Shown here: in pieces, positions 1 through 64,000 of the stretch
How positions within the stretch are numbered: position 1 is the stretch's first letter
Layout of the letters: the number at the start of each line of letters is the position of its first letter
Assembly (NCBI GenBank): GCA_963761975.1
Contig: CAVXIR010000002.1
Span: forward strand, 1,477,912-1,541,911
Source of the DNA: Vicinamibacterales bacterium
GTDB lineage: Bacteria; Acidobacteriota; Vicinamibacteria; Vicinamibacterales; JAMQPK01
DNA: 64,000 nt
Direction: 5' to 3'
Notes under the pieces: model-generated
The model's input: only the letters and a program-made list of their open reading frames with translations
What the model was told of the DNA's origin: nothing
The model's database searches: none
Program-made: the position numbers and the translations under genes

Positions 1-2
1 CG

Positions 3-659
3 ATGCAGATCGGCGTCTTCAACAAGGAAGGCAAGTCCGTTTTCGCCGAGCGGCCCGATGTCGATCTCAATCTTCGACCCGAGAGCCACACACGCGTCTC
101 CCAGAACGGCGTGCGCATCCTGCGTCACCTGTCGCTCGCGCCGGGACGTTATCAGCTGCGTGTCGCCGCGCAGGACAGCGCGAAGGTCAAGCAGGGCAGC
201 GCGATTCTCGACATCGAGGTCCCCGACTTTACGAAGGAGCCGGTGGCGATCAGCAGCATCGCGCTGGCGTCAACCGCCGATCGGTCGGTGTACTCGCCGC
301 CCAAGCCTGGCTTCGATCCGTTCAACGGCCTGCTTCCCGGTGCGCCATCGGCGCTGCGAGAGTTCCCGGCCACTGGCGAAATCGCGACGGCCTTCGAGGT
401 GTACATCAACAAACCGACGCCTGTGCATCACTTCGACGTCACGACCACGGTCAAGGCAGATGACGGACGCGTCGTGTTCAACCACAGCGCCGAGCGCTCC
501 ACCGACGAACTGCACGGCACGCCAGGTGGCTTCGGGTTCTCCACACGCATTCCGATGCAGGACTGGACGCCCGGTTTGTATGTGCTCGAGATCGAGGCGA
601 AGTCCCGTCTCAAGGACGTCGCACCCGCGTCGCGGCTGATTCAGTTCGAGGTGAGATAG
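3..659 (+). CDS. hypothetical protein, 3' part only (gene begins left of the window)
   Basis: Frame is open from the window edge to TAG at 657-659. Composition is protein-like. It loosely resembles C-terminal regions of acidobacterial VWA-type proteins, but no diagnostic motif was seen. Confidence 0.5.
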   Translation: MQIGVFNKEGKSVFAERPDVDLNLRPESHTRVSQNGVRILRHLSLAPGRYQLRVAAQDSAKVKQGSAILDIEVPDFTKEPVAISSIALASTADRSVYSPPKPGFDPFNGLLPGAPSALREFPATGEIATAFEVYINKPTPVHHFDVTTTVKADDGRVVFNHSAERSTDELHGTPGGFGFSTRIPMQDWTPGLYVLEIEAKSRLKDVAPASRLIQFEVR

Positions 660-1099
660 TGCGCGTCTCAGGTCTCAGCGCTCTCTGGCTGTTCTCTGTG
701 TTCTCTGTGTCCTTGGTCATGGCTCAGACTCCAGCGTTCTCGACCGTGGCGAAGGGAGACATGAGCGATCAGCAGACCGCGAGGCAGGTGACCGTCCGTA
801 CGGCCGCCGAGTGGAAGATGTTCTGGAAGGAGCACGCGCCGACGGCGAAGATGCCCGCGGTCGACTTCGGCAAAGACATGGTCGTCGGCATTTTCCTGGG
901 AAGCAAGCCGAGCGCCGGCCACGACGTGGAAATTATCGGTGTGCGGATGGAAGAGAAGGACCTGGTTGTCGAGTACGTCCAGAAGCAGCCTGGCCGCGGC
1001 ACGCTGGCCGCTCAAGTCCTGACCGAACCCTACCATCTTGTCACCGTGCCGAAACTCGCCGGCACCGTAAGGTTCGTCCACGTGCCCGATAAAAAGTGA
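659..1099 (+). CDS. PrcB-like (protease complex subunit PrcB C-terminal domain) secreted protein
   Basis: GTG start overlaps the upstream stop. N-terminal hydrophobic signal-like segment. Motifs WKMFWKEH ... VDFGKDMVVGIFLGSKPSAGHDVEI are typical of PrcB_C-type proteins. Confidence 0.6.
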   Translation: MRVSGLSALWLFSVFSVSLVMAQTPAFSTVAKGDMSDQQTARQVTVRTAAEWKMFWKEHAPTAKMPAVDFGKDMVVGIFLGSKPSAGHDVEIIGVRMEEKDLVVEYVQKQPGRGTLAAQVLTEPYHLVTVPKLAGTVRFVHVPDKK

Positions 1100-1100
1100 T

Positions 1101-1175
1101 CTGTCAGGGCAGATGGCAGACGGCAGATGGCACATGACGCCTTTGCCCTCTGACATCATCCATCTGCCATGGCAG
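1101..1175. repeat. Inverted/tandem GGCAGAT-type repeat block between convergent genes
   Basis: ggcagatggcagacggcagatgg (left) is complementary to ccatctgcc (right). gtcagggca pairs with tgccctctgac. Lies between the 3' ends of 659-1099(+) and 1182-1646(-). Confidence 0.6.
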
Positions 1176-1181
1176 CGTTAG

Positions 1182-1646
1182 TTACGTATTGGGCCCTGCC
1201 TTAATCGCCTTCTGCTGCACCGGTTTGACGACGCCGTTGTTGTGCTCGAATTTGTACTGCGGCTTCGTCATACCCGCGACTTTCGGCGAGCGCAGCACGA
1301 TGGTTGCCACGTCGAGCGGCTGGAGCGGCGTCTTCAGGCGTTGTCGATCGCCCGTGCCCTGAATCGGCTGGCTCTCCTTGTCGTACCAGAACTCGGTGAT
1401 TTGGAGTCCGACAATCGCGTTGGTCGCCGACAGGTTCTTCACCTGGAAGGTCGTCACGATCGTGGTGCCTTCGAGCTTTGCCGACTGAATGTAGCCAAGC
1501 TCTGCGGTTCCCTTAAGGGGCGGCGCCGACTTCTTCAGCATCGAGGTCGACGGGGCCGGTGCCGGCGCCTGGGCTTGTACGGGCATCGAGACGGGGGCCG
1601 CAAGGGCAGCCGCGACCGCGATGGCAATTGCATATCGCACACGCAT
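1182..1646 (-). CDS. secreted hypothetical protein
   Basis: ATG at 1646 is preceded by AAGGAG. The signal peptide MRVRYAIAIAVAAALAAPVSMPVQAQA is followed by a beta-rich sequence. Confidence 0.6.
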   Translation of the reverse strand: MRVRYAIAIAVAAALAAPVSMPVQAQAPAPAPSTSMLKKSAPPLKGTAELGYIQSAKLEGTTIVTTFQVKNLSATNAIVGLQITEFWYDKESQPIQGTGDRQRLKTPLQPLDVATIVLRSPKVAGMTKPQYKFEHNNGVVKPVQQKAIKAGPNT

Positions 1647-1700
1647 CTTCAACTCCTTGGAAAACTGGTGGATCTCGGGCGGCATTATACCGATTCTTGC

Positions 1701-1828
1701 GGTTCTTGGTTCCGGGTTCTGCGGTTCTGGTTCAGGTGCTGGGTTCTGGGTTCTGAACCCGGAACCAGGAACCCGGAACCCGGAACCCGGAACCAGAACC
1801 TAGAACCCAGCACCCAGAACCTAGAACC
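1701..1828. repeat. Strand-switching short-tandem-repeat block (GGTTCYG units followed by GAACCNG units)
   Basis: 1701-1755 is G/T-rich heptamer-like repeats. 1756-1828 is the complementary C/A-rich version. For example ggtgctgggttct (1734-1746) pairs with agaacccagcacc (1802-1814). Confidence 0.8.
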
Positions 1829-1834
1829 GCCGGT

Positions 1835-2293
1835 TCACATCTCCCCGTTCCAATCCTCAGGCTCCGGATTGATCGACCGGATGATTTCCAGGTGCCACTT
1901 GCCGCCGCCCCAGGGCTCGATGACCTCGGTGGCCACCACGTCCACGAGGATTTCCGCGAACGTGCGCCCCTCCGGGTCCCCTTCCAGGTGGTAGGCCGGT
2001 TCGTCCCATCCGAAGTTCGGGTAGAGCACGATAGTGAGGAACAGGTCATAGCCATCGTCCACGACGATGAGTTGACCGCAGGGACGCTTGGTCGTGGAGT
2101 GGTAGATGAGGTACTTTTCGGCGCTGTGCGCGCGGATATAACGCTTCAGCGCGAACTCGCGCGCGACGATTTCCTCGATCGCGATCTTCTTGTCCCAACA
2201 GTCGCGGCAGTAGCGCTCGTCGCCGCGAGGCTCCGAGACGTCTTTCGCACCGCACAACGCGCAGCGCGTCTTAGCCGTGGACTTTCGGGGCAC
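1835..2293 (-). CDS. hypothetical protein with N-terminal CxxC...CxxC zinc-ribbon-like motif
   Basis: 152-aa ORF overlapping the glgP stop by 23 nt. Contains CALCG...CRDCW. No family recognised. Confidence 0.55.
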   Translation of the reverse strand: MPRKSTAKTRCALCGAKDVSEPRGDERYCRDCWDKKIAIEEIVAREFALKRYIRAHSAEKYLIYHSTTKRPCGQLIVVDDGYDLFLTIVLYPNFGWDEPAYHLEGDPEGRTFAEILVDVVATEVIEPWGGGKWHLEIIRSINPEPEDWNGEM

Positions 2294-4427
2294 CGGAATC
2301 CTTCGCCTGTTGCGCGGCAGGCACGTACATTTCCTCCACGTATTGTTTCAACATGCGCGCCGCGCAGAACCGCGGTGTCACTGTGCGGATACATTCCTTC
2401 ACGATCTGCAGCCACGCGTGCGGGATACCCTGCTGATCGCGCTGATAGTAGGTGGGAACCACCTGTTCCTCGAGCAGGCGATACAGCGCATCGGCGTCGG
2501 CCGCGTCCTGTGCTTCGGGATCTTCCATGCCTTTCCCGCCGTCGATGACCCATCCGTTCGAACCGTTGTAGCCTTCCGCCCACCATCCGTCGCCGATGCT
2601 CAGGTGCGGCACGCCGTTGATGCCTGCCTTCATGCCGCTCGTCCCGCTTGCCTCGAGCGGTTTGCGCGGCGTGTTGAGCCACACGTCGCAGCCCTGCGAG
2701 AGGAAGTGAGCGACGTGCATGTCGTAGTCGTCCACGAATGCGATGCGGCCTCCGTAAATGGGATCGACGGCATGGCGGTAAATCTGCTGCAGATGTCGCT
2801 TCCCGCCGTCATCAGCGGGATGGGCCTTGCCCGCAAACACGACCTGAACATGCCGGCGGCTGGACGACAGCAGGCGGATGAGCCGCTCAGGATCTCGGAA
2901 GATCAGCTCGGGCCGCTTGTAGGCCGTGAACCGGCGCGCAAAGCCGATTGTGAGCGCGCCGGGATCGAGGAGCGGGCCGGCTGCCACAACCGCTGCGGCG
3001 CTGACGTTCTCCTGTGCCCATCGATCGCGCGCGCGCTGCCGGATGAACGTGAACAGGAAGCGCTTCAGCGAGGTGCGCGCGTTCCACAATTCCTGATTCG
3101 GAATCTCGAGTACACGATTCCAGAAGTCGGGATCGTCCTGGCGATCGCGCCAATCCGTGCCGAGGTAACCCTCGAACAATTGCGCGATTTCGAGCGACAG
3201 CCACGTCGGCACGTGGACGCCGTTGGTGATCGACGTCAGCGGACGCTGTCCGTTCCGTTCGCGCTCCTGAAGCAGCGGCTCCCACATCGTTCGCGTCACT
3301 TCGCCATGCAGGCGGCTCACGCCATTGGCGAAGTCGGATGTGCGCAACGCGAGCGCGGTCATGTTGAACTGGCCGTGATACTCGCCGAGTGCGAGGAATT
3401 TTCCGCGATGCTCGGTCAGCGAACCCCACGCGCCCTGCAGGTGATGCTCGACACGATCGAAGGCGAACGCATCGTGGCCTGCGGCGACCGGCGTATGGGT
3501 CGTGAAGATGGTTGCCCGCCGCACCGCCGCCAACGCATCGTCGAAGCTCATGCCCTCGGCAATGAGCTCGTAAATGCGCTGCAGGACGACGAATGCCGCG
3601 TGGCCTTCGTTCAGATGCCACACGGCCGGGGCGATGCCCAGCGCACGAAGCGCGCGAACGCCGCCAATGCCGAGAACGATCTCCTGCTGCAGACGCGTCT
3701 CGCGGTCGCCGCCGTAGAGGCGCGCGGACAAGTCGCGATCCTGTGGCGCGTTCTCCTCGAGGCCGGTGTCGAGCAAGAACAAGTTCACCCGCCCCGCCGA
3801 CACTTTCCAGACGTTGGTCAACACCGCGCGATCGCCAAGCGGCACCGCGACGACGCACGGCGAACCATCGGGCTTGTACGCTTGTTCGATTGCCACGTCT
3901 GGCCAGTTGAGCCGTTCGTACACCTCGAGCTGCCAGCCCTCGGGCGATACCGTTTGGTGGAAGTACCCTTGCGGGTACATGAAGCCCACGCCGACGAGAG
4001 GGATGCCGAGGTCGCTCGATTCCTTGCAATGGTCCCCGGCGAGCACGCCGAGACCGCCTGCATAGATCGGCAGCGACTGGTGAATGGCGAACTCAGCAGA
4101 GAAGTAGGCGATGGGCGTGTTCTGGAGTTCCGGGAACCGCCGCGCCATCCAGGTGTTCTTCGCCGCGTAGGCGGCGTCGAGACCTTCGACGGCACTGTCG
4201 TAGGTTTTCAGGAACTCCGCGTCCCGTGCCATGTGCTCGAGCCGCTCGCGCGTGACGAGCCACAACATCCTGACCGGGTTGTGGGCCGTGCTGCGCCAGA
4301 GCTGGTAGTCGAGATCGCGAAAGACCTTACGGGGAACGTATTGCCAGCTCCACCAAAGGTTAGCCGCAAGCTCGTCGAGCCGATTGATGCGGTCGGGTAT
4401 GGGCGAAAGGCCAGCATAGCGAGTCAT
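2271..4427 (-). CDS. glgP: alpha-glucan phosphorylase (GT35 family)
   Basis: 718 aa. Motifs GGLGVLAGDH, FTTHTPVAAGHD and the PLP-lysine motif EASGTSGMKAGINGV. The long antisense ORF 2277-4484 is a GC shadow. Confidence 0.95.
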   Translation of the reverse strand: MTRYAGLSPIPDRINRLDELAANLWWSWQYVPRKVFRDLDYQLWRSTAHNPVRMLWLVTRERLEHMARDAEFLKTYDSAVEGLDAAYAAKNTWMARRFPELQNTPIAYFSAEFAIHQSLPIYAGGLGVLAGDHCKESSDLGIPLVGVGFMYPQGYFHQTVSPEGWQLEVYERLNWPDVAIEQAYKPDGSPCVVAVPLGDRAVLTNVWKVSAGRVNLFLLDTGLEENAPQDRDLSARLYGGDRETRLQQEIVLGIGGVRALRALGIAPAVWHLNEGHAAFVVLQRIYELIAEGMSFDDALAAVRRATIFTTHTPVAAGHDAFAFDRVEHHLQGAWGSLTEHRGKFLALGEYHGQFNMTALALRTSDFANGVSRLHGEVTRTMWEPLLQERERNGQRPLTSITNGVHVPTWLSLEIAQLFEGYLGTDWRDRQDDPDFWNRVLEIPNQELWNARTSLKRFLFTFIRQRARDRWAQENVSAAAVVAAGPLLDPGALTIGFARRFTAYKRPELIFRDPERLIRLLSSSRRHVQVVFAGKAHPADDGGKRHLQQIYRHAVDPIYGGRIAFVDDYDMHVAHFLSQGCDVWLNTPRKPLEASGTSGMKAGINGVPHLSIGDGWWAEGYNGSNGWVIDGGKGMEDPEAQDAADADALYRLLEEQVVPTYYQRDQQGIPHAWLQIVKECIRTVTPRFCAARMLKQYVEEMYVPAAQQAKDSGAPKVHG

Positions 4428-5704
4428 CGAGCCATCGATGGTAGTCGGCCTCGTTCGGTCGCGTCAATAAAGCTGCGCCGATAGCGCCTTAATGCGGGTG
4501 TACGCGCGGCGATCCATGCCGTCGCTAGCAGGCATCCGAGCCCGCCCGTGACGACGGAGGCCCGCGGGCCGAACAATTGTCCGACCGCGCCGGCTTCGAA
4601 CTCGCCGAACTGCGGCCCCCCTTGCACGAAGACCATATTGATGCCGACCATGCGGCCGCGCAGGTGGTCGGGCGTGCCCAGCTGCCGGATCACGTTGCGA
4701 AGAACCATGCTCACGGTGTCGGCCGCTCCCGTGACGGCCAGACACAGGAAGGTCAGCCAGAACGAACGCGAGAGCCCAAACATGATCGTGGCCAATCCGT
4801 ACACACACACCGCCCAGATCAGCACGACGCCCCTCCGTTCGATTCGCTCGATCGAGCGAACCATCACGAAGCTCATCAGGACAGCGCCCACGGAAGGCGC
4901 AGCGTAGAGCCATCCATATCCTCGTGCCCCCACGCGGAGAACGTCCTGCGCGAAGATCGGGAGCAGCGCCGTCGCCGACGAGAAGAACGTCGCGAAGAAA
5001 TCGAGCAGCATGGTCGAGCGGATGATCGGGGAGGAGAACACGAATCCCAGGCCCTCGCGAACCGCGCGCACGCTGATGTCGCTGACCTCGCCGGCGCTGC
5101 GCGCCGGCACGTTGCGCATCATCAGCAGCGACAGGATGACGCACACGAAGGTGGCCGCGTTGACCGCGTACACCCACTTGATGCCGAGCGTCGCAATGAC
5201 GATGCCGCCCACTGCGGGGCCGGCCACGGACGCGACTTGCAGCATGATCGCGTTCAGGCTGATCGCGTTGGCGAGGTGGTCGCGCGGGACGAGCATCGGC
5301 ATCAACGACTGCCGTGCGGGGCTGTCGAACGCGTTCGCCGCGGCGCTGACCGCCGCAAGTGCGTAGATGGGCCACGGATGATCGAGTCCTTGATGCGTCA
5401 GGAACGCGAGCACGAAGGCGGTGACGCACATCGTTGACTGCGTGTAGAACATCACGCGGCGGCGATCGGAGGCATCAGCCACCGTGCCGCCGGCAATCGC
5501 GAAGAACACGATCGGCATCAGTCTGACGAGGCCCACCATGCCGAGCGCAATCGGCCGATGCTCGGGCTGCACGAGCAGCGCGACATGCCACAGGATGGCC
5601 GCCGTCTGCATGTTCGAACCCGAAAACGAGATCAACTGGCCTGTCCACAACAGGCGGAAGTTGCGATGCTGAAGCGCGATGAAGGGTGACGGGACGGCGG
5701 TCAC
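4424..5704 (-). CDS. MFS transporter (EntS/MFS_3-like)
   Basis: Twelve-TM-like hydrophobic pattern with FRLLWTGQLISFSG at the N-terminus. GTG at 5704 is preferred over ATG at 5833, which would overlap pntA. The stop overlaps the glgP ATG (ATGA). Confidence 0.85.
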   Translation of the reverse strand: MTAVPSPFIALQHRNFRLLWTGQLISFSGSNMQTAAILWHVALLVQPEHRPIALGMVGLVRLMPIVFFAIAGGTVADASDRRRVMFYTQSTMCVTAFVLAFLTHQGLDHPWPIYALAAVSAAANAFDSPARQSLMPMLVPRDHLANAISLNAIMLQVASVAGPAVGGIVIATLGIKWVYAVNAATFVCVILSLLMMRNVPARSAGEVSDISVRAVREGLGFVFSSPIIRSTMLLDFFATFFSSATALLPIFAQDVLRVGARGYGWLYAAPSVGAVLMSFVMVRSIERIERRGVVLIWAVCVYGLATIMFGLSRSFWLTFLCLAVTGAADTVSMVLRNVIRQLGTPDHLRGRMVGINMVFVQGGPQFGEFEAGAVGQLFGPRASVVTGGLGCLLATAWIAARTPALRRYRRSFIDATERGRLPSMAR

Positions 5705-5731
5705 AGACGGGCCAATTTTATGATGTAAGAT

Positions 5732-6049
5732 TTGCGCCGTATGCAGTTCGATTTTATCGACGGGTTGTTCGTGCTGATGCTGGCGACGTTCATAGGCCTC
5801 GACGTCATCCGCCGCGTTTCGCGTCTGCTGCACACACCACTGATGTCGCTGACCAATGCCATCTCGGCCATCGCGGTCGTCGGCGCGATCCTCCTGGCGG
5901 GCGAACAGGAGTCGCAGCTGAGCACAGTACTCGGCGCGATCGCCGTCTTCGCATCGACGACGAACATCGTCAGCGGCTTTCTGATTACCGACCGCATGCT
6001 GAAAATGTTTAAGAAGCGCCCGTCGGCAGGCCCGGGGCAGGCGAGCTGA
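5732..6049 (+). CDS. pntA: NAD(P) transhydrogenase alpha subunit, small membrane part (PntA part 2)
   Basis: 105 aa with three TM segments and motif LHTPLMSLTNAISAIAVVGA. Sits immediately upstream of pntB with a TGATG overlap. Confidence 0.9.
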   Translation: MRRMQFDFIDGLFVLMLATFIGLDVIRRVSRLLHTPLMSLTNAISAIAVVGAILLAGEQESQLSTVLGAIAVFASTTNIVSGFLITDRMLKMFKKRPSAGPGQAS

Positions 6050-7438
6050 TGATCGATCAGCTGATACAGCTGGTCTATCTCGTCGCGACCGCGCTGTTCA
6101 TTCTATCTCTTAAGTGGATGAGCGATCCATCCACTGCGCGCCGGGGTGTGTTTGCCGGCGTGGGCGGGATGGCGCTTGCCATCATCGGCACACTGCTGCA
6201 CCCGCTGATCATCGGGTACAGCTGGATCGCCATTCCGCTCGTCCTCGGGGCGCTTGCCGGCATTCCGCTTTCATGGGTCCCACTCACAGCGGTACCGCAG
6301 CGAACCGCGCTGTCTCATGCATTCGGCGGCCTTGCGGCCGGTCTCGTTGGTACGGCGAAGTGACTACCTGTGGGCCGAGCACGATCAGCTGACGACGTAT
6401 CGCATGGGCGCCATCGCGCTCGAAGTGATACTCGGCTACCTGACCTGCACCGGCAGCTTGATTGCGGCAGGGAAGCTCCAGGAAGTGGTACCGACGCGGC
6501 CGATCACGTATCGCGGCCAGAACGTCATCAACTTCGGGCTGCTCGGCGCCGCTTTCGTCATCGCCCTTCTGCTGATGATCGATCCGACTCGCACGTATCT
6601 GTTTCCAGCGCTCATCCTGCTCGCGCTGGCCTTCGGTGTGCTCCTGGTGCTGCCCATCGGCGGTGCTGACATGCCGACGGTGATCTCCTTGCTGAATTCC
6701 TACGCCGGCCTGGCTGCGGTGGCGATGGGCTTCGTCATGGAGAACAAGCTGCTCATCACCGCCGGGGCGCTCGACGGTGCATCGGGTCTGATCCTGTCGA
6801 TTGTGATGTGCAGAGCGATGAACCGCTCGTTTACGAACGTGCTGTTTGGCGCGTTTGGCCAGGTGAAGGCCGGCGCCGGACAGATTGAGCAGCGCACCGC
6901 GAAGAGCGCGACGGCTGAAGACGCTGCGCAGCTGCTCGAGAACGCCTCGAGCGTGGTCATTGTTCCTGGTTACGGCATGGCCGTGTCGCAGGCGCAGCAT
7001 CGCGTTCATGATCTCTACGAACAGCTCGCCAAGCGCGGCATCGACGTGAAGTTCGCGATCCATCCCGTCGCCGGCCGGATGCCGGGGCATATGAACGTGC
7101 TGCTGGCAGAGGCGGAGATTCCGTACGACCGTCTCGTCGAAATGGACGACATCAACCCGGAGATGCCGAGAGCCGATGTGGCGCTGGTGATCGGCGCCAA
7201 CGACGTCGTCAACCCCGCCGCGCGACTCGACAAGAACAGCCCGATCTTCGGCATGCCCATCATCGATGCCGACAAGGCCAGGGTTGTGCTTGCGATCAAG
7301 CGCTCGATGAATCCCGGGTTTGCGGGAATCGAGAACGAGCTCTATTTTGCCGACAACACCCTCATGCTCTTCGGTGATGCGAAGGGCGTTATTGGTGAGG
7401 TTGTCAAGAATCTAAGCGGTCAGAGCGGGACTCACTAG
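6049..7438 (+). pseudogene. pntB: NAD(P) transhydrogenase beta subunit interrupted by a 1-nt frameshift at about 6361
   Basis: The N-terminal 104 aa (6049-6363) end ...GLVGTAK*. PntB homology continues in the next frame from 6362 (DYLWAEHDQL...) to 7438, including GANDVVNPAA. Confidence 0.85.
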
Positions 7439-8163
7439 GGATTAGGGATTAGCAGTCGCGGCTTCGCGTTTTTGCGGTGAGATAGCGCAAACCGCGGCAA
7501 GGGCTCGGCCGCGTAAAGCCAGCGCGTATTGCCGATGGCCGAGATAATTGCCGTGACCAGCAGTCCGATGGCGCCGACGATCCCGCCCACAGCGAACAAC
7601 AACATCTGCACGCCAAACACCGTGACAACGGGCTTGACCGACAGCATGACCGCGCCGATCGCGAGCAGAATGCGCAGTTCGGTCGGCCCCAGACCCCAGA
7701 ACGACATCTGGAATCGGCCGACACAGTACGTCGCGAGGTATATTTCTATCGAGAGAATGTAATAGGCGATCAGGAAAGCGGCCCCGACAATCGGCGTCAT
7801 GTCGCCTGAGATCGCCAGTCCGCCGATGACAAACAGCGCGCCGAACGTGTCCAGGATGTGGTCGACGTAGAAGCCGTACCGCGGTCGTTGATGGCCGCGC
7901 ACGCGCGCCAGCGTCCCGTCGAGGCTGTCGCCGAGCCAATTGAGTACCAGAAAAAACACGACTCCCCACAGAGCCGCAGGTACCTCGCGCTAGATTGCAA
8001 AACAGACCCCGACGTAGAACATCGAGACCAGCCCAAGCCCGGTGAGATGGTCGGAATTGATGCGCGCCGGAAGACGCCCGGCCATCCAGATCAAGACGCG
8101 GCGTTCGATGCCGGTCAGCAGTCCCCTGGAGTTGCGTTGCGCCTCGAAAAATCCGTTTGCCAT
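7435..8163 (-). pseudogene. CDP-alcohol phosphatidyltransferase family gene with an in-frame TAG at 7990-7992
   Basis: ATG at 8163 opens 57 codons (MANGFFEAQRNS...MFYVGVCFAI), then TAG. The same frame then continues REVPAALWGVVFFLVLNWLGDSLDGTLARVR... (DG..AR..G...D...D motif). Confidence 0.75.
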
Positions 8164-8206
8164 TCGGCCTCCTGGTTAGAAATGCGACAAAAGGAGGCCG
8201 AAAGGG

Positions 8207-8410
8207 TCATGCGCGCGATCGTTTTCGCGGCACCTTGGCGCCCGCCCGGCGGGCCTCGGACAGGCCGATCGCAATCGCTTGCTTCCGGCTGGTCACCTTC
8301 TTCCCAGAACTGCCGCTGCGGAGCGTCCCGCGTTTGCGCTCGCGCATCACCTTTTCGACCTTCTCAGATGCCTTCCTCCCGTACTTCCGACCGCCGCGTT
8401 TCTTCGCCAT
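8207..8410 (-). CDS. small basic protein (resembles DUF6496 family)
   Basis: ATG at 8410 is preceded by GGGAGG. Sequence MAKKRGGRKYGRKASEKVEKVMRERKRGTLRSGSSGKKVTSRKQAIAIGLSEARRAGAKVP. Confidence 0.55.
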   Translation of the reverse strand: MAKKRGGRKYGRKASEKVEKVMRERKRGTLRSGSSGKKVTSRKQAIAIGLSEARRAGAKVPRKRSRA

Positions 8411-8562
8411 GAAGCCTCCCATGTCCGCTATCTGGGCATGTTGTCCGAGTACGCTTCCACGCCAGCTTCTGATAACGGGCAGATTCAATACCTTCAGCAC
8501 GAAGCAAGGAAGAGGCCGGGAACTTGCAAGAGTGAGCACGACCTTTTTATGGAGGCACTCAA

Positions 8563-9077
8563 TGGCTGACGAGAAGAGTAGCGGGCAAGTGACGCGGGCT
8601 CAGTTGGTCGATTTGCTGAACGAGGATCTCGCCAGGGAATACCAGGCGATCATCGCGTATGTCGTCTATTCGCAGGTGATCAAGGGCGCCGAATTCATGA
8701 CAATCGCGAAGGAGCTCGAGAAACACGCGGGCGAAGAGTTGAAACACGCACTGACGGTTTCCAAGCTGATCGATTACCTCGGCGGAACGCCGACCGTGAC
8801 AACCAAGCCGGTCAAGACGTCCGAAAACGCCGAGGAGATGCTGAGGTTCGACCTCGACAACGAAAACGACACGATCAGGAATTATCGCGAGCGCGTGAGG
8901 CAATGCGAGGCGCTGGGCGAGTACGCCATGGCCGAGCATCTTCGCGAGATTCTGAAGCAGGAACAGGAACATCAAATCGATCTGGCGACGGCGCTGGGCG
9001 AAGATGCCCCCGACGTGTCAAAGATGAAAGGTCGGGACGAGGGGCAGCAGGAAAAGGGGCACGCGAGGCTTCATTGA
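8563..9077 (+). CDS. ferritin-like domain protein (bacterioferritin/Dps-like four-helix bundle)
   Basis: ATG at 8563 follows GGAGG at 8551-8555. Contains EYQAIIAYVVYS, EELKHA and QEQEHQ di-iron-type E/H motifs. The upstream extension in the ORF track is not protein-like. Confidence 0.8.
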
Positions 9078-10318
9078 AATCGGCGGCCGCGCGTTTCCGG
9101 CCCGAGCCATATGAGCACCGATACGGCCAGCCCCGACACTGCCATGGAAAAGGTCATCGCTCGGGGCAGCGTCCAGCCGGAATCGACGAGATGGCCGATT
9201 GCAAATGACGTAAACGAGCCCACGAGCGCGCCGGCGTGATAGCAGAATCCCGCGCCGGCGCCGCGGACTTCGTTGGGGAACCGCTCGGTGAGGTACGACG
9301 GGAACGCGCCCCACATGCCGTGCGCGCCAAACCCGACCAGCAGTGCGCCTAACAGCAGAAGCGTGGCATCTGCGCTCATCAGATACAGGGGCGATACGGC
9401 GACGCCAAGCGCGGCGGCTATGGTAACGGCTCCGCGCCGTCCGAGCCGTCCCTCGGACACACCGCCCCAGAATCCTGAACCGAGAATACCGCCCACATTC
9501 AGCGCCACGATGTACGGAAGCGTATTCAGCGCGCGGGTTTGCAGAAACGTCGCATACCAGTACGTGACGGAGTAGTAGGACACCATGAAGCAGGCCGCCA
9601 GCAGCGAGCAGTGGATCGTCGTGCCGATGAGGTCGCGATTGAAGATGCGAGCGAGCGACACCTTCATCGTCTGCGCGGCTGTATTGCCAGCGCCACGCTG
9701 CAGTGCCAGCCACACCGGACTTTCGGTGACCCGCGATCGAATCCACAGGACCAGCATGGCGGGAATCGCGCCAATCCAGAACATCCCGCGCCACGCCTGG
9801 TCCGTTTCGGCGCGAAGCACCGGATACAACAATTGAAACACCAGCGCCGACGAGATGTAGCCCCAGGCCCAGGCGCCTTGAAGGATGCCGGCGGCGGGGC
9901 CGCGAAGCCTGTCAGGAAGATGTTCGAGCGCAAGCGGCATCCCGGCGGCCCATTCCCCGCCCATGCCGATGCCGAACAGCGCGCGGCAGGCAAACAGCAT
10001 GGCGTAGGACGTCGAGAAGCCGCTGACCACCGTAAAGAGCGAAAACCAGACGATCGAGAGCATCAGCGGCAGCTTGCGACCCCACCGATCGGCCGCGGTG
10101 CCGGCCGCCGCTCCGCCGACGAGGCGGAACATCAATGTCACCGTGCCCAAGGCGCCGGCCAGCGCGTTGTCTATCGTGAAGCTGCGCTGAATATCGGAAA
10201 GCACAAACGTGAGGATCGTGAAATCGAACCCGTCGAGCATCCATCCGAAGAAGGCGGCGGCGAATGCCCGCTTCTGGTCTGGCGTCAGCGATGGGAACTC
10301 GCGTAGAAACCGAATCAC
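9071..10318 (-). CDS. MFS transporter
   Basis: 415 aa, multi-TM. Contains the GAAAGTAADRWGRK loop motif typical of MFS. Confidence 0.85.
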   Translation of the reverse strand: MIRFLREFPSLTPDQKRAFAAAFFGWMLDGFDFTILTFVLSDIQRSFTIDNALAGALGTVTLMFRLVGGAAAGTAADRWGRKLPLMLSIVWFSLFTVVSGFSTSYAMLFACRALFGIGMGGEWAAGMPLALEHLPDRLRGPAAGILQGAWAWGYISSALVFQLLYPVLRAETDQAWRGMFWIGAIPAMLVLWIRSRVTESPVWLALQRGAGNTAAQTMKVSLARIFNRDLIGTTIHCSLLAACFMVSYYSVTYWYATFLQTRALNTLPYIVALNVGGILGSGFWGGVSEGRLGRRGAVTIAAALGVAVSPLYLMSADATLLLLGALLVGFGAHGMWGAFPSYLTERFPNEVRGAGAGFCYHAGALVGSFTSFAIGHLVDSGWTLPRAMTFSMAVSGLAVSVLIWLGPETRGRRFQ

Positions 10319-10341
10319 TGTCTGTTAGTAATACACCGACA

Positions 10342-10454
10342 TAGCTGGTAGCTGGTAGCTGCTAGCTGATATCCGGTTGATGGCTTGTAGCTAATGGCTT
10401 GTGGCTCACAGGCTAGCGGGGCAATGCTCGCGCTACCAGCTACAAGCTACGAGC
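10342..10454. repeat. Short-tandem-repeat block (TAGCTGG x4, ATGGCTTGTRGCT x2) with a complementary arm
   Basis: tagctggtagctggtagctgctagctg and atggcttgtagctaatggcttgtggct are followed by gctaccagctacaagctacgagc. Lies in the divergent promoter region between 9071-10318(-) and 10503-11327(+). Confidence 0.8.
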
Positions 10455-10502
10455 GACAAGTTATTGTGGCGAGCCTCTTGCTAACGGATGACTTGACCTT
10501 AC

Positions 10503-11327
10503 ATGCAGCATATACATACTCGCTTGCTCGGGGTGGCGTGTGTCACCTGGCTCGTCCTCGTCCTGTTGGCGGCAACGCCGAGCGGCGCGCAAATGGTGGC
10601 CCCCCCGCCCGCTGCGCCGCCGGCCATGCAGACGCAGCCGGCCGAGTTGCCCCTGACTGGCGATGCGCCCGACGAGGCCCATCGGCAGTCGCTCGGGTCT
10701 TGGGAGATCGACCTTCATGCGTTTGTCTCGCTTCCGCTCGCGACGATTCTGGGCGCGACGCTCGCGATGCGGCCTCGCAGGCGGGGCACTCCTCCGCGCT
10801 CGTCCCAGGTCGTCCAGACGCAGATCATCCTGTCGATCATCGGAGCGCTTGTCATGATCGTCGTCGGCACGAGCCTGGCGCGCGCATTCGGCGTCGTCGG
10901 CGCTGCTGGCCTCGTGCGGTACCGCGCGAAGATCGACGATCCGAAAGATGCGGGCGTCATGCTGACGACGCTGGCTGTCGGCCTGGGATGCGGTATCGGC
11001 GTCTACGGTCTTGCGGTGTTCGCCACCGTATTTCTAATGGCCGTGCTATGGGTCATCGAGTCTTTCGAGCCCAGCGCGAAGCAGGAGTTCATCCTCGAAG
11101 TCAAATCGAACAATGCCGCGAAGCTGCAGCCCACGGTCGAGGCTTTGCTGCGGCGGCGCCGCGTGAAATACGAGCTTCGCGAGTCGAAGCCCGAAGAGTT
11201 CTCGTACCTCGTGCAAATGCCGATGGACGTCAAGACCGACGGCATCTCGGCAGAAATCATCGCGCTCGATCCCGATCCGGGGACAGGCGTGGAGTGGAAA
11301 ACGGAAGGCAAGAAGAAGGCGGCCTGA
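10503..11327 (+). CDS. membrane protein, DUF4956-like
   Basis: 274 aa with TM segments. The block GAAGLVRYRAKIDDPKDAGVMLTTLAVGLGCGIG resembles the DUF4956 signature. Confidence 0.55.
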   Translation: MQHIHTRLLGVACVTWLVLVLLAATPSGAQMVAPPPAAPPAMQTQPAELPLTGDAPDEAHRQSLGSWEIDLHAFVSLPLATILGATLAMRPRRRGTPPRSSQVVQTQIILSIIGALVMIVVGTSLARAFGVVGAAGLVRYRAKIDDPKDAGVMLTTLAVGLGCGIGVYGLAVFATVFLMAVLWVIESFEPSAKQEFILEVKSNNAAKLQPTVEALLRRRRVKYELRESKPEEFSYLVQMPMDVKTDGISAEIIALDPDPGTGVEWKTEGKKKAA

Positions 11328-11335
11328 GGGAGCGC

Positions 11336-12247
11336 ATGAAGCTGATCATTCAACCCAAGGACGGCCTGACGCCGCTCATTGGGGCGATCAAGAAAGCCAC
11401 CAAACAGATCGAAATTACGATCTTTCGATTCGATGTCAGAGAGCTTCAGCGTGCGCTCGAGAGCGCGGTCACTCGCGGCGTGAAGGTCCACGCGCTGATT
11501 GCCCACACGTCGGGCGGCGGAGCGAAGAGGTTGCGCAAACTCGAGCTCGATCTGCTGTCCGCGGGGGTCACCGTCTCGCGCACAGACGATGACTTGTTGC
11601 GGTATCACAACAAGATGGCGATGATTGACGGCGAGACGCTGTACGCCCTGGGCTTCAATTTCACCAGGCTCGACATCGAAAAAAGCCGCAGCATGGGGGT
11701 CGCAACCAAGAACAAGACGATCGTTGCCGAAGCCAACAAGCTGTTCGAAGCCGATTCGACCCGTCAGCCCTACACAGCGGGTCACGACACGTTCCTGGTG
11801 AGCCCCGAGAACGCGCGGACCGGGCTCGCAAACTTCATCAGAGGTGCGAAGAAAGAGCTGCTGATCTACGATATGAAGATCAGCGATCGCCAGATGCTCA
11901 AGCTCCTTCAGGACCGTGTGAAAACCGGCGTCGATGTGCGCATCCTCGGTAAGGTCGGTAAAAAGGGGGAGGGGCTGAAAGCCGAGAGGATGCCGGGCAT
12001 GCGGCTCCACCTCCGCGCGATGCTCCGCGACGGCTCCGGGCTGTTCCTGGGAAGCATGAGCCTGCGGGCCGTCGAGCTCGACAAGCGGCGCGAGGTCGGG
12101 GTCATCGTGAAAGAACGCGCAGCCGCCAAACAGTTCCGCGAGATTTTCGAAGAGGACTGGGCGAAGACCGTAAGCGGCAAGAAAGTTGAGAAAGACAAGA
12201 AAGTTGAGAAAGAAGAGAAGAAAGAAGAGACAGCCGTCGCCGTATAA
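11336..12247 (+). CDS. phospholipase D-like (two-HKD superfamily) protein
   Basis: ATG at 11336. First motif YHNKMAMIDGETLYALGFNF is canonical. Second motif LHLRAMLRDGSGLFLGSMS has HxR and S instead of HxK and N. Lys/Glu-rich C-terminal tail. Confidence 0.8.
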   Translation: MKLIIQPKDGLTPLIGAIKKATKQIEITIFRFDVRELQRALESAVTRGVKVHALIAHTSGGGAKRLRKLELDLLSAGVTVSRTDDDLLRYHNKMAMIDGETLYALGFNFTRLDIEKSRSMGVATKNKTIVAEANKLFEADSTRQPYTAGHDTFLVSPENARTGLANFIRGAKKELLIYDMKISDRQMLKLLQDRVKTGVDVRILGKVGKKGEGLKAERMPGMRLHLRAMLRDGSGLFLGSMSLRAVELDKRREVGVIVKERAAAKQFREIFEEDWAKTVSGKKVEKDKKVEKEEKKEETAVAV

Positions 12248-12259
12248 AGATCAAACGCA

Positions 12260-12286
12260 AACGGGGTCGACCCTCCCGACCCCGTT
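12260..12286. terminator. Bidirectional stem-loop between convergent genes
   Basis: aacggggtcg (12260-12269) pairs with cgaccccgtt (12277-12286) around a 7-nt loop. Lies between the PLD-like gene and the OMP gene. No clear U-tract. Confidence 0.5.
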
Positions 12287-12292
12287 CTCGGC

Positions 12293-13510
12293 TCAGTCAA
12301 ACGCTCCGAAGCTCCAGAACACCTGCATGCCATCGCCGCCGAAGCCCACATCCATCCGCCCAACCGTTCTGCCCTTCCGCATGTAGCTGAGGCTGAAGCC
12401 AGTCGACGTTTTGAGATCCTTGAACAGCTCCGACGTGCGTGGCGCGACCTGGCCCGCATCGACAAAAACGGTCGAGTGAATGTAACGATGAAGTGGGATG
12501 CGGTACTCCGCCTGCATCAGCACCAAGTCCCGATCGCGGAAGCGATAGTTACGGTAGCCGCGCAGCGTCGCGCGCGTGCCGTCCGAGCCGAGCATCTCGG
12601 GATCGGATCGGAACGCCTTCAACCCGCCGCTGCCGCCGAGTGTGTAGAGCATGTAAAACGGTACATCTGCGCCAGTGTTGGTCGACGCGAGGAAACCGTG
12701 CAGCGTGAGGCGCTGTCCCGGAAAAAAGCCGGGGATGCGCTGCTGTACTTCTGCTTCCCAACGATGAAAGTTGTAATGGCCACTGTCATGATCGCGCACC
12801 GATTCCAGGGCCACCTGATAGGCACCGCGATAGACTTCGATGGCGTCGGCCGATTCGGGATCTGCGACGACGGGATACACGAATTCCGCGTAACCGCGAT
12901 ATCTGCCAAATGCCGGTTCCGCTGAAAAGCCGCCGGGAACTGCGGATTCTGGGAACCTGTCGTGGATGGACGGTATGTTGGGGTTTTTGCCGCGTCCGAT
13001 GTCCGGCAGATAGAGCGCGACGCTGCCGCCCAACTTCACGACCGGCGTCACCTGATGCCAGCCGCGTGTGCCGAATGTCGTTTCGCGCAGACGAAATGAC
13101 GCGCGATCGTCGTACAACGCGCCAGGCCCGGTGCCGAAGAAGTTGATCCGGTTCATGTGTCGCGCCGCGCCGAACACGCCAAGCTGTGAACGTTTCGAAG
13201 ACGAACGCCGTCCGATTTCACCTGCGAGCGTCCAGTATTGGCGAACGGTCACCATCGCTTCGCCCTCGCGATACCAGCGCGCGTCTTCTGGAGAGTCGTA
13301 GCCGACACCGAACCCAAGTCCACCGCCTGAAGCAACGCCGCCAATGATGGGATGAATCGGTTTGCTGAACGAATCGATAACGGCCTTGCCCCACGATGGA
13401 ACGGGGAGATTCTCGAAGTCCTCTGCACTGTTGCCCGACGTCTGTGCGTTCTGCGCCGTAGCTGGCAACGGAAGAAGAGCGACGAGTAGAAAAACAGTGA
13501 TGGCTCTCAT
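12293..13510 (-). CDS. outer-membrane beta-barrel protein (Omp85/surface-antigen-like)
   Basis: Signal peptide MRAITVFLLVALLPLPATAQ from ATG at 13510. Alternating beta-strand pattern, aromatic-rich C-terminus ...VFWSFGAFD. Confidence 0.6.
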   Translation of the reverse strand: MRAITVFLLVALLPLPATAQNAQTSGNSAEDFENLPVPSWGKAVIDSFSKPIHPIIGGVASGGGLGFGVGYDSPEDARWYREGEAMVTVRQYWTLAGEIGRRSSSKRSQLGVFGAARHMNRINFFGTGPGALYDDRASFRLRETTFGTRGWHQVTPVVKLGGSVALYLPDIGRGKNPNIPSIHDRFPESAVPGGFSAEPAFGRYRGYAEFVYPVVADPESADAIEVYRGAYQVALESVRDHDSGHYNFHRWEAEVQQRIPGFFPGQRLTLHGFLASTNTGADVPFYMLYTLGGSGGLKAFRSDPEMLGSDGTRATLRGYRNYRFRDRDLVLMQAEYRIPLHRYIHSTVFVDAGQVAPRTSELFKDLKTSTGFSLSYMRKGRTVGRMDVGFGGDGMQVFWSFGAFD

Positions 13511-13726
13511 CGGAGAACACAATGCATGGCGCATGCCCATTGGTTCGCTTTTGGGGGGCGGCGAGAATGTTTCAATCGCAGACAGTTCTGGCAGTGTAAG
13601 CGCTGTATGTCATTACCCAGAAAGGGTATGCCGAATGGTACACGCCTTGCGACTCCTGTTACTGCCGATGTTTTTACGTCGGCTGTTGTAGTGCTGACCT
13701 TCGTATGTCGGCAAAAGGAGAACACT

Positions 13727-13987
13727 GTGAAGGCTAAGAAAAACCGGAAGGAACAACCTGGCGACGTCCTCGGTATCAGTAATCCAGGAGGTCCCAAGCT
13801 GCCGCATCCACCATCAGATGGCAGCACTCCGCGTGGGATTGACGTGCGCGGCGAGCCGAAGCGTCACTGGGGTGATGAAGATATCCCTCAGAGCGACGGT
13901 GCTACCGGTGTCGACATGGGTGGAGCCGGTGCGGGCCCGCAGATTTCCTCAGCGCAGCCGCGCCCCAAGGTAGAAGACGAAAGCTAA
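13727..13987 (+). CDS. small hypothetical protein
   Basis: GTG at 13727 is 6 nt after AAAGGAG. 86 aa, Gly/Pro/Asp-rich and low complexity. Weak call. Confidence 0.3.
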
Positions 13988-15768
13988 GCGGCTTCTCCGA
14001 GCAACGCGAGGAATTCCTCGCGCTCCAGACTTCCGTGTACCAACAAAGCCTCCGCCATGCCGTCGAGCACGGCACGGCGGCGGCTCAACGTGTCGACCGC
14101 GTGATCGAACGACCGAGTGAGAAGCCCCTGCACTTCGGCTTCGATGCGTCCAGTCGCTTCTTCGCTCCACTCGCCAGAACCGGAATCGCCTGCGCGGCGC
14201 CCTCGATTGTCGTTCGTCGGGAAGGCAACCGGACCCATGGTGGATGACATGCCGAACTCGCAGATCATCCGGCGGGCCAGATTGGTGGCACGTTCGAGAT
14301 CGTTGGCGGCGCCCGTCGAGAACTTGCCGAACGCGACGTGCTCGGCGGCCCGGCCGCCCAGGAGCACGGCGAGGCGATCCATCAATTCATCTTCCTGAAG
14401 GAGGTTGCGATCTTCCGGCGTCTGCTGCATGTAGCCGAGTGCGGCGAGGCCGCGTGGGACGATCGAGACTTTGTGCACCGGCTCTGCGCTCGCCGCGAGC
14501 TCGGCCACGATGGCGTGACCCGCTTCGTGAAACGCGACGATGCGCCGTTCCTTGGTGTTGATGAGGCGGTTCTTGCGCTCGAGGCCGACGACCACGCGAT
14601 CGATCGCGGCGTGCAGCTCGTTCATCCCCACTTCGCTTTTCTCGTTCCGCGCCGCGAGGAGCGCGGCTTCGTTGAGCACGTTTTCGAGGTCGGCCCCGAC
14701 CATTCCCGGCGTGCGGCGCGCCACGTACTCGAGGTCGACATCAACGGCCAGCTTCACCTTGCGTGCGTGCACCTGAAGAATGGCGTGCCGGCCGATACCG
14801 TCGGGGCGGTCGACGAGCACCTGCCGATCGAAGCGCCCGGGGCGCAACAGCGCGGTATCGAGTATCTCGGCGCGGTTGGTGGCCGCGAGCACGATGATGC
14901 CGTCGTGCGAGTCGAAGCCGTCCATCTCGACGAGCAGCTGATTCAGCGTCTGTTCCCGCTCGTCCGTGCCGCCTCCGCCGTGCGATCCGGAGCGGCTCTT
15001 GCCGATGGCATCGAGCTCGTCGATGAACACAATCGCCGGCGCTTTCGTCTTCGCCTGCTCAAAGAGCTTGCGTACGCGCGAGGCCCCGACGCCGACGAAG
15101 ACTTCGATGAATTCCGACGCGCTTGCCGAGAAGAAGGGCACGCCGGCCTCGCCGGCGACCGCGCGCGCGAGCAGCGTCTTGCCGGTGCCCGGAGGGCCGA
15201 CGAGCAGAGCTCCCTTCGGCACGCGCGCGCCAAGCGATGCGAACTTCGCAGGGCTGCGCAGAAACTTGACGATCTCTTCGAGCTCCTCTTTCGCTTCGTC
15301 GACGCCGGCCACCGAATCGAAGCCGGTTCGCGGGCGGACGTTCTTATCGCGCGAGCGCAAGCGGCCGCGCGTCAGCGACGTCACCGATTTCACCGGGTTC
15401 ATACGCTTGTACGACATGCCGAGGATGAGCACGAAGGTCAGCCCTGCGACGATGCCAAGGATGAGCGAAATATGCGATTCATCAGACTTGATTCCCTGAT
15501 ACACGATGTTTTTCGATTCGAGGAGCGGCACGATCGCGTCGTTGGGTATCGGCGTGGCGACCCACTGAGCAGGCGCGCCTGCCTGCCGCGCAGTTTGCGT
15601 GGGCGTCGCTCGTACTTCAGTCTGTGATATGCGGACTTCGCGGACATCGCCGTTCGCGATGTGCTGCTTCAGCGTGCTGTAGGGAATGTCGACCGTCTCG
15701 TTGGTGCGGCAACCACTGGCGGCGAGCGCCACGAGCAGGAAAAGAGAGAAATAGCGAGTCCACGACAT
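13984..15768 (-). CDS. ftsH: ATP-dependent zinc metalloprotease FtsH
   Basis: ATG at 15768 (the longer ORF would overlap the peroxidase gene). Walker A GPPGTGKT, Walker [13 protein letters not shown] region [18 protein letters not shown], zinc site HEAGHAIV. Confidence 0.95.
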
Positions 15769-15878
15769 GAGTGAAATGTGTTCCGTTGGTGCGGACGGGC
15801 GGGCAGGAGCGCCGACCTCAATGAGTAGTGTAGCAAGGGTCCTACAATCGTCAGACCGGAATTCGTCTTGAACGCCGT

Positions 15879-16430
15879 TCACCGAGTCAGCGCCTTCGCG
15901 ATAGCGCCGCGCAGCTCCGGAGATTCCGGCGTGACGGCGCTGGGAAAGAACGCGACGACCTTGCCATCCTTGCCGATGACGTATTTGGCGAAGTTCCACG
16001 ACGGCAATTGTCCGCTGGCGCCGAGAAACGCATAGACCGGCGACTGGCTGGGGCCCGGGCGGGTTGAGAGCTTCGCGAACATCGGAAAACTGACACCGTA
16101 GTTCTTTCGGCAGAACTCGGCGATCTCTTGAGCCGTGCCCGGCTCCTGGCCGCCGAAATCGTTGCTCGGAAATCCGAGCACCGAAAAGCCCTTCGACGAC
16201 ATCTCGCGATGCAGCTTCTCCAGCCCTTCATATTGCGGCGTATATCCGCACTCGCTCGCCGTATTGACGACGAGCAGTACTTTTCCGCGATAGGCCGCGA
16301 GATCGGCGGGCTGGCCGGCGAGAGTCTGCGTTTTCAGATCGTGAAACGACGCGGGTTGTTGCGACATGAGCGAAACCGAGGTGAGGACCATCAGCATCGA
16401 CGGCGCGAGCGCCAATCTCAATGTCATCAT
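15879..16430 (-). CDS. glutathione peroxidase family protein (with signal peptide)
   Basis: [20 protein letters not shown] and [14 protein letters not shown] motifs. Confidence 0.9.
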
Positions 16431-16522
16431 GGTGTGAGGGTAGCACGGGTGGGGGGCGGAAAATTTCCTTCGCGTCTTCGCGTTGAGTCAGTCCGGCCTG
16501 GGGAAGCTGTGTCGAGCGGCGC

Positions 16523-17749
16523 CTACGCGACGCCTGACGAATGCTGCCGCTGCATCGGGGCCTTCTCGCTGAAATCGTTCATGAAGTTCTCGATCGCCGC
16601 TTCGTCGACGTCGGCGAACTTCACGCCCGTTCGGTAGACCGAGAGGCTCGTGCCCGGCTGCTCGTAGACGACCCACACGACTCGGCCTTTACAGATGAGT
16701 TGTCCCGTTGCGGTCGGCACGACGAGTCGCACCAGCTGGTTCGGCTTGACCGCCTGTCTGAGAATCGCCTGTGCGCCGCCGCTTGAGAGATCGACGAGCT
16801 CACCAGGGATGCCGTCGACGTTCACGTCGATGCCGCGGCGAATCTTGACGCGTTTGGCGTCCCGCGCCTTTTCAGAGAACTGCAACGGCTTCTTCTGACC
16901 GCTCGCCAACTCGACCGGCGCGGGGCTCGGCGGTGGAGCGGTCTTGGCGGGCACGACTTTCACAGGCGCTGGCCTGGCGAACTCTTTGTGAGGCGAGATC
17001 ACCTGGGTCGCAGGAGTCGACGGCGCGCGGGCCGGTTCACGCTCGCGAAGCATCTGTGACAGTGCGCCAGACAGCTTCTGACTGACCGCTTCGAGCTGAT
17101 GACATTGCGCTTCAGCGGCGGCTTTGGCGGCGGTGACGGTCTTGACGCGCTCCAGCAGCTCGGCGCGTTCGACGGACAAGTCCTGCACCTGCTGCTGCGA
17201 AGCTGTCAGGCTGGCGCTCTTCGTCTCGGCGTCGCGTTGGGCGTTCTTCAGCTTCACCTGGAGATCGGCGAGCTGCGCCTGAGCCGTCTCGAGCGCCGTC
17301 GTCAGCTTCCTCTGCTCGTTGAGGGTTTCAGCGTGTTGCGCCTCCGAGGCTCGTTGCGCGGCTTCCGCTCGGGCCGCTCTGTTCTGAGCCGATTCGACGT
17401 CCTTCTTCGCGGCTTCGAGCGCGGACCGGAGCGCGGTGCCGGCGGTGATCTCCGAGCTGAGACGCGCGCGCAGTTCGGTTTCGATGGCAGCGAGCGCCTG
17501 CGCCGCCGCGGATTCGGCCTGTTTCCGCGCGTGGTTGGCGCGCTCGGCCGCCGCATGGGACAGATGCTTGACCGCGGTATCGACGGTGGCCGCGTGGCCG
17601 GCCTCGTCCAGAGCCGCTTCGATGGATGAGAGTTGGCGATCAAGTGCGGCCCGAAGTGTCCTGAGCTGCAGGTGCCAATTCTCAGAGACCTGGTGCGTCA
17701 GGGTCTCGAGCGAGGCGCGAATTTGAACGTCTTCGTTTTGGTTGTCCAT
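16523..17749 (-). CDS. coiled-coil protein with C-terminal PilZ domain
   Basis: ATG at 17749. Long Ala/Glu/Gln heptad-like region. C-terminal RVKIRRG...DLSSGGAQ matches the PilZ RxxxR / DxSxxG motifs. Confidence 0.75.
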   Translation of the reverse strand: MDNQNEDVQIRASLETLTHQVSENWHLQLRTLRAALDRQLSSIEAALDEAGHAATVDTAVKHLSHAAAERANHARKQAESAAAQALAAIETELRARLSSEITAGTALRSALEAAKKDVESAQNRAARAEAAQRASEAQHAETLNEQRKLTTALETAQAQLADLQVKLKNAQRDAETKSASLTASQQQVQDLSVERAELLERVKTVTAAKAAAEAQCHQLEAVSQKLSGALSQMLREREPARAPSTPATQVISPHKEFARPAPVKVVPAKTAPPPSPAPVELASGQKKPLQFSEKARDAKRVKIRRGIDVNVDGIPGELVDLSSGGAQAILRQAVKPNQLVRLVVPTATGQLICKGRVVWVVYEQPGTSLSVYRTGVKFADVDEAAIENFMNDFSEKAPMQRQHSSGVA

Positions 17750-17975
17750 CACAGCCCCGTGGTCAAAGGACCTTATTTCAATCCCGCGCGGAAGCAATTG
17801 TGGTACCCGCGCTCGACCTTCGGATTTTGTCGCGGAGCCGCGTTTTCGCCGCACGATTTTGCAAGCGTAAGACGATTCCTGTATGCGGACGGGAGTGGGC
17901 GCACCGGCGCGTTTTTGGCCGTGTTTGTGCCGGTATTCCCTTGGGAGTGCCGACCTTCGGGTCGGACATCAGCAG

Positions 17976-18473
17976 TTACCGCGCCTTCAGAAAGACGTTC
18001 TTGCCGACCGAGGTATTCGGCGCGTTCGCGGATCGGACGACGCCGGTGCCGCCGGTTTGATAGCCGTGCTGCACCACGAGACTGACCTCAACCGCCATTT
18101 CAGTTGCGGCGGGATTGAGGCTCCGCGCTTCCTCGATCGTGACAGCTTGATTATTGATGTGGGTCACCAGGTACGTGAGCAGCCTCGATCCGTCCCAACG
18201 GAACGTCCCCATCGGTTCTCCGGCCGCAGCTGTTTTCGATCCGACTGGAACGTATCTCACCACCTCGGTGGCTCCATTGCGGGTCGTCTCGACTCGCAAC
18301 TCATCCGGCGCCTGACGGATGGCGAGCGTCACCGGACCAATGGGAGTGCCCTGAGCGGCAGCCTCGCTCCGCGACAAATCCATCGTCCAGGTGCCGGAGA
18401 AGTCGGGGATCGCCTGAGCAAAGCCGAGGGAGCCCAGCGCGGCGACGAACACGCTCAATATCAGGGTTTTCAT
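17976..18473 (-). CDS. secreted hypothetical protein
   Basis: ATG at 18473. Signal peptide MKTLILSVFVAALGSLGFAQA. Beta-rich. Confidence 0.55.
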   Translation of the reverse strand: MKTLILSVFVAALGSLGFAQAIPDFSGTWTMDLSRSEAAAQGTPIGPVTLAIRQAPDELRVETTRNGATEVVRYVPVGSKTAAAGEPMGTFRWDGSRLLTYLVTHINNQAVTIEEARSLNPAATEMAVEVSLVVQHGYQTGGTGVVRSANAPNTSVGKNVFLKAR

Positions 18474-18637
18474 GCCGGCCGATCGTGCAACGGCGATACC
18501 ACTGAACAGTCGACCGATTGCTCCAGAACGAAGAGAGTCGCCAATGATCGTGCATCGATCTGCGTCACAAGGTTCTGGCAATGGACGCCCCCCTTATCTG
18601 TTATCCTCATCGGCATCCATTTTCAGGAGGAGCACAC

Positions 18638-19279
18638 ATGAGGAAGTTGTTGGCTCTTTTGGCTCTCATAACAGTCGGTACCGCGATCGCGGCGCAGCAG
18701 GGTCCGGCCAACACGCTCACCGCAAAGGAAAAGTCCGAGGGCTGGAAACTGCTCTTTGACGGCGCCACGCTGAATAACTTCGTGCCTCAAGGCAAAGCGC
18801 AGTGGAAGGTGGTCGACGGCGCCCTGCGGCCCGAAGTGGCCGGCGGCTGGCTTGCGACGAACGAGGACTTCACGAATTTCCAACTCCACGTGGAGTTCCG
18901 CACCAGCGCGCCGAACATCAACAGCGGGGTCTTCTTAAGGCGCGGACGCCAGGACGGCGACTCGCACCAGATTGGCTATGAACTGCAGATCAGGAATCCG
19001 TCTCCAGGCGATAAGCCCTACGACGGGAAGAGCGACAATCACAACGCCTACTACACCGGCAGCTTCTCCGGACATCTGAAGAGCAAGAACGAGCCGACGG
19101 TGATCATGGGGCAGTGGCATTCCTTCGACGTGACGGCCCAGGGCGACCACTTCATCGTGATGTTCGACGGTAAGAAAGTACTGGACGATCGTCACCCGGA
19201 ATTCAAGTCAGGTGCGGTCGGGCTGCAGCGCACGGGCCAGGACATCGAGTTCCGCAGCATCAAGATCAAGCCGCTGTAA
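18638..19279 (+). CDS. DUF1080 (3-keto-disaccharide hydrolase-like) secreted protein
   Basis: ATG at 18638 after AGGAGG. Contains GWKLLFDG..L.NF, NFQLHVEFR, SGVFLR and a C-terminal IEFRSIKIKPL. Confidence 0.8.
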   Translation: MRKLLALLALITVGTAIAAQQGPANTLTAKEKSEGWKLLFDGATLNNFVPQGKAQWKVVDGALRPEVAGGWLATNEDFTNFQLHVEFRTSAPNINSGVFLRRGRQDGDSHQIGYELQIRNPSPGDKPYDGKSDNHNAYYTGSFSGHLKSKNEPTVIMGQWHSFDVTAQGDHFIVMFDGKKVLDDRHPEFKSGAVGLQRTGQDIEFRSIKIKPL

Positions 19280-19306
19280 CACCGCATCAAGCCGCTGTAA
19301 CACCGC
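19265..19306 (+). repeat. Perfect 2 x 21-bp tandem duplication spanning the DUF1080 stop codon
   Basis: atcaagccgctgtaacaccgc occurs twice in direct succession. The first copy contains the TAA stop at 19277-19279. Confidence 0.9.
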
Positions 19307-19449
19307 GAGAAGAGCGTGGCGCCAGGAATTTCCGGCGCCACGTCGCTTCCAGTGCAGGGATGGTTCTGGGTTCTGGGCGCTACGTTCTGGGTTCGCTCAC
19401 GAGCCAGGAACTGCGAGCGGGGATCCCAAGCCCACGACCAGCTCCCGGG

Positions 19450-19455
19450 TATAAT
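19450..19455 (+). promoter_or_regulatory. Possible -10 box (TATAAT) for tRNA-Leu
   Basis: A perfect TATAAT ends 28 nt upstream of the tRNA 5' end. No good -35 was seen. Confidence 0.3.
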
Positions 19456-19483
19456 GTTGTTCCTGCCCTCGAGGATCTCCACT

Positions 19484-19570
19484 GCGGAAGTGGCGGAACT
19501 GGCAGACGCGCTAGCCTCAGGAGCTAGTGGGCGCAAGCTCATCGGGGTTCAAATCCCCGCTTCCGCACCA
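19484..19570 (+). tRNA. tRNA-Leu (anticodon CAG), CCA encoded
   Basis: Acceptor stem GCGGAAG/CTTCCGC. Anticodon stem CTAGC/GCTAG with loop CTCAGGA. Long variable arm. T-arm CGGGG-TTCAAAT-CCCCG. 3' ACCA. Confidence 0.95.
19514..19570 (+). repeat. attL core (57 bp, 3' part of tRNA-Leu from the anticodon loop to CCA)
   Basis: Identical by eye to 42041-42097. Its last 20 nt also recur at 47806-47825. Confidence 0.85.
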
Positions 19571-19850
19571 TCAACCAAACCCGTCGTGACGGCTCTTTCT
19601 GAGGTTTCTCGTCCGCTTTTGATATAGGTAGCGGGGGCGCTCCACGTTCGCTTGTGCGACGTGTGTGCGACTTTGCTGTAGGCACGAGAGAGCCGTCTGA
19701 TCAGGAATCAGAAATTACACCTCAGCTAGACGCGTCTTCGCGAGGAGGACCGTTTGGCATATGCTGCGGGCCTCTGGGTTGGCAAAAATACGGCCAGCTA
19801 GGATTCGGCGCTCCCGAACCCACGAGACGGCGAAATCCTGGACCAACGCG

Positions 19851-21866
19851 ATGCCTGACCACAACTATTTTGCGAATTTGATCTGGCAGATTGCCGACCT
19901 GCTGCGCGGCCCATATCGTCCGCCTCAGTACGAGCGGGTCATGTTGCCCATGACGGTCTTACGCCGGTTCGACTGTGTGCTCGCGCCCAACAAGGCCAAG
20001 GTGGTGACCGAATACGAACGATCCAAGGACAAGTTCAAGGGCGATGCTCTTGACGCAAGGCTGAATAAGGCTGCCGGCCACCGCTTCCACAATCATTCGG
20101 CACTCGATTTCGAAAGGCTCAAGGGCGACCCGGATCACATCGCGCAGCACTTGGTGAGCTACATAAAGGGATTCTCCGGTAACGTGCGTCGGATCTTCGA
20201 GTACTTCGAATTCGAGAATGAGATCGAGAAGATGCGAGAGGCGAACATCCTATATCTCGTTGTCTCAAAGTTCTGCGACGTGGATCTGACTCCGAGCGAT
20301 GATCCCACGACGGGCGTTCCGAACTATCAGATGGGGCTTATCTTCGAAAACCTCATCCGCCGCTTCAACGAACTCGCAAACGAGACGGCGGGCGATCACT
20401 TCACACCGCGAGAAGTTATCCGTCTTATGGTGAGCGTCCTTTTCATGCACGACGACAAGCTGCTCGCCACTCCCGGCACCATCCGCAAGCTCCTAGACCC
20501 CGCCTGCGGTACGGGTGGCATGCTGGCTGAGGCCCAAAATTACCTGCGCGAGCACCACAGCGCTGCACGTCTTTACGTTTACGGACAGGACTACAACAAG
20601 CGCGCATTCGCTACCGCGGCCTCCGACATGCTGATGAAGCAGGTCGACCGCAACGAAGGCGAAAACAAGATCCGTTTCGGCGACAGCCTGATCAGCGATC
20701 CGAAAGAAGGCGACCAGTTCGCGGGGGAAACCTTCGACTACTTTCTCACCAACCCGCCCTTTGGTGTGGACTGGAAAAAGCAGCAGAAGGAGATCGAGCG
20801 CGAACACGACAAGCTCGGGTTCACGGGCCGCTTCGGCGCTGGATTGCCGCGCATAAACGACGGCTCGCTTCTCTTCCTGCAGCACATGATCGCCAAGTTT
20901 GAACCGGTGCGCCCGGCTGAGCACAAGCACGGCTCGCGCCTGGCGATCGTGTTCTCGGGCTCGCCCCTTTTCACGGGCGGCGCCGGTTCAGGCGAGAGCG
21001 ACATCCGGAAATGGATCATCGAGAACGATTGGCTCGAGGCTGTTATCGCCCTTCCGGAGCAGATGTTCTACAACACAGGAATCGGCACCTACGTTTGGAT
21101 TGTCACCAATCACAAGGAGAAGCGCCGCAAGGGCCGGATCCAGCTTCTCGACGCGCGCGAGTTCTGGACGGCTGGTGGGAGCCAGGAGAGCAAGCGCAGT
21201 CTGGGTGACAAGCGTCGACACATTACTGGGGCTCAAATCGATGACATCGTACGGCTCTACGGTCGCCTAGAAGAGACCGAGCGCTCGAAGACGTTCGACA
21301 CTGCCGATTTTGGTTACACAAGGGTGACCGTCGAGCGTCCGCTGCGCCTGCGTTACAGAATGACCACCGATGGCAAGGCGCGTTTCCTCGACGCCTGTCC
21401 GCACTTGCTCGACGACATACAGGACATTGACACGGTGCTCGGCCGTGAGCCTTTATGCGATTGGAACGCTGCCTGGGTGCGCATCCAGGAAGTACTGCGT
21501 GCTCGTCGCTCGCGTTGGAAGGCGACCGAACTGAAGCTTTTCCGCAGCGTCTTCACCGAGAAGGCCCCAGAGGCCGAGCCCGTCCTGAGAGGCGGGCGCG
21601 GCGAGGGTTACGAACCCGATGCCGAACTGCGGGACTTCGAGAATGTGCCACTCAAGACCGACATCGACACCTATTTCGAGCGGGAGGTGCGCCCCCACGT
21701 GCTCGACGCGTGGATAGATCGTAGTAAGGACAAGCTAGGCTACGAGATCAACTTCAACCGGCAGTTCTATCTGTATACGCCCCCGCGTCCGCTGGAGGCG
21801 ATCGATGCAGATCTGAAGAATGCGGAGGAAGAGATCGTGCGGTTATTGCGGGAGGTGACGAAGTGA
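19851..21866 (+). CDS. hsdM: type I restriction-modification system, N6-adenine DNA methyltransferase subunit M
   Basis: ATG at 19851. HsdM N-terminal region (IWQIADLLRG). SAM motif LDPACGTGGML. Catalytic FLTNPPFG. Confidence 0.95.
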   Translation: MPDHNYFANLIWQIADLLRGPYRPPQYERVMLPMTVLRRFDCVLAPNKAKVVTEYERSKDKFKGDALDARLNKAAGHRFHNHSALDFERLKGDPDHIAQHLVSYIKGFSGNVRRIFEYFEFENEIEKMREANILYLVVSKFCDVDLTPSDDPTTGVPNYQMGLIFENLIRRFNELANETAGDHFTPREVIRLMVSVLFMHDDKLLATPGTIRKLLDPACGTGGMLAEAQNYLREHHSAARLYVYGQDYNKRAFATAASDMLMKQVDRNEGENKIRFGDSLISDPKEGDQFAGETFDYFLTNPPFGVDWKKQQKEIEREHDKLGFTGRFGAGLPRINDGSLLFLQHMIAKFEPVRPAEHKHGSRLAIVFSGSPLFTGGAGSGESDIRKWIIENDWLEAVIALPEQMFYNTGIGTYVWIVTNHKEKRRKGRIQLLDAREFWTAGGSQESKRSLGDKRRHITGAQIDDIVRLYGRLEETERSKTFDTADFGYTRVTVERPLRLRYRMTTDGKARFLDACPHLLDDIQDIDTVLGREPLCDWNAAWVRIQEVLRARRSRWKATELKLFRSVFTEKAPEAEPVLRGGRGEGYEPDAELRDFENVPLKTDIDTYFEREVRPHVLDAWIDRSKDKLGYEINFNRQFYLYTPPRPLEAIDADLKNAEEEIVRLLREVTK

Positions 21867-23152
21867 ACGAGCGGACCGACCTTCCGTCGGGGTGGGCCAA
21901 TCCGCCCGTGTACGCACGCTATTCCGTGCAGCTTGGGAAGATGCTTGATGAAAAACGAATCATCGGAACGCACCTCGCTCCATACCTGAGAAATGTGGAC
22001 GTGCAGTGGGATGGAGTGAACACCCACGATCTACCATTGATGGATTTCACCGAGGAGGATCGCGAGCGCTACAACCTGCGAAAAGGTGACCTACTGGTCT
22101 GTGAAGGTGGCGAAGTGGGGCGTACGGCTGTATGGAAAGGCGAACTGGCAGAATGCTTTTTTCAGAAGGCGATCCACCGTTTGAGGCCGACAAGCGATCG
22201 CGATGACCCTCGATTCTTTCGATACTTTATGCGGATGTCGGTCGATCGCGGGGATTTTGCTCTAAGCACGGCAAGCACTATCCAGCACCTCACAGCTGAA
22301 AAGCTTCGCGTGGTCAGATACCCCGCTCCGCCGGCGGGTCAACAGCGGGCGATCGCCGACTACCTCGACCGCGAGACCGCGAGGCTAGATGCGCTAGTCG
22401 CGGCAAAGGAGCGCCTGCTTGGATTCTTGGCCGAGAAGCGCCGGGTGCTTATCACCCGCGCCGTAACCCGCGGTCTCGAGACGAACTTTCCACTCCGCAA
22501 TTCGGGGAATCCATGGCTGGGCGAGATTCCGGCGCACTGGCAAAGCGGGTGTATTCGAAGGTTCGCAACGATGAAGACGGGGCATACGCCAGATCGAAAC
22601 CAAGCCGAGTACTGGCGCGATTGCGATATCCCTTGGTTCACACTAGCGGATGTGTGGCAATTGCGCGACGACCGTGAGATTTATTTGCGTGAAACGAAGG
22701 AGCGCATCAGCCAACTTGGGCTTGCTAATTCTGCCGCTGAGCTTCTGCCCACAGGAACCGTCGTGTTCTCTCGCACGGCTTCGATCGGCTTCTCCGGTAT
22801 CATGCCGCAACCTATGGCAACAACGCAGGACTTTTGGAACTGGATACCGGGTCCCAAGCTCTCCTCTGAGTACTTGCTTTACGTGTTTCGAGCTATGCGA
22901 CCGGAGTTCGAGCGTCTCGCATTCGGATCCACGCATCGGACAATCTATCAACCGGAGGCAGCAGGTTTGAGACTCGCGATCCCTCCGCTTACCGAGCAGC
23001 ACGAAATCGTCCGACACATTAGTACATCAACGGCTCACCTCGACGAGATCATTTCCGCGACAGAGCGGACTATCTCCCTCATTCAGGAGCGCCGTACGGC
23101 CCTTGTCGTCGCTGCCGTGACAGGTCAGATTGACGTGGCGGCAGCGGCATGA
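21863..23152 (+). CDS. hsdS: type I restriction-modification system, specificity subunit S
   Basis: GTGA overlap with hsdM. Two-TRD architecture with a central conserved helix (QQRAIADYLDRETARLDAL) and a C-terminal repeat (EQHEIVRHIST...LIQERRTALV). Confidence 0.9.
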   Translation: MNERTDLPSGWANPPVYARYSVQLGKMLDEKRIIGTHLAPYLRNVDVQWDGVNTHDLPLMDFTEEDRERYNLRKGDLLVCEGGEVGRTAVWKGELAECFFQKAIHRLRPTSDRDDPRFFRYFMRMSVDRGDFALSTASTIQHLTAEKLRVVRYPAPPAGQQRAIADYLDRETARLDALVAAKERLLGFLAEKRRVLITRAVTRGLETNFPLRNSGNPWLGEIPAHWQSGCIRRFATMKTGHTPDRNQAEYWRDCDIPWFTLADVWQLRDDREIYLRETKERISQLGLANSAAELLPTGTVVFSRTASIGFSGIMPQPMATTQDFWNWIPGPKLSSEYLLYVFRAMRPEFERLAFGSTHRTIYQPEAAGLRLAIPPLTEQHEIVRHISTSTAHLDEIISATERTISLIQERRTALVVAAVTGQIDVAAAA

Positions 23153-24402
23153 TTGTGACGCGCTGCAAGCTCGCGAACGTGCGCGCCATAGAAGCGGCCG
23201 AGTTTCGTTTCCATGCGGGTTTCAACCTCATCGTCGGCGTCAACGGTGTCGGCAAGACGAGCGTGCTCGATGCGTTGGGCGTGTGCCTTTCCGCAGTAAC
23301 GAAGCAGGTCAACAGCCTTCGGGGTCGGATCCACTCCCTCACGCACGATGACATCCGAATAGGCGCCAAAGCGTTAACAATAGAATGCAGTGTCAGCATC
23401 GGCGAGCGGGAAAGCACATACCTACTACACAAGCCCCGAGAGACAAGCGTTCCGCAACGCATGAAGGCGGGGATACCGCGAGAACAGGTCCACGACACAC
23501 CCGAGAGGGCGGAGTTCCTCGGCGAGGCGCCGGCCCCAGTGCCGGGCACGGAACCCGGCGGCCGCCCATTGGCCGTGCTGTTCTCTACCAATCGGGCTGT
23601 GCCGTCCGAGCGGGCGCCGGGACAGAGTGTGGCCGCCGGCGGGATCGCTGCCGCCTTCGCCGATGCCTTCGCGAAGCGGGAGCTGCGCCTCGGTGAGTTC
23701 GGGGCGTGGATGCGCGTGCAAGAGTCGCTTCGGATGGAGCGGCGCGCTGCGGCACACGCGCTCGCGGCATTCGGCGATGCTGTGACGCGTTTCCTCCCCG
23801 ACTACAGCAATCTGAGATTGGCTGGTGGCGACGGGCGGCAGCTCTGGATCGACAGAGGCAGCACGGCGATTCCGGTCCGACAACTCTCAGACGGTGAGCG
23901 GGGTACCCTCGCGCTGGTGTTAGACCTGACCCGCAGGTTGGCACAAGCCAACCCTGGACTCGCTGATCCGGCGGCCGAGGCCGGCGCGATTGTGTTGATC
24001 GATGAGGTCGATCTGCACTTGCACCCGAAGTGGCAGCGGCAGATCGTCCACAGCCTGGCCGCAACCTTTCCGCTTTGCCAGTTCATCGCGACGACCCATT
24101 CCCCACAAGTAATCGGAGAAGTCGAGCCCGAGCGGATACAAATCATCGCGGACAGTCAAGTTTACTCGCCGACGCACTCCTACGGCGTGGATTCAAGTCG
24201 TGTGTTAGAAGAGGTGATGCACTCCGACCCTAGGGCAAAAGAGGTCGGGGACTTGCTTTTGGAGATCTCCCACGTAATTGACAAACGGCAGTTCGTTCGT
24301 GCGCGGGAATTGCTGGCCGAGATCGTCGCGCAACTCGGTGAGACCGATCCCGAGGTGACTCGGATCAGCACTCTTCTCGATTTCGTAGAGGGGAAGGAAT
24401 GA
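23149..24402 (+). CDS. ptuA: ABC/AAA_15-21-type ATPase, Septu PtuA-like
   Basis: ATGA overlap with hsdS. Walker A GVNGVGKTS, LSDGERG signature-like motif, Walker B VLIDEVDLHLHP, H-loop TTHSPQV. Confidence 0.65.
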   Translation: MIVTRCKLANVRAIEAAEFRFHAGFNLIVGVNGVGKTSVLDALGVCLSAVTKQVNSLRGRIHSLTHDDIRIGAKALTIECSVSIGERESTYLLHKPRETSVPQRMKAGIPREQVHDTPERAEFLGEAPAPVPGTEPGGRPLAVLFSTNRAVPSERAPGQSVAAGGIAAAFADAFAKRELRLGEFGAWMRVQESLRMERRAAAHALAAFGDAVTRFLPDYSNLRLAGGDGRQLWIDRGSTAIPVRQLSDGERGTLALVLDLTRRLAQANPGLADPAAEAGAIVLIDEVDLHLHPKWQRQIVHSLAATFPLCQFIATTHSPQVIGEVEPERIQIIADSQVYSPTHSYGVDSSRVLEEVMHSDPRAKEVGDLLLEISHVIDKRQFVRARELLAEIVAQLGETDPEVTRISTLLDFVEGKE

Positions 24403-25049
24403 GGGCGATCGTTAAGGGTGCAGAGCCCGCGAGCCTCGCTACGCATCGGCAGGCACCTCATTGCGACTACGACAATTACGACGATAAGGCTGCGCTGAGA
24501 TATGCCCTTGTGGGCGAGCAGCGCGGGATCTGCTGCTACTGCATGGGGCGCATCCGCAACCACCCAACCATGATGAAAGTCGAGCACTGGCGGTGCCAGA
24601 GTAACCATGAAACAGAGCAGCTCAATTACCTCAACCTACTCGGCGCGTGCCCAGGTGGGGACGGGAAGCCACAGCACCTCCAGCACTGTGACACGAGGAA
24701 AGCCGACCGCGATATCAAATGGAACCCAGCCGATCCCTCACACTACATCGAAACGCGACTGCGCTATGAACTCGACGGAAGCATTCAATCCGACGACGCC
24801 GACTTCGACACGCAGCTTAACGACCTGCTGAATCTCAACCTCGCAATTCTCAGGAACAATCGGAAGGGCGTCCTCGCTGCCGTTCTCCAGTGGTGGCGGC
24901 ATGAGAAAGCGAGGATTGGTGGGGCGGTCCCCCGCGATCGCTTCGAGCGCGAGCGCGCGCGACGAACGAGGGGGGCTGGAGAACTCGAGCCGTTCAGTCA
25001 GGTCGCGGTTTGGTGGCTCGAGCAGCGGCTGGCGAGAATGAACGTATGA
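24399..25049 (+). CDS. ptuB: HNH-type nuclease-like protein (TIGR02646-like), Septu PtuB-like
   Basis: ATGA overlaps on both sides. GICCYCMGRI...KVEHWRCQS...LNYLNLLGACPG...HCDTRKA matches the Cys/His/Asn pattern of that family. Confidence 0.65.
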   Translation: MRAIVKGAEPASLATHRQAPHCDYDNYDDKAALRYALVGEQRGICCYCMGRIRNHPTMMKVEHWRCQSNHETEQLNYLNLLGACPGGDGKPQHLQHCDTRKADRDIKWNPADPSHYIETRLRYELDGSIQSDDADFDTQLNDLLNLNLAILRNNRKGVLAAVLQWWRHEKARIGGAVPRDRFERERARRTRGAGELEPFSQVAVWWLEQRLARMNV

Positions 25050-28000
25050 AGGATACCCGCCATTCCGAAGGGGCCTTCGAGACTGTCATCGAAGCCAACC
25101 TGCTGGGACATGGATACACTCGAATCGACCGTGAGACGTTCGACCGGGAGCGCGCGATTTTCCCGGAAACCGTCTTGGACTTCATTCGCAAGACGCAGCC
25201 CGGCGAGTGGGCGAAGCTGGAGGCCCTACACGGCGCCAGAACGGGCGAGCAAGTGCTCGCGGACCTGTGCAAGTGGATGGACACGAATGGGTCATTGTCC
25301 ACGTTGCGGCACGGGTTCAAGTGTTACGGCCGGCCGCTTCGGATCGCTTTCTTCAAGGCGGCACATGAGCTAAATCAGGAGCTTGAGGCCCGATATGCGG
25401 CGAACTGCTTGGGGCTGACCCGCCAGCTCCGCTTTTCAACCCGGTCAGAGAAGTCACTCGATGTTACGCTCAGCTTGAACGGCATTCCTATCGCGACAGT
25501 CGAGCTAAAGAACCATCTTACAGGCCAGACCGTGGAGGATGCTCTCAGCCAATACAAGCGCGACCGCGACCCCCGAGAGACGATCTTCGAGTTTAAGCGG
25601 CGCACCCTCGTGCACTTCGCCGTCGATACCGAGGCCGTGCGCATGACGACGCGACTGGCCGGTAACGCGACACACTTTCTGCCCTTCGACAGAGGTAGTG
25701 AAGGCGGCGCCGGGAATCCACCGGATCCTGCTGGTCGCACGTACCGCACGGGCTATCTCTGGGAGGAGGCGCTGCAACGCGACAGCCTGCTCGACATCCT
25801 GGCCCGCTTCATCCACCTTCAGATCGAAGAGAAGCGTGACGACCAAGGTCGCAAGGTGAAAGTCGAGAGCATGATTTTTCCGCGGTACCACCAACTTGAT
25901 GCCGTGAGACGGCTGGTCGACGCGGCTCGCACCGAGGGTGTGGGGCATAACTACCTCGTCGAGCACTCGGCCGGCAGCGGCAAGAGTAATACGATTGGCT
26001 GGCTCGCGCACCGGCTGGCCTCCCTGCATGACGCCGTCAATCAGCGCGTCTTTAATAGCGTGATCGTCGTCACGGACCGCGTTGTATTGGACCAACAGCT
26101 CCAGGACACGATTTACCAGTTCGAGCACAAGAGAGGGGTAGTACAGAAGATCGACGAGCGATCCCGACAGCTCGCAGAGGCCCTAGAGAACGCAGTGCCG
26201 GTCATCATCACCACGCTGCAAAAGTTCCCCTTCGTCTCGCGCCAGTTGCTGAAGATGGCCGAAGAGCGCGGCGAGCATGGGAGCGGAACGCTGCCCACAC
26301 GGCGCTGTGCGGTGATCGTTGACGAGGCCCACAGCTCGCAGAGTGGTGAAGCGGCGACGGATCTCAAGGAGGTTCTCGGCGGCGAGGAATTGCTCGAAGA
26401 GGCACGCAAGCGCGCCGCCGAAGAGCAACGCGATAACCTGGAGGAGCTCTTCCGCAGCATGGCGAAGCGCGGGCGACAGTCGAACCTGAGCTTCTTCGCG
26501 TTCACCGCCACACCTAAGCACAAGACGCTCGCCGTGTTCGGCCGTAGCGGCGAGCCGATCCACCGCTACACCATGCGTCAAGCTATCGAGGAAGGCTTCA
26601 TCCTCGATGTGCTCAAGCACTACACGAGCTACGCAACCTACTACAAGCTGCTAAGGGCCTCCGAGGACGATCCCAATGTCGAGCGCAAGAAGGCAGCAAT
26701 AGCACTCGCGCGCTTTTTACGGCTGCACCCGCACAACATCGCGCAGAAGACGGAGGTCATGGTCGAGCACTTCCAGGCCGTTACCCGCCACAAAATTGGC
26801 GGCAGGGCGAAGGCGATGGCCGTCACGGGATCGCGGTTAGAGGCGGTGCGGTACAAGCAGAGCTTCGACCGTTACATCAAGGAGAAGGGTTATGCCATCA
26901 AGACGCTCGTCGCTTTTTCTGGCGCGGTGCAGGATGACAAAATTCCGGATATGGCATACACCGAAGAGAAAATGAATCTCGGCATCCGGGAGAAGGAGCT
27001 TCCTGAGAAATTCGCGACACAGGAATATCAGGTGTTGCTCGTTGCCGAGAAGTACCAGACTGGCTTCGACCAGCCCCTTCTGCACACGATGTACGTTGAC
27101 AAGCGCCTGGCGGGAATTCAAGCCGTGCAGACCCTCTCACGGCTCAACCGGACGCATCCTCTCAAGGAGGATACGTTCGTGCTCGATTTCGTGAACGACC
27201 GGGAAGAGATCCGTGAGGCGTTTAAGGTGTACTACGAAGGGGCGGTCATGGGCGAGGAGGTCGATCCCGCCCGGATGTACGCAATTGAGGGCGAGCTCGA
27301 CGCATCGGGCGTTTATCTGGACGAGGAAGTGGAGCGGTTCTGCGCTGTGTACTTCAAGCCGAAGCAGCGGCAAAGCCCACAGGATCACCAGGGGATGAAC
27401 GCGGCGCTCGATCCAGCCGTCTCGCGGTTCGGCGTCTTGCAGAATGAGAAGGAGGATGAGGCAGAGCTATGGCGAGGTAAGGTGCAGGCGTTCCGGAACT
27501 TGTACGGCTTCCTGAGTCAGATCATTCCGTACCAGGACTCCGACCTTGAACGGCTGTTTGTATTCCTTCGCCATCTGGCGGCGAAGTTGCCGCGCCGCCG
27601 GAGCGGCCCCGCTTACCAGTTCGACGACGAGGTACGCCTTGAGTATTACCGTCTGCAGAAGATCAGTGAGGGCTCGATTTCCCTCAAGAATGGCTATGCG
27701 CAGCCACTGGACGGCCCGAAAGAGGTAGGGTCCGGCTTCGTCCGTGAGGATGCAGTGCCGCTCTCGCAATTGATCGAGGTAGTCAACGAGCGCTTTGGTA
27801 CTGACTTCAACCAAGCAGACCAACTCTTCTTCGATCAAATCGTTGAAGCCGCGGTGACCGACGACGGATTACGTCAGGCAGCTGCTGTAAATCCGGAGGA
27901 GAAGTTTGAACTGGTATTTCGAAATCTGTTGGAGCAGCTGTTCGTCGAACGCATGGATCAGAATGAGGAGATTTTCGTCCGGTATATGAACGACGCATCT

Positions 28001-28087
28001 TTCAGGGAGATCGTGAGTAGGTGGATGGCATCGGAAGCATACCAACGCCTAAGCGCCAATTCAGAAGCAACTTACCGTAAGGTGTGA
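25046..28087 (+). CDS. hsdR: type I restriction endonuclease subunit R
   Basis: ATG at 25046. N-terminal nuclease region. Helicase motif I HSAGSGKSNT and motif II VIVDEAHSSQSG. Later motifs FTATP, LLVAEKYQTGFDQP and QTLSRLNR. Confidence 0.95.
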   Translation: MKDTRHSEGAFETVIEANLLGHGYTRIDRETFDRERAIFPETVLDFIRKTQPGEWAKLEALHGARTGEQVLADLCKWMDTNGSLSTLRHGFKCYGRPLRIAFFKAAHELNQELEARYAANCLGLTRQLRFSTRSEKSLDVTLSLNGIPIATVELKNHLTGQTVEDALSQYKRDRDPRETIFEFKRRTLVHFAVDTEAVRMTTRLAGNATHFLPFDRGSEGGAGNPPDPAGRTYRTGYLWEEALQRDSLLDILARFIHLQIEEKRDDQGRKVKVESMIFPRYHQLDAVRRLVDAARTEGVGHNYLVEHSAGSGKSNTIGWLAHRLASLHDAVNQRVFNSVIVVTDRVVLDQQLQDTIYQFEHKRGVVQKIDERSRQLAEALENAVPVIITTLQKFPFVSRQLLKMAEERGEHGSGTLPTRRCAVIVDEAHSSQSGEAATDLKEVLGGEELLEEARKRAAEEQRDNLEELFRSMAKRGRQSNLSFFAFTATPKHKTLAVFGRSGEPIHRYTMRQAIEEGFILDVLKHYTSYATYYKLLRASEDDPNVERKKAAIALARFLRLHPHNIAQKTEVMVEHFQAVTRHKIGGRAKAMAVTGSRLEAVRYKQSFDRYIKEKGYAIKTLVAFSGAVQDDKIPDMAYTEEKMNLGIREKELPEKFATQEYQVLLVAEKYQTGFDQPLLHTMYVDKRLAGIQAVQTLSRLNRTHPLKEDTFVLDFVNDREEIREAFKVYYEGAVMGEEVDPARMYAIEGELDASGVYLDEEVERFCAVYFKPKQRQSPQDHQGMNAALDPAVSRFGVLQNEKEDEAELWRGKVQAFRNLYGFLSQIIPYQDSDLERLFVFLRHLAAKLPRRRSGPAYQFDDEVRLEYYRLQKISEGSISLKNGYAQPLDGPKEVGSGFVREDAVPLSQLIEVVNERFGTDFNQADQLFFDQIVEAAVTDDGLRQAAAVNPEEKFELVFRNLLEQLFVERMDQNEEIFVRYMNDASFREIVSRWMASEAYQRLSANSEATYRKV

Positions 28088-28156
28088 TCGGGTTCTCTGC
28101 ATCTGTCGGTCGTTGCGCGAGGCCGACATTCGAACCTCTCTGACGCGATCAGGAGG

Positions 28157-29365
28157 TTAGCTGGTTACGTGGACAGATCGTGCGGCCTCGAATCGTTCGA
28201 GCACCGCCTGTCTGCGTATTCCACTCGTTGCGAGATATCGGCTGGTTGTGACGACGTTCGTGTGTCCGACCCAGTCGCTGACGTCGTGCAGCGAAACGCC
28301 TGGCGTCTCCAAAAGCCGCGAGGCGAACTCCCGTCTGAGATCATGAAAGTGCAAGCCAACGATCCCGGCCATGCGCCGGCATTCATCCCAATCTTCGCGA
28401 ATCGACTCGCGCTTCTCCCCGATTTCGTCGCCGAATACGTATGAGCCAGCTCCAAACTCATTTCCGGAGGGATCGTGCTTCCTAGTCTCAAGCACTGCTC
28501 TCAGTCGCGAGGTAAGCGGAACCGCGCGTGCTTCATTCGTCTTCGTCTTGCCTGCCGGTAGCAGGATGATGTTCTCCTCGCGTTTAACTTGACCCCATTG
28601 GAGCGAGAGCAGTTCGCCGAGACGACAGCCTGTTTCAAGCGCCGCAACGATGATGGCCTTCAAATCGGGTGTCGCGTTTGCTAGAAGCTTCTCCTCCTCA
28701 CCGGCTTCCAGCCGCCGCGATCGAGGCGCCTCGGCCGATGAGTTCAGCTTCACGACGGTCACGCCATGCCGCTTAAAGGGTGTCGATTCTGTATAGCCCT
28801 CGGCGATCGCCCATGAGAACAGATGCCGCAGTCGCGACAGCAGCCGATTTGTGCCGACCTCGCCGCCCTTCGCGCGCGGCTTGTGGACACGCGACGCCTT
28901 CCTGAGTTCCTCGACGTCAGCCTTCGTGATCTCGGTAAGCGGACGTTCCTCGAATTTCACTTTGCCGAATGGTCCAGCGGGAATCTCGATGTTACGCAGT
29001 CGCCGAACCATCAGCTCCATCATGACGCGACCACCTTCCCGGCGCGTCGGAATCCTGACGTGCTGCTCGAGGTAGATGTCGGCGAGACGACCGAACGTCA
29101 TCGGACCGGCTACAGTCTGTTCTACCAGCTGACCCGCAAATTTGCCCGATCGAATCTGACTACGAAAGTTGTCTCGGTACCCCTCAGCTTCGGTCTTGCC
29201 CATCACGTACTCGGGCGGCTTGCCTGCAGCCTCGTTCAGTTGGAATCGGTACTCGCGGCCTCGGAATTTATAGAAGAAGTGCCAGGGATGACTGCACTTC
29301 GACCACTTCCTCCAGCCACATGGGCAGCGTTTCCGGATATTGTGGCAACGATGGGTATGTCTCAT
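28157..29365 (-). CDS. int: tyrosine-type site-specific integrase
   Basis: 402 aa. Contains ETGCRLGELLSL (catalytic Arg), HFHDLRREFASRL (HxxR) and GHTNVVTTSRYL (Tyr). Confidence 0.9.
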   Translation of the reverse strand: MRHTHRCHNIRKRCPCGWRKWSKCSHPWHFFYKFRGREYRFQLNEAAGKPPEYVMGKTEAEGYRDNFRSQIRSGKFAGQLVEQTVAGPMTFGRLADIYLEQHVRIPTRREGGRVMMELMVRRLRNIEIPAGPFGKVKFEERPLTEITKADVEELRKASRVHKPRAKGGEVGTNRLLSRLRHLFSWAIAEGYTESTPFKRHGVTVVKLNSSAEAPRSRRLEAGEEEKLLANATPDLKAIIVAALETGCRLGELLSLQWGQVKREENIILLPAGKTKTNEARAVPLTSRLRAVLETRKHDPSGNEFGAGSYVFGDEIGEKRESIREDWDECRRMAGIVGLHFHDLRREFASRLLETPGVSLHDVSDWVGHTNVVTTSRYLATSGIRRQAVLERFEAARSVHVTS

Positions 29366-29741
29366 GGCATCATCCGCACGCGCGATTCAATTTCCAGTAA
29401 AACATGGCGAATATGTGGCGCACAATTTATCGTCCGAATATGTTTTAACCCTCTGAACGATCTGCGCCGCCATCTGAATCTCCCACAGTCAAAAGTCGCG
29501 CACGAGAGGGCTTCGGTTTGTCCTCGGAACTCACGGAGCGAGCCAGCGAAGGTATAGACCGCACCTAGATCGTCCGTGGCCTCCGGAGGCAAGTCGAAGG
29601 CGCCGTGTGACCCATCACGGGAGACGATCTCGATAGATGGTCGCTGGTATAGTGCAGACCGTCGCACGTGTGCGACTTCAGTTGTTCGGAACTCCCGTCA
29701 GAACGGTGCAGGCTTGCGTTCCGCACTAGCTGCACACGCTA

Positions 29742-38280: not shown

Positions 38281-38328
38281 GCGCTCGGCCTTGGGCATTG
38301 GGTACCAGACCACACCTTGACGGCAAAC

Positions 38329-39093
38329 TTAACGCTTAGATTCCTTGCGTATCCGTGCATCAACCAGTTTTTTCAGCTCACCTGAACAGAATCGATGGAT
38401 GCGCTCGCAACAGTCCGACATCGTTGTAAGAGCGGTGGCTTGGCGGTGCGTGATGCGACTAAGGTCCTGCTGATGTCCATGCATCCCTCGCATGAACAAC
38501 AGTCGATCTCGAAATGCCTTTGAACCCAATGCAAACACTCCCGCAAACGGTCCAGAGAATGCGTCGGGCAATGTCCTAAGCGTCTCTAAACCGTCGTCGT
38601 CGCCGACAGGCATGTCTGCGACCAACGTGCGGTAACCATGGATGAACAACGTCGTGTTGGTCGCGTATTGGTCAGCAATTTCCTCGACTTCCATCACAAA
38701 CGGATGGATCGTTCTCGCCACCTGCGATTCGATCCGCTGTTTTTCACTGAAATAGTTCGGGTGGCCAGAGACCGGAAACCCCTTGATTGCTTGGACTATC
38801 GCCTGCTCGATTCTGAGCACCAGTGGCACAGCGCTGTGGGTCAAATCCTTCAGTTTCTCTGGCGCTGCATGAACATTAACCGCATGATCAATTGTTCCCA
38901 GTTCGGCTTGACCCTTTTGGAAATCAGCTTCCAGCTTGCGATGCTTCGCGCCTTCAGCTTCCCGCGCCATTTCTCGACGCCGTCGTCGTTGTTCCCGCCA
39001 ACTGACGGCGTGGAAGGACAGGTAATATGCGCCGCCGACTACAGTGGTAATGATGACCAATACAGAAGCCCACCAATTCACATCTTGGCCCAC
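38329..39093 (-). CDS. membrane-anchored hypothetical protein
   Basis: GTG at 39093 after GGAGAG. One N-terminal TM (WWASVLVIITTVVGGAYYLSF), then an Arg-rich stretch and a soluble domain of about 200 aa. Confidence 0.6.
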   Translation of the reverse strand: MGQDVNWWASVLVIITTVVGGAYYLSFHAVSWREQRRRRREMAREAEGAKHRKLEADFQKGQAELGTIDHAVNVHAAPEKLKDLTHSAVPLVLRIEQAIVQAIKGFPVSGHPNYFSEKQRIESQVARTIHPFVMEVEEIADQYATNTTLFIHGYRTLVADMPVGDDDGLETLRTLPDAFSGPFAGVFALGSKAFRDRLLFMRGMHGHQQDLSRITHRQATALTTMSDCCERIHRFCSGELKKLVDARIRKESKR

Positions 39094-39307
39094 AGGTTAC
39101 TCTCCAGCCTGACGCAGGCCTACCGTGAAGCTCGCCAACATTAATCGTCACCATCGCGAACCCAGGGCCGCGACATTACCACGCCCCTTCGTCGGCAATC
39201 CTACAAGATAGCCCGCGCGGGGAGCCTAGAACGGCCTTTTGTTTATGCTCCCTCAGCGAACGACGTCGCTTGGATGGACGAGCAAGTCCTTAAGAAAGTA
39301 AAACAAC

Positions 39308-40447
39308 TCAGGCAAGGTTCGCCAATGCCTGTAGTGATGGAGGAAGCTTCTGAAGCCGAACGGACGTCCATTCCAGATCTTCGTAACCGGCGTCGGTACG
39401 ACGGGCCGTGCCTTCTACTTCGGCTGTGAGGGTCACTTGCTTTTCACGGGTCTCTACGCGCGACTCGGACATCAGGCCTGCAATCAACGATATTGGACCG
39501 CGCGGCTCGACGATTTCACCGACTCTCACCTGTGGGGATGGAGGGTAAACGGTCACGTCGACAGAGGCGCGGAAATGTGCTGTGACCGAAACACTTAGCG
39601 TCACACTTTCGCCGGGATCGACCAGGCCGAACGTTGGTGAGACATCTACATTCTGAATTTCGATGCGTTCAAGATCTGAAACCGACCGCAATCTCTCCGA
39701 AAAGCCGGTAAATTCGGATATCGGTGCGCGAAGATTATCCTTAATGTATGTTGTTAGGCGTTGCTCGTCTGCCGTCACCACTGTCGATGCCTGCTGTTGG
39801 GATGTGTCGATCAGATTTCGAATGACGAGGTCAAATTCACTGCGGATCGTCTTGACCGTGTCTTCTAACGACATCACTCTTAGATTGACCTCTGCAACAC
39901 GAGCGACCTCTTCCGTCCCCTTGTAATCGCCGTCAGCGGAGACGATTACCGCGACTTCATCGTGGTCGCTCTGCTGTAGGTGTTCGAGGACTGACTGATA
40001 GATCAACACATCGCCCAAACCGTCCCCGTCCGCATCAAACGGCCGTTGACGATTCAGGCGCATCACAAATATATCTTCTAGTGAGCGAGTGGTCATTGGC
40101 ACCGTCTGAAGCTCGAAGTCAGCTACGATCTGCGCAACCTGGTCGCGATAGCTCGCTAACACATCATGTGTGGGTGGTGCAACGGGGGCGGCCAACCTGG
40201 GACGTCCAGCTCGCGAGAGAAACTGATTGAGGGGGCGCGGCGAATTGATAAATTGGGTGGCGGTTTGCTCGTATTCACGTTTGAACTGCGCTTCAAGCTC
40301 CTTCTCGACAGCCGACGGCAAATACAGAGTGGCATCCGGCAGGCGTTCTCTCACAAGTGTCAACAAGTTTCGTAGCTGGGTCGAAATCTTTGGCCATTGT
40401 GAAGCGGTCAGTGGCTCGCTGTCGAGGTACACTCTGGTGAACGGCAT
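39308..40447 (-). CDS. PIN-like (DUF4935-type) domain protein with unknown C-terminal domain
   Basis: N-terminal VYLDSEPL, then acidic positions (EKELE, FDADGDG, IVSADGDY), as in PIN-like DUF4935 proteins. The C-terminal ~180 aa are beta-rich. Confidence 0.55.
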   Translation of the reverse strand: MPFTRVYLDSEPLTASQWPKISTQLRNLLTLVRERLPDATLYLPSAVEKELEAQFKREYEQTATQFINSPRPLNQFLSRAGRPRLAAPVAPPTHDVLASYRDQVAQIVADFELQTVPMTTRSLEDIFVMRLNRQRPFDADGDGLGDVLIYQSVLEHLQQSDHDEVAVIVSADGDYKGTEEVARVAEVNLRVMSLEDTVKTIRSEFDLVIRNLIDTSQQQASTVVTADEQRLTTYIKDNLRAPISEFTGFSERLRSVSDLERIEIQNVDVSPTFGLVDPGESVTLSVSVTAHFRASVDVTVYPPSPQVRVGEIVEPRGPISLIAGLMSESRVETREKQVTLTAEVEGTARRTDAGYEDLEWTSVRLQKLPPSLQALANLA

Positions 40448-40494
40448 ATTCAGTTCCTCAACGAATCATCCAGGGGCGCCATTACGCAGCAGGA

Positions 40495-40671
40495 TTAGCG
40501 AGCAATTCGGAAAATCGCAAAGCGCTGCCCGGAGGACTTGAACGTTTTCAGCAAAGCTGCCTTGAAACCGCCGCGCTGTCTGGGCCGCACTAGTCGCCAG
40601 CCCTTGCCGGTGGGCATTTGCACGCCACGCTTGATGTTTGACGACCGCAGTTTGATTCGACCTCTCGCCAT
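40495..40671 (-). CDS. possible small, very basic protein (58 aa; below the ORF-track cutoff)
   Basis: ATG at 40671 lies 5 nt after AAAGGAGGA. Sequence MARGRIKLRSSNIKRGVQMPTGKGWRLVRPRQRGGFKAALLKTFKSSGQRFAIFRIAR. Ends 47 nt upstream of the PIN-like gene. Confidence 0.3.
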   Translation of the reverse strand: MARGRIKLRSSNIKRGVQMPTGKGWRLVRPRQRGGFKAALLKTFKSSGQRFAIFRIAR

Positions 40672-40823
40672 CGCGTCCTCCTTTGGCCTACATCGTTTTT
40701 AGGCGTGAACGCGTGATGAGTGATGTTTCGGTTCAACTCGTGAATACCCGTAGCATTGTGGGTACACAAAATGGCATGCACCATTTGTAATCATTGCGAC
40801 ACCAACCTCGTCGATTCGGCTGA

Positions 40824-41741
40824 ATGATAAAAACACCAACCGTGTTCATCCTCGGCGCAGGCGCCAGTGTGCCTTATGGTTTTCCAACTGGTCGTCAGCT
40901 CGTTCAGAGAATCATCGCCGGTCTCGATCCGGAGGAGAAACTGCACAACCTGCTCACGCCGCATCCTTGCGCATTCAAGGCAGAAGACCTCGTTAGGTTT
41001 CGTAGTGAACTGCGACTATCACGTCGGTCATCAGTCGATAGGTTTTTGGAAGATCGACCGGAATTCATGGCTATCGGCAAGGCTGCAATTGCCGTCGAAC
41101 TGTTGCCAATCGAGGTAGACGAATGTCTGTTGCGGGCGAGTGAGGTCGAGGATTGGTACACGTATCTATTCGACATGATGATGAGGGAGGACTTCGACCG
41201 CAATGATCTCGGCGTTATTACGTTTAACTTTGACCGTTCATTCGAGCGCGCATTGTTTCAGACACTCAAATCTGCATATAACCTCAACGACGTAGATTGC
41301 TCGGCCCTGTGTCACAAGGTGCCAGTTATTCACTTTCACGGCGATCTCGGTGAGCCGTCGTGGTACGTTGATTCATCGGGTCCACGGCGCGGCGCTCGAG
41401 ACTACGCCTGCGAGGTGCACATTCCCGATCGCAATGTCATCAAATATTGTGCGGAGCGCATCCGTCTCGGCGTTGAAGGACCCGGCGATGATATCGTTGA
41501 GGATGCTCGGGCGATGCTTCTCCGCGCAGAGTGCGTCTGTTTCATTGGGTTTGGGTACGATCCGCGTTCGCTCGAACGCCTTCAGGTTGCAGATATCATG
41601 CGCGGAAAGGTGATTCGCGGGACCGCGCTGGGCCTCTCGTCTGGTGAGCGAGGACCTGTTGAAAGGAAATTCGACAAAATTCACCTGTATGACGCGAATG
41701 CTCACAAATTCCTACGGGATACGGATGTGGTGCATCAGTAA
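40824..41741 (+). CDS. short SIR2-like (SIR2_2-type) protein
   Basis: FILGAGASVPYGFPTGRQL (Rossmann start), ITFNFDRSFERAL (TNYD-like, Asn135), VIHFHGDLG (His172) and CFIGFGYDPRSL. Confidence 0.65.
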   Translation: MIKTPTVFILGAGASVPYGFPTGRQLVQRIIAGLDPEEKLHNLLTPHPCAFKAEDLVRFRSELRLSRRSSVDRFLEDRPEFMAIGKAAIAVELLPIEVDECLLRASEVEDWYTYLFDMMMREDFDRNDLGVITFNFDRSFERALFQTLKSAYNLNDVDCSALCHKVPVIHFHGDLGEPSWYVDSSGPRRGARDYACEVHIPDRNVIKYCAERIRLGVEGPGDDIVEDARAMLLRAECVCFIGFGYDPRSLERLQVADIMRGKVIRGTALGLSSGERGPVERKFDKIHLYDANAHKFLRDTDVVHQ

Positions 41742-41778
41742 ATTCGAATGTCGTTCGACTGACCGAGCTTCGATACAA

Positions 41779-41997
41779 TTACCGCGAGGAAGCCGTTGAA
41801 AAACAATCGCGCAACATACGTGAAATGTCGTCAATTACTTGTTGCACGGAAACGTCAGCACTCTCCGTGTGCCGGAAGGAACCGTCCTCAACGTTGAGAG
41901 GCGTGTTTAGAGTTTGACCGCGTTCTATCGGTGCGACTTTGTGCGCGAGCTTCCGTCGCGAGCGATCTTTCATGATCAGCTCCGATCGATGCTCCAT
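41779..41997 (-). CDS. small hypothetical protein
   Basis: 72-aa ORF next to attR. No motif recognised. Confidence 0.25.
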   Translation of the reverse strand: MEHRSELIMKDRSRRKLAHKVAPIERGQTLNTPLNVEDGSFRHTESADVSVQQVIDDISRMLRDCFSTASSR

Positions 41998-42040
41998 CGA
42001 TGAGCGCCGCTAAGATCAGTTCTGACTATAAATTACGGTC

Positions 42041-42097
42041 GCCTCAGGAGCTAGTGGGCGCAAGCTCATCGGGGTTCAAATCCCCGCTTCCGCACCA
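42041..42097 (+). repeat. attR of the first island (57-bp copy of the tRNA-Leu 3' end)
   Basis: gcctcaggagctagtgggcgcaagctcatcggggttcaaatccccgcttccgcacca is identical to 19514-19570. Confidence 0.85.
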
Positions 42098-42107
42098 GAC
42101 TTCGAAG

Positions 42108-42136
42108 TGCCCAGCTTTTGCTGGGCATTTGCGTTT
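42108..42136 (+). terminator. Rho-independent-type terminator after the pseudo-tRNA end
   Basis: tgcccagc-tttt-gctgggca followed by tttgcgttt. Confidence 0.55.
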
Positions 42137-43131
42137 CAGGGTGAATTTAGCTAACGGATAGCTAACACAGGCCGAGATGGGAGCGGTTAGGATGGTCGCT
42201 CTTGCTCAACCCAGACCTGCGCGACCTCGTCACGCTATCCTTCAGTGGACTCGCCATCCTTGTCTCGTCGCTGCGATCTTTTTCGCCAGGCGGACCGCGA
42301 CTCGCCAAAACGCCTTTCACGAGAGGATGGTCGCACTTGCGGACGCGCGGGAGCGTGACCGCCTGCTGGCAGGACCCGAGGTGCGAGCGTCGATACAACG
42401 CGAGGCATCGCACTGGCGCGAATCAAGACTGGCGTGCAAGGTATTGGGCTCGTTGTCCGAAACGAGGGAAAGGTCACGGCCCGAAATGTCCGCGTGCTTC
42501 TCGACGGAAAACCGGCACTCGAGCATCCTCTCGTTCCGCGCGGTGAAGATGAAACACGACTCTTGGCCCGGGTGGGGAAGCTCGGTACATTCTCGCTCTA
42601 ACGATGGGCGCCGCCAGGGCTCTCGACGCTTGCATCGAGTGGCAAAAGCAACTTGTGGAATAAGGAGGGCTAGTAGAAAGAATGTGAGCGCCTTTCGCAT
42701 GGGGAGATACTTCTACAATACCTGCCCACCGCCACAATGCAACCGCTCGAAAACGTCACTCGGCCTTCCCGTTCAGTCGGTCGTTGCTGAAGCCGAATCG
42801 TCAATCTATTTTGTGCTAGCTGCAAAGCGCGGCATCGTTGCTAATTCGTTGGGGATGGGATTCAAAGAGAATGCCGACATCCCGCCTTAAGGAGGTGTGA
42901 ACTCCTTCGATCTGAGCGTCTGCCCATCTCCGGACGATCACGTTCGTGAGGCAATTGTCCATGCATTGGCAGAGGCTCTCGCAGGAGTTGCCGAGGAAGG
43001 ATTGATGCGGGGAGAGGAATGTGAACCCGCAGGTTCAGAGGCGATGACTGTCGCGCTCTCGCCGATTTTTCAGTAATCACTAGGCGACCACAGGAGTAAC
43101 CCACTATGAGGTTTCAGGATCTCGATCCTGT

Positions 43132-43206
43132 TTACGGGCGGCTAATCCACTGCTCATGCGCGGCTTCGAGCGCCTCGGCGATCTGGTTCACTTGCGCAGA
43201 GTGGAC
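43132..43206 (-). pseudogene. Relic of a Ser/Thr kinase gene (subdomain just before the catalytic loop)
   Basis: Translates to VHSAQVNQIAEALEAAHEQWISRP*. Compare QITEALEAAHEKGVIHRDLKP in the 48.7-51.4 kb pseudogene. Confidence 0.5.
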
Positions 43207-43233
43207 TACGTACCGCCTGCTCTAAACGCCGGA

Positions 43234-45906
43234 TCACGGCACGGGAATCCGATACAGGTTGCGCTGCACGCTCTCGCGCGTGAAGGCGTATGTATCAGCA
43301 GTCCGGCCGGGCACCACATCCGTTGACGCGATCACCCGCACTCCCGGCGTCTTCACAATCTCCTGCTCGGATGGGAGCCCATCGATGACGCTCTCGGGCA
43401 GGGGACGGCCCGGCGTCACCGGAAAGACGAAGGTCTTGTCCCTGCTCGCCGGAAAATTCTGCACGAACACATGCTTTCCGTCCCGAGACCACCGCATCAG
43501 TGATCTGCCCGCGATTCGTGTCGGAAGCGGAGCGCCGCCGTCGACGCGGAAAATCAAGGCACCTCCGCCCGGGCCTAAGACCAGCCAGTTGCGGTCTGGG
43601 GATTCACCCATGATGCCAATGATCGACGGGTCGAAGGCTTTCCTCAGCCCGCTTCCGTCTTCCCGAACGCGGTAGAGGAACGCGGAGGTCCCCTCGACGC
43701 TGTGAAAAAAGACTTCACCGGTCGCGCCGAACACGGGGCGTGCGCCTTCGATGTTGGGAATCTGCTGCGGCGGCGAGCGGCGGTCGAGCGGCGCCAGCCA
43801 CAAGCGAAACTTACCAGTGTTGTCAGGCGACGCGACAACGACCTGACGGCCGTCCGGGGAAATGTCGTAGCCTGCCGTGGGAGGATTCCCTGCCATTGAA
43901 ACGGCAAGGCCCGGCAGCAAGGGCTCGCTGCGTCCGGAATCGAGTTCCGCCACCCACAATTCGCTCGCGGCTCCTTTTCGCACCTGATAGAGCAGCCGCT
44001 TCCCATCGGGCGTGAATTTGGGCGCGAAGGCGTAACCTTCCAGCGAGATTTGCCGATCGCCTCCCTCCTCGTGCAGCCAGACGGAACTCTGTGTCAATCC
44101 GACGGCCGTGATGAACGAGCGGCCGTCGGGCGCCATGGCGAGTCCTTCTTCTTCGGTCGGTCCCGACGTAATCTGCTCGGGCTGTCCGTCGGGGAAGCGT
44201 TGACGCCAGATGTGGAAGGCCCCGCCGGAGTCCGAGCTGAAGTACATCCACGCCCCGTCGGGCGACCATGCGGCAAACGTACATTGGCCAGTCGGCGGGC
44301 CGACCTGCTGCCCTGCCGAACTGCCATCCAGCGGCGCCAGGCGGCACCGCACAATAGTTCCCCGCTCGTTCATCTCCACCAGCAGCATCCATTTGCCGTC
44401 GGGCGAGGGATAGGAGCGATGGGCCATGCCGCGCTCATGGGGCGGCACATAGAGATTACGCGACCCGGCCCGGCTCTCATCGGAGGTCACGATCGCCATA
44501 TGCCGGCGCTGATCTTTGATCTCAGAAAACAGCAGCTTCGATTTGTCGATCCACGCCAGCCCAGAGGCGTTCGGAAGCCACAGGCGCGGTTCTCCTCCCA
44601 GCACGGGCACGGCCCACATGTCCCAAAGCTCCCCTACAACCGAGTACGCGATCCGCGACCCGTCCGGTGAAAAGACCGGGCTCATCTTCGTGCGATTATC
44701 GCGGGTGAGCTGCACCGGCTCGCCGCTGGGCAGCATCTTCACGTAGACTTGCCCGTTCGTAGTGAAGCTCGAAGGGCCGCGGATGAAGGTGAGCATGCGG
44801 CCGTCCGGCGAGAGCGCCGGCTGGACGGCCGAGTCGGGCAGGTTCGTGATTTGCACCCATTCGGCGCGCGCCGGGGCGGAAGCAGGCTGCTTCAGCAGCC
44901 ACCCGGCCAGGCCCGCTGCGGCAACTACCAGCCCCACAACTCCCACTGTGATCGCGACAAGGCGTCGAGGCGGCCGCGCGGGCGGACGAACGGCCGTGGC
45001 TGCCCCGACTTGCCCCGAGAGTCTGCCCGACTCGGACTCCTGCTTCAGCTCTTCGAGAGCGAGCTTGATATCGGCGATGCCCTGGGCCCGGCGTTCCGGA
45101 TCCTTGCGCAGGCAACGGGCGATGATTTTGTCCAGTTCCGTCGGCACGCCCGCTGACATCTCGCTCGCGGCCTTCGGCTCGGTGTGCATGATGGCGCCAA
45201 GCGTCGAGATTTTGTTCGTGCCCTCGAAGGCGCGCCGCCCGGTGACCATCTCGTAAAGAACCGAGCCGAACGAAAAAATGTCAGAGCGGCCATCTACCTT
45301 CCTGCCCTCGGCCTGCTCGGGAGACATGTAGGCCACAGTGCCCAGGATGGCGCCCTCTTCTGTTTGAGGTCTTTCCTGCGCCGCCATGGTCGCCGTAGCG
45401 CCTTCCGGATCGTCGTCGATGACTTCAGTCAGCTTGGCCAGGCCGAAGTCGAGCAATTTCACACGGCCATCGTCGGCCACGATGATGTTGGCCGGCTTCA
45501 GATCGCGGTGGACGATTCCGGCGGCGTGGGCGCGCGCCAGTGCGTCGGCGATCTGAATTCCATACTTCAATGCATCTTTTAGACTCAGTCCACTTTTCCC
45601 GATGTATTGGTCGAGCGTCTTGCCTGGCACGAACTCCATGGCGATGAAGTCGGTGGGACCATCAGGCAGATTTGCGCTGGCGATGTCGTAAATGTGGACG
45701 ATGCCGGGGTGATTCAGGGCGGAAGCCGATTTCGCCTCTTGCACAAAGCGGCGCTTACGGTCGGGGCTGGCAGTGGCATCCGGGCGCAACACCTTGATGG
45801 CGACGGCACGGTCGAGATGGGTATCGAACGCACGATACACCACGCCCATGCCGCCCTCGCCGAGCTTGGAATCGATCCGGTAATGGCCTAGCGTCTGGCC
45901 GATCAT
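43234..45906 (-). CDS. Ser/Thr protein kinase fused to a TolB-like (PD40/WD40-like) beta-propeller
   Basis: GEGGMGVVYRA, AIKVL, HRDLKPANI, DFGLAK and YMSPEQ. Then a TM segment, then repeated SPDG...(L/I)(A/T)(F/Y) propeller motifs. Confidence 0.9.
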   Translation of the reverse strand: MIGQTLGHYRIDSKLGEGGMGVVYRAFDTHLDRAVAIKVLRPDATASPDRKRRFVQEAKSASALNHPGIVHIYDIASANLPDGPTDFIAMEFVPGKTLDQYIGKSGLSLKDALKYGIQIADALARAHAAGIVHRDLKPANIIVADDGRVKLLDFGLAKLTEVIDDDPEGATATMAAQERPQTEEGAILGTVAYMSPEQAEGRKVDGRSDIFSFGSVLYEMVTGRRAFEGTNKISTLGAIMHTEPKAASEMSAGVPTELDKIIARCLRKDPERRAQGIADIKLALEELKQESESGRLSGQVGAATAVRPPARPPRRLVAITVGVVGLVVAAAGLAGWLLKQPASAPARAEWVQITNLPDSAVQPALSPDGRMLTFIRGPSSFTTNGQVYVKMLPSGEPVQLTRDNRTKMSPVFSPDGSRIAYSVVGELWDMWAVPVLGGEPRLWLPNASGLAWIDKSKLLFSEIKDQRRHMAIVTSDESRAGSRNLYVPPHERGMAHRSYPSPDGKWMLLVEMNERGTIVRCRLAPLDGSSAGQQVGPPTGQCTFAAWSPDGAWMYFSSDSGGAFHIWRQRFPDGQPEQITSGPTEEEGLAMAPDGRSFITAVGLTQSSVWLHEEGGDRQISLEGYAFAPKFTPDGKRLLYQVRKGAASELWVAELDSGRSEPLLPGLAVSMAGNPPTAGYDISPDGRQVVVASPDNTGKFRLWLAPLDRRSPPQQIPNIEGARPVFGATGEVFFHSVEGTSAFLYRVREDGSGLRKAFDPSIIGIMGESPDRNWLVLGPGGGALIFRVDGGAPLPTRIAGRSLMRWSRDGKHVFVQNFPASRDKTFVFPVTPGRPLPESVIDGLPSEQEIVKTPGVRVIASTDVVPGRTADTYAFTRESVQRNLYRIPVP

Positions 45907-46139
45907 AGCGGCAGCCCCATGAGGCTTAGGCTCTGATTCAGCGAGGCGAGCGTCTTCGCCTCACGCTCGAACCGCGCGACACGGTGGGGGTCAGAGGCGA
46001 ATGCGCCCGGCAGGATCTTGATTGCGACTTGGCGACCCAGCGTTGTATCCGTCGCCCGGTAGACCTGGCCCATCCCACCTTCGCCGATTTGCGATGTGAT
46101 GTCGTAGACGCCGAGGCGCATGGCGGGAGTGAGAGCCAA
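45903..46139 (-). pseudogene. N-terminal fragment of a second Ser/Thr kinase
   Basis: GEGGMGQVYRATDTTLGRQVAIKILP...FEREAKTLASLN, then unrelated residues and a stop that overlaps the ATG of the full-length kinase. Confidence 0.7.
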
Positions 46140-46218
46140 AGGTAACGTGATTATACGAGCGGAAGCGGCGTGCGGACCGGATCAGTCCTCACTGACTCCG
46201 CAGGGATGACGGGGTCCC

Positions 46219-47088
46219 GTGCTGAACAGTCTGACGTCTGCCAGCGGTCAGCGGACCTACGAGCATGCGATTCGCCAGTTGGTCGCCTGGTACTGCTCGG
46301 AGCCGCGGCTCGCGTTCAACCGCACGGTGGTTCTCCGTTATCGGATCCACCTGGAGCAGCGCCGTTACGCGCCGGCAACCATCAACCTGCGACTCGCAGC
46401 GGTTCGCCGGATCGCGTACGAAGCGGCTGATGCCTGTCTGTTGAGTCCCGAACTGGCGGGCATCCGGCGCGTGAGAGGGGTCCGACGGATCGGCGTCCGC
46501 CTCGGGAACTGGTTGACGCCGGAACAGGGCCGACGGCTGCTCGCTGAAGCGGACGTGGCCACGGCGCGCGCACGACGCGATCGTGCCATGCTCGCGATGC
46601 TCATCGGATGCGGGTTGCGGCGTGGCGAGCTCCTCGCGTTGACGCTCGAATCAATTCAGCAGCGCGAGGACCACTGGGTGATTGCCGACTTGGTTGGCAA
46701 GGGTCGGCATGTGCGCACGGTGCCGATTCCGACCTGGGTGAAAACGGCCATCGACGAATGGACGGTTGCCGCGGGAATCACGAACGGCGTGGTGTTCCGC
46801 GCCATCAACAGAGCGGGGCGCGTCTGGGGCAATGGGATGTCTCCGAAGGTACTCTGGGACGTCGTCCGCGCCGCCGCTGCCCGCGCCAACATCGACAAGC
46901 TGGCGCCGCACAATCTTCGGCGCACATGTGCGAGACTGTGCCATTTGGCCGGCGGCGAACTCGACCAGATCCAGTTTCTCCTCGGGCACGTCTCGATCCA
47001 GACGACGGAGCGCTATCTGGGATGCAAGCAGAAGCTCCGCTGTGCCGTCAACGATTCGCTCGGGATCGAGCCAGATGCAGCGGTGTGA
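46219..47088 (+). CDS. tyrosine recombinase/integrase (XerC/D-like size)
   Basis: GCGLRRGELLAL (Arg), APHNLRRTCARL (HxxR) and GHVSIQTTERYL (Tyr). Confidence 0.85.
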   Translation: MLNSLTSASGQRTYEHAIRQLVAWYCSEPRLAFNRTVVLRYRIHLEQRRYAPATINLRLAAVRRIAYEAADACLLSPELAGIRRVRGVRRIGVRLGNWLTPEQGRRLLAEADVATARARRDRAMLAMLIGCGLRRGELLALTLESIQQREDHWVIADLVGKGRHVRTVPIPTWVKTAIDEWTVAAGITNGVVFRAINRAGRVWGNGMSPKVLWDVVRAAAARANIDKLAPHNLRRTCARLCHLAGGELDQIQFLLGHVSIQTTERYLGCKQKLRCAVNDSLGIEPDAAV

Positions 47089-47148
47089 GTCGTTCGACGT
47101 GGGCGGATACGCTGGAACATCCGCCCGTCGCGACTACACGGGAGAATT

Positions 47149-47496
47149 TCAGCGCGCCACCGGAGACAACGTGTTGGCATCGCGGGCAAGCAGCCAGCTT
47201 CCGTCGGGCTGCTTGCGGTAGATAGTGATCCGATGACCTGCCAGCTCCGTTGCTTCTCCCCCAACACGCGGGGTCACGGACAACGAGTCCCGGCAGAGTG
47301 TGTAGGCGACTTCGCCGATCACGACGACCTCTTCCAGCTCGCTGATGCAACGGATCCGAGATTGTTGGTGGGCGGTCGAGAAGCCGGCGGGAAATCCGTC
47401 CCGACCGAGCCGCGCTTGCCCGGGTTCAGAAACACAGCGTCGTCCGCCATCAGGGTGACCAAGCGGGCAAGTTTGGCGGCATTGATTGCGACTCAA
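47149..47496 (-). pseudogene. DUF4440/SnoaL-like gene remnant (frameshifted)
   Basis: The C-terminus ...ITIYRKQPDGSWLLARDANTLSP is typical. The N-terminal homologous stretch (AINAAKLARLVTLMADDAVFLNPG) lies in another frame upstream (to about 47540), behind a TGA. Confidence 0.5.
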
Positions 47497-47805
47497 GCGG
47501 CCGGAAGACGGCGACAGATACTAACCTGGGTCCCAATCGTCGCGGGACCCATCCCTGGCGGTGGAGAGTGCAGATGGGACCTGATGAACGAGCCATCCGT
47601 GAGGTTCATACAACTTGGATTGACGAGGCTGCGCGGACTGCGCTGAGGCAAGATCCAGCGTCGTGGAGAGTTAGCTAACCAAAAGCTAACGAACTCCCCA
47701 GCTCGAGCCGGTCCAGTCGACATGCGCTGGCAGTCGAAATCGTAGATTTCTTAATGATTTGGCACTTTCTGAACCTACCCGGCATCCACCAACACTCACT
47801 CTGCG

Positions 47806-47825
47806 AAATCCCCGCTTCCGCACCA
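47806..47825 (+). repeat. 20-bp remnant of the tRNA-Leu 3' end (outermost att-like repeat)
   Basis: aaatccccgcttccgcacca equals the last 20 nt of the tRNA (19551-19570). Confidence 0.7.
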
Positions 47826-47851
47826 GCCTTCGCTCGCGTTCAGGCGAAGGC
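47826..47851 (+). terminator. Hairpin directly after the outermost tRNA remnant (possibly the original tRNA terminator)
   Basis: gccttcgc (47826-47833) pairs with gcgaaggc (47844-47851), followed by tgttat. Confidence 0.4.
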
Positions 47852-47904
47852 TGTTATAACGGAACAACCGAGAGTGATAGGGAGCCGCAAGGCGAGCTTG
47901 ACGC

Positions 47905-48426
47905 CTACTTTCCTGGCGCCGACACTTTCAGATTGTTCCTGACGCTCTTCACCCCGTCGGTGGCTTTGGCCATCGATTCCGCGCGCATGCGGGCAGCCTC
48001 GGAGGAAACGGTGCCAATCAGCGTCACGGCGCCTCGTCCCACGTCGATATCGATATCGCTGTTGTCCAGCGCCGTCTCGGTCACGAATTGGGCAGCGACT
48101 CTGGCCTTGACCCAACCGTCCCTCAGACCCGTCCCGCCACCGGCGCGTGCCACGCGGAGGTTGTCCTTCACGCTCCTGACACCATCAGTCGCCTTGGCAA
48201 CGGCGCCCGCCCGATCCTTGGCAGCCTGAGTCGGGACGGAACCATGCAACGTCACCGCACCACTCTTGTATTCCACGTCGATATCACTGTTTTCCAACAC
48301 CTCTTCGGGGATGAACTGGGAGTAGATCTTGAGGATGACCCAGCCGTCCGAGAATTGAGGCTGAGTCGCCGCGGGAGCCGACATGAGCGGCAGAATCAAC
48401 AGCAAACCAAGGTGCATCCGTCTCAT
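47905..48426 (-). CDS. BON-domain protein (two BON domains, OsmY-like), secreted
   Basis: Signal peptide MHLGLLLILPLMSAPAATQ. Two repeats of ...NSDIDV..K/GRGAVTL.G.V.S/T.AA..RA...AKATDGV.SV.NNL.V. Confidence 0.85.
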   Translation of the reverse strand: MRRMHLGLLLILPLMSAPAATQPQFSDGWVILKIYSQFIPEEVLENSDIDVEYKSGAVTLHGSVPTQAAKDRAGAVAKATDGVRSVKDNLRVARAGGGTGLRDGWVKARVAAQFVTETALDNSDIDIDVGRGAVTLIGTVSSEAARMRAESMAKATDGVKSVRNNLKVSAPGK

Positions 48427-48689
48427 ACGATCTCCCTTTGCCGCAGTGGCGTGATTCGCGAGCGTTCCCGATGTGAGTGAATCGATACAACGTTCGAGGC
48501 GTGTGCGTCAATTGTCGCGGCGGTTACTTCGTTCTGGTGAGGCCTATTCGATCCGCTCGTGCCAGTTCGTCAACACATGAATCGTCTGACCGGCCGCTCA
48601 GGGATCTCCGAGACGAGAAATCGATCATGGTCCCGTAACGAAAGTTGGATGCAGCTTCTTGAAGATGATGTGCTCCGCAGGCTGAATGC

Positions 48690-51357
48690 AGTGGATGGTA
48701 CCACCCTCGCGGAACGGTGGTCTAACTGTTATCGAGGCGACCGCACGATACGAAACTTGGGCGCGACGTGGCCATCAAGGTCCTGCCTCAGGCATTGATG
48801 GACGACCCAGAACGGCGCATCCGTTTCGAGCGTGAGGCTCTGTTGCTGGCGAGTCTCAACCATCCGAACATTGCCACCATTCACGGAATCGAGCAGGTCG
48901 ATGGCGTTCAGGCGATTGTGCTCGAGCTCATAGCCGGCGACACGCTTCACGAGCGCCTCGTCCGAGGACGCCTCCCCGTTGGTGAGACGTTGGGATACGC
49001 GCTTCAAATCACGGAGGCGCTCGAAGCTGCCCACGAAAAAGGGGTGATTCACCGCGACTTGAAGCCGCGCAACATCAATTTACGCCGAATGGCACGGTGA
49101 AGGTGCTCGACTTCGGTCTGGCGAAGCTCGACGGGAACCGTGTTGACGCCGATCCGACGAACTCGCCCACGATCACCATCGGTGGTACTCAGCACGGTGT
49201 GATGCTCGGCACGGCCGCTTACATGAGCCCGGAGCAGGCTCGAGGGTTGACGGTCGTAAACGCACCGATGTCTGGACGTTTGGGTGCGTGTTGTATGAGA
49301 TGCTCACGGGACGCCCCCCGTTTGACGGCGAGAACACGACGGATGTGCTTGCCCGGGTCATCGAGCGCGAGCCGGATTTCGAGCGGCTGCCCAGTGATAT
49401 TCCAGCGGCCATCCGGCGTCTGGTGCGTCGTACCCTGGCGAAGGAACCGCACAATCGGCTGGCCGACATTTCTGACGCCCGCATGGAGATCGAGGACGCC
49501 GTTGCGGACGCGAAACAGGTTGCCCCCGTACCAGTTGCAGCCCGAAGACCTGTTCGTACCCGAATCGCTGCCGTGCTGCTGAGTCTTGTGACCGTTGTTG
49601 CCATCGCGGCGTTCATGTATGGACGCCGTCTTGGTCCGGAGCCGACGCCGGTGCGTTTCTCCATTACGCCACCTGCCGGTGTAGCCTGGTCGGTTCCAGG
49701 CGTTGACACGGTGATTGCCGTCTCGCCCGATGGCCGGCGGCTGGCATACAGCGGGCGCGGAAAAGATGGCAGAACGTCCTTGTGGATTCGCCCGCTGGAC
49801 GCGCTCGAATCGCGTGCGCTGGCCGGCACCGAGGGCGCTATCTCGCCCTTCTGGTCTCCCGACGGCCGGTCGATTGGCTTTTTCGCCGACAGCAACTGAA
49901 GCGGATCGACGCCGCCGGCGGGTCGGTCACGGTGCTGTGCGATGCCGTCAACAATCGCGGTGCGGCCTGGGGAGCAGACTACGTCATCATCTTCGCGCAC
50001 ACTTCGGTGCGCTCCAGAGGGTTTCGGCATCCGGTGGAATTCCGTCGCCAGCAAGCGTCTTGGCCGAGGGTGAGGTGTATCACTCGCGGCCGCACTTTTT
50101 GCCCGGTACCAACCGATTCATCTATCGCGTCGACGACCCAAGCCTGCGAGGGAGCCGCTACTTCCTGGCGTCGCTCGACTCCATGGAGCGCACGCTGTTG
50201 TCTCGCCTCGACTCGGGCAACGTTGCTTACCGCAGCAACACCTCCTGTTTGTAGAGAACGAGACGACGCTGATGGCCCAGCCGTTCGACCTGAAACGGCT
50301 CGCCCTGTCTGGTGAGCCGGTTCCAATTGCCGAAAACCTGCGTATCTCGATCGGAAATCGACCCTTGTTTGGTGTCTTTTCCGTCTCGCCGACCGGGGTC
50401 CTTGCGTACTTGACCGGAAGCGGAAGGGTTTCGTCGCGTCTGGTCTGGCTCGATCGGGCAGGGTGGCAGCTCGACGTGTTCGCAGACTCGGCCGATTACG
50501 TCGACCTCTCACTCTCGAACGATGGCGCTCGTGCGGCAGTGACACGGTACGATCCCGTCGTCAACACGGGCGATATCTGGTTGTTCGACGTCGCGCGCAA
50601 GCTGCCTACGCGTCTCACGTCGGATCGTGCCGATGAGGGCGGTCCGGTTTGGTCCGCTGACGGGTCATTTGTCGTTTTCGGGGCAAACCCGAAAAGTTCC
50701 AGCACAAGATTCCCGGCTATCTTCACCGGCCTCCGTCAGCAGGTGTCCAGTGGCCGCGAGGAGGCAAAAACTCTCGTCGAACGGACCGGCGAGCTCGACC
50801 TCGGTTCTCGCGGCGCGAAGTTCGCGACGAGCTGGTCGCGCGACGGGAAATTCATTCTCTTCAACGAGGCGGTAATCGAGCGCTCGGTGATGGGGCTCGA
50901 TCTGTGGGTGCTGCCGCTCGGTGCCAGCCCATTTCCGTTTATCCGCACCGAGTTCGCCGAGTTCGGGGGACAGTTTTCACCGGATGGCCGTTGGGTCGCC
51001 TACACGTCGACCGAATCAGGACGTCCAGAAATCTACGTTGCGTCGTTTCCAAAGGCTGAGACCCGCAACAGAATTTCGCCCGCCGGGGGTGCTCAGCCGC
51101 GGTGGCGGAACGACGGCAGGGAAATCTTCTATGTTTCAGCCGACTCCAGAATGATGGCAGTCACCGTCAATCCAGGTAGTGAGACGTTCGAGGTTGGACA
51201 AGTCACGCCGCTCTTCAAGGCGGAGCTTCCTGCCACTCGGTCACCATACGCGGTGACGCCCGACGGTCAGCGCTTTCTGATCATTGCCGAGTCCCCGGAT
51301 CAACCCGTCACGCCGATGACCGTGGTGCTCAACTGGTCGTCGATGCTCAAAAGATGA
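48690..51357 (+). pseudogene. Ser/Thr kinase-TolB-like fusion gene broken by at least six frameshifts
   Basis: Homology runs through frames 1>3>2>1>3>2>1: ...YRG / DTKLGRDVAIKVL..HRDLKP / TPNGTVKVLDFGLAK..MSPEQARG / KRTDVWTFGCVLYEML.. / LKRIDAAGG.. / RVSASGG.. / 50272-51357. Confidence 0.8.
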
Positions 51358-51362
51358 CAGCC

Positions 51363-51848
51363 TCAGCCCGTACTTGTTTTCAATTCCCGCAGCAGCCACA
51401 CCCTGGCGAGTTTCCAGTCGCGCATGACGGTATCGACCGACACGCCCAACGCTTCGGCCGTCTCCTCAACGCTCAGCCCGCCAAAGAAACGCATCTCGAC
51501 CACTTTGCTCTTGCGCTCATCAACCCGCGCCAACGCCTCCAGCGCATCATCGAGTGCGACAAGATCGCGGCCAGGCTCTACGATCAACAGCCCTTCATCC
51601 AGCGACACTTTCTGAGCGCCCGCGCCTCGCTTCTGGTATTTGCGGGACCGCGCGGAGTCCACAAGGATTCGGCGCATCAGCCGCGCCGACATCGCGAAAA
51701 AGTGCGCGCGGTTCTGCCACTGGACTTTGTGAATGTCGACGAGCCTGAGATAGGCCTCGTTGACGAGCGCCGTCGCCTGCAGCGAATGCCCCACACGCTC
51801 GTTCCCCATGTAGTGCCGGGCGAGTCGTCTGAGCTCCTCATAAACCAA
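51363..51848 (-). CDS. ECF-type sigma-70 factor (TIGR02999-like); true N-terminus uncertain
   Basis: VYEELRRLARHYM, ATALVNEAYLRL and a region-4 HTH LSVEETAEALGVSVDTVMRDW. Family-like sequence (VTQLLLSWGKGNPAALDELTP) continues upstream of the TTG at 51848. Confidence 0.85.
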   Translation of the reverse strand: MVYEELRRLARHYMGNERVGHSLQATALVNEAYLRLVDIHKVQWQNRAHFFAMSARLMRRILVDSARSRKYQKRGAGAQKVSLDEGLLIVEPGRDLVALDDALEALARVDERKSKVVEMRFFGGLSVEETAEALGVSVDTVMRDWKLARVWLLRELKTSTG

Positions 51849-52033
51849 AGGGGTCAGCTCGTCTAACGCCGCTGGGTTCCCTTTTCCCCACGAGAGGAGC
51901 AGCTGGGTAACCTCCGGCGCCGGCTTCGTTCCGTCTGGACCGTTTCGGTTGTCTGGAATAGGCGGATTCTAAGCCAGAACACGCTGAACCGTCCGTGCGT
52001 GTCAGTCTGGCGCGTCGTCAGGGCGTGACAATG

Positions 52034-52588
52034 TCAATTGCACGAAGCCGCAACCCGTTTCAACGAACGCGCGCGCATCTCGCCGTCCGCGAGCGTGCCG
52101 GTTGCGACGACGCGCTGGCCGACATAGGTTGGCAGTCTCAGCGTCCTGGCTTCGTCCACGACCTCGATCTGTGACGAGCGCTTCTTCAGAAAACCCGACT
52201 TCCAGCTCCGCGACTTCGGCGCATCTGCGCCTGATGTGTTTTTCAGTCGGAACGAGCCCTTGTCGATTTCGAGGCACCCCGTGATGGTGACCGGCGCCAA
52301 CGCCTGGACGTTCGATACGGTAGGCAGCTTCGGCGATTCGGCTGGCGGCATCTTCGCCGTCGTATTTTCCGTTGCAGACGGTTTGGCCGGAACGGTCATC
52401 GTGGCCGCAGCCTTCGGCACCGCAGTCTTCTTCGTGTCCACTCGCGGTGTCATTGGCCGCGTGTTTCTTCCTCGTTCGATTTCCAGCGGCAGCGCGCCTG
52501 CGCCGGCGACCTCGGTTGAGTATGAGGGCTGGTCTGCCGTGATAAACGCCGCCGCGGCCACGAGACAGACTGTTAGAAGAATCGCCAT
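52034..52588 (-). CDS. membrane-anchored hypothetical protein upstream of the ECF sigma gene
   Basis: ATG at 52588 gives MAILLTVCLVAAAAFI (TM), a Pro/Ala/Thr-rich linker and a C-terminal domain. The longer N-terminal extension is Arg-rich and doubtful. Confidence 0.4.
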   Translation of the reverse strand: MAILLTVCLVAAAAFITADQPSYSTEVAGAGALPLEIERGRNTRPMTPRVDTKKTAVPKAAATMTVPAKPSATENTTAKMPPAESPKLPTVSNVQALAPVTITGCLEIDKGSFRLKNTSGADAPKSRSWKSGFLKKRSSQIEVVDEARTLRLPTYVGQRVVATGTLADGEMRARSLKRVAASCN

Positions 52589-52985
52589 CGCCGCTGAGCT
52601 CGGCCTCGAAAGTCGCTTCGAGGTTCTGGCATTTGAGGCGTTTTTCGAACGCGACGGGTGCTTGGCTCTCCTGAGGCGCGCGGATATTCTCTTGAGCGAG
52701 ATCCGTCGAAGCCTACGGTCTGCCAAGAGTAGATATCGAATCGACGACGACGGCTTCTTCGCCCTTCGCGCGCGCATTGGCATTCCTCCTGACAGGAAGT
52801 CTCTGTCGGTCTCATTTCAGCAAATGCGGTGCCCGATCAGGAGCGGCGGTTACTGCCCGTAACCGGCTGTGGCCACTGGGGTTGCGATCCAAGACCGTGG
52901 GGTCGGCTCAGAATGGAACACTCGTTTCCGTGATCGCTCCGCGGCAATTGTGTGTAAACATTCCGGTTTCCACGAACCGTTTGTG

Positions 52986-54212
52986 ATGCGAGCCCTTTTC
53001 ATTCCTCTTGCGCTCGTCTGTTTGCTCGCGGCGGCTCCGCCCGATCAGCGGGAAGCGCAATGGCGCGCTGCGATTCGTGACGCGCTGTTCATCCCGAATC
53101 CCCTCCCGAATCTTGCGTCGCAGACTCACGGTCGCTTTGAGCCGGCGACGGGTGTCAGCGCCGAACGGGTGACCTATGGCACGCAGTTCGGGATGCGCGT
53201 TCCGGCCATTCTGTACCTGCCACGCCCCCTTCCCTCGGCCAAGATCCCTGCGCTCATCATCGTTAACGGACACGGCGGCGACAAATACAGCTGGTATGCG
53301 TTCTACGCGGGTGTCCTTTACGCGCGGGCGGGCGCGGCGGTGCTGACCTACGATCCGACGGGCGAGGGCGAGCGCAACGGCGAACGGAAGTCCGGCACAC
53401 GAGAACACGACGAAGTGGAACCGCCGGCGGAGCTCGCGCGCCGCCTTGGCGGCCTGATGGTGACCGATGTCATGCAGGCCGTCTGGTACCTCGCTCAGCG
53501 ACCCGAGGTCGACCGCGGGCGCATCGCCGCCGTCGGGTATTCGATGGGGTCGTTCATCCTGGCCCTGGCCGGCGCGGTCGACACACGCTTGCGCGCGACC
53601 GTGCTCGTCGGCGGAGGCAATCTCGATGGGCCGGACGAGTACTGGGACAAGAGCAAACCGATGTGCCAGGGGATCCCGTATCAATCGCTTGCGCCGCTCG
53701 GCGATCGACCTGCCGTCATCTATGTTCTTCACGCGTCGCGAGGGCAGACCCTGATCTTCAACGGCCTCGAAGATGACACGGTTCGCATCCCGAAAAACGC
53801 AGCGTCCTTTTTCGAAGACCTCCGGCTGCGCACGGCACGGTTGATCGGACGCTCAGAGAATGTCTTCGAGGTGGGTTTTGTACCTGGCGTGGGGCATCGG
53901 CCACACTTTGTCACGCAGCCCGTCGCCGCCTGGTTGGAGCGTCAGGTCGATTTCCCCAACTGGCGCGAGGCAGATATCGAGAAACTCCCCGTGACGCACA
54001 TCAGCGCGTGGGCTCGAACGGAGCACCTCGAGATGGATCCGCTGTATGCCACCGAGCATCGCGAAGGGGGCACGCGCGCGCTAGGAACCGGTGTGCCCGG
54101 TTTAGGTCGCGAAGATCTAAGCGTCTTCAGCGAAGAAGACTGGCGACGCCAGAAGCCTGTGCTCGTGCACCAACGCTGGCGCGAACTTGCGAAGGCGCGA
54201 ATGGGGCTATGA
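52986..54212 (+). CDS. alpha/beta-hydrolase (acetyl-xylan-esterase / S9 peptidase-like), secreted
   Basis: ATG at 52986 with signal peptide MRALFIPLALVCLLAAAP. Contains VNGHGGDK, the nucleophile elbow GYSMGS and a C-terminal GVGHRP. Confidence 0.75.
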   Translation: MRALFIPLALVCLLAAAPPDQREAQWRAAIRDALFIPNPLPNLASQTHGRFEPATGVSAERVTYGTQFGMRVPAILYLPRPLPSAKIPALIIVNGHGGDKYSWYAFYAGVLYARAGAAVLTYDPTGEGERNGERKSGTREHDEVEPPAELARRLGGLMVTDVMQAVWYLAQRPEVDRGRIAAVGYSMGSFILALAGAVDTRLRATVLVGGGNLDGPDEYWDKSKPMCQGIPYQSLAPLGDRPAVIYVLHASRGQTLIFNGLEDDTVRIPKNAASFFEDLRLRTARLIGRSENVFEVGFVPGVGHRPHFVTQPVAAWLERQVDFPNWREADIEKLPVTHISAWARTEHLEMDPLYATEHREGGTRALGTGVPGLGREDLSVFSEEDWRRQKPVLVHQRWRELAKARMGL

Positions 54213-54238
54213 CGCGACACCTGCCGGTGCGCCGCATC

Positions 54239-54270
54239 TTGACCTTAAAGCTAGCTTGAGGGTTTCTAAT
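54239..54270 (+). promoter_or_regulatory. MerR-type promoter: TTGACC, 19-20-nt spacer containing a 22-bp dyad, then TTCTAAT
   Basis: ttgacc (54239-54244). Dyad accttaaagctagcttgagggt (54242-63, 18/22 symmetric). -10-like ttctaat (54264-70). The merR-like ATG is at 54277. Confidence 0.5.
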
Positions 54271-54276
54271 TCAGTC

Positions 54277-54699
54277 ATGCTCATTGGAGACATTTCCAAA
54301 CTCTTGGATATCACACCCGCCACCATCCGCTATTACGAGGAGATCGGCGTGCTGACCCCGCCTCGTCGGTCGGAGTCCGGGTACCGCCGCTACACGGATG
54401 CGAGCCTCGAGGAGCTGCGTTTCATCAAGAAGGGCCAGGGGTTGGGATTTTCGCTGGAAGAGATTCGTGAGATTCTCAGAATCAGTCGTGCCGGCGAAGC
54501 CCCGTGCTCGCACGTGCTGGAGCTCGCCGAGCGAAATCTCGCCGCCGCCGAGGAGCGCATCCAACACCTTCAGGCCTTCTGCGATCGCCTTACGGCGCTC
54601 ATCGACAAGTGGAAAGGGAAGTCGGCGGCGAGCTGTCACAGCGGCGGATTGTGCGAGATCATCAACTCGGCAGACCTTCCCGTCGAGCCCATGCAGTAA
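54277..54699 (+). CDS. MerR-family (CueR/heavy-metal-type) transcriptional regulator
   Basis: MLIGDISKLLDITPATIRYYEEIGVL..P.R..SGYRRY. A dimerisation helix. C-terminal Cys residues (CSH..., SCHSGGLC). Confidence 0.9.
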   Translation: MLIGDISKLLDITPATIRYYEEIGVLTPPRRSESGYRRYTDASLEELRFIKKGQGLGFSLEEIREILRISRAGEAPCSHVLELAERNLAAAEERIQHLQAFCDRLTALIDKWKGKSAASCHSGGLCEIINSADLPVEPMQ

Positions 54700-54772
54700 G
54701 AGCGTTCACCTTGACATCCAGGTAAACGCGCTGGAGATATCTGTTGCCGTCGGCGGCGCGGCTTTGCTTTGG

Positions 54773-55144
54773 ATGCTGCTCGGTTTCTTCGCGCTGAGAG
54801 TCGTGGGCCAGCTTCTCGTGGCCTCGGGTGTCGCGCCTTTTCTCCCGCCGATGGACGACTGGCAATCCGGCCTGTTGCCGTATCCGCTCCTGCTGGCATC
54901 GCAGATCGCGATCCTCGGCATCTTTGGCACAGTGTGCGTGCAGTTCACGCGCGGCCGCGGCTACTTCGTCCGTCACCATACCTGGCTCGCGACGCCGTTG
55001 TGGATCATCGGATGGGTCTACGCGGCTGGGATGATCGTGCGATACGTGGTCTTCAGGCGCGATGCGATTCCCGTCGTGCTTCACCTCGTGCTGGCGAGTT
55101 TTCTCCTCACCGTCGCACGTCACCATCAAACCCACCGCATCTAG
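54773..55144 (+). CDS. small integral membrane protein
   Basis: Four hydrophobic segments downstream of the merR-like gene. The start is uncertain (ATG 54773, with possible TTG/CTG upstream). Confidence 0.45.
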   Translation: MLLGFFALRVVGQLLVASGVAPFLPPMDDWQSGLLPYPLLLASQIAILGIFGTVCVQFTRGRGYFVRHHTWLATPLWIIGWVYAAGMIVRYVVFRRDAIPVVLHLVLASFLLTVARHHQTHRI

Positions 55145-55149
55145 CGGCC

Positions 55150-55200
55150 GCACCTAACGCACCCAACGCACCTATCGCACCTAACGCACCTAACGCACCC
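55150..55200 (+). repeat. 9-bp tandem repeat GCACCTAAC, about 5.7 copies
   Basis: gcacctaac gcacccaac gcacctatc gcacctaac gcacctaac gcaccc, directly after the stop at 55142-55144. No complementary arm nearby. Confidence 0.9.
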
Positions 55201-55619
55201 AGTTCTGGGGTTGCACCGATCTTCGCGTGCATTGCCATGTTTGCATCGTACCGTCCGGCGCGCCGAGCGACGTTGCAAGCCGAGTGACGGACGCCAGAAA
55301 TGGAAGAAGTTCGCGACTATCGAACAACTAGTTCTCTGAACAGATCACTAATTCATCAGGACATGAGTTATCTGCCCCACAAATGAAGTTCACCCCTTGG
55401 TCTGACTTGTGCATAGAGAGCCACCAGGGAGTGCAAAACAGTGGAAGGTCCAGATTCACGGCGTGGGAAATTACCGGAAATCCGGGCAGAAGAAGACACG
55501 ATTACGTTTCTTCTGACCGTTGGGCTGCCGACCGGCATCACAGGTAGCCTGCTGTTGCGCTGCGGCCGGGATGGCGAGATTTACGCGTCCATCGCCCCGG
55601 TTACGCCGAAGAAAAGCCG

Positions 55620-56420
55620 CTAGGATCCCGCCTTCGCGCGCGCATCCGTCTGACGCGGCAGACTCTTCAGCAGCGCGCGCGCTTTCCGGAACCAGGGCCG
55701 CTCGCGGCGGCGAATGTACTCGGGCATCGTTGCCTTCTTCCGAAGGATCTGCTCTGCCAGTTCGCGAGCTTCATTGTGCCGCCCTTCCGCGGCGAGAAGA
55801 CACGCATAGTTGTACTGCGTTTCCGACAGGGTCGACACCTGCAGGGTCTTTGCAAACAGCGCGTCTGCTTTCTCACGCTGATTGATTTTTGTCAGGGTCT
55901 GCGCGCGCAGGCCCGCCGCCCGCAGGTAGTCGTACTTCGGATCCCGCGCGAGCACCTTCTCCAAATCGGCCTCGGCCGCCGCAAAGTCATGTAAAGCTAT
56001 CGCCGAGAGTGCCCGGCGGTAGAGCGGATCGATCTCGGGGCTGCGAGCGATCACTCTATCGAAGCATTCCCGCGCCTTCGCAAACTGGCTGTCGTCCAGA
56101 TACAGATCGCCTAGCTCTTCATAGTTGCCGACCGATGGGTTGTCGAGCACGAGCCCCTCGAGTTGCTTGATGCGCTTGCGGCGCGGGAACACCTGGAAGG
56201 CGCCGCGGAGCAGGCCAGCGTCGGGAATGACCTCGACGGCGATGTAGATGAGCGCGCCGACCCCGCCGAACATGAGAATGATCCAGAGCCAGTAGGTCTC
56301 GGGCCGTCGACGCACGAAATGCAGGATGGCGATGGCCTGCAGGACGATGCCGTAGGGATAAATCAGCCCGAACACTGGAGCGCGAAATATAACAGAGGCG
56401 GGCTCGATAGCAGATGGCAT
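55620..56420 (-). CDS. membrane protein with C-terminal TPR repeats
   Basis: ATG at 56420. Two or three TM segments, then TPR-like helices (GDLYLDDSQFAKARECFDRVIARSP...). The 770-aa track ORF upstream of this point is a GC shadow of sppA. Confidence 0.7.
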   Translation of the reverse strand: MPSAIEPASVIFRAPVFGLIYPYGIVLQAIAILHFVRRRPETYWLWIILMFGGVGALIYIAVEVIPDAGLLRGAFQVFPRRKRIKQLEGLVLDNPSVGNYEELGDLYLDDSQFAKARECFDRVIARSPEIDPLYRRALSAIALHDFAAAEADLEKVLARDPKYDYLRAAGLRAQTLTKINQREKADALFAKTLQVSTLSETQYNYACLLAAEGRHNEARELAEQILRKKATMPEYIRRRERPWFRKARALLKSLPRQTDARAKAGS

Positions 56421-56459
56421 GACATGTATCGTGTAATCTGAGGGTAAGGAGCTCCTGCC

Positions 56460-58232
56460 ATGGCCAAGCGCCGCGTGTTCAAGTTCTTCATCAGCCTGGT
56501 CGTCCTGTTTGTTGTCGTGGGCATGCTGGCCGTGATCGGCGCATGGATCATGGTTCTGAGGGGCCCAGCCGTGCCCGACCACGCGACGTTGATTCTGAGA
56601 ATCGGCGGCGAGCTGGTGGAGACGCCGCCGAACGACGTGCTGGGACAGGTCACCGGAGGTGTGCGCGCGCAGACGGTGCGCAGCTACGTCGACGCGCTGC
56701 GACGGGCCAAAGACGACCCGCGCATCGAGTCGGTGCTGATCGTGCCCTCGCCATTCGAGTCGCCCTTCTGGGGCAAGGTGCAGGAGATTCGCGACGCCGT
56801 CATCGACTTCAAGAAGTCGGGCAAGCGAATTTCGGCCTATCTCGAGTATGCGGGTGAGCGCGAGTACTACCTCGCATCCGCCACCGACCGCATCTACCTT
56901 CTGCCGACGAGCAGCGTCGACGTCACGGGCGTCGCGACCTACGAAGTCTTTCTCAAGGGAACGCTCGACAAGATCGGCACGCAGGCCGATTTCGAAAAGA
57001 TCGGCGACTACAAGACGGCTCCCAATCAGCTCACCCAGACCACGTTCACGCCCGCGCATCGCGAGATGACCGAGTCGCTCACGCGCGATATGTACGACCA
57101 GCTGGTGCAGGCGATCGCCCAGTCGCGCCGGAAGCACGTCGACGAGGTGCGCATGTTGATCGACCAAGGTCCGTTTCTCGCCGAGCAGGCGGTGAAAGCC
57201 GGTCTCGTCGATACGCTGGCGTACGAGGATCAGCTCGACGATCACGGCGTGGTGAGCAAGAGCGGCACCATTGAGGGCGAGCGCTACGGCCGTGTGCGCG
57301 GCGCCTCGCCGCCGCGCGGTGCTCCGCGTCTGGCAGTCGTTTACGTCACCGGGGTCATCAATTCCGGAGACGGCGGATTCGATCCGCTGAATGGCGATGT
57401 GGCCGGATCGATGCGACTGGTGAAAGCGATTCGATCGGCGCGCGCCGACGCTGGCGTGCGTGCCATCATCGTGCGCATCGACAGTCCTGGCGGATCGAGC
57501 ATCGCGTCCGATGTGATCTGGCGCGAGCTGACCGTGACGAAGAACGAAAAGCCGGACCGTCCGCTGGTGGCGTCGATGTCCGATCTGGCGGCGTCCGGTG
57601 GCTATTACGTCGCCATGGCCGCGTCGCACATCGTGGCGCAGCCGGCTACACTGACCGGCTCGATCGGCATCTACGGCGGCAAGTTCGTGACCGGTGGCAC
57701 GTACGAGAAACTGGGTGCCAACATCGAGGCGGTGACGATCGGACGCAATGCGGGCCTCGAATCGCCGGAACGCCCCTTCAACGAGAGCGAGCGGCAGAAG
57801 CTGCGAGAACAGATCAGCAGCTTCTACAAAGGGTTCGTCGAAAAAGTGGCGGCGTCGCGGAAGATGCCCGTCGAGCGAGTCGATCAGCTCGCTCGAGGAC
57901 GTGTGTGGACCGGCGCGCAGGCGCGCCACCACGGACTTGTTGACGCGCTGGGTGGTCTCGACCGCGCCATCGCGCTGGCCAAAGAACGTGCCGGCATCTC
58001 ACCGGAGACCGCCGTCGAAGTCGTCACCTATCCTCCGCGCCGGACCCTTGCCGAGTTGCTCCTCGAAGAGCTCACCGGCGCGGGCAACGACCGCGAGCTC
58101 GAGACGTTGGTGGCTTTTCTTGGAGGCATGCGCACGGCCGAACGCCGCGCGATTGGGTTGCTCACGGCCCCTGCGAGGTTGTTCAATCCGGGTGAACCGT
58201 TAGCGTTGATGCCGGTAGGGTTTCTTCGCTGA
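56460..58232 (+). CDS. sppA: signal peptide peptidase SppA, 67K type (S49 family, duplicated domain)
   Basis: N-terminal TM. Two ClpP/crotonase-like halves. Contains IDSPGGS and SMSDLAASGGYY (catalytic Ser region). Confidence 0.9.
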   Translation: MAKRRVFKFFISLVVLFVVVGMLAVIGAWIMVLRGPAVPDHATLILRIGGELVETPPNDVLGQVTGGVRAQTVRSYVDALRRAKDDPRIESVLIVPSPFESPFWGKVQEIRDAVIDFKKSGKRISAYLEYAGEREYYLASATDRIYLLPTSSVDVTGVATYEVFLKGTLDKIGTQADFEKIGDYKTAPNQLTQTTFTPAHREMTESLTRDMYDQLVQAIAQSRRKHVDEVRMLIDQGPFLAEQAVKAGLVDTLAYEDQLDDHGVVSKSGTIEGERYGRVRGASPPRGAPRLAVVYVTGVINSGDGGFDPLNGDVAGSMRLVKAIRSARADAGVRAIIVRIDSPGGSSIASDVIWRELTVTKNEKPDRPLVASMSDLAASGGYYVAMAASHIVAQPATLTGSIGIYGGKFVTGGTYEKLGANIEAVTIGRNAGLESPERPFNESERQKLREQISSFYKGFVEKVAASRKMPVERVDQLARGRVWTGAQARHHGLVDALGGLDRAIALAKERAGISPETAVEVVTYPPRRTLAELLLEELTGAGNDRELETLVAFLGGMRTAERRAIGLLTAPARLFNPGEPLALMPVGFLR

Positions 58233-58336
58233 ATTCGCAGATTCGCAGATTCGCGGATTCGCAGATTGTAAGATTGATTGAGAGATTGACCTCTCCCAAT
58301 CAATCTGCGAATCTTCCAATCTGCGAATCTGCGAAT
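58233..58336. repeat. Long imperfect hairpin made of ATTCGCAG octamer repeats between convergent genes
   Basis: The left arm attcgcagattcgcagattcgcggattcgcagattg...gattgattg pairs with caatcaatctgcgaatcttccaatctgcgaatctgcgaat. Includes a perfect 19-nt match. Confidence 0.85.
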
Positions 58337-58343
58337 ACGTGCA

Positions 58344-60269
58344 TCATCCGATCGCCCGCTTCAGCGCCTCGGGATCGACGTCGATCTTCATCTTGGCACG
58401 CGCTTTTTCCATGTAGGCCTGGTAGAAGCGCGCTCGCCGTTCGCTCAAGAATTCGACGCGGAACTTGTCCTTCGCCATCGCGTAGTCCGCCGCGCTGACG
58501 TCCTGACGCGTCGCCACTTTCACGATAGCCGCGCCTTGCGGCGTCGAGATGGCATTGCTGACGGTGCCCGGCGGCGAGGAAAACGCCACGGCTTCGATTT
58601 CGGGGCTGCGGCCGATATTCGGGATCATGCCGTCCCGTACGATTGGGTTGGTCGTCACCGCTTCGAGACCGGCTGCCTTTGCCGCCGCCTGGAAGTTCGG
58701 CGCCGACTTCAACTGACCAGCCAGCGCCTCGGCGCGCTGACGGGCGAGTCCCATCGCGCGATCCTGAATGACGTCGTCGCGCACGCGGCTTCGCACCTCG
58801 TCGAGCTTCGGCACGTAGGAGTCCTGCTTGCCCGAGACGTAGAAGAGGACGCGGCCGGTCGGTCCGGCCACAGGCGCGCTCACCGTATTGTCCGGTAGAT
58901 CGAAGGCCGCCATCGAGACGGGCGACTGTGGGCCGAGGCCTTCGATCATCCCGCCCCGGGGGAAGAATCCCGATTCCTCCACCTTCAGGCCGCGCGAAGC
59001 AGCCGCGCGGTCGAGTTCCTGCGGCGTCTTGGCCGCAGCGGCCAGCGTCTCGGCATTCTGCGTTGCCTGAATTTCTGCCTGGTCGCGCAGCAGCGCCGAT
59101 TCGATCTCCTTGTACACGTCGGGATCGGTCACCGCGCGCACGATGGCGGGCTTGCGATCGGTTACCTTGATGATGTGATAGCCGAACTCGGTTTTCACGA
59201 GGTCGCTCATCTCTCCAGGTGCGAGCGCAAAGGCCGCAGTTTCGAAGGCGCCGACCATGCGTCCTCGCGTGAAGTAGTCGAGGTCGCCGCCTTGCTGCGC
59301 GTTGCTTTCGTCCTGTGAATACTTCTTGGCAAGAGCGGCGAAATCGGCGCCCGATTTCGCTTCCTTCAGCACCTGCTCGGCCTGCGCGCGCACGGCCGCA
59401 TCATCTTTGCCTTCCGTCGTCAGCAGAATGTGGCTCGCGCGAATCTGTTCGGGTGTCGTGTACTTGCCGAGCTGGGCGTTGTAGTTCCGCTCGACATCTT
59501 CCTTCGACACCTTGAGAGTCGACGCCAGCTCAAGGGAGTTGATGCGCACGAACTTGATCTTGCGCTGATCGGGAATCCGATAGCTTTCCTTGTTCTTGTC
59601 GAAATGGGCCGAGATCTCCGAGTCGGACGGGTTGGCTTGCGTTTTGAAATTGTCGGCGAGCACCGAAACCACGTCCAAGGTGACCTTCTCGTTGCGCCGC
59701 TTGTACTCGCCTTCGAGATCGGCGTCCGACACGGTCATCCATTCGGTGAGCCCGGTCCGGAACTTGTCGAGCATCAGACCCTCTCGTACCGACACCTCGA
59801 AATCGGCCGGCGTAATCGGCGGGGTCTGCTGCGCCAGCAGCGCGCGATAGCGTTGTTCGCCGATAAACTGACCATTTTCCTGCAACCCTGGGATGGCCAT
59901 GATCTGCGCGCGCACCTCGGCATCGCTGACACTGATCCCCGCCCGTTCGGCCTCGGTCAACTCCGCTTTCTCCTGAATCATCTGCTGCAGCACCTGTTGA
60001 GGCACCTGCATCTGCTGCAGGATTTCGTCCGTCACCTTTCCGCCATATGAGGAGCGGTAGGCCTGCACCTGAGCCATGTAGCGACGGCGGAAATCGGCCA
60101 CTGAAATGGACCGCGAATCAACCGTGACCAGCCGATCGCCGCTCGGCATCATCGACGCGTCGGGACCAAGGAACTCGGGGATGTAGAAGACGACAAAAGT
60201 GAGGACGACCAGCGCCAGGCTCCACTTGAGCCAGCCTTTGTGGCGCCGCATCCGATCCAGCATGGTCAT
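58344..60269 (-). CDS. ppiD: periplasmic chaperone / peptidyl-prolyl isomerase PpiD-like (SurA_N + parvulin)
   Basis: N-terminal TM anchor, a SurA_N-like region and a parvulin core (IRASHILL...[15 protein letters not shown]...FGYHIIKV). Confidence 0.85.
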
Positions 60270-60489
60270 TACAGGTCAAACCCCCTCAGCAAAATTCATC
60301 TGTGGCCGATAAGACAAGGAGTTGAAGCTGACTATCGTAGCATCGACTCTGTAAGGACGAGCAATACCGTGTTTTGGTTGGGCGACCTACCGCTCAAACG
60401 CGCCCTCGCAGGCGCCAGGGCGGACCGAAGCCCTATGGTAATATTTACGTAATTTAGAAGGACTTAGCGGGAGTTGCCTTCTCACGAAG

Positions 60490-61572
60490 ATGCCGGGAGC
60501 ACCGCGCACCAATCCAGCCGCCCCCCGCGGCGCTCAGGCAGATCTGGCCGCCCGTCTCGTGCAAGGGGCGGAGGCTCTGCAGGACCGGCTGAATCGCCGG
60601 GACACGCTCATTGAATTGATCCGTTCGGTTAACGCAACGCATGACCCGCAGAAGGTTGCGGACGCGCTGCTGGGGCAGGTGCAGCCATGGTTTCCCGCGG
60701 CGTGCCTTGTTGTCGCTGTTCAGGACGGATCGCAGCACGCCTCGCTCATCGCCGAGCGCGGCCCGTGCGCGACGTACGGCGATGAGCTCGAACGGGTCGC
60801 CCGCTGGATTACCGAGCACAACGAAGAATTCATGACCGCCAGCCTCGCGAACGACCAGCGCGTGTCCGACGGGCCGGCGGCGAGCGTCATCGGGTTTCCC
60901 CTGCGCTGCCGGGCGCGAACGATTGGCGCGCTGATTATGCTCGATCCGACACCGTCGACAGACACGCCGAAGCTGCCGCACGAAGTCATGCTGGCGCTCC
61001 GTACGGTGCTCGAGGGGCCGGTGCTGGCGCTCGACACGGCGCTGCACCTTCGCCGCACCGAAGAGCTCTCGGTCACCGACGATCTGACGAGTTTGTATAA
61101 CTCGAGGTACTTGAATCAGGTGCTGCGCCGTGAATCGAAGCGGGCGTCGCGCAGCGGGCGTCCACTTTCGCTGTTATTTCTCGATCTCGACGGCTTCAAA
61201 TCGGTCAACGATACGCACGGGCATCTCTGTGGCAGCCGTGCGCTGGTCGAAGCGGCCGGCGTCATCCGGGGATGCGCGCGTGAAACGGACGTGCCCGCGC
61301 GCTTCGGCGGCGATGAGTTTGCCCTCGTGCTGCCCGACACGGGTAGCGAGGGTGCCGTGCAGGTAGCCGAACGCGTGCGCGAGCGCATTGCGGCGCACTC
61401 GTTTCTGAAGGGCGATGGTCTGGATATCCGCTTAACGGCGTCGGTGGGCGTGGCGACGTTGCCCGATGTTGCGGCGTCGGCGGAGGAATTGGTTAGAGCG
61501 GCCGATACCGCGATGTACCGCGTGAAAGACCGCGGGAAGAACGGCGTCGTGCTGGCAACGGAGCCGATGTAA
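60490..61572 (+). CDS. GAF-domain diguanylate cyclase (GGDEF)
   Basis: The N-terminal half is GAF-like. The C-terminal part has LTSLYNSRY, LLFLDLDGFKSVND, RFGGDEFALVLP and an upstream RxxD-like I-site. Confidence 0.9.
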   Translation: MPGAPRTNPAAPRGAQADLAARLVQGAEALQDRLNRRDTLIELIRSVNATHDPQKVADALLGQVQPWFPAACLVVAVQDGSQHASLIAERGPCATYGDELERVARWITEHNEEFMTASLANDQRVSDGPAASVIGFPLRCRARTIGALIMLDPTPSTDTPKLPHEVMLALRTVLEGPVLALDTALHLRRTEELSVTDDLTSLYNSRYLNQVLRRESKRASRSGRPLSLLFLDLDGFKSVNDTHGHLCGSRALVEAAGVIRGCARETDVPARFGGDEFALVLPDTGSEGAVQVAERVRERIAAHSFLKGDGLDIRLTASVGVATLPDVAASAEELVRAADTAMYRVKDRGKNGVVLATEPM

Positions 61573-61659
61573 CGATGGATCTGGAGATCTTGGGAATCTG
61601 GCGATCTGAGTTCAAAGTTCAGTCGTTCACGAGTGCACTAGTTACAGCGTAAGGAGCTT

Positions 61660-62685
61660 ATGAGCCTTCGTTCGGTCTTCTCTCTCTTCTCGAGCGATCT
61701 CGCGATAGATCTCGGCACCGCCAACACGTGCGTCTATGCGCGCGGGAAGGGCATCGTCGTCAACGAGCCGTCGATTGTGGCGATCAACAAGCTGAACGGC
61801 CGTGTCGAAGCGGTCGGGCGCGACGCCAAAGAGATGCTCGGCCGCACGCCGGGCAACATCGTGGCCATCAAGCCGATGAAGGACGGCGTGATTGCCGACT
61901 TCGAAGTCACCGAGAAGATGCTCACGTACTTCATCAAGAAGGCGCACAATCGAAATGTGTGGGTGAGGCCGCGCATTGTCATTGGCGTACCGTCAGAGAT
62001 TACCCAGGTCGAGAAGCGCGCCGTGAAGGACAGTGCATACCGGGCAAAAGCCAGCGAAGTGCACCTGGTGGAAGAAGCGATGGCTGCGGCGATTGGTGCG
62101 GGGATGCCCATTACCGAGCCGTCGGGCAACATGATCGTCGACATCGGAGGCGGCACGACCGACATCGCCGTCATCTCTCTGGCGGGCATCGTTTACAGCA
62201 AGGCCGTGCGTGTCGCGGGCAACGAGATGGATGAAGCGATCATCCAGTACATCCGCAAGACCTACAACCTGCTCATCGGCGAGCGCACCGCCGAACAGAT
62301 CAAGATTGAGATCGGCTCGGCATATCCGCTCGAGGAGAGGATGACGATGGAAATCAAGGGACGCCACCTCATCGAGGGCGTGCCGAAGACCATCACGATC
62401 ACCGACGAGGAGATCCGGGAGGCGCTGACCGAAACGGTCAACGTCATTGTCGATGCCGTACGTGTGGCGCTCGAACGCACTCCTCCGGAACTGTCTGCCG
62501 ATATCGTCGACCGCGGCATCGTGCTGACCGGCGGCGGGTCGATGTTGAAGAATCTGGATAAGCGTCTGAGAGAGGAAACCGGACTGCCGCTGGCGATGGC
62601 GGAAGATCCGCTGTCATCCGTGGTGCTCGGTGCCGGAAAGATGCTCTCGGACTTTAACTTGCTACGCAAGATTTCGATCGATTAG
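61660..62685 (+). CDS. mreB: rod-shape-determining protein MreB
   Basis: [46 protein letters not shown] and [10 protein letters not shown]. Confidence 0.97.
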
Positions 62686-62691
62686 GTCACC

Positions 62692-63540
62692 TTGCAGGCC
62701 ATGGCCAGTGATTTTCGTCAGCGCACAGCGGTGCTCTTCATTGCTGTGATGCTGGGGCACATCATTCTCATCTCGGCGCAGGTGAACTCGAAGAGGGGTG
62801 TGCCGCTGCTCGAAGTGATTACGTTTGGTGCGTTCGCCGAGGTTCAGCGTGGTGCGGCCGGGTTTACGGGCGGGTTTCGCAACGCGTGGAAGGGGTACGT
62901 GGATCTTCGCGGCGCGCGCGCCGAGAACGAGCGGCTGAAGGTGCAGCTCGGCGCTCTGCAGGTGCAGTTTCAGCAAGAGCGCGCACGAGCCGAGCGCGCG
63001 CGACAGTTGGAGCACCTCCTCGGTTTCCGGAATGACCTGAACATCGACACGCTGCCTGCCGAAGTCATCGGTGCTGGCGCAACGAGCGACTTTCGGGTCC
63101 TCACCATCGACAGGGGATCGAAGAACGGCGTTGTCACCAACATGGCGGTCATCGCGCCGACTGGCGTCGTGGGGCGCGTGGTGACGCCGACGCACCATGC
63201 GTCGAAAGTTCAGTTGCTCATCGACCGCAACGCGGCCGCCGGCGGGCTCGTCGAGCGGACGCGCGCCCAGGGCATCGTCGTCGGCAAGGGCGAGGAGATC
63301 GTCCGCATGGATTTCGTCGCCGCCACGGCCGACGTGAAGATCGGTGACACGATCGTCACATCGGGTATCGACGGGATTTACCCCAGGGGCTTCGTCATCG
63401 GCAAAGTGGAACGCGTTGGCAGCGGCAACGGGATCTACAAAACGGTTGAGGTTCGTCCGTCCGTAGATTTCAACCGGCTCGAGGAAGTGCTTGTGGTGAA
63501 GACACCGCCGTCGCAGGCGACGCCAGAAAAGGGCCCCTAG
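62692..63540 (+). CDS. mreC: rod-shape-determining protein MreC
   Basis: Position after mreB. N-terminal TM, a coiled coil (ENERLKVQLGALQ) and a beta-rich C-terminus (GDTIVTSGIDGIYPRGFVIGKV). Confidence 0.9.
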   Translation: MQAMASDFRQRTAVLFIAVMLGHIILISAQVNSKRGVPLLEVITFGAFAEVQRGAAGFTGGFRNAWKGYVDLRGARAENERLKVQLGALQVQFQQERARAERARQLEHLLGFRNDLNIDTLPAEVIGAGATSDFRVLTIDRGSKNGVVTNMAVIAPTGVVGRVVTPTHHASKVQLLIDRNAAAGGLVERTRAQGIVVGKGEEIVRMDFVAATADVKIGDTIVTSGIDGIYPRGFVIGKVERVGSGNGIYKTVEVRPSVDFNRLEEVLVVKTPPSQATPEKGP

Positions 63541-64000
63541 TGAGGGCCATTGCCACTGTACTGGTCATTGTCATCGCGCTGGCCCTGCAGACGTCGATCG
63601 CCTATCTCACACCTGGCGCCGGCCTTGTCGACCTTGTGTTCGTGGCTGTGGTCTACATCGCCCTCAGCGGCGGGCCTACGGAGGGCCTGATTGCGGGTGC
63701 TGTCGCCGGCCTGGCACAGGATGCGCTTTCAGCGACCAGTGCCCTGGATGTTTCGATCGGTGCGGGCACGGTCAGCATGCGCAGCATCATCGGGATAGGG
63801 GGACTGGCAAAGACCGTTGTGGGCTTTTTCGCCGGCATCATCGGCAGCCAGTTCATCGTTGCACGGCCGTTGCCGAGGGCGCTGGTATTTTTCGCAGCGA
63901 CGGTCGCCCATGCGATCATATTTGTGGGGCTTTATCGGGTCATCGACCGCGGCTACGAGCTGACGACGTATGGCGCGATTTTCCGCCAGGCGGGCGCCAA
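63540..64000 (+). CDS. mreD: rod-shape-determining protein MreD (3' end beyond the window)
   Basis: GTG at 63540 overlaps the mreC TAG. Multi-TM hydrophobic sequence, open to the window edge, so absent from the ORF track. Confidence 0.7.
   Translation, partial: MRAIATVLVIVIALALQTSIAYLTPGAGLVDLVFVAVVYIALSGGPTEGLIAGAVAGLAQDALSATSALDVSIGAGTVSMRSIIGIGGLAKTVVGFFAGIIGSQFIVARPLPRALVFFAATVAHAIIFVGLYRVIDRGYELTTYGAIFRQAGA

What the first reader, a model, noticed from the sequence alone, without database searches (positions are those of the whole stretch)
19484..47851. Three copies of the tRNA-Leu(CAG) 3' end delimit a ~28-kb two-layer insertion, each copy with its own terminator
- The intact tRNA (19484-19570) is followed 22.5 kb later by an exact 57-bp copy running from the anticodon loop to CCA (42041-42097). 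Another 5.7 kb on, there is a 20-bp copy (47806-47825).
- The second copy is followed by a classic terminator (42108-42136).
- The third copy is followed by a GCCTTCGC/GCGAAGGC hairpin (47826-47851), which would be the pre-insertion tRNA terminator.
- Each segment carries its own tyrosine recombinase (28157-29365 and 46219-47088).
- This reads as successive integrations at one tRNA, with the older element (42.1-47.8 kb) decaying into kinase fragments and a DUF4440 remnant.
Basis: seen in the sequence. Interest (0 to 1): 0.6.

Follow-up and report, generated by a model that had tools for sequence, protein, structure and literature searches.

The report
Two mobile elements stacked at tRNA-Leu
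Two unrelated integrating DNA elements, a 22.5-kb phage-defence island and a 5.7-kb decayed remnant, sit one behind the other at a single leucine tRNA gene of a soil acidobacterium; this layout is real but well known.

Summary
tRNA-Leu(CAG) at 19484-19570 is followed, in direct orientation, by an exact 57-bp copy (42041-42097) and an exact 20-bp copy (47806-47825) of its 3' end. None is expected by chance.

- **Repeat lengths:** The 57-bp copy starts at the anticodon stem/loop (tRNA position 31). The 20-bp copy starts in the T loop (position 68). These are the two classic crossover sites of tRNA-targeting tyrosine integrases.
- **Element B (19571-42097):** It has lower GC than its surroundings. 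It carries type I R-M with an embedded Septu pair, an intact 402-aa integrase, a D5-type helicase and an IS630 dimer.
- **Element A (42098-47825):** It has host-like GC and is decayed. Its recombinase lacks the RBS and first 27 codons.
- **Native junction:** In nine relatives (Vicinamibacterales or unclassified Acidobacteriota MAGs, one labelled Bifidobacteriaceae), a tRNA-Leu(CAG) 3' end, intact gene or fragment, directly abuts a homologous hairpin with compensatory changes. The closest relative lacks A and B.

- Copy 1 has no terminator.
- The kinase in A is intact. The frameshifted kinase lies outside the array.
- The BON gene is not the tRNA's neighbour in most relatives.
- The whole tRNA block is inverted relative to five relatives.

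This is a new member of a known kind, the Islander-type tandem array.

The parts
19484..19570 (+). Intact tRNA-Leu(CAG). Its last 57 nt (19514-19570) are attL of element B.
   Evidence: ARAGORN. The roughly 37-nt promoter-proximal region and the tRNA are conserved in relatives L004-L006.
19571..42040 (.). Element B, an integrative island of about 22.5 kb with GC 0.54-0.59.
   Evidence: Bounded by the exact 57-bp direct repeat. Tetranucleotide r to the core is 0.76-0.94, against at least 0.97 for core pieces. Absent from the tRNA locus of relative L012. Its backbone is shared at about 77% nt with L014 and L015.
19761..28087 (+). Cargo operon: hsdM 19761-21866, hsdS 21863-23152, Septu ptuA 23149-24402, ptuB 24399-25049, hsdR 25010-28087.
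   Evidence: Pfam. PADLOC gives MTase_I 8.7e-251, Specificity_I 2e-93, PtuA 1.8e-112, PtuB 4.4e-70 and REase_I 6.2e-36. No counterpart lies after the integrase in L014 or L015.
28157..29365 (-). Int-B, a 402-aa tyrosine integrase that appears intact.
   Evidence: PF00589 4.6e-23. phrog_1 integrase 9.3e-55. R, K, HxxR, H and Y motifs are visible in the sequence. Homologues of 86-88% aa identity occur in B-like backbones L014 and L015.
29362..29667 (-). 101-aa ORF overlapping the Int-B start; a conserved partner and possible excision factor.
   Evidence: Homologous ORFs lie directly upstream of int in L014 and L015, at 42-44% aa identity. No family hit.
29746..31987 (+). Head-to-tail IS630 dimer. 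The first copy is frameshifted; the second encodes a 350-aa DDE_3 transposase (30886-31938). It is a secondary insertion into B.
   Evidence: Direct repeats spaced 1097/1098 nt apart. Pfam DDE_3. In L014 and L015, window positions 29745 and 31988 are nearly adjacent.
32287..33720 (-). D5_N/DUF5906/Pox_D5 helicase (primase-helicase C-terminal type), the replication module of B.
   Evidence: Pfam. PHROG 'DNA primase' families match only the C-terminal halves of their profiles. At most 36% identity to phage primases.
36842..41741 (.). Right-hand cargo of B: DUF429 (36842-37645, -), XRE (37704-37949, +), PIN_12 (39308-40447, -) and a SIR2-like protein (40824-41741, +).
   Evidence: Pfam. Weak PADLOC hits to PDC-S44 and SIR2. 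XRE and DUF429 are shared with L015.
42041..42097 (+). Displaced tRNA fragment (tRNA positions 31-87). It is attR of B, and its last 20 nt are attL of A.
   Evidence: Exact 57/57 match to 19514-19570.
42108..42136 (+). Terminator-like hairpin supplied by element A behind the tRNA 3' end.
   Evidence: -21.2 kcal/mol, z = -3.7, tail TTTGCGTTT.
42098..47805 (.). Element A, a 5.7-kb decayed integrative remnant with GC 0.622.
   Evidence: Bounded by the 20-bp direct repeat, 26/27 when downstream bases are included. Absent from L012. Tetranucleotide r is 0.936.
43234..45906 (-). Intact 890-aa Ser/Thr kinase with PD40 beta-propeller repeats.
   Evidence: Pkinase 7.4e-46 and PD40 9.4e-23.
45933..46115 (-). 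Fragment of a kinase N-terminus, matching residues 6-66 at 60% identity to the neighbouring kinase.
   Evidence: tblastn. Similar to kinase 5' ends in L018.
46219..47088 (+). Int-A, a 289-aa tyrosine recombinase truncated at its 5' end. About 125 nt are missing, including the RBS and the first 27 codons.
   Evidence: PF00589 6.6e-24. Aligns to XerC-like 4a8e with the catalytic motifs present. Homologues are 316-318 aa. The nucleotide alignment to L017 and L018 shows the deletion.
47152..47520 (-). DUF4440-like ORF, below the Pfam threshold.
   Evidence: PF14534 E = 4.7e-5, 24.2 bits against a cut-off of 25.2; profile positions 33-106 of 107.
47806..47825 (+). Displaced native tRNA 3' end (tRNA positions 68-87), attR of A.
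   Evidence: Exact 20/20 match.
47826..47851 (+). Native tRNA-downstream hairpin, GCCTTCGC(T)...(A)GCGAAGGC.
   Evidence: -20.3 kcal/mol, z = -2.9. A hairpin starts at +1 after CCA in nine relatives, with compensatory changes: GACTTCGC/GCGAAGTC, GCCTCCGC/GCGGAGGC and ACCGACGC/GCGTCGGT.
47905..48426 (-). BON-domain (OsmY-like) gene, the first native gene beyond the array.
   Evidence: Pfam BON 5.4e-33. In L011, the 86%-identical orthologue is likewise followed by a hairpin and a 29-bp tRNA-Leu fragment.

Best explanation
This is a tandem array of two unrelated integrative elements at the single tRNA-Leu(CAG) gene in this window, in a Vicinamibacterales-like acidobacterium.

Each element entered by tyrosine-recombinase crossover inside the tRNA gene. 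Each brought a replacement 3' part, so the tRNA stays intact, and pushed the displaced 3' fragment to its far end.

Element B (19571-42097):
- It crosses over at the anticodon stem/loop, which gives a 57-bp repeat starting at tRNA position 31.
- It has an intact 402-aa integrase with a conserved small upstream partner, and a D5-type helicase.
- It has variable cargo bays at both ends. Here these hold a type I R-M operon with an embedded Septu pair, plus DUF429, PIN and SIR2-like genes.
- It has since been hit by an IS630 dimer.

Element A (42098-47825):
- It crosses over in the T loop, which gives a 20-bp repeat starting at position 68.
- It supplies its own terminator-like hairpin.
- It is now a decayed remnant, holding a 5'-truncated recombinase, a kinase fragment and a sub-threshold DUF4440-like ORF. 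It is probably no longer able to move by itself.

The 47826-47851 hairpin is the original sequence downstream of the tRNA.

Shown: the repeats, their positions in the tRNA, the gene content, the native junction in relatives, and the absence of A and B from the closest relative.

Inferred:
- A arrived before B. The structure alone fits either order, because A could have entered B's displaced fragment.
- Int-A was A's integrase.
- B can still excise.
For: - The repeats are exact, in direct orientation, and not expected by chance.
- Their starts fall at tRNA position 31, in the anticodon stem just before the loop, and at position 68, in mid T loop (read from the sequence). These match the 'anticodon-centred' and 'T-stem region' attP classes that Islander counts: 2083 and 1836 islands. 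Islander defines a tandem array as islands that each have their own tDNA fragment and integrase, and found 125 of them in 2168 genomes (PMC4383910).
- Int-A and Int-B share only 28% identity, and both carry the catalytic motifs.
- Native junction: seven genome-contig loci have the tRNA directly followed by G[C/A]CTTCGC...GCGAAG[G/T]C. Where tested, their downstream genes are ordinary, with no integrase.
- L012, from the same sample and 90-94% nt identical across 47.9-55.5 kb, has the tRNA plus hairpin and neither A nor B.
- L011 has BON, a hairpin and a 29-bp fragment, as at window copy 3.
- B is compositionally foreign. Its backbone recurs in L014 and L015 with different cargo and without the IS dimer.
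- Other elements carry 50-55-bp tRNA-Leu(CAG) 3' fragments: IMG/VR contigs L019 and L020.
- Two long assemblies share the full layout. A short contig's gene calls (no DNA available) fit the copy-3/BON junction.
Against:
- No exact 'tRNA-hairpin-BON' empty site was found.
- Int-B lies 8.6 kb from attL rather than next to it.
- B-like elements L014 and L015 show no tRNA-Leu fragment within the DNA available, so Int-B's target is inferred from this locus alone.
- Int-A is truncated. Its 89-90% identical homologues in L017 and L018 lie next to kinase genes, with no tRNA or tRNA fragment within 10 kb either side.
- A has host-like GC and host-like genes (kinase).
- The copy-3 hairpin lacks a U-tract, so calling it a terminator is an inference.
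Confidence: 0.78

Rival explanations
1. Only B is a genuine, self-encoded integrative element. The 20-bp copy would then be the scar of an older integration or rearrangement whose own integrase is gone. Int-A would be an unrelated member of a high-copy, kinase-associated recombinase family that happens to lie there.
For: - The Int-A family is very large and very conserved. 7997 of 8000 scored candidates reach E <= 1e-20, and the best 120 clusters are 81-95% identical.
- In L017 and L018 it forms a compact unit of about 1.16 kb beside a kinase-PD40 gene, with no tRNA or fragment within 10 kb.
- The window copy lacks its RBS and first 27 codons.
- A has host-like GC, and kinase genes and fragments are typical of the host chromosome.
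Against: - The recombinase lies 718 nt from the 20-bp fragment and reads towards it, the usual position for an island integrase.
- Only two other contexts were inspected.
- The T-loop start of the repeat and the element-supplied terminator behind copy 2 fit a real attP-bearing element.
Confidence: 0.3
2. A and B joined in an earlier host and arrived here as one 28-kb composite (accretion), integrating through the outer sites. The 57-bp copy would be an internal relic.
For: Tandem arrays can excise as composites; this is known for ICE/CIME accretion in streptococci (literature listed, not read in detail). The structure is compatible with this.
Against: - A and B differ strongly in composition.
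- The bases after copy 3 match the local native hairpin, while those after copy 2 differ from it, as two local events would predict.
- B-like backbones occur elsewhere without A.
- Entry as a unit would need a T-loop crossover by the now-truncated Int-A.
Confidence: 0.08
3. The repeats are an assembly artefact, or a local duplication unrelated to site-specific recombination.
For: The assemblies look long-read based, and differ from each other by indels.
Against: - Two long assemblies share the layout, and a short contig's gene calls fit one junction.
- The repeats start at canonical tRNA sublocations.
- The intervening DNA carries integrases and has foreign composition.
Confidence: 0.03

Closest known systems
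Islander-type tandem arrays of tRNA-integrated genomic islands (Hudson, Lau & Williams 2015, PMC4383910; sublocation classes of Williams 2002)
   Same: An intact tDNA is followed by direct 3' fragments. Each island has its own fragment and tyrosine integrase. The fragments begin at the anticodon-centred and T-stem/loop sites. The element restores the tRNA 3' end.
   Different: The host is an uncultured Vicinamibacterales-like acidobacterium. The two layers use two different sublocations of the same tRNA. The inner layer's recombinase is truncated and of uncertain affiliation. Excision has not been shown.
P4-like satellites and other integrative islands with phage-type primase-helicase and defence cargo
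   Same: Integrase, a small partner ORF and a D5-type helicase form the backbone. Defence systems (type I R-M, Septu) sit in a variable bay next to the integrase. Integration is into a tRNA-Leu gene.
   Different: No P4 capsid-size, psu, delta or cos functions were detected. The integrase has no detected P4-type arm-binding domain. The helicase is at most 36% identical to any phage primase in the collection and lacks a detectable primase domain. The crossover is at the anticodon loop, giving a 57-bp repeat.
CIME/ICE accretion in streptococci (att-flanked remnants beside an active element)
   Same: A decayed, att-flanked remnant (A) sits in tandem with a more complete element (B) at one site.
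   Different: No conjugation or mobilisation genes were detected in either layer. The two layers have unrelated recombinases and different core sites, so trans-mobilisation of A by Int-B is not expected.

Membership tests
tRNA-integrated genomic island, tandem array (Islander definition) | Intact tDNA plus displaced 3' fragment(s) in the same orientation | tested here: met
   Three + strand copies: the 87-nt tRNA, then exact 57-bp and 20-bp fragments; 0 expected by chance.
tRNA-integrated genomic island, tandem array (Islander definition) | Each island has its own integrase gene and its own fragment | tested here: met
   Int-B at 28157-29365 and Int-A at 46219-47088, both with PF00589 hits. 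Int-A lacks its first 27 codons.
tRNA-integrated genomic island, tandem array (Islander definition) | Fragments begin at a canonical crossover sublocation (anticodon loop, T loop or 3' end) | tested here: met
   They start at tRNA positions 31 and 68, read from the sequence. The classes are as described in PMC4383910.
tRNA-integrated genomic island, tandem array (Islander definition) | Islands are absent from related genomes, where the tRNA abuts its native downstream sequence | tested here: met
   L001-L007 and L012 have the tRNA followed directly by a homologous hairpin. L012, 90-94% nt identical in the flank, has no A or B.
tRNA-integrated genomic island, tandem array (Islander definition) | Excision to a circular form with restoration of attB | not testable with these tools
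P4-like satellite | P4-type integrase with an N-terminal arm-binding domain | tested here: inconclusive
   Only PF00589 and phrog_1 match. No arm-binding domain family was reported.
P4-like satellite | Alpha-type primase-helicase | tested here: inconclusive
   D5_N, DUF5906 and Pox_D5 are present, but the matches cover only the C-terminal halves of PHROG primase profiles.
P4-like satellite | Capsid-hijacking genes (sid, psu, delta) and a cos site | tested here: not met
   None of the ten ORFs searched against PHROGs had a structural or hijacking hit, and Pfam on the remaining B ORFs found no such family. cos was not searched.
ICE / IME | Relaxase and/or type IV secretion or coupling protein | tested here: not met
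   No such Pfam family was found among the ORFs of A and B that were scanned.
Septu defence system (PtuA/PtuB) | Adjacent AAA ATPase PtuA and HNH-type PtuB | tested here: met
   PADLOC PtuA 1.8e-112 and PtuB 4.4e-70. The genes overlap, at 23149-24402 and 24399-25049. Function was not tested.

The most novel reading that the evidence does not exclude
Int-A may not be an island integrase at all. It could represent an extremely abundant, highly conserved 317-aa tyrosine recombinase family of soil Acidobacteriota that travels as a compact unit of about 1.16 kb and lies beside a Ser/Thr-kinase/beta-propeller gene in all three contexts seen. That would make it either a minimal recombinase-only mobile unit or a system that rearranges kinase genes. 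The 20-bp tRNA copy would then be a by-product of its recombination, or of an older event.
Probability: 0.1. Interest if true: 0.6.

Novelty: new member of a known kind. Interest (0 to 1): 0.25.

Why it matters
The finding has four uses.
- It gives exact boundaries for two mobile elements in a poorly studied, uncultured soil lineage.
- It shows that tRNA-Leu(CAG) is a recurrent integration and rearrangement hotspot in Vicinamibacterales.
- It identifies element B as a vehicle for defence systems (type I R-M with embedded Septu, and candidate DUF429, PIN and SIR2 modules).
- The exact att sites would allow a direct integration assay for Int-B.

The architecture itself is textbook and adds no new principle.

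Tried and rejected
- This ruled out read-level tests for excision junctions, a whole-genome census of tRNA fragments and Int-A copies, and a check for a second tRNA-Leu(CAG).

**Searches that found nothing useful**
- An exact search of metagenome contigs for the window's own copy-3/hairpin junction found nothing.
- The search for related loci with Int-B found no relatives in metagenome or viral contigs. The Int-A homologue P0256 found none in viral contigs.
- The exact-protein look-up for the left-flank hydrolase found nothing.
- BON homologue L013 (72% identity) lies in an unrelated context.
- Plasmid and phage collections hold only distant relatives of Int-B (at most 31%) and of the helicase (at most 36%).

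**Readings considered and rejected**
- The shorter 20-bp repeat does not reflect decay of a longer one. It starts precisely in the T loop, and identity resumes after CCA.
- The 137-aa + strand ORF at 47233-47646 is not a gene. It has no family hit, an Arg-rich sequence, and is not called in the ENA annotation.
- Integrase-mediated inversion through the att copies does not explain the block inversion. The tRNA 5' half moved together with the block.

Full report
**1. The observation**

ARAGORN finds a single tRNA in the 64-kb window, tRNA-Leu(CAG) at 19484-19570 on the + strand. The last 20 nt of this gene occur exactly three times, all on the + strand, at 19551-19570, 42078-42097 and 47806-47825. 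Shuffled sequence gives 0.00 matches even when two mismatches are allowed.

The second copy is an exact 57-bp match to 19514-19570, and identity extends to 60/62. The third copy is exactly 20 bp. Copies 2 and 3 also share six of the seven bases after CCA (GACTTCG against GCCTTCG), so they match 26/27.

42108-42136 folds at -21.2 kcal/mol (z = -3.7) and has a TTTGCGTTT tail. 47826-47851 has a 9-bp stem at -20.3 kcal/mol (z = -2.9) but no U-tract. The 70 nt after the intact tRNA fold no better than shuffles (z = +1.1), so only two of the three copies have 'their own terminator'. The simple consensus scan listed neither hairpin.

A second assembly, ENA contig_22588, is 99.5-99.9% identical to the window, differs by indels, and shows the same layout. 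By its gene calls alone (no DNA was available), a short Logan contig appears to span the copy-3/BON junction.

**2. Where the repeats start in the tRNA**

I numbered the gene from the sequence, taking the anticodon at position 35.
- The anticodon stem is 28-32/40-44 and its loop is 33-39.
- The T stem is 60-64/72-76 and its loop is 65-71.

The 57-bp repeat starts at position 31, two bases before the anticodon loop. The 20-bp repeat starts at position 68, in the middle of the T loop.

These are the two symmetric crossover sublocations described for tRNA-targeting tyrosine integrases. The Islander paper counts 2083 islands with anticodon-centred attP sites and 1836 with T-stem-region sites. It defines a tandem array as islands that each have their own tDNA fragment and integrase, and found 125 such arrays in 2168 genomes (PMC4383910). 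A Klebsiella survey reports the same two attB extents (10.1101/2020.11.02.365908).

The different repeat lengths therefore reflect two integrases with different core sites, not age.

**3. Element B (19571-42097)**

- **Left cargo:** A translationally coupled operon encodes hsdM, hsdS, a Septu pair and hsdR (Pfam). PADLOC scores are PtuA 1.8e-112, PtuB 4.4e-70, MTase_I 8.7e-251, Specificity_I 2e-93 and REase_I 6.2e-36.
- **Integrase:** A 402-aa tyrosine integrase lies on the minus strand (PF00589; phrog_1 9.3e-55). It has all the catalytic motifs. An overlapping 101-aa ORF lies just upstream.
- **IS insertion:** A head-to-tail IS630 dimer follows.
- **Replication module:** A D5_N/DUF5906/Pox_D5 helicase follows.
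- **Right cargo:** Small unknown ORFs, DUF429 with an XRE regulator, a PIN_12 protein and a SIR2-like protein complete the element.

GC falls from 0.59 to 0.54 along the element. Tetranucleotide correlation with the flanking core falls to 0.76, against at least 0.97 for core pieces.

Int-B homologues of 86-88% identity lie in two contigs, L014 and L015. Both share the small-ORF-plus-int end with B at about 77% nt. L015 also shares XRE, DUF429, ORF133 and the helicase. In both, window positions 29745 and 31988 are nearly adjacent, so the IS630 dimer is a later insertion. In both, the DNA after the integrase is unrelated to the R-M/Septu operon.

The 8.6 kb between attL and int is therefore a variable cargo bay rather than a third layer. 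No att site was found within the DNA available for L014-L016.

The nearest entries in the phage and plasmid collections are distant, at 36% or less for the helicase and 31% or less for the integrase. No capsid-hijacking, relaxase or secretion genes were detected. I therefore describe B as an integrative defence island with a phage-type helicase, not as a member of the P4 family.

**4. Element A (42098-47825)**

A begins with the terminator-like hairpin. Its contents are:
- unassignable ORFs;
- an intact 890-aa Ser/Thr kinase with PD40 repeats;
- a 61-residue fragment of a kinase N-terminus at 45933-46115;
- the 289-aa recombinase Int-A;
- a sub-threshold DUF4440-like ORF on the minus strand at 47152-47520 (24.2 bits against a cut-off of 25.2).

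In relative L012 that stretch is replaced by about 395 bp.

Int-A aligns to XerC/XerD-type structures and has the R, K, HxxR, H and Y motifs. It is only 28% identical to Int-B. Its homologues are 316-318 aa long. Nucleotide alignment with L017 and L018 shows that the window copy has lost about 125 nt, comprising the RBS and the first 27 codons.

The family is very large and very conserved. 7997 of 8000 scored candidates reach E <= 1e-20, and the best 120 clusters are 81-95% identical. In the two other contexts I could inspect, it forms a compact unit of about 1.16 kb (92% nt identical between L017 and L018). That unit sits next to the 3' end of a kinase-PD40 gene, with no tRNA or tRNA-Leu fragment within 10 kb.

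A's GC (0.622) is host-like, and its tetranucleotide correlation is mildly low at 0.936.

A is therefore a decayed layer. That Int-A made the 20-bp repeat is plausible from its position, 718 nt from the fragment and reading towards it, but it is not shown.

**5. The native site in relatives**

An exact-pattern scan of one genome per species found seven loci in which tRNA-Leu(CAG) is followed directly by G[C/A]CTTCG. These are Vicinamibacterales or unclassified Acidobacteriota MAGs, plus one labelled Bifidobacteriaceae whose proteins are up to 91% identical to the window's.

In all seven, and in L011 and L012, a hairpin begins at +1 after CCA. Its stem shows compensatory changes: GCCTTCGC/GCGAAGGC, GACTTCGC/GCGAAGTC, GCCTCCGC/GCGGAGGC and ACCGACGC/GCGTCGGT. 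The hairpin after window copy 3 is the local version of this conserved structure.

Downstream genes in the relatives sampled (L002-L006) are ordinary where they could be identified: an FG-GAP/BACON protein, a methyltransferase, Lgt, TonB and an amidase. No integrase was found.

L012 is the closest relative. It comes from the same sample and is 90-94% nt identical over window 47.9-55.5 kb. It has the tRNA plus a homologous hairpin and no trace of A or B. However, 5.5 kb of other genes separate the hairpin from BON.

L011, whose BON protein is 86% identical, has BON, a hairpin and a 29-bp tRNA fragment, like window copy 3, with no tRNA-Leu within 10 kb.

The fragment-hairpin-BON adjacency in two genomes makes it the likely ancestral state of this sub-lineage.

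Other signs that this tRNA is a hotspot:
- L005 has a second 31-38-bp fragment 1.45 kb downstream of its tRNA.
- L012 has an inverted partial copy with its hairpin about 2.9 kb beyond the 5' end of its tRNA.
- Two IMG/VR contigs carry 50-55-bp 3' fragments without a full tRNA.

**6. An inversion seen on the way**

In five relatives (L001, L002, L004, L006, L007), the SppA / 123-aa-gene / SurA side lies next to the 5' end of the tRNA and is transcribed divergently from it. This side corresponds to window 54766-64000. In L004, FtsH (window 13984-15999) lies downstream of the tRNA.

In the window these flanks are swapped relative to the tRNA. A single in-situ inversion of roughly 19.45-54.77 kb explains this. 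That segment runs from the tRNA through the islands, BON and MerR.

L012 shares the MerR/123-aa junction but lacks A and B. The inversion therefore appears to predate both insertions and is not part of the mechanism. The left breakpoint cannot be fixed, because sequence upstream of the -10 region diverges in all relatives.

**7. Order of events and activity**

The structure fits two histories equally well. Either A entered first and B second, or B entered first and A then entered B's displaced fragment, which still holds an intact T arm.

A's decay and host-like composition favour A being older. Exact 57/57 identity, an intact integrase and foreign composition suggest that B is recent. The IS630 dimer sits between the int module and the helicase, and may or may not impair B's mobility.

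**8. Verdict**

Section 4 and the interpretation field list the corrections.

This kind of structure is well catalogued: it is an Islander-type tandem array. The finding is therefore a new member of a known kind and of modest interest. The least ordinary loose end is the Int-A recombinase family itself.

Noticed in passing
window ~19447-54765 relative to L001, L002, L004, L006, L007: The whole block from the tRNA through both islands, BON and MerR is inverted relative to five relatives. In those relatives SppA and the 123-aa gene lie at the tRNA 5' side, and in L004 FtsH lies downstream. L012 shares the right-hand junction but lacks the islands, so the inversion looks older than the insertions.
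   Followed up: partly
L012:16048-16134 (-) and L012:19048-19129 (+): The closest relative has its tRNA-Leu(CAG) plus an inverted partial copy (31 bp exact, about 59 bp degenerate), separated by 2.9 kb. Each is followed by more than 80 nt of homologous downstream hairpin sequence. This could be an invertible segment or the scar of an inversion. No integrase was detected nearby.
   Followed up: partly
window 46195-47140; L017:9940-11098; L018:9940-11106: Int-A belongs to a very abundant, 81-95% conserved family of 316-318-aa recombinases in soil Acidobacteriota. It forms a compact unit of about 1.16 kb with a shared left end (C[G/A]CAGGGATGACG) and a terminal hairpin. In the window, L017 and L018 it lies beside a Ser/Thr-kinase/PD40 gene. 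The window copy has a deletion of about 125 nt that removes the RBS and codons 1-27.
   Followed up: partly
window 29746-31987: The head-to-tail IS630 dimer has a frameshifted first copy and an intact second copy. It is absent from the B-like backbones L014 and L015, so it is a secondary insertion between the int module and the helicase.
   Followed up: yes
window 48557-51368: The kinase/PD40 gene is broken into several frames (fragments at 48768-49100, 49097-49582 and 50272-51357). In L012 this stretch is replaced by about 395 bp. The two assemblies of this locus differ by indels (12 gap openings in 21 kb), so some frameshifts here, and the split hsdR in the ENA annotation, may be long-read errors.
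   Followed up: partly
L001-L007, L011, L012; window 47826-47851: A hairpin starts at +1 after the CCA of tRNA-Leu(CAG) in all these genomes, with compensatory stem changes. Several relatives carry an interior of about 55 nt containing a recurring motif, GCT(T/A)CG(G/T)CTGGCAAGCC. It may be a processing or terminator element, or a small repeat family.
   Followed up: partly
L005:1574-1660 and L005:3110-3147: A relative has its tRNA and a second 31-38-bp fragment 1.45 kb downstream. Both are followed by nearly identical hairpins. This is a miniature att-flanked insert with no recognisable gene.
   Followed up: no
window 19265-19306: A perfect tandem duplication of a 21-bp unit (ATCAAGCCGCTGTAACACCGC) spans the stop codon of the 3-keto-disaccharide hydrolase gene, 180 nt upstream of the tRNA.
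   Followed up: no
L019:875-929; L020:11546-11595: Two IMG/VR viral contigs carry 50-55-bp 3' fragments of this tRNA-Leu(CAG) without a full tRNA. These may be attP or attR sites of other elements that use the anticodon-loop site.
   Followed up: partly

Follow-up and report, generated by a model that had tools for sequence, protein, structure and literature searches.

A five-gene operon in the analysed window (the whole 64,000-nucleotide stretch of DNA) nests a Septu-type ATPase-nuclease pair, PtuA and PtuB, inside a Type I restriction-modification (R-M) system, and it is probably an anti-phage operon with two layers, carried by an integrative island at tRNA-Leu, in which the embedded Septu is self-sufficient. 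The five-gene arrangement is a widespread conserved module found across about a dozen phyla, not the local splice or one-off insertion implied by the first-pass annotation, which had described the pair as ‘spliced’ into the R-M operon. The order hsdM-hsdS-ptuA-ptuB-hsdR, with all genes intact on the + strand (19851-28087), agrees in an ORF check with the five ORFs described there, and catalytic motifs are conserved in the operon genes. The features of the operon and its island are as follows.

19484-19570, + strand: tRNA-Leu(CAG) (ARAGORN; Rfam RF00005, 56 bits)
19514-19570, + strand: left direct-repeat copy (attL-like), the 3' 57 nt of tRNA-Leu (repeat alignment)
19851-21866, + strand: hsdM, Type I N6-adenine DNA methyltransferase, 671 aa, with DPACGTGG and NPPF motifs
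21863-23152, + strand: hsdS, specificity subunit with two target-recognition domains (TRDs), 429 aa, GTGA overlap with hsdM
23149-24402, + strand: ptuA, Septu ABC-type ATPase, 417 aa, ATGA overlap with hsdS
24399-25049, + strand: ptuB, TIGR02646-type HNH nuclease, 216 aa, ATGA overlaps on both sides
25046-28087, + strand: hsdR, Type I restriction subunit, 1013 aa
28157-29365, - strand: tyrosine integrase of the island (Pfam Phage_integrase, 4.6e-23)
42041-42097, + strand: right direct-repeat copy, an exact 57-nt match to 19514-19570 (3' part of tRNA-Leu)

The outer genes encode an intact Type I set comprising an HsdM methyltransferase (Pfam HsdM_N 6.4e-24 and N6_Mtase 6.6e-51; PADLOC MTase_I PDLC03029 1e-250, full length), a two-TRD HsdS (Pfam Methylase_S in two stretches; PADLOC Specificity_I 2e-93) and an HsdR with PD-ExK nuclease and SF2 motor (Pfam HSDR_N, SWI2_SNF2, ResIII and T1R_D3-like; TIGR00348 1.3e-60). 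The complete Type I operon claimed around the pair is thus borne out by Pfam, NCBIfam and PADLOC matches. The PD-ExK residues D139/E153/K155 of HsdR, its Walker A motif (GSGKS, 310-314) and its DEAH box (426-429) are invariant in 16 homologues. NCBIfam equivalog cut-offs are missed by both hsdM (77.5 vs 242.75) and hsdR (205.7 vs 284.55), and the closest solved HsdR, EcoR124I, matches at just 6e-13; as judged from sequence, the Hsd set is a divergent Type I family. Across related loci, HsdM is 52-82% and HsdR 59-88% identical. Alternative starts are possible for hsdM (ATG at 19761, upstream) and hsdR (TTG at 25010); the 671-aa form of HsdM is matched by homologues from its first residue onward, and for hsdR homologues and the conserved overlap favour 25046.

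The inner pair is, by its profile matches, Septu-type PtuA/PtuB, as the first-pass annotation had proposed. PtuA matches PADLOC PDLC00271 (1.8e-112, over residues 1-415 of 417), Pfam AAA_21 (2.8e-23), AAA_15 (1.2e-15) and SMC_N, and the Septu PtuA structure 8ee4_A in the PDB (3.1e-35). It carries Walker A (GVNGVGKT, K36), signature (LSDGERG), Walker B (LIDEVD, D285/E286) and H-loop (TTHSP, H317) motifs, with no variation at K36, D285/E286 or H317 among 26 homologues. PtuB matches PADLOC PDLC00322 over its full length (4.4e-70) and NCBIfam PtuB (2.2e-23), and a PtuB family profile matches the solved PtuB 8ee7_C (1.9e-24), retron PtuBs (~1e-16) and the Cas9 HNH domain (3e-4). Its motifs are CCYC (45-48), EH (62-63), N79 and H96-C97, with H63 and N79 invariant among homologues. 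PtuB has no Pfam match, and the TIGR02646 family named earlier is matched at 49 bits, slightly below the 52.15 cut-off, whereas the PADLOC PtuA/PtuB profiles and the Pfam ATPase families all match. The two genes follow each other directly on the same strand, ptuA then ptuB with the ATGA overlap at 24399, which is the Septu gene order.

Four 4-nt start/stop overlaps, GTGA at 21863 and ATGA at 23149, 24399 and 25046, were read directly from the sequence exactly as claimed. Among PtuAB-bearing related loci, the exact overlap is kept at 54-80% across the four junctions (hsdM-hsdS 52/65, hsdS-ptuA 47/67, ptuA-ptuB 46/77 and ptuB-hsdR 41/76), and the remaining junctions are mostly gaps of ≤20 nt. 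That the overlaps recur although protein identity drops to 34-40% shows that chance does not account for the arrangement. No sigma-70-like promoter turned up when 19300-28400 was scanned with a simple consensus, and terminator-like sites in the same interval are not enriched (6 vs 8.1 expected from shuffled sequence). These scans are consistent with a single transcription unit, short of proof; the overlaps and the absence of a promoter in the scan fit the earlier claim that the five genes are read as one unit.

The order hsdM-hsdS-ptuA-(HNH gene)-hsdR was found at 48 of 80 PtuA-seeded genome loci and, with the same Type I family, at 48 of the 51 genome loci with a PtuA identity of ≥34% across most of the protein, so that the pair is indeed linked to R-M genes in other genomes. 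Independent look-ups of this recurrence agree. Identity to the window across the 48 loci is 52-79% for HsdM and 64-85% for HsdR, and mean pairwise identity is 67% for HsdM and 71% for HsdR, compared with 40% for PtuA and 34% for PtuB. In the 18 cases without a tblastn match to PtuB, the ORF occupying its place has HNH motifs all the same; they are TIGR02646-type in 16/18 and of a more classical type in L004 and L041. The PtuA tree has one large clade, nearly all of it R-M-embedded, and ~97% of the PtuAB clade lies in one Hsd family; Mantel correlations are significant for PtuA with HsdR (rho 0.52), HsdM (0.68) and PtuB (0.54; each p = 0.001). This PtuAB lineage is nearly confined to operons of one Type I family, whose Hsd proteins diverge in step with it. 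The complete module is also present on the conjugative Ketogulonicigenium vulgare IncP plasmid 1 (in strain WSH-001, KVU_RS14095-14115, a cultured and annotated example) and on three IMG/VR contigs predicted to be viral. A nested PtuAB relative stands alone between hemE and hemF (L067), and another locus keeps M-S-PtuAB with hsdR reduced to remnants (L178). Recurrence across many phyla marks the arrangement as an inherited unit, the halves of which could act jointly or separately.

The hsdS-hsdR junction of this Hsd family appears to be a cassette slot with PtuAB as its commonest occupant. PtuAB fills 38 (59%) of 64 informative HsdR-seeded loci, ImmA/IrrE plus DUF4411 fills 10, other cassettes fill 13 and 3 have none. 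The empty junctions belong to distant members only; none was found in this sample within the HsdR clade at ≥64% identity, and thus the R-M system may benefit from a partner or require one. In place of PtuAB, sister operons whose HsdR is 80-85% identical to that of the window have ImmA/IrrE-DUF4411 or other cassettes, sister loci hold the PDC-M31A, PDC-S05 and PDC-S18 cassettes of Payne et al., and some loci have two cassettes in tandem. PtuAB is probably the ancestral occupant of the slot.

Embedding at hsdS-hsdR is already known from PrrC, DarTG2 and TgvAB, a point that the first-pass annotation overlooked. Defence genes embedded in Type I operons have been described under ‘guilt by embedding’ (Payne et al. 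2024), and systems known from this junction include DarTG2 (EPEC RRDM island), TgvAB (V. cholerae VPI-2) and RloA-H (Campylobacter). The operon described here likewise has defence genes nested within another multi-gene defence system, as in the embedded defence cassettes of Payne et al. 2024, and shares the slot, the strand and co-expression with R-M; it differs in that its cargo is Septu. In the text of that study, Hma and not Type I R-M is given as the host of embedded Septu, and the depth and exclusivity of the PtuAB-Type I association are unreported there. Septu type I (Doron 2018; 8EE4/8EE7; Ec-B88) has the same order of an ABC ATPase and a TIGR02646 HNH protein, but as a free-standing two-gene operon and not nested in and translationally coupled to hsdMSR; the PtuAB described here forms a separate lineage found almost only in R-M context, and its PtuA is shorter (417 aa vs 465-552) because the region between the Walker A and signature motifs is shorter. 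Septu type II/retron type I-A systems (Ec78, Ec83) similarly attach PtuAB as effector to another system, and the best NCBIfam matches of the pair are retron-type PtuA and PtuB. A retron type I-A assignment was rejected, with scores far under the equivalog cut-offs (222 vs 500 for PtuA; 83 vs 150 for PtuB); Rfam returned only the tRNA in 18500-30000 and no retron ncRNA, no reverse transcriptase is present and the neighbours are hsdS and hsdR. PARIS (AriAB) was likewise rejected, AriA being just a weak secondary match (1.9e-24, C-terminal part) and the partner being HNH, not TOPRIM. PrrC is absent among the 25 PADLOC matches listed for the ATPase, which are nearly all PtuA, plus one retron I-A ATPase and AriA.

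In the two-layer reading that we favour, one mRNA would serve all five genes, with M and S made first and R last. The R-M layer would cleave unmodified incoming DNA, and PtuAB, a biochemically self-sufficient ATPase-nuclease complex, would stay quiet until infection and then cleave nucleic acid, blocking phages that escape restriction. Embedding would let the genes be co-regulated and move horizontally together, with the R-M genes stabilising the pair, and physical dependence of PtuAB on Hsd proteins would be unnecessary. Where characterised, Septu and retron PtuAB cleave tRNA-Tyr or DNA, Septu Ec-B88 defends alone and requires its Walker A/B and HNH residues (PMC13096335), and TgvAB cloned without hsd genes protects, though for several phages 10- to 100-fold less strongly than the complete cluster does (PMC11411939). 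Autonomy is thus suggested by TgvAB, by stand-alone Septu and by the solitary pair between hemE and hemF. Against the two-layer reading count the confinement of ~97% of the clade to one Hsd family, a linkage tighter than a freely moving cassette predicts, the filled junctions at ≥64% HsdR identity and the absence of a detected promoter; the same near-exclusive embedding was the pattern by which Payne et al. singled out PrrC.

We consider it doubtful, though worth weighing, that one Type I family has taken over a whole PtuAB lineage to serve it as a dedicated back-up effector, the five proteins forming one functionally integrated system in which the Septu nuclease, either held back by the restriction complex or reporting on it, would fire once a phage neutralises restriction. 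If true, a PrrC-type guard would have evolved a second time, independently and from a Septu module, in parallel with the retron co-option of PtuAB. An explicitly PrrC-like mechanism is unlikely; here HsdMSR would hold PtuAB inactive until a phage anti-restriction factor that disables the restriction enzyme, such as an Ocr/ArdA-type DNA mimic or an Stp-like peptide, releases PtuB to cut tRNA or DNA, with abortive infection as the outcome. For PrrC, masking by Hsd proteins has been demonstrated. PrrC is also an ABC-ATPase-regulated nuclease between Type I hsd genes, but it is one polypeptide with an anticodon-nuclease domain, whereas the operon described here encodes two proteins with an HNH nuclease. 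The shared position, the description of PrrC as almost exclusively Type I R-M-embedded and the matching exclusivity and co-divergence of PtuAB with HsdM and HsdR favour such a guard, as do the conserved overlaps and the lack of empty junctions among close relatives. In addition, PtuAB is a modular effector restrained by msDNA in retrons (PMC11555353), and both retron and stand-alone PtuAB cut tRNA, as does PrrC (PMC11555353; PMC13096335). However, linkage alone predicts co-divergence, and since the HsdR 80-85% identical sisters carry alternative cassettes, the Hsd proteins show no PtuAB-specific adaptation; L067 survives as a stand-alone pair, L178 retains M-S-PtuAB beside hsdR remnants, and embedded TgvAB still protects without hsd genes. 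The prrC/EcoprrI analogy drawn in the first-pass annotation therefore holds for position and near-exclusive linkage to one Hsd family, and is weakened by the other cassettes, the solitary pair and TgvAB; its statement that Hsd-PtuAB coupling is not established stands, as none is described in the searchable literature.

A PARIS-like sensor is something of a long shot. PtuAB would directly recognise phage anti-Type I proteins or a different infection signal, for example SSB or ATP depletion, with no Hsd contact, and operon linkage would be kept through the complementary activities of R-M and PtuAB. This scheme fits both the alternative cargos and the stand-alone relatives, and is consistent with the ABC-ATPase core common to PtuA and AriA (PADLOC AriA 1.9e-24), with ATPase-nuclease pairs as recurrent cargo of Type I operons and Hma (RloA/B, PDC-M31A and the HEC systems of Hma) and with phage SSB as the Septu cue given in a 2026 review (PMC12904381), but an AriB-type TOPRIM partner is missing. 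It is very improbable that PtuA and PtuB belong to the restriction enzyme as accessory subunits, for instance adding a nuclease or ATPase that alters cleavage or exerting control during establishment: the module is very stable and ptuAB is translationally coupled to both hsdS and hsdR, but HsdR retains its own invariant PD-ExK and helicase motifs, sister operons have unrelated proteins instead (or nothing, in distant members) and homologues of PtuAB have been proven to act in defence on their own.

Work on defence systems usually takes them as isolated cassettes; here a Septu lineage and a Type I family have co-travelled, in one translationally coupled operon, through about a dozen phyla as well as plasmids and proviruses. 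If an operon is all that they share, they illustrate the hsdS-hsdR slot cleanly and in abundance, and the sister operons with swapped cargo (PtuAB, ImmA/IrrE-DUF4411, RhuM and others) form a natural series for slot studies. If the halves are coupled, PrrC-style guarding of restriction enzymes would be a general strategy for which various nucleases can serve, and the coupling would hint at what Septu senses. The K. vulgare WSH-001 plasmid 1 example makes the coupling question directly testable.

In the window, the operon sits on an island of ~22.5 kb integrated at tRNA-Leu, the far end of which is marked by the right repeat, and G+C drops at 33-43 kb.

The operon comprises five intact open reading frames (ORFs), in which Septu genes lie between the specificity and restriction genes of a Type I restriction-modification (R-M) system:

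19851-21866, + strand, hsdM (methyltransferase), 671 aa
21863-23152, + strand, hsdS (specificity), 429 aa
23149-24402, + strand, ptuA (ATPase), 417 aa
24399-25049, + strand, ptuB (Cys/His protein), 216 aa
25046-28087, + strand, hsdR (restriction), 1013 aa

The junctions read GTGA at 21863 and ATGA at 23149, 24399 and 25046, so every start codon overlaps the stop codon of the gene before it by 4 nt; mapping the ORFs and reading the junctions recovered all five genes and four overlaps of the first-pass annotation. Longer start options exist for hsdM (19761) and hsdR (TTG at 25010), and the shorter starts are favoured because homologues align from their residue 1 and the overlaps are kept in other loci. 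A simple consensus scan detected no sigma-70-like promoter upstream of hsdM and terminator-like sites at a frequency not above that of shuffled sequence, which fits a single transcription unit without proving it; the operon claim thus rests on overlaps and synteny. The Type I system is complete according to Pfam, NCBIfam and PADLOC, with HsdM_N and N6_Mtase domains in HsdM, two Methylase_S domains in HsdS, and HSDR_N, SWI2_SNF2 and T1R_D3 domains in HsdR. Across 16 homologues, HsdR is invariant at its nuclease residues D139/E153/K155 and at its Walker A and DEAH residues. HsdM and HsdR (19851-21866 and 25046-28087) are unusually conserved for defence genes, with mean identities of 67-71% across phyla, and are remote from characterized Type I enzymes (best PDB match EcoR124I HsdR, 6e-13; NCBIfam cut-offs missed). 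PADLOC REase_I models match this HsdR in part only (6e-36), from which we infer that automated surveys may under-call this Hsd family.

On sequence evidence, the embedded pair is assigned to Septu PtuA/PtuB, the architecture that had been proposed for it. The ATPase and the 216-aa protein match the PADLOC models PtuA PDLC00271 (1.8e-112) and PtuB PDLC00322 (4.4e-70) over their entire lengths; the expected TIGR02646 match fell short, PtuB scoring 49 bits, under the cut-off of 52.15. The best NCBIfam matches (PtuA, 1.5e-65; PtuB, 2.2e-23) are both under the retron-Ec78 equivalog cut-offs. PtuA aligns with the solved Septu PtuA 8EE4 (3.1e-35) and also with retron PtuAs, and single-sequence PtuB gave a marginal PDB match, to solved PtuB (E = 0.0057). 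An AlphaFold2 model of PtuB, built with 32 close homologues, was too poor for a fold search (mean pLDDT 47.6, pTM 0.33), so a family profile of 22 proteins in the PtuB position of related operons was searched against PDB sequences instead. This profile matched 8EE7 PtuB over its full length (1.9e-24), retron PtuBs (~1e-16) and Cas9 HNH domains. PtuA Walker A K36, Walker B D285/E286 and H-loop H317, and PtuB H63 and N79, are invariant in homologue alignments and are counterparts of residues essential in Septu Ec-B88 (PMC13096335). A retron association was ruled out, as the ORF map and Rfam revealed no reverse transcriptase or retron ncRNA nearby, and membership of MADS or Hma was rejected, with mad2, mad3 and mad5 matches far weaker than those to Type I and with no m5C methylase or Hma helicase.

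The order hsdM-hsdS-ptuA-ptuB-hsdR defines a five-gene unit that is widespread and co-diverging and has a PtuAB lineage of its own. The best 120 database matches to PtuA are 70-81% identical and nearly all exactly 417 aa long, the few named ones coming from Deltaproteobacteria, Dormibacteraeota, Desulfobulbaceae and Phycisphaerales. Scanning one genome per species with PtuA as the seed yielded 80 loci, 48 of which have hsdM, hsdS, ptuA, an HNH gene and hsdR in this order; the same order holds in 48/51 loci whose PtuA shares 34% identity or more along most of the protein. Linkage of PtuAB to R-M genes thus extends to other genomes, and the exact 4-nt overlaps recur at 52/65 hsdM-hsdS, 47/67 hsdS-ptuA, 46/77 ptuA-ptuB and 41/76 ptuB-hsdR junctions. 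Five-gene loci are 52-79% (HsdM) and 64-85% (HsdR) identical to the window and occur in Gamma- and Alphaproteobacteria, Acidobacteriota, Spirochaetia, Latescibacterota, Cyanobacteria, Verrucomicrobiota, Bacteroidota, Chloroflexota, Clostridia, Binatia, Gemmatimonadota and Planctomycetota, the closest being in Acidobacteriota-type and other metagenome-assembled genomes. Where tblastn missed PtuB (n = 18), the ORF in its position keeps HNH motifs in all 18 loci, of TIGR02646 type in 16/18 and more classical in loci L004 and L041. The whole module is also present on three IMG/VR contigs and on IncP conjugative plasmid 1 of Ketogulonicigenium vulgare WSH-001, where PGAP names the products, in gene order, methyltransferase, subunit S, AAA family ATPase, retron system putative HNH endonuclease and type I restriction endonuclease; independent look-ups agree. 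Because motifs, overlaps and synteny are conserved, a one-off insertion or decaying selfish cassette was ruled out. One locus (L178) retains hsdM, hsdS, ptuA and ptuB intact with hsdR remnants only (residues 1-50 and 173-221; 7898-8140). An ENA contig from another assembly (L161), 99.4% identical to window positions 14630-34403 in a 19.8-kb alignment that has 13 gap openings, carries hsdS cut to 271 aa and hsdR in two ORFs (286 and 727 aa), reflecting an error of assembly or else a strain whose R-M is broken.

Conservation is much higher in the Hsd proteins than in their PtuAB cargo (mean pairwise identity 67% for HsdM and 71% for HsdR versus 40% for PtuA and 34% for PtuB), and PtuA-Hsd co-divergence is as strong as that of PtuA with PtuB (rho between pairwise distances 0.52 for PtuA-HsdR, 0.68 for PtuA-HsdM and 0.54 for PtuA-PtuB; each p = 0.001). 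In the PtuA tree, R-M-embedded PtuAs form one large clade to which stand-alone PtuAs of other taxa are outgroups. The sole intact pair without hsd genes inside this clade (L067) lies between hemE and hemF and is nested among alphaproteobacterial embedded members; another locus without hsd genes (L020) is truncated by transposases. The lineage resides near-exclusively in one Hsd family. Elsewhere, on the Phocaeicola dorei plasmid NZ_CP072250.1, a PtuA-like ATPase and HNH are fused in one 617-aa gene (L163, 6001-7851) in a defence island adjoining RloB, TIR and SIR2 genes.

Seen from the Hsd side, the hsdS-hsdR junction serves as a slot with cassette turnover. A metagenome scan seeded by HsdR, and so blind to cargo, returned 80 loci (HsdR 59-88% identical), 64 of them informative. 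PtuAB occupies the junction in 38/64, a ~390-aa HTH/Peptidase_M78 (ImmA/IrrE) protein with a ~165-175-aa DUF4411 protein in 10/64, and other cassettes in 13/64, including PDC-M31A ATPase plus RhuM/PDC-S05, PDC-S18/DUF5655 and DUF6398; the remaining 3/64 carry no cargo. These three are all outgroup loci (HsdR ~61-63% identity), and no empty junction was found in the HsdR clade of at least 64% identity in this HsdR-seeded sample. PtuAB prevails throughout that clade on the HsdR tree with alternatives scattered, which suggests that it is the ancestral cargo, sporadically replaced; cargo changes take 20 parsimony steps versus 26 with shuffled labels. The ImmA/IrrE-DUF4411 pair, the second commonest cargo (for example, L084 6326-7998 and L124 6269-7989; also L125, L132, L139, L147, L154 and others), may be an uncharacterized defence or toxin-antitoxin pair; PADLOC gave weak RmrA/capP matches only for the first protein and none for the second. 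PtuAB stands in tandem with another cassette in four operons (L093, L119, L134 and L142), with ImmA/DUF4411 in 2/38 PtuAB loci (L093 and L119), amounting to a miniature defence island within an operon.

One mRNA would be translated in the order HsdM, HsdS, PtuA, PtuB, HsdR; the R-M layer would cut unmodified DNA, and PtuAB would form an infection-triggered ATPase-nuclease complex that cuts tRNA or DNA. [quoted passage not shown] PtuAB probably acts autonomously, with embedding providing co-regulation, co-transfer and stabilization. This resembles TgvAB, which remains protective when cloned by itself, though for several phages 10- to 100-fold less so than the complete cluster (PMC11411939). In an EPEC island that is protective as a unit, the same slot is taken by DarTG2, which was not separated from R-M there.

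A PrrC-like restraint of PtuAB by the Hsd proteins, lifted once restriction is disabled by a phage, is unlikely. The exclusivity of the PtuAB-Hsd association, the lack of empty junctions in the sampled HsdR clade of at least 64% identity and the retrons, in which PtuAB is a restrained effector, speak for such control; against it, the L067 pair stands alone, outside any hsd operon, and co-divergence would follow from linkage alone. Moreover, sister operons whose HsdR shares 80-85% identity with that of the window have swapped PtuAB for other cargo, so the Hsd proteins show no PtuAB-specific adaptation. Direct sensing of anti-restriction proteins by PtuAB, as in PARIS, seems more doubtful still.

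Defence genes in Type I operons are already established (PrrC, Campylobacter Rlo genes, DarTG2 and TgvAB). Payne et al. (2024) generalized such nesting as 'guilt by embedding' and described Septu as commonly embedded in Hma and PrrC almost exclusively in Type I R-M; the portion of their supplementary files examined holds no 'Septu' or 'PtuA' entries. The literature searched, with most subscription journals and figures outside it, describes neither Septu inside Type I R-M nor a Septu lineage dedicated to R-M, in keeping with the first-pass view that Hsd-PtuAB coupling is not established. Components and principle are therefore known, and the window locus is an ordinary, well-preserved member; by the logic used for Septu type II, having a PtuAB lineage of its own makes the five-gene unit a variant architecture.

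The operon begins 280 nt past a tRNA-Leu(CAG) gene, the final 57 nt of which (19514-19570) are repeated exactly at 42041-42097, bounding an integrated island of ~22.5 kb. A 20-nt remnant of the repeat at 47806-47825, 5.7 kb beyond the second copy, possibly marks two islands in tandem. Between 33 and 43 kb, G+C drops to 0.53-0.59. Besides the operon, the island encodes a tyrosine integrase, two IS630-like copies, and D5-type primase, DUF429 and PIN_12 proteins, the integrase and primase recalling satellite or integrative-element backbones; a protein kinase gene lies just beyond it:

32287-33720, - strand, D5_N/DUF5906/Pox_D5 primase-helicase-like protein
36842-37645, - strand, DUF429 protein
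39308-40447, - strand, PIN_12 protein
43234-45906, - strand, 890-aa Ser/Thr protein kinase with PD40/WD40-like beta-propeller repeats

The IS630-family (DDE_3) transposase genes stand in tandem at 29788-31938, the first copy split into ORFs of 247 and 196 aa and the second intact (350 aa, 30886-31938).

Follow-up and report, generated by a model that had tools for sequence, protein, structure and literature searches.

A short standalone SIR2-fold protein at the attR end of a tRNA-Leu defense island is likely independent cargo rather than part of a multi-gene system

What, if anything, ties together the four neighboring genes at the attR end of a tRNA-Leu integrative island? In the window analyzed here (the whole stretch of DNA, 64,000 nucleotides in length), the last 3.4 kb of island cargo holds a gene for a 305-residue SIR2-like protein facing a minus-strand string of three ORFs, which encode a 58-residue basic protein, a 379-residue PIN-like protein, and a 254-residue candidate membrane protein. 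The original prediction was that these genes make up a new configuration for defense, in which an NADase is paired with a PIN nuclease and/or a membrane effector. We lean toward a different answer, which is that the segment is a set of independently acquired cargo genes and not one multi-gene system. The 254- and 58-residue ORFs are regarded under this explanation, and with the same measured preference, as lineage-specific orphans and candidate genes.

The island spans 22.5 kb and is bounded by 57-bp direct repeats (Table 1). The predicted tRNA-Leu island with an attR end was confirmed, and it carries established defense systems. A Septu-like PtuA/PtuB pair (positions 23149-25049) is inserted between hsdS and hsdR of the Type I restriction-modification (R-M) operon, and the island further holds a DUF429/PDC-S44-like gene and a D5-type primase gene with the same codon composition as the SIR2 gene. 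In Pfam searches, the ORFs flanking the SIR2 gene have PIN_12, DUF429, and HTH domains only, or no family. The end of the island is AT-richer, as had been noticed by hand count: the segment (38329-41741) has a G+C content of 53.9%, below the values of the island (57.8%) and of its flanks (62%), and the stretch at 41221-41280 has 41.7%. Since an unusual composition (GC3 of 0.56-0.58) is common to the SIR2 gene, the PIN gene, and the 254-residue ORF, they may have arrived jointly, and a lineage-specific functional coupling may exist.

Table 1. Coordinates of the island features discussed here, numbered from the first position of the window.
Feature	Coordinates	Strand	Basis or remark
attL	19514..19570	+	57-bp repeat inside tRNA-Leu(CAG) at 19484-19570
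Type I R-M operon (hsdM, hsdS, hsdR) and Septu-like PtuA/PtuB	19761..28087	+	established defense cargo of the island
Tyrosine integrase of the island	28157..29365	-	PF00589, E=4.6e-23
Orphan ORF, 254 aa (GTG 39093) or 213 aa (ATG 38970)	38329..39093	-	ORF list; family searches
PIN_12 (DUF4935) family protein, 379 aa	39308..40447	-	Pfam, AlphaFold2, Foldseek, conservation
Candidate ORF, 58 aa	40495..40671	-	ORF list; pI 12, 17 Lys+Arg, no Asp/Glu
Divergent intergenic region, 152 bp	40672..40823	.	between 58-aa ORF and SIR2 gene; 376 bp from PIN start
Standalone short SIR2-fold protein, 305 aa	40824..41741	+	ORF list, AlphaFold2, Foldseek, PADLOC, PDB profile search
attR	42041..42097	+	57-bp direct repeat of the tRNA-Leu 3' part; begins 299 bp past the SIR2 stop codon

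The structural model places the 305-residue protein unambiguously in the SIR2 superfamily at the level of the fold, despite a Pfam score below the cutoff. Every top Foldseek match of its AlphaFold2 model (pLDDT 93.8, pTM 0.92) in the PDB is a Sir2 or SIR2 protein, with E-values down to 2.4e-6 and a probability of 1.0 to Sir2Af2, SIR2-HerA, KomC, and CobB. The PADLOC SIR2 model PDLC04087 matches the protein at E=3.4e-8, and a profile search of the PDB found KomC at E=3.6e-5. Of the proposed SIR2_2 assignment, the fold and motifs hold up and the Pfam family does not, as the match to SIR2_2 (PF13289) scores 17.4 bits (E=0.005) against a gathering cutoff of 24.5 bits. The motifs are GAGAS (residues 11-15), TFNFDRSFE (133-141), HFHG (170-173), and FIGFGY (240-245), with the codons of Asn135 at 41226-41228 and His172 at 41337-41339. 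These codon positions, the extents of the four ORFs, and the 376-bp spacer were all as originally described. A helical insert occupies approximately residues 23-125, and the SIR2 fold spans the whole length of the protein, which agrees with the expectation that the NAD-site motifs would be accompanied by no fused sensor or effector domain.

Sequence comparisons place the protein in an uncharacterized family of standalone, single-domain SIR2 proteins of about 300 residues. The family includes at least 629 protein clusters, and 472 matched sites in reference genomes were confirmed as holding relatives. Its members are rare and occur patchily in archaea, in candidate-phyla-radiation (CPR) bacteria, and in many further bacterial phyla. 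The aligned members are 297-338 residues long, and just two of the 120 relatives listed are not shorter than 350 residues. Some 15 of these 120 relatives have a precomputed match to PF13289, which makes the family a divergent branch of SIR2_2. GAGAS, T133, N135, and D137 show little or no variation in the family alignment, and the insert of roughly 100 residues is conserved with S70, D72, F74, E97, and W111. His172, which had been singled out as a hallmark residue, does occupy the canonical catalytic position, but that position is variable (93 His and 35 Tyr among 131 members), while His170 is near-invariant (129/131). Because the canonical histidine is replaced with tyrosine in so many members, the family may not share its chemistry with the classical SIR2 NADases.

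The 379-residue protein is confirmed by its sequence and predicted structure as a member of the PIN_12/DUF4935 nuclease family with intact acidic metal-binding residues. Its match to Pfam PIN_12 (PF16289, formerly DUF4935) passes the gathering cutoff of 32 with 48.2 bits (E=2e-12). In the AlphaFold2 model (pLDDT 93.9), a VapC-like PIN domain (residues 1-192) is followed by a long helix (194-238), after which four long beta-strands form a sheet (251-365), so the predicted DUF4935-type N-terminus and beta-rich C-terminus are both present. Foldseek matches the N-terminal domain with VapC at a probability of 0.93-0.97 (TMt 0.5-0.6) and returns no significant match for the C-terminal domain. Among 45 family members, D146 and D172 never vary, and conservation is at least 90% for D9 and E50; all four are intact here. 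The family has 373 representatives, mostly full length, and the protein is divergent, with no more than 38% identity to any of them. DUF4935 proteins were described as having an N-terminal PIN domain and an unassigned alpha/beta C-terminal region, and their genes as "usually expressed as mono-cistrons" (Matelska et al. 2017, PMC5499597).

The remaining two ORFs of the string are less readily placed. The single transmembrane helix predicted for the 254-residue protein (residues 9-27) is there only if the GTG codon at 39093, which has GGAGAG six bases upstream, serves as the start; public gene calls use the internal ATG at 38970, which gives a 213-residue protein in a singleton cluster with no transmembrane helix. 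Family searches, among them Pfam, PADLOC, and NCBIfam, returned no match for the 254-residue ORF, and none was found in plasmids. The 58-residue ORF proved to be very basic and to have a strong ribosome-binding site, as predicted, with AAGGAGG five bases before its ATG; of the 77 comparable ORFs in the island, just 2 have GGAGG at the matching position. It had no match in Pfam, PADLOC, NCBIfam, PHROGs, or PDB sequences, and is absent from public annotations and from the public protein collection. In the intergenic region between this ORF and the SIR2 gene, promoter-like consensus sequences were not above chance, no Rfam match was found, and the repeats are weak.

The original prediction can be put as a single system, in which a NADase is coupled to the nuclease and/or the membrane protein and which would have arisen recently in this lineage. 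We compared 100 loci of the SIR2 family (84 genomic or metagenomic, 4 more metagenomic, and 12 viral), and neither BLAST nor HMM searches found a relative of the PIN protein or of the 254- or 58-residue ORF near the SIR2 gene in any of them, so the co-occurrence by which the original prediction could be judged was not seen and the proposed configuration was not borne out. A tblastn search with the three proteins against the 84 loci (1.03 Mb) gave no matches, the best hit of the PIN-family HMM to all six-frame ORFs of these loci had an E-value of 0.033, and the same HMM had no matches in the 16 further loci. Of the SIR2 relatives whose contigs could be used, the two closest (72% and 67% identical) have other neighbors and lack relatives of the three ORFs. 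Neighbor clustering revealed no conserved SIR2 partner, the largest real cluster covering 5 of the 84 loci, and the Pfam content of the neighbors (69 upstream and 57 downstream) is heterogeneous. This lack of conserved linkage favors independent cargo. The single-system explanation does have the adjacency of the genes in its favor, along with the intergenic region shared by the divergent pair (152 bp, or 376 bp to the PIN gene), the similarly low G+C content and GC3 noted above, the location in a real defense island, and the absence of any known SIR2 partner. Against it, the PIN-family loci (only five, and short or fragmentary) have no SIR2 gene, DUF4935 genes are reported to be monocistronic, the PIN gene and the 254-residue ORF are separated by 214 bp, no shared operator-like repeat stands out, and a literature search found no system of SIR2, PIN, and membrane proteins. 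The SIR2 gene also lies on the strand opposite to the other three. We consider a single four-gene system quite unlikely. A smaller association, in which the 58-residue ORF and the PIN_12 gene would make up a pair of their own without SIR2 (a VapBC-like toxin-antitoxin, or a regulator with its nuclease), is improbable to a slightly lesser degree and would be compatible with the preferred explanation for the rest of the segment. The strong ribosome-binding site that is so rare in the island, the antitoxin-first gene order with a 47-bp gap, and the VapC-like fold with its acidic residues would all suit such a pair. The 58-residue ORF, however, belongs to no recognizable DNA-binding or antitoxin family, has no acidic residues, and is not publicly annotated, the PIN family is reported to be monocistronic, and among the few PIN-family loci available the ORF is not conserved upstream of the PIN homologs: one locus (L086), with only 136 bp upstream of the homolog, has no ORF of this type, and the upstream ORF of another (L106) is unrelated.

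Two further alternatives concern the SIR2 protein itself. It could serve the cell as an ordinary regulatory enzyme of the sirtuin type, either a protein deacylase or an ADP-ribosyltransferase, rather than as an immune NADase, and the presence of the true deacetylases Sir2Af2, Sir2Tm, and CobB among the top Foldseek matches is in keeping with that idea, as is the frequency of housekeeping genes near members of the broader family; at 30-38% identity, many neighbors are of this kind (e.g., LpxB, Dxr, and GidA). The variable canonical histidine likewise hints at non-standard chemistry. A classical sirtuin deacylase was nonetheless rejected, as the protein has neither the zinc-binding Cys4 small domain nor a match to Pfam SIR2 (PF02146). 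The protein has no CxxC motif, and thus no CxxC pair of a zinc ribbon, and none of 134 family members has two such motifs. Its TxNxDxxxE and GAGxS motifs are those of the SIR2_2 type, no NCBIfam or housekeeping family could be assigned, and the patchy distribution and the carriage of closer relatives on phages, satellite-like elements, and R-M islands also argue against a cellular role, which we hold to be about as unlikely as the four-gene system. At one such locus (L001), the SIR2 gene lies with genes for an MTase-REase, a GajB-like UvrD helicase, a Prim-Pol, and a TIR protein, and at another (L093) with a Type I R-M system, an HNH protein, and an integrase. Satellite-like elements make up four further loci (L003, L004, L090, and L091), where a small terminase subunit, MT-A70, and a serine recombinase are also encoded. 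The same settings raise the possibility that the family serves primarily phages and satellites in host takeover or counter-defense, for example by consuming NAD-derived signals, with the island copy reflecting a phage-like ancestry. In 12 viral contigs the gene is in a moron region between MTase and terminase genes, satellite-like elements bearing SIR2 relatives have a Terminase_4 gene, and the island primase shares the codon composition of the SIR2 gene. Yet these 12 loci are all that was found among 2.9 million viral contigs, there were none among 50,697 cultured-phage records, and most family members are in chromosomal settings without phage genes; when markers of mobile elements and R-M were screened for crudely by BLAST, only about four loci came up in addition to those that had supplied the queries. 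Moreover, defense genes are often carried by prophages, so a viral location need not mean counter-defense, and we give this explanation the lowest probability of all. The mobile and defense settings of the closer relatives also count for the preferred explanation, as do the defense genes of the island itself, the lack of a zinc ribbon in the family, and the PADLOC models that match, very roughly, 13-15% of immediate SIR2 neighbors, a figure that is a reading of top-family lists and not a count of distinct proteins. Against that explanation stand the housekeeping neighbors of the broader family, the few loci added by the marker screen, and the tyrosine found so often at position 172.

Returning to the explanation in which the genes are independent cargo, the SIR2 protein would act alone, probably as a homo-oligomer, to cleave NAD+. 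From homology and genomic context we infer a probable role in abortive infection, as a self-contained effector that consumes NAD+. Its predicted active site comprises GAGAS, N135/D137, and H170/H172, and the helical insert with its conserved residues may supply built-in control or bind a trigger. The PIN_12 protein would be a separate, normally monocistronic nuclease with a C-terminal beta-sheet domain. A bolder conjecture, which we offer tentatively and would not expect to hold in full, is that the family is an autonomous single-protein immune system and the smallest SIR2 defense module known, that the insert senses a phage cue or small molecule directly, that His170 and not position 172 drives catalysis, and that phages, satellite-like elements, and integrative islands have spread the family across bacteria and archaea. 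What remains of interest is a widespread, unstudied family of partner-less SIR2 enzymes of 300 residues on phages, satellites, and islands.

How does the locus compare with systems that are already known? The statement that the partners of known SIR2 systems are absent held for SLOG or TIR proteins, HerA, Argonaute, KomA and KomB, and the large DSR sensor. SPARSA (short pAgo with SIR2-APAZ) was rejected, as the weak Aga_SIR2 match is confined to the GAGAS region (E=0.001) and no Argonaute is nearby. The PIN protein differs little from the DUF4935/PIN_12 proteins of the PIN-like superfamily (PMC5499597), with which it shares the two-part architecture and the acidic metal-binding residues. VapC of VapBC (PDB 4xgr and 6a7v) resembles its N-terminal domain in fold and has a counterpart to the small ORF just upstream, but VapC is about 130 residues long with a conserved cognate antitoxin, whereas the protein described here has 379 residues, an extra domain, and an upstream ORF that is not conserved.

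ThsA of Thoeris and DSR1/DSR2 have the same SIR2_2-type catalytic core, and Asn112 of ThsA aligns with Asn135. ThsA, however, has its own SLOG sensor domain and works with the TIR protein ThsB, whereas the 305-residue protein is single-domain and Pfam and PADLOC found no TIR gene among its neighbors; DSR1 and DSR2 exceed 1000 residues with their sensor domains, and no large C-terminal sensor region is present here. SIR2-HerA (GAO_19/Nezha; PDB 8su9, 8sub, and 8j4u) provides the best PADLOC model and the highest Foldseek TM-scores to the 305-residue model (TMq about 0.5), and its SIR2 protein is an NAD+-depleting abortive-infection effector. That protein has about 400 residues and needs an adjacent HerA ATPase, which neither Pfam nor PADLOC found near the 305-residue gene and which is not among the top 25 Pfam families listed for the 126 immediate neighbors of its relatives. 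KomC of Kongming (PDB 8zsf) is likewise a short single-domain SIR2 protein (264 residues), and is the best match of the 305-residue protein in the PDB sequence-profile search as well as a Foldseek match. The GAGxS, TxNYD, and HG motifs of the two align, with His146 of KomC at His172, at an overall identity of only about 15%. KomC forms a complex with KomB and is switched on by dITP that is produced by way of KomA, and in Pfam searches, the 2023 PADLOC release having no Kongming models, no KomA deaminase or KomB non-canonical NTP pyrophosphatase was found near the 305-residue gene or its relatives, which speaks against KomABC itself. The family described here is set apart from KomC by its larger helical insert and by the additional, essentially invariant His170.

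The segment at 38329-41741 encodes a short SIR2 protein of an uncharacterised family that has no conserved partner, and its neighbours are a DUF4935/PIN_12 family member and a pair of orphan ORFs. All four ORFs were located where the original prediction had placed them, and the codons of Asn135 and His172 as well as the 376-bp spacer agreed with it exactly. The predicted SIR2 fold was supported by both profile and structure searches, although Pfam SIR2_2 on its own stayed under threshold for the 305-aa protein (17.4 versus 24.5 bits). The PADLOC SIR2 model matched the protein (E=3.4e-8), and an AlphaFold2 model computed with a 45-member alignment (pLDDT 93.8, pTM 0.92) found only sirtuins and defence SIR2 proteins as its top Foldseek matches in the PDB, all with probability 1.0 (Sir2Af2, E. 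coli SIR2-HerA, KomC and CobB). A classical sirtuin was rejected as the identity of the protein; the family lacks the Zn-ribbon of sirtuins and is assigned to no NCBIfam or PHROG family.

Residues invariant in the 45-member alignment are the GAGAS motif, S70, D72, F74, E97, W111, T133, N135, R138, S139, E141 and G242. KomC of the Kongming system ranked first in a profile search of PDB sequences (E=3.6e-5), and its catalytic His146 aligns with His172, just as Asn112 of ThsA aligns with Asn135. Position 172 is occupied by His in 93 of 131 family members and by Tyr in 35, and the near-invariant His170 (129 of 131), two residues earlier on the same strand, therefore suggests that the active site of the family is shifted or has two histidines.

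Features of the island and its attR flank
Feature	Position	Strand	Remarks
tRNA-Leu(CAG)	19484-19570		sole tRNA of the window
Septu-like pair, PtuA-like ATPase and PtuB-like HNH	23149-25049		between hsdS and hsdR, inside Type I R-M operon
DUF429 protein	36842-37645	minus	PADLOC candidate family PDC-S44, E=3.8e-11
C-protein-like Xre HTH gene	37704-37949	plus	PADLOC 'Control_protein', E=4e-22
254-aa ORF	38329-39093	minus	ORF list
PIN_12 (formerly DUF4935) protein, 379 aa	39308-40447	minus	passes Pfam threshold
58-aa ORF	40495-40671	minus	pI 12, no acidic residues
SIR2-like protein, 305 aa	40824-41741	plus	ORF list
His170-Phe171-His172	41331-41339		canonical catalytic His position is 172
Ser/Thr protein kinase gene	43234-45906		about 1.1 kb past attR, SIR2 side
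Second tyrosine-recombinase gene, 289 aa	about 46220-47089		public gene calls; converted from L085 (annotated copy of the locus) 15397-16266

The tRNA-Leu island that carries the SIR2 segment is a genuine defence island. Its existence, as originally predicted, was confirmed by the last 57 bases of tRNA-Leu(CAG), which recur identically at 42041-42097 and bound an island of 22.5 kb. The end of the island is indeed AT-richer, with a G+C content of 53.9% at 38329-41741 versus 57.8% across the island and 62% in each flank, and falls to 41.7% at 41221-41280. The cargo includes a tyrosine integrase, a D5-type primase-helicase and a Type I R-M operon of hsdM, hsdS and hsdR (within 19761-28087). Within the operon, the abutting or overlapping reading frames of the Septu-like pair match NCBIfam NF041760 (PtuA-like ATPase, E=1.5e-65) and NF041761 (PtuB-like HNH protein, E=2e-23), both under the equivalog cutoff. 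The DUF429 and HTH genes form a divergent pair (36842-37949) that may be a further small module of the island, either defensive or regulated; public gene calls miss the HTH_3 gene and have a 42-aa antisense ORF in its place. GC3 is about 0.74 in the Type I R-M genes, near that of the chromosomal kinase (0.76), versus about 0.56-0.58 in the SIR2, PIN, 254-aa, HTH and D5 primase genes (38329-41741 and 32287-33720), which makes the island a mosaic in composition, with an R-M/Septu block and a backbone that may differ in origin.

Beyond attR, the public gene calls place several short kinase fragments and the second tyrosine-recombinase gene, which hints at older, decayed insertions at the site. 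A Ser/Thr protein kinase, intact or fragmentary, also flanks the SIR2 gene in three other elements, L003 (3544-5712), L004 (1419-2198) and L090 (5433-5753), the SIR2 proteins of which are 44% identical. This recurring neighbour could reflect a shared insertion neighbourhood or merely kinase-rich genomes.

How widely is the SIR2 family distributed? A homologue search with the 305-aa protein gave at least 629 protein clusters, nearly all of 295-340 aa. The family extends over archaea (including methanogens), CPR bacteria and many other bacterial phyla but is rare: among 185,579 species genomes, relatives were confirmed at no fewer than 472 of at least 599 stretches that matched. Relatives with 40% identity or more consistently belong to the cargo of mobile or defence loci. 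The SIR2 relative is surrounded by a Type I R-M system, an HNH gene and an integrase in locus L093, and by an MTase-REase, a GajB-like helicase, a Prim-Pol and a TIR gene in L001, while L003, L004, L090 and L091 are satellite-like elements with a small terminase subunit (Terminase_4), MT-A70 and a serine recombinase. In the broad set, very roughly 13-15% of immediate neighbours had PADLOC matches, as read from top-family lists and not from counts of distinct proteins, and many other neighbours were housekeeping genes. A crude BLAST screen with mobile-element and R-M markers, an insensitive method, added little beyond the source loci.

Members of the family occur on twelve IMG/VR contigs. Where these are confirmed phages, the gene is flanked by a DNA methyltransferase on one side and the terminase or portal block on the other; in the phage contigs L098 (2472-7295), L099, L101 (5791-11280) and L102 it occupies a moron region that separates a DNA methyltransferase, standalone or ParB-fused, from the terminase genes (small or large). 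A tblastn search of cultured-phage records with the SIR2 protein gave no match, the predicted viral structure library BFVD gave giant-virus sirtuins only, and plasmids gave only distant relatives (22-25% identity). We found no description of this standalone SIR2 family in the literature.

The 379-aa protein is an ordinary member of the DUF4935/PIN_12 family, in agreement with the PIN-like N-terminus assigned to it originally. An exhaustive HMMER search recovered 373 PIN_12 representatives, mostly full length (360-400 aa). In a 45-member alignment of the family D146 and D172 never vary, and conservation reaches at least 90% at D9 and E50. In the model of the protein (pLDDT 93.9) the PIN domain is followed by a long helix and by a sheet made of four long strands; Foldseek matched the N-terminal domain to VapC toxins and found nothing significant for the C-terminal domain. 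A word-indexed homologue search returned the query alone, and its profile version added one more protein. A search with a four-sequence PIN alignment gave only four metagenome loci, two of them with N-terminal fragments, and a further family member (P0154) lies on a 1.8-kb contig. No PIN-family member was found in viral contigs, or in plasmids by protein or family consensus. The metagenome contigs L087 (5680-6300) and L088 (2640-3293) carry nearly identical N-terminal fragments of about 100 aa from a PIN_12 homologue, with unrelated sequence fused upstream and an ORF in the opposite orientation after them, and these look like disrupted pseudogenes.

The 254-aa and 58-aa ORFs had no match in Pfam, PADLOC, NCBIfam, PHROGs, PDB sequences or plasmids. 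The 254-aa ORF exists as predicted, and its single transmembrane helix is present only with the GTG start at 39093, which has a good GGAGAG site; the internal ATG used in the public gene calls removes the helix. The 58-aa ORF is left out of those calls. Its very basic character and strong Shine-Dalgarno sequence held up, the latter being AAGGAGG, a site that few other island ORFs possess. Scans for consensus promoters and terminators gave nothing above shuffled expectation, the Rfam scan gave no match, and intergenic repeats were only weak.

The original prediction joined the SIR2 protein, the PIN protein, the membrane protein and the small basic ORF in one new defence configuration. In favour of such coupling, the genes are adjacent and divergently oriented and have similarly low GC3. 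The D5 primase of the island has the same GC3. DUF4935 genes are usually monocistronic (Matelska et al., PMC5499597). The comparative evidence comes from 84 SIR2-family loci (four exact look-ups of close relatives and 80 GTDB contigs, one genome per species), to which four look-ups and 12 viral contigs were added (100 loci in all). When the PIN, 254-aa, 58-aa, DUF429 and other neighbour proteins of the window were compared with the 84 SIR2 loci by tblastn, the only match was one to an HTH. The PIN-family HMM found nothing significant among their six-frame ORFs (best E=0.033) and nothing in the added loci.

Clustering revealed no conserved neighbour of the SIR2 family; the largest real cluster spanned 5 of the 84 loci, and an 18-locus cluster proved to be the SIR2 gene's own antisense shadow. 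The Pfam content of the neighbours (69 upstream, 57 downstream) was highly heterogeneous, and Pfam and PADLOC scans of them showed no SIR2-PIN linkage. The closest relatives adjoin other genes, namely a ParE toxin-antitoxin pair (72% identity) and an MTase-REase with a UvrD helicase (67%). In the reverse direction, a weak test, the PIN-family loci, just five and short or fragmentary, contained no SIR2, 254-aa or 58-aa relative, and we found no SIR2-PIN system described in the literature. A single multi-gene system thus fails the comparative test, and the co-occurrence on which a new SIR2-PIN or SIR2-membrane effector configuration depended is not supported. In about 38 of 80 relatives in the SIR2 alignment (A2), an ORF on the same strand lies no more than 100 bp upstream; these ORFs come from families unrelated to one another. 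Two of those ORFs match Nuc_deoxyrib_tr (PF05014, E=3e-4), the fold of which is related to nucleotide-sensing domains.

Most likely, the SIR2 protein works alone, probably as an oligomer by analogy with other defence SIR2 proteins. Once triggered, it would cleave NAD+ and abort the infection, and autoinhibition or binding of the trigger could most obviously be the task of the strongly conserved helical insert. The PIN_12 protein would be a separate metal-dependent nuclease. A VapBC-like relation between it and the 58-aa ORF is possible, and conservation does not support it.

The negative result is equally useful, as being neighbours in a defence island does not count as evidence that genes form a system, which comparative data contradict here. 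Prokaryotic immunity reuses few effectors as widely as SIR2 NADases, and the partner-less form reaches from methanogens to CPR bacteria, phages and satellite-like elements. Learning how so short a SIR2 protein is controlled would widen the known rules by which such effectors are regulated. To our knowledge, SIR2 is controlled in every characterised case by a fused sensor or a partner (SLOG/TIR, HerA, Argonaute, KomB or the DSR sensor regions), and a SIR2 protein of 300 residues that lacks any conserved partner would have to be kept silent until infection in another way, built into the protein itself.
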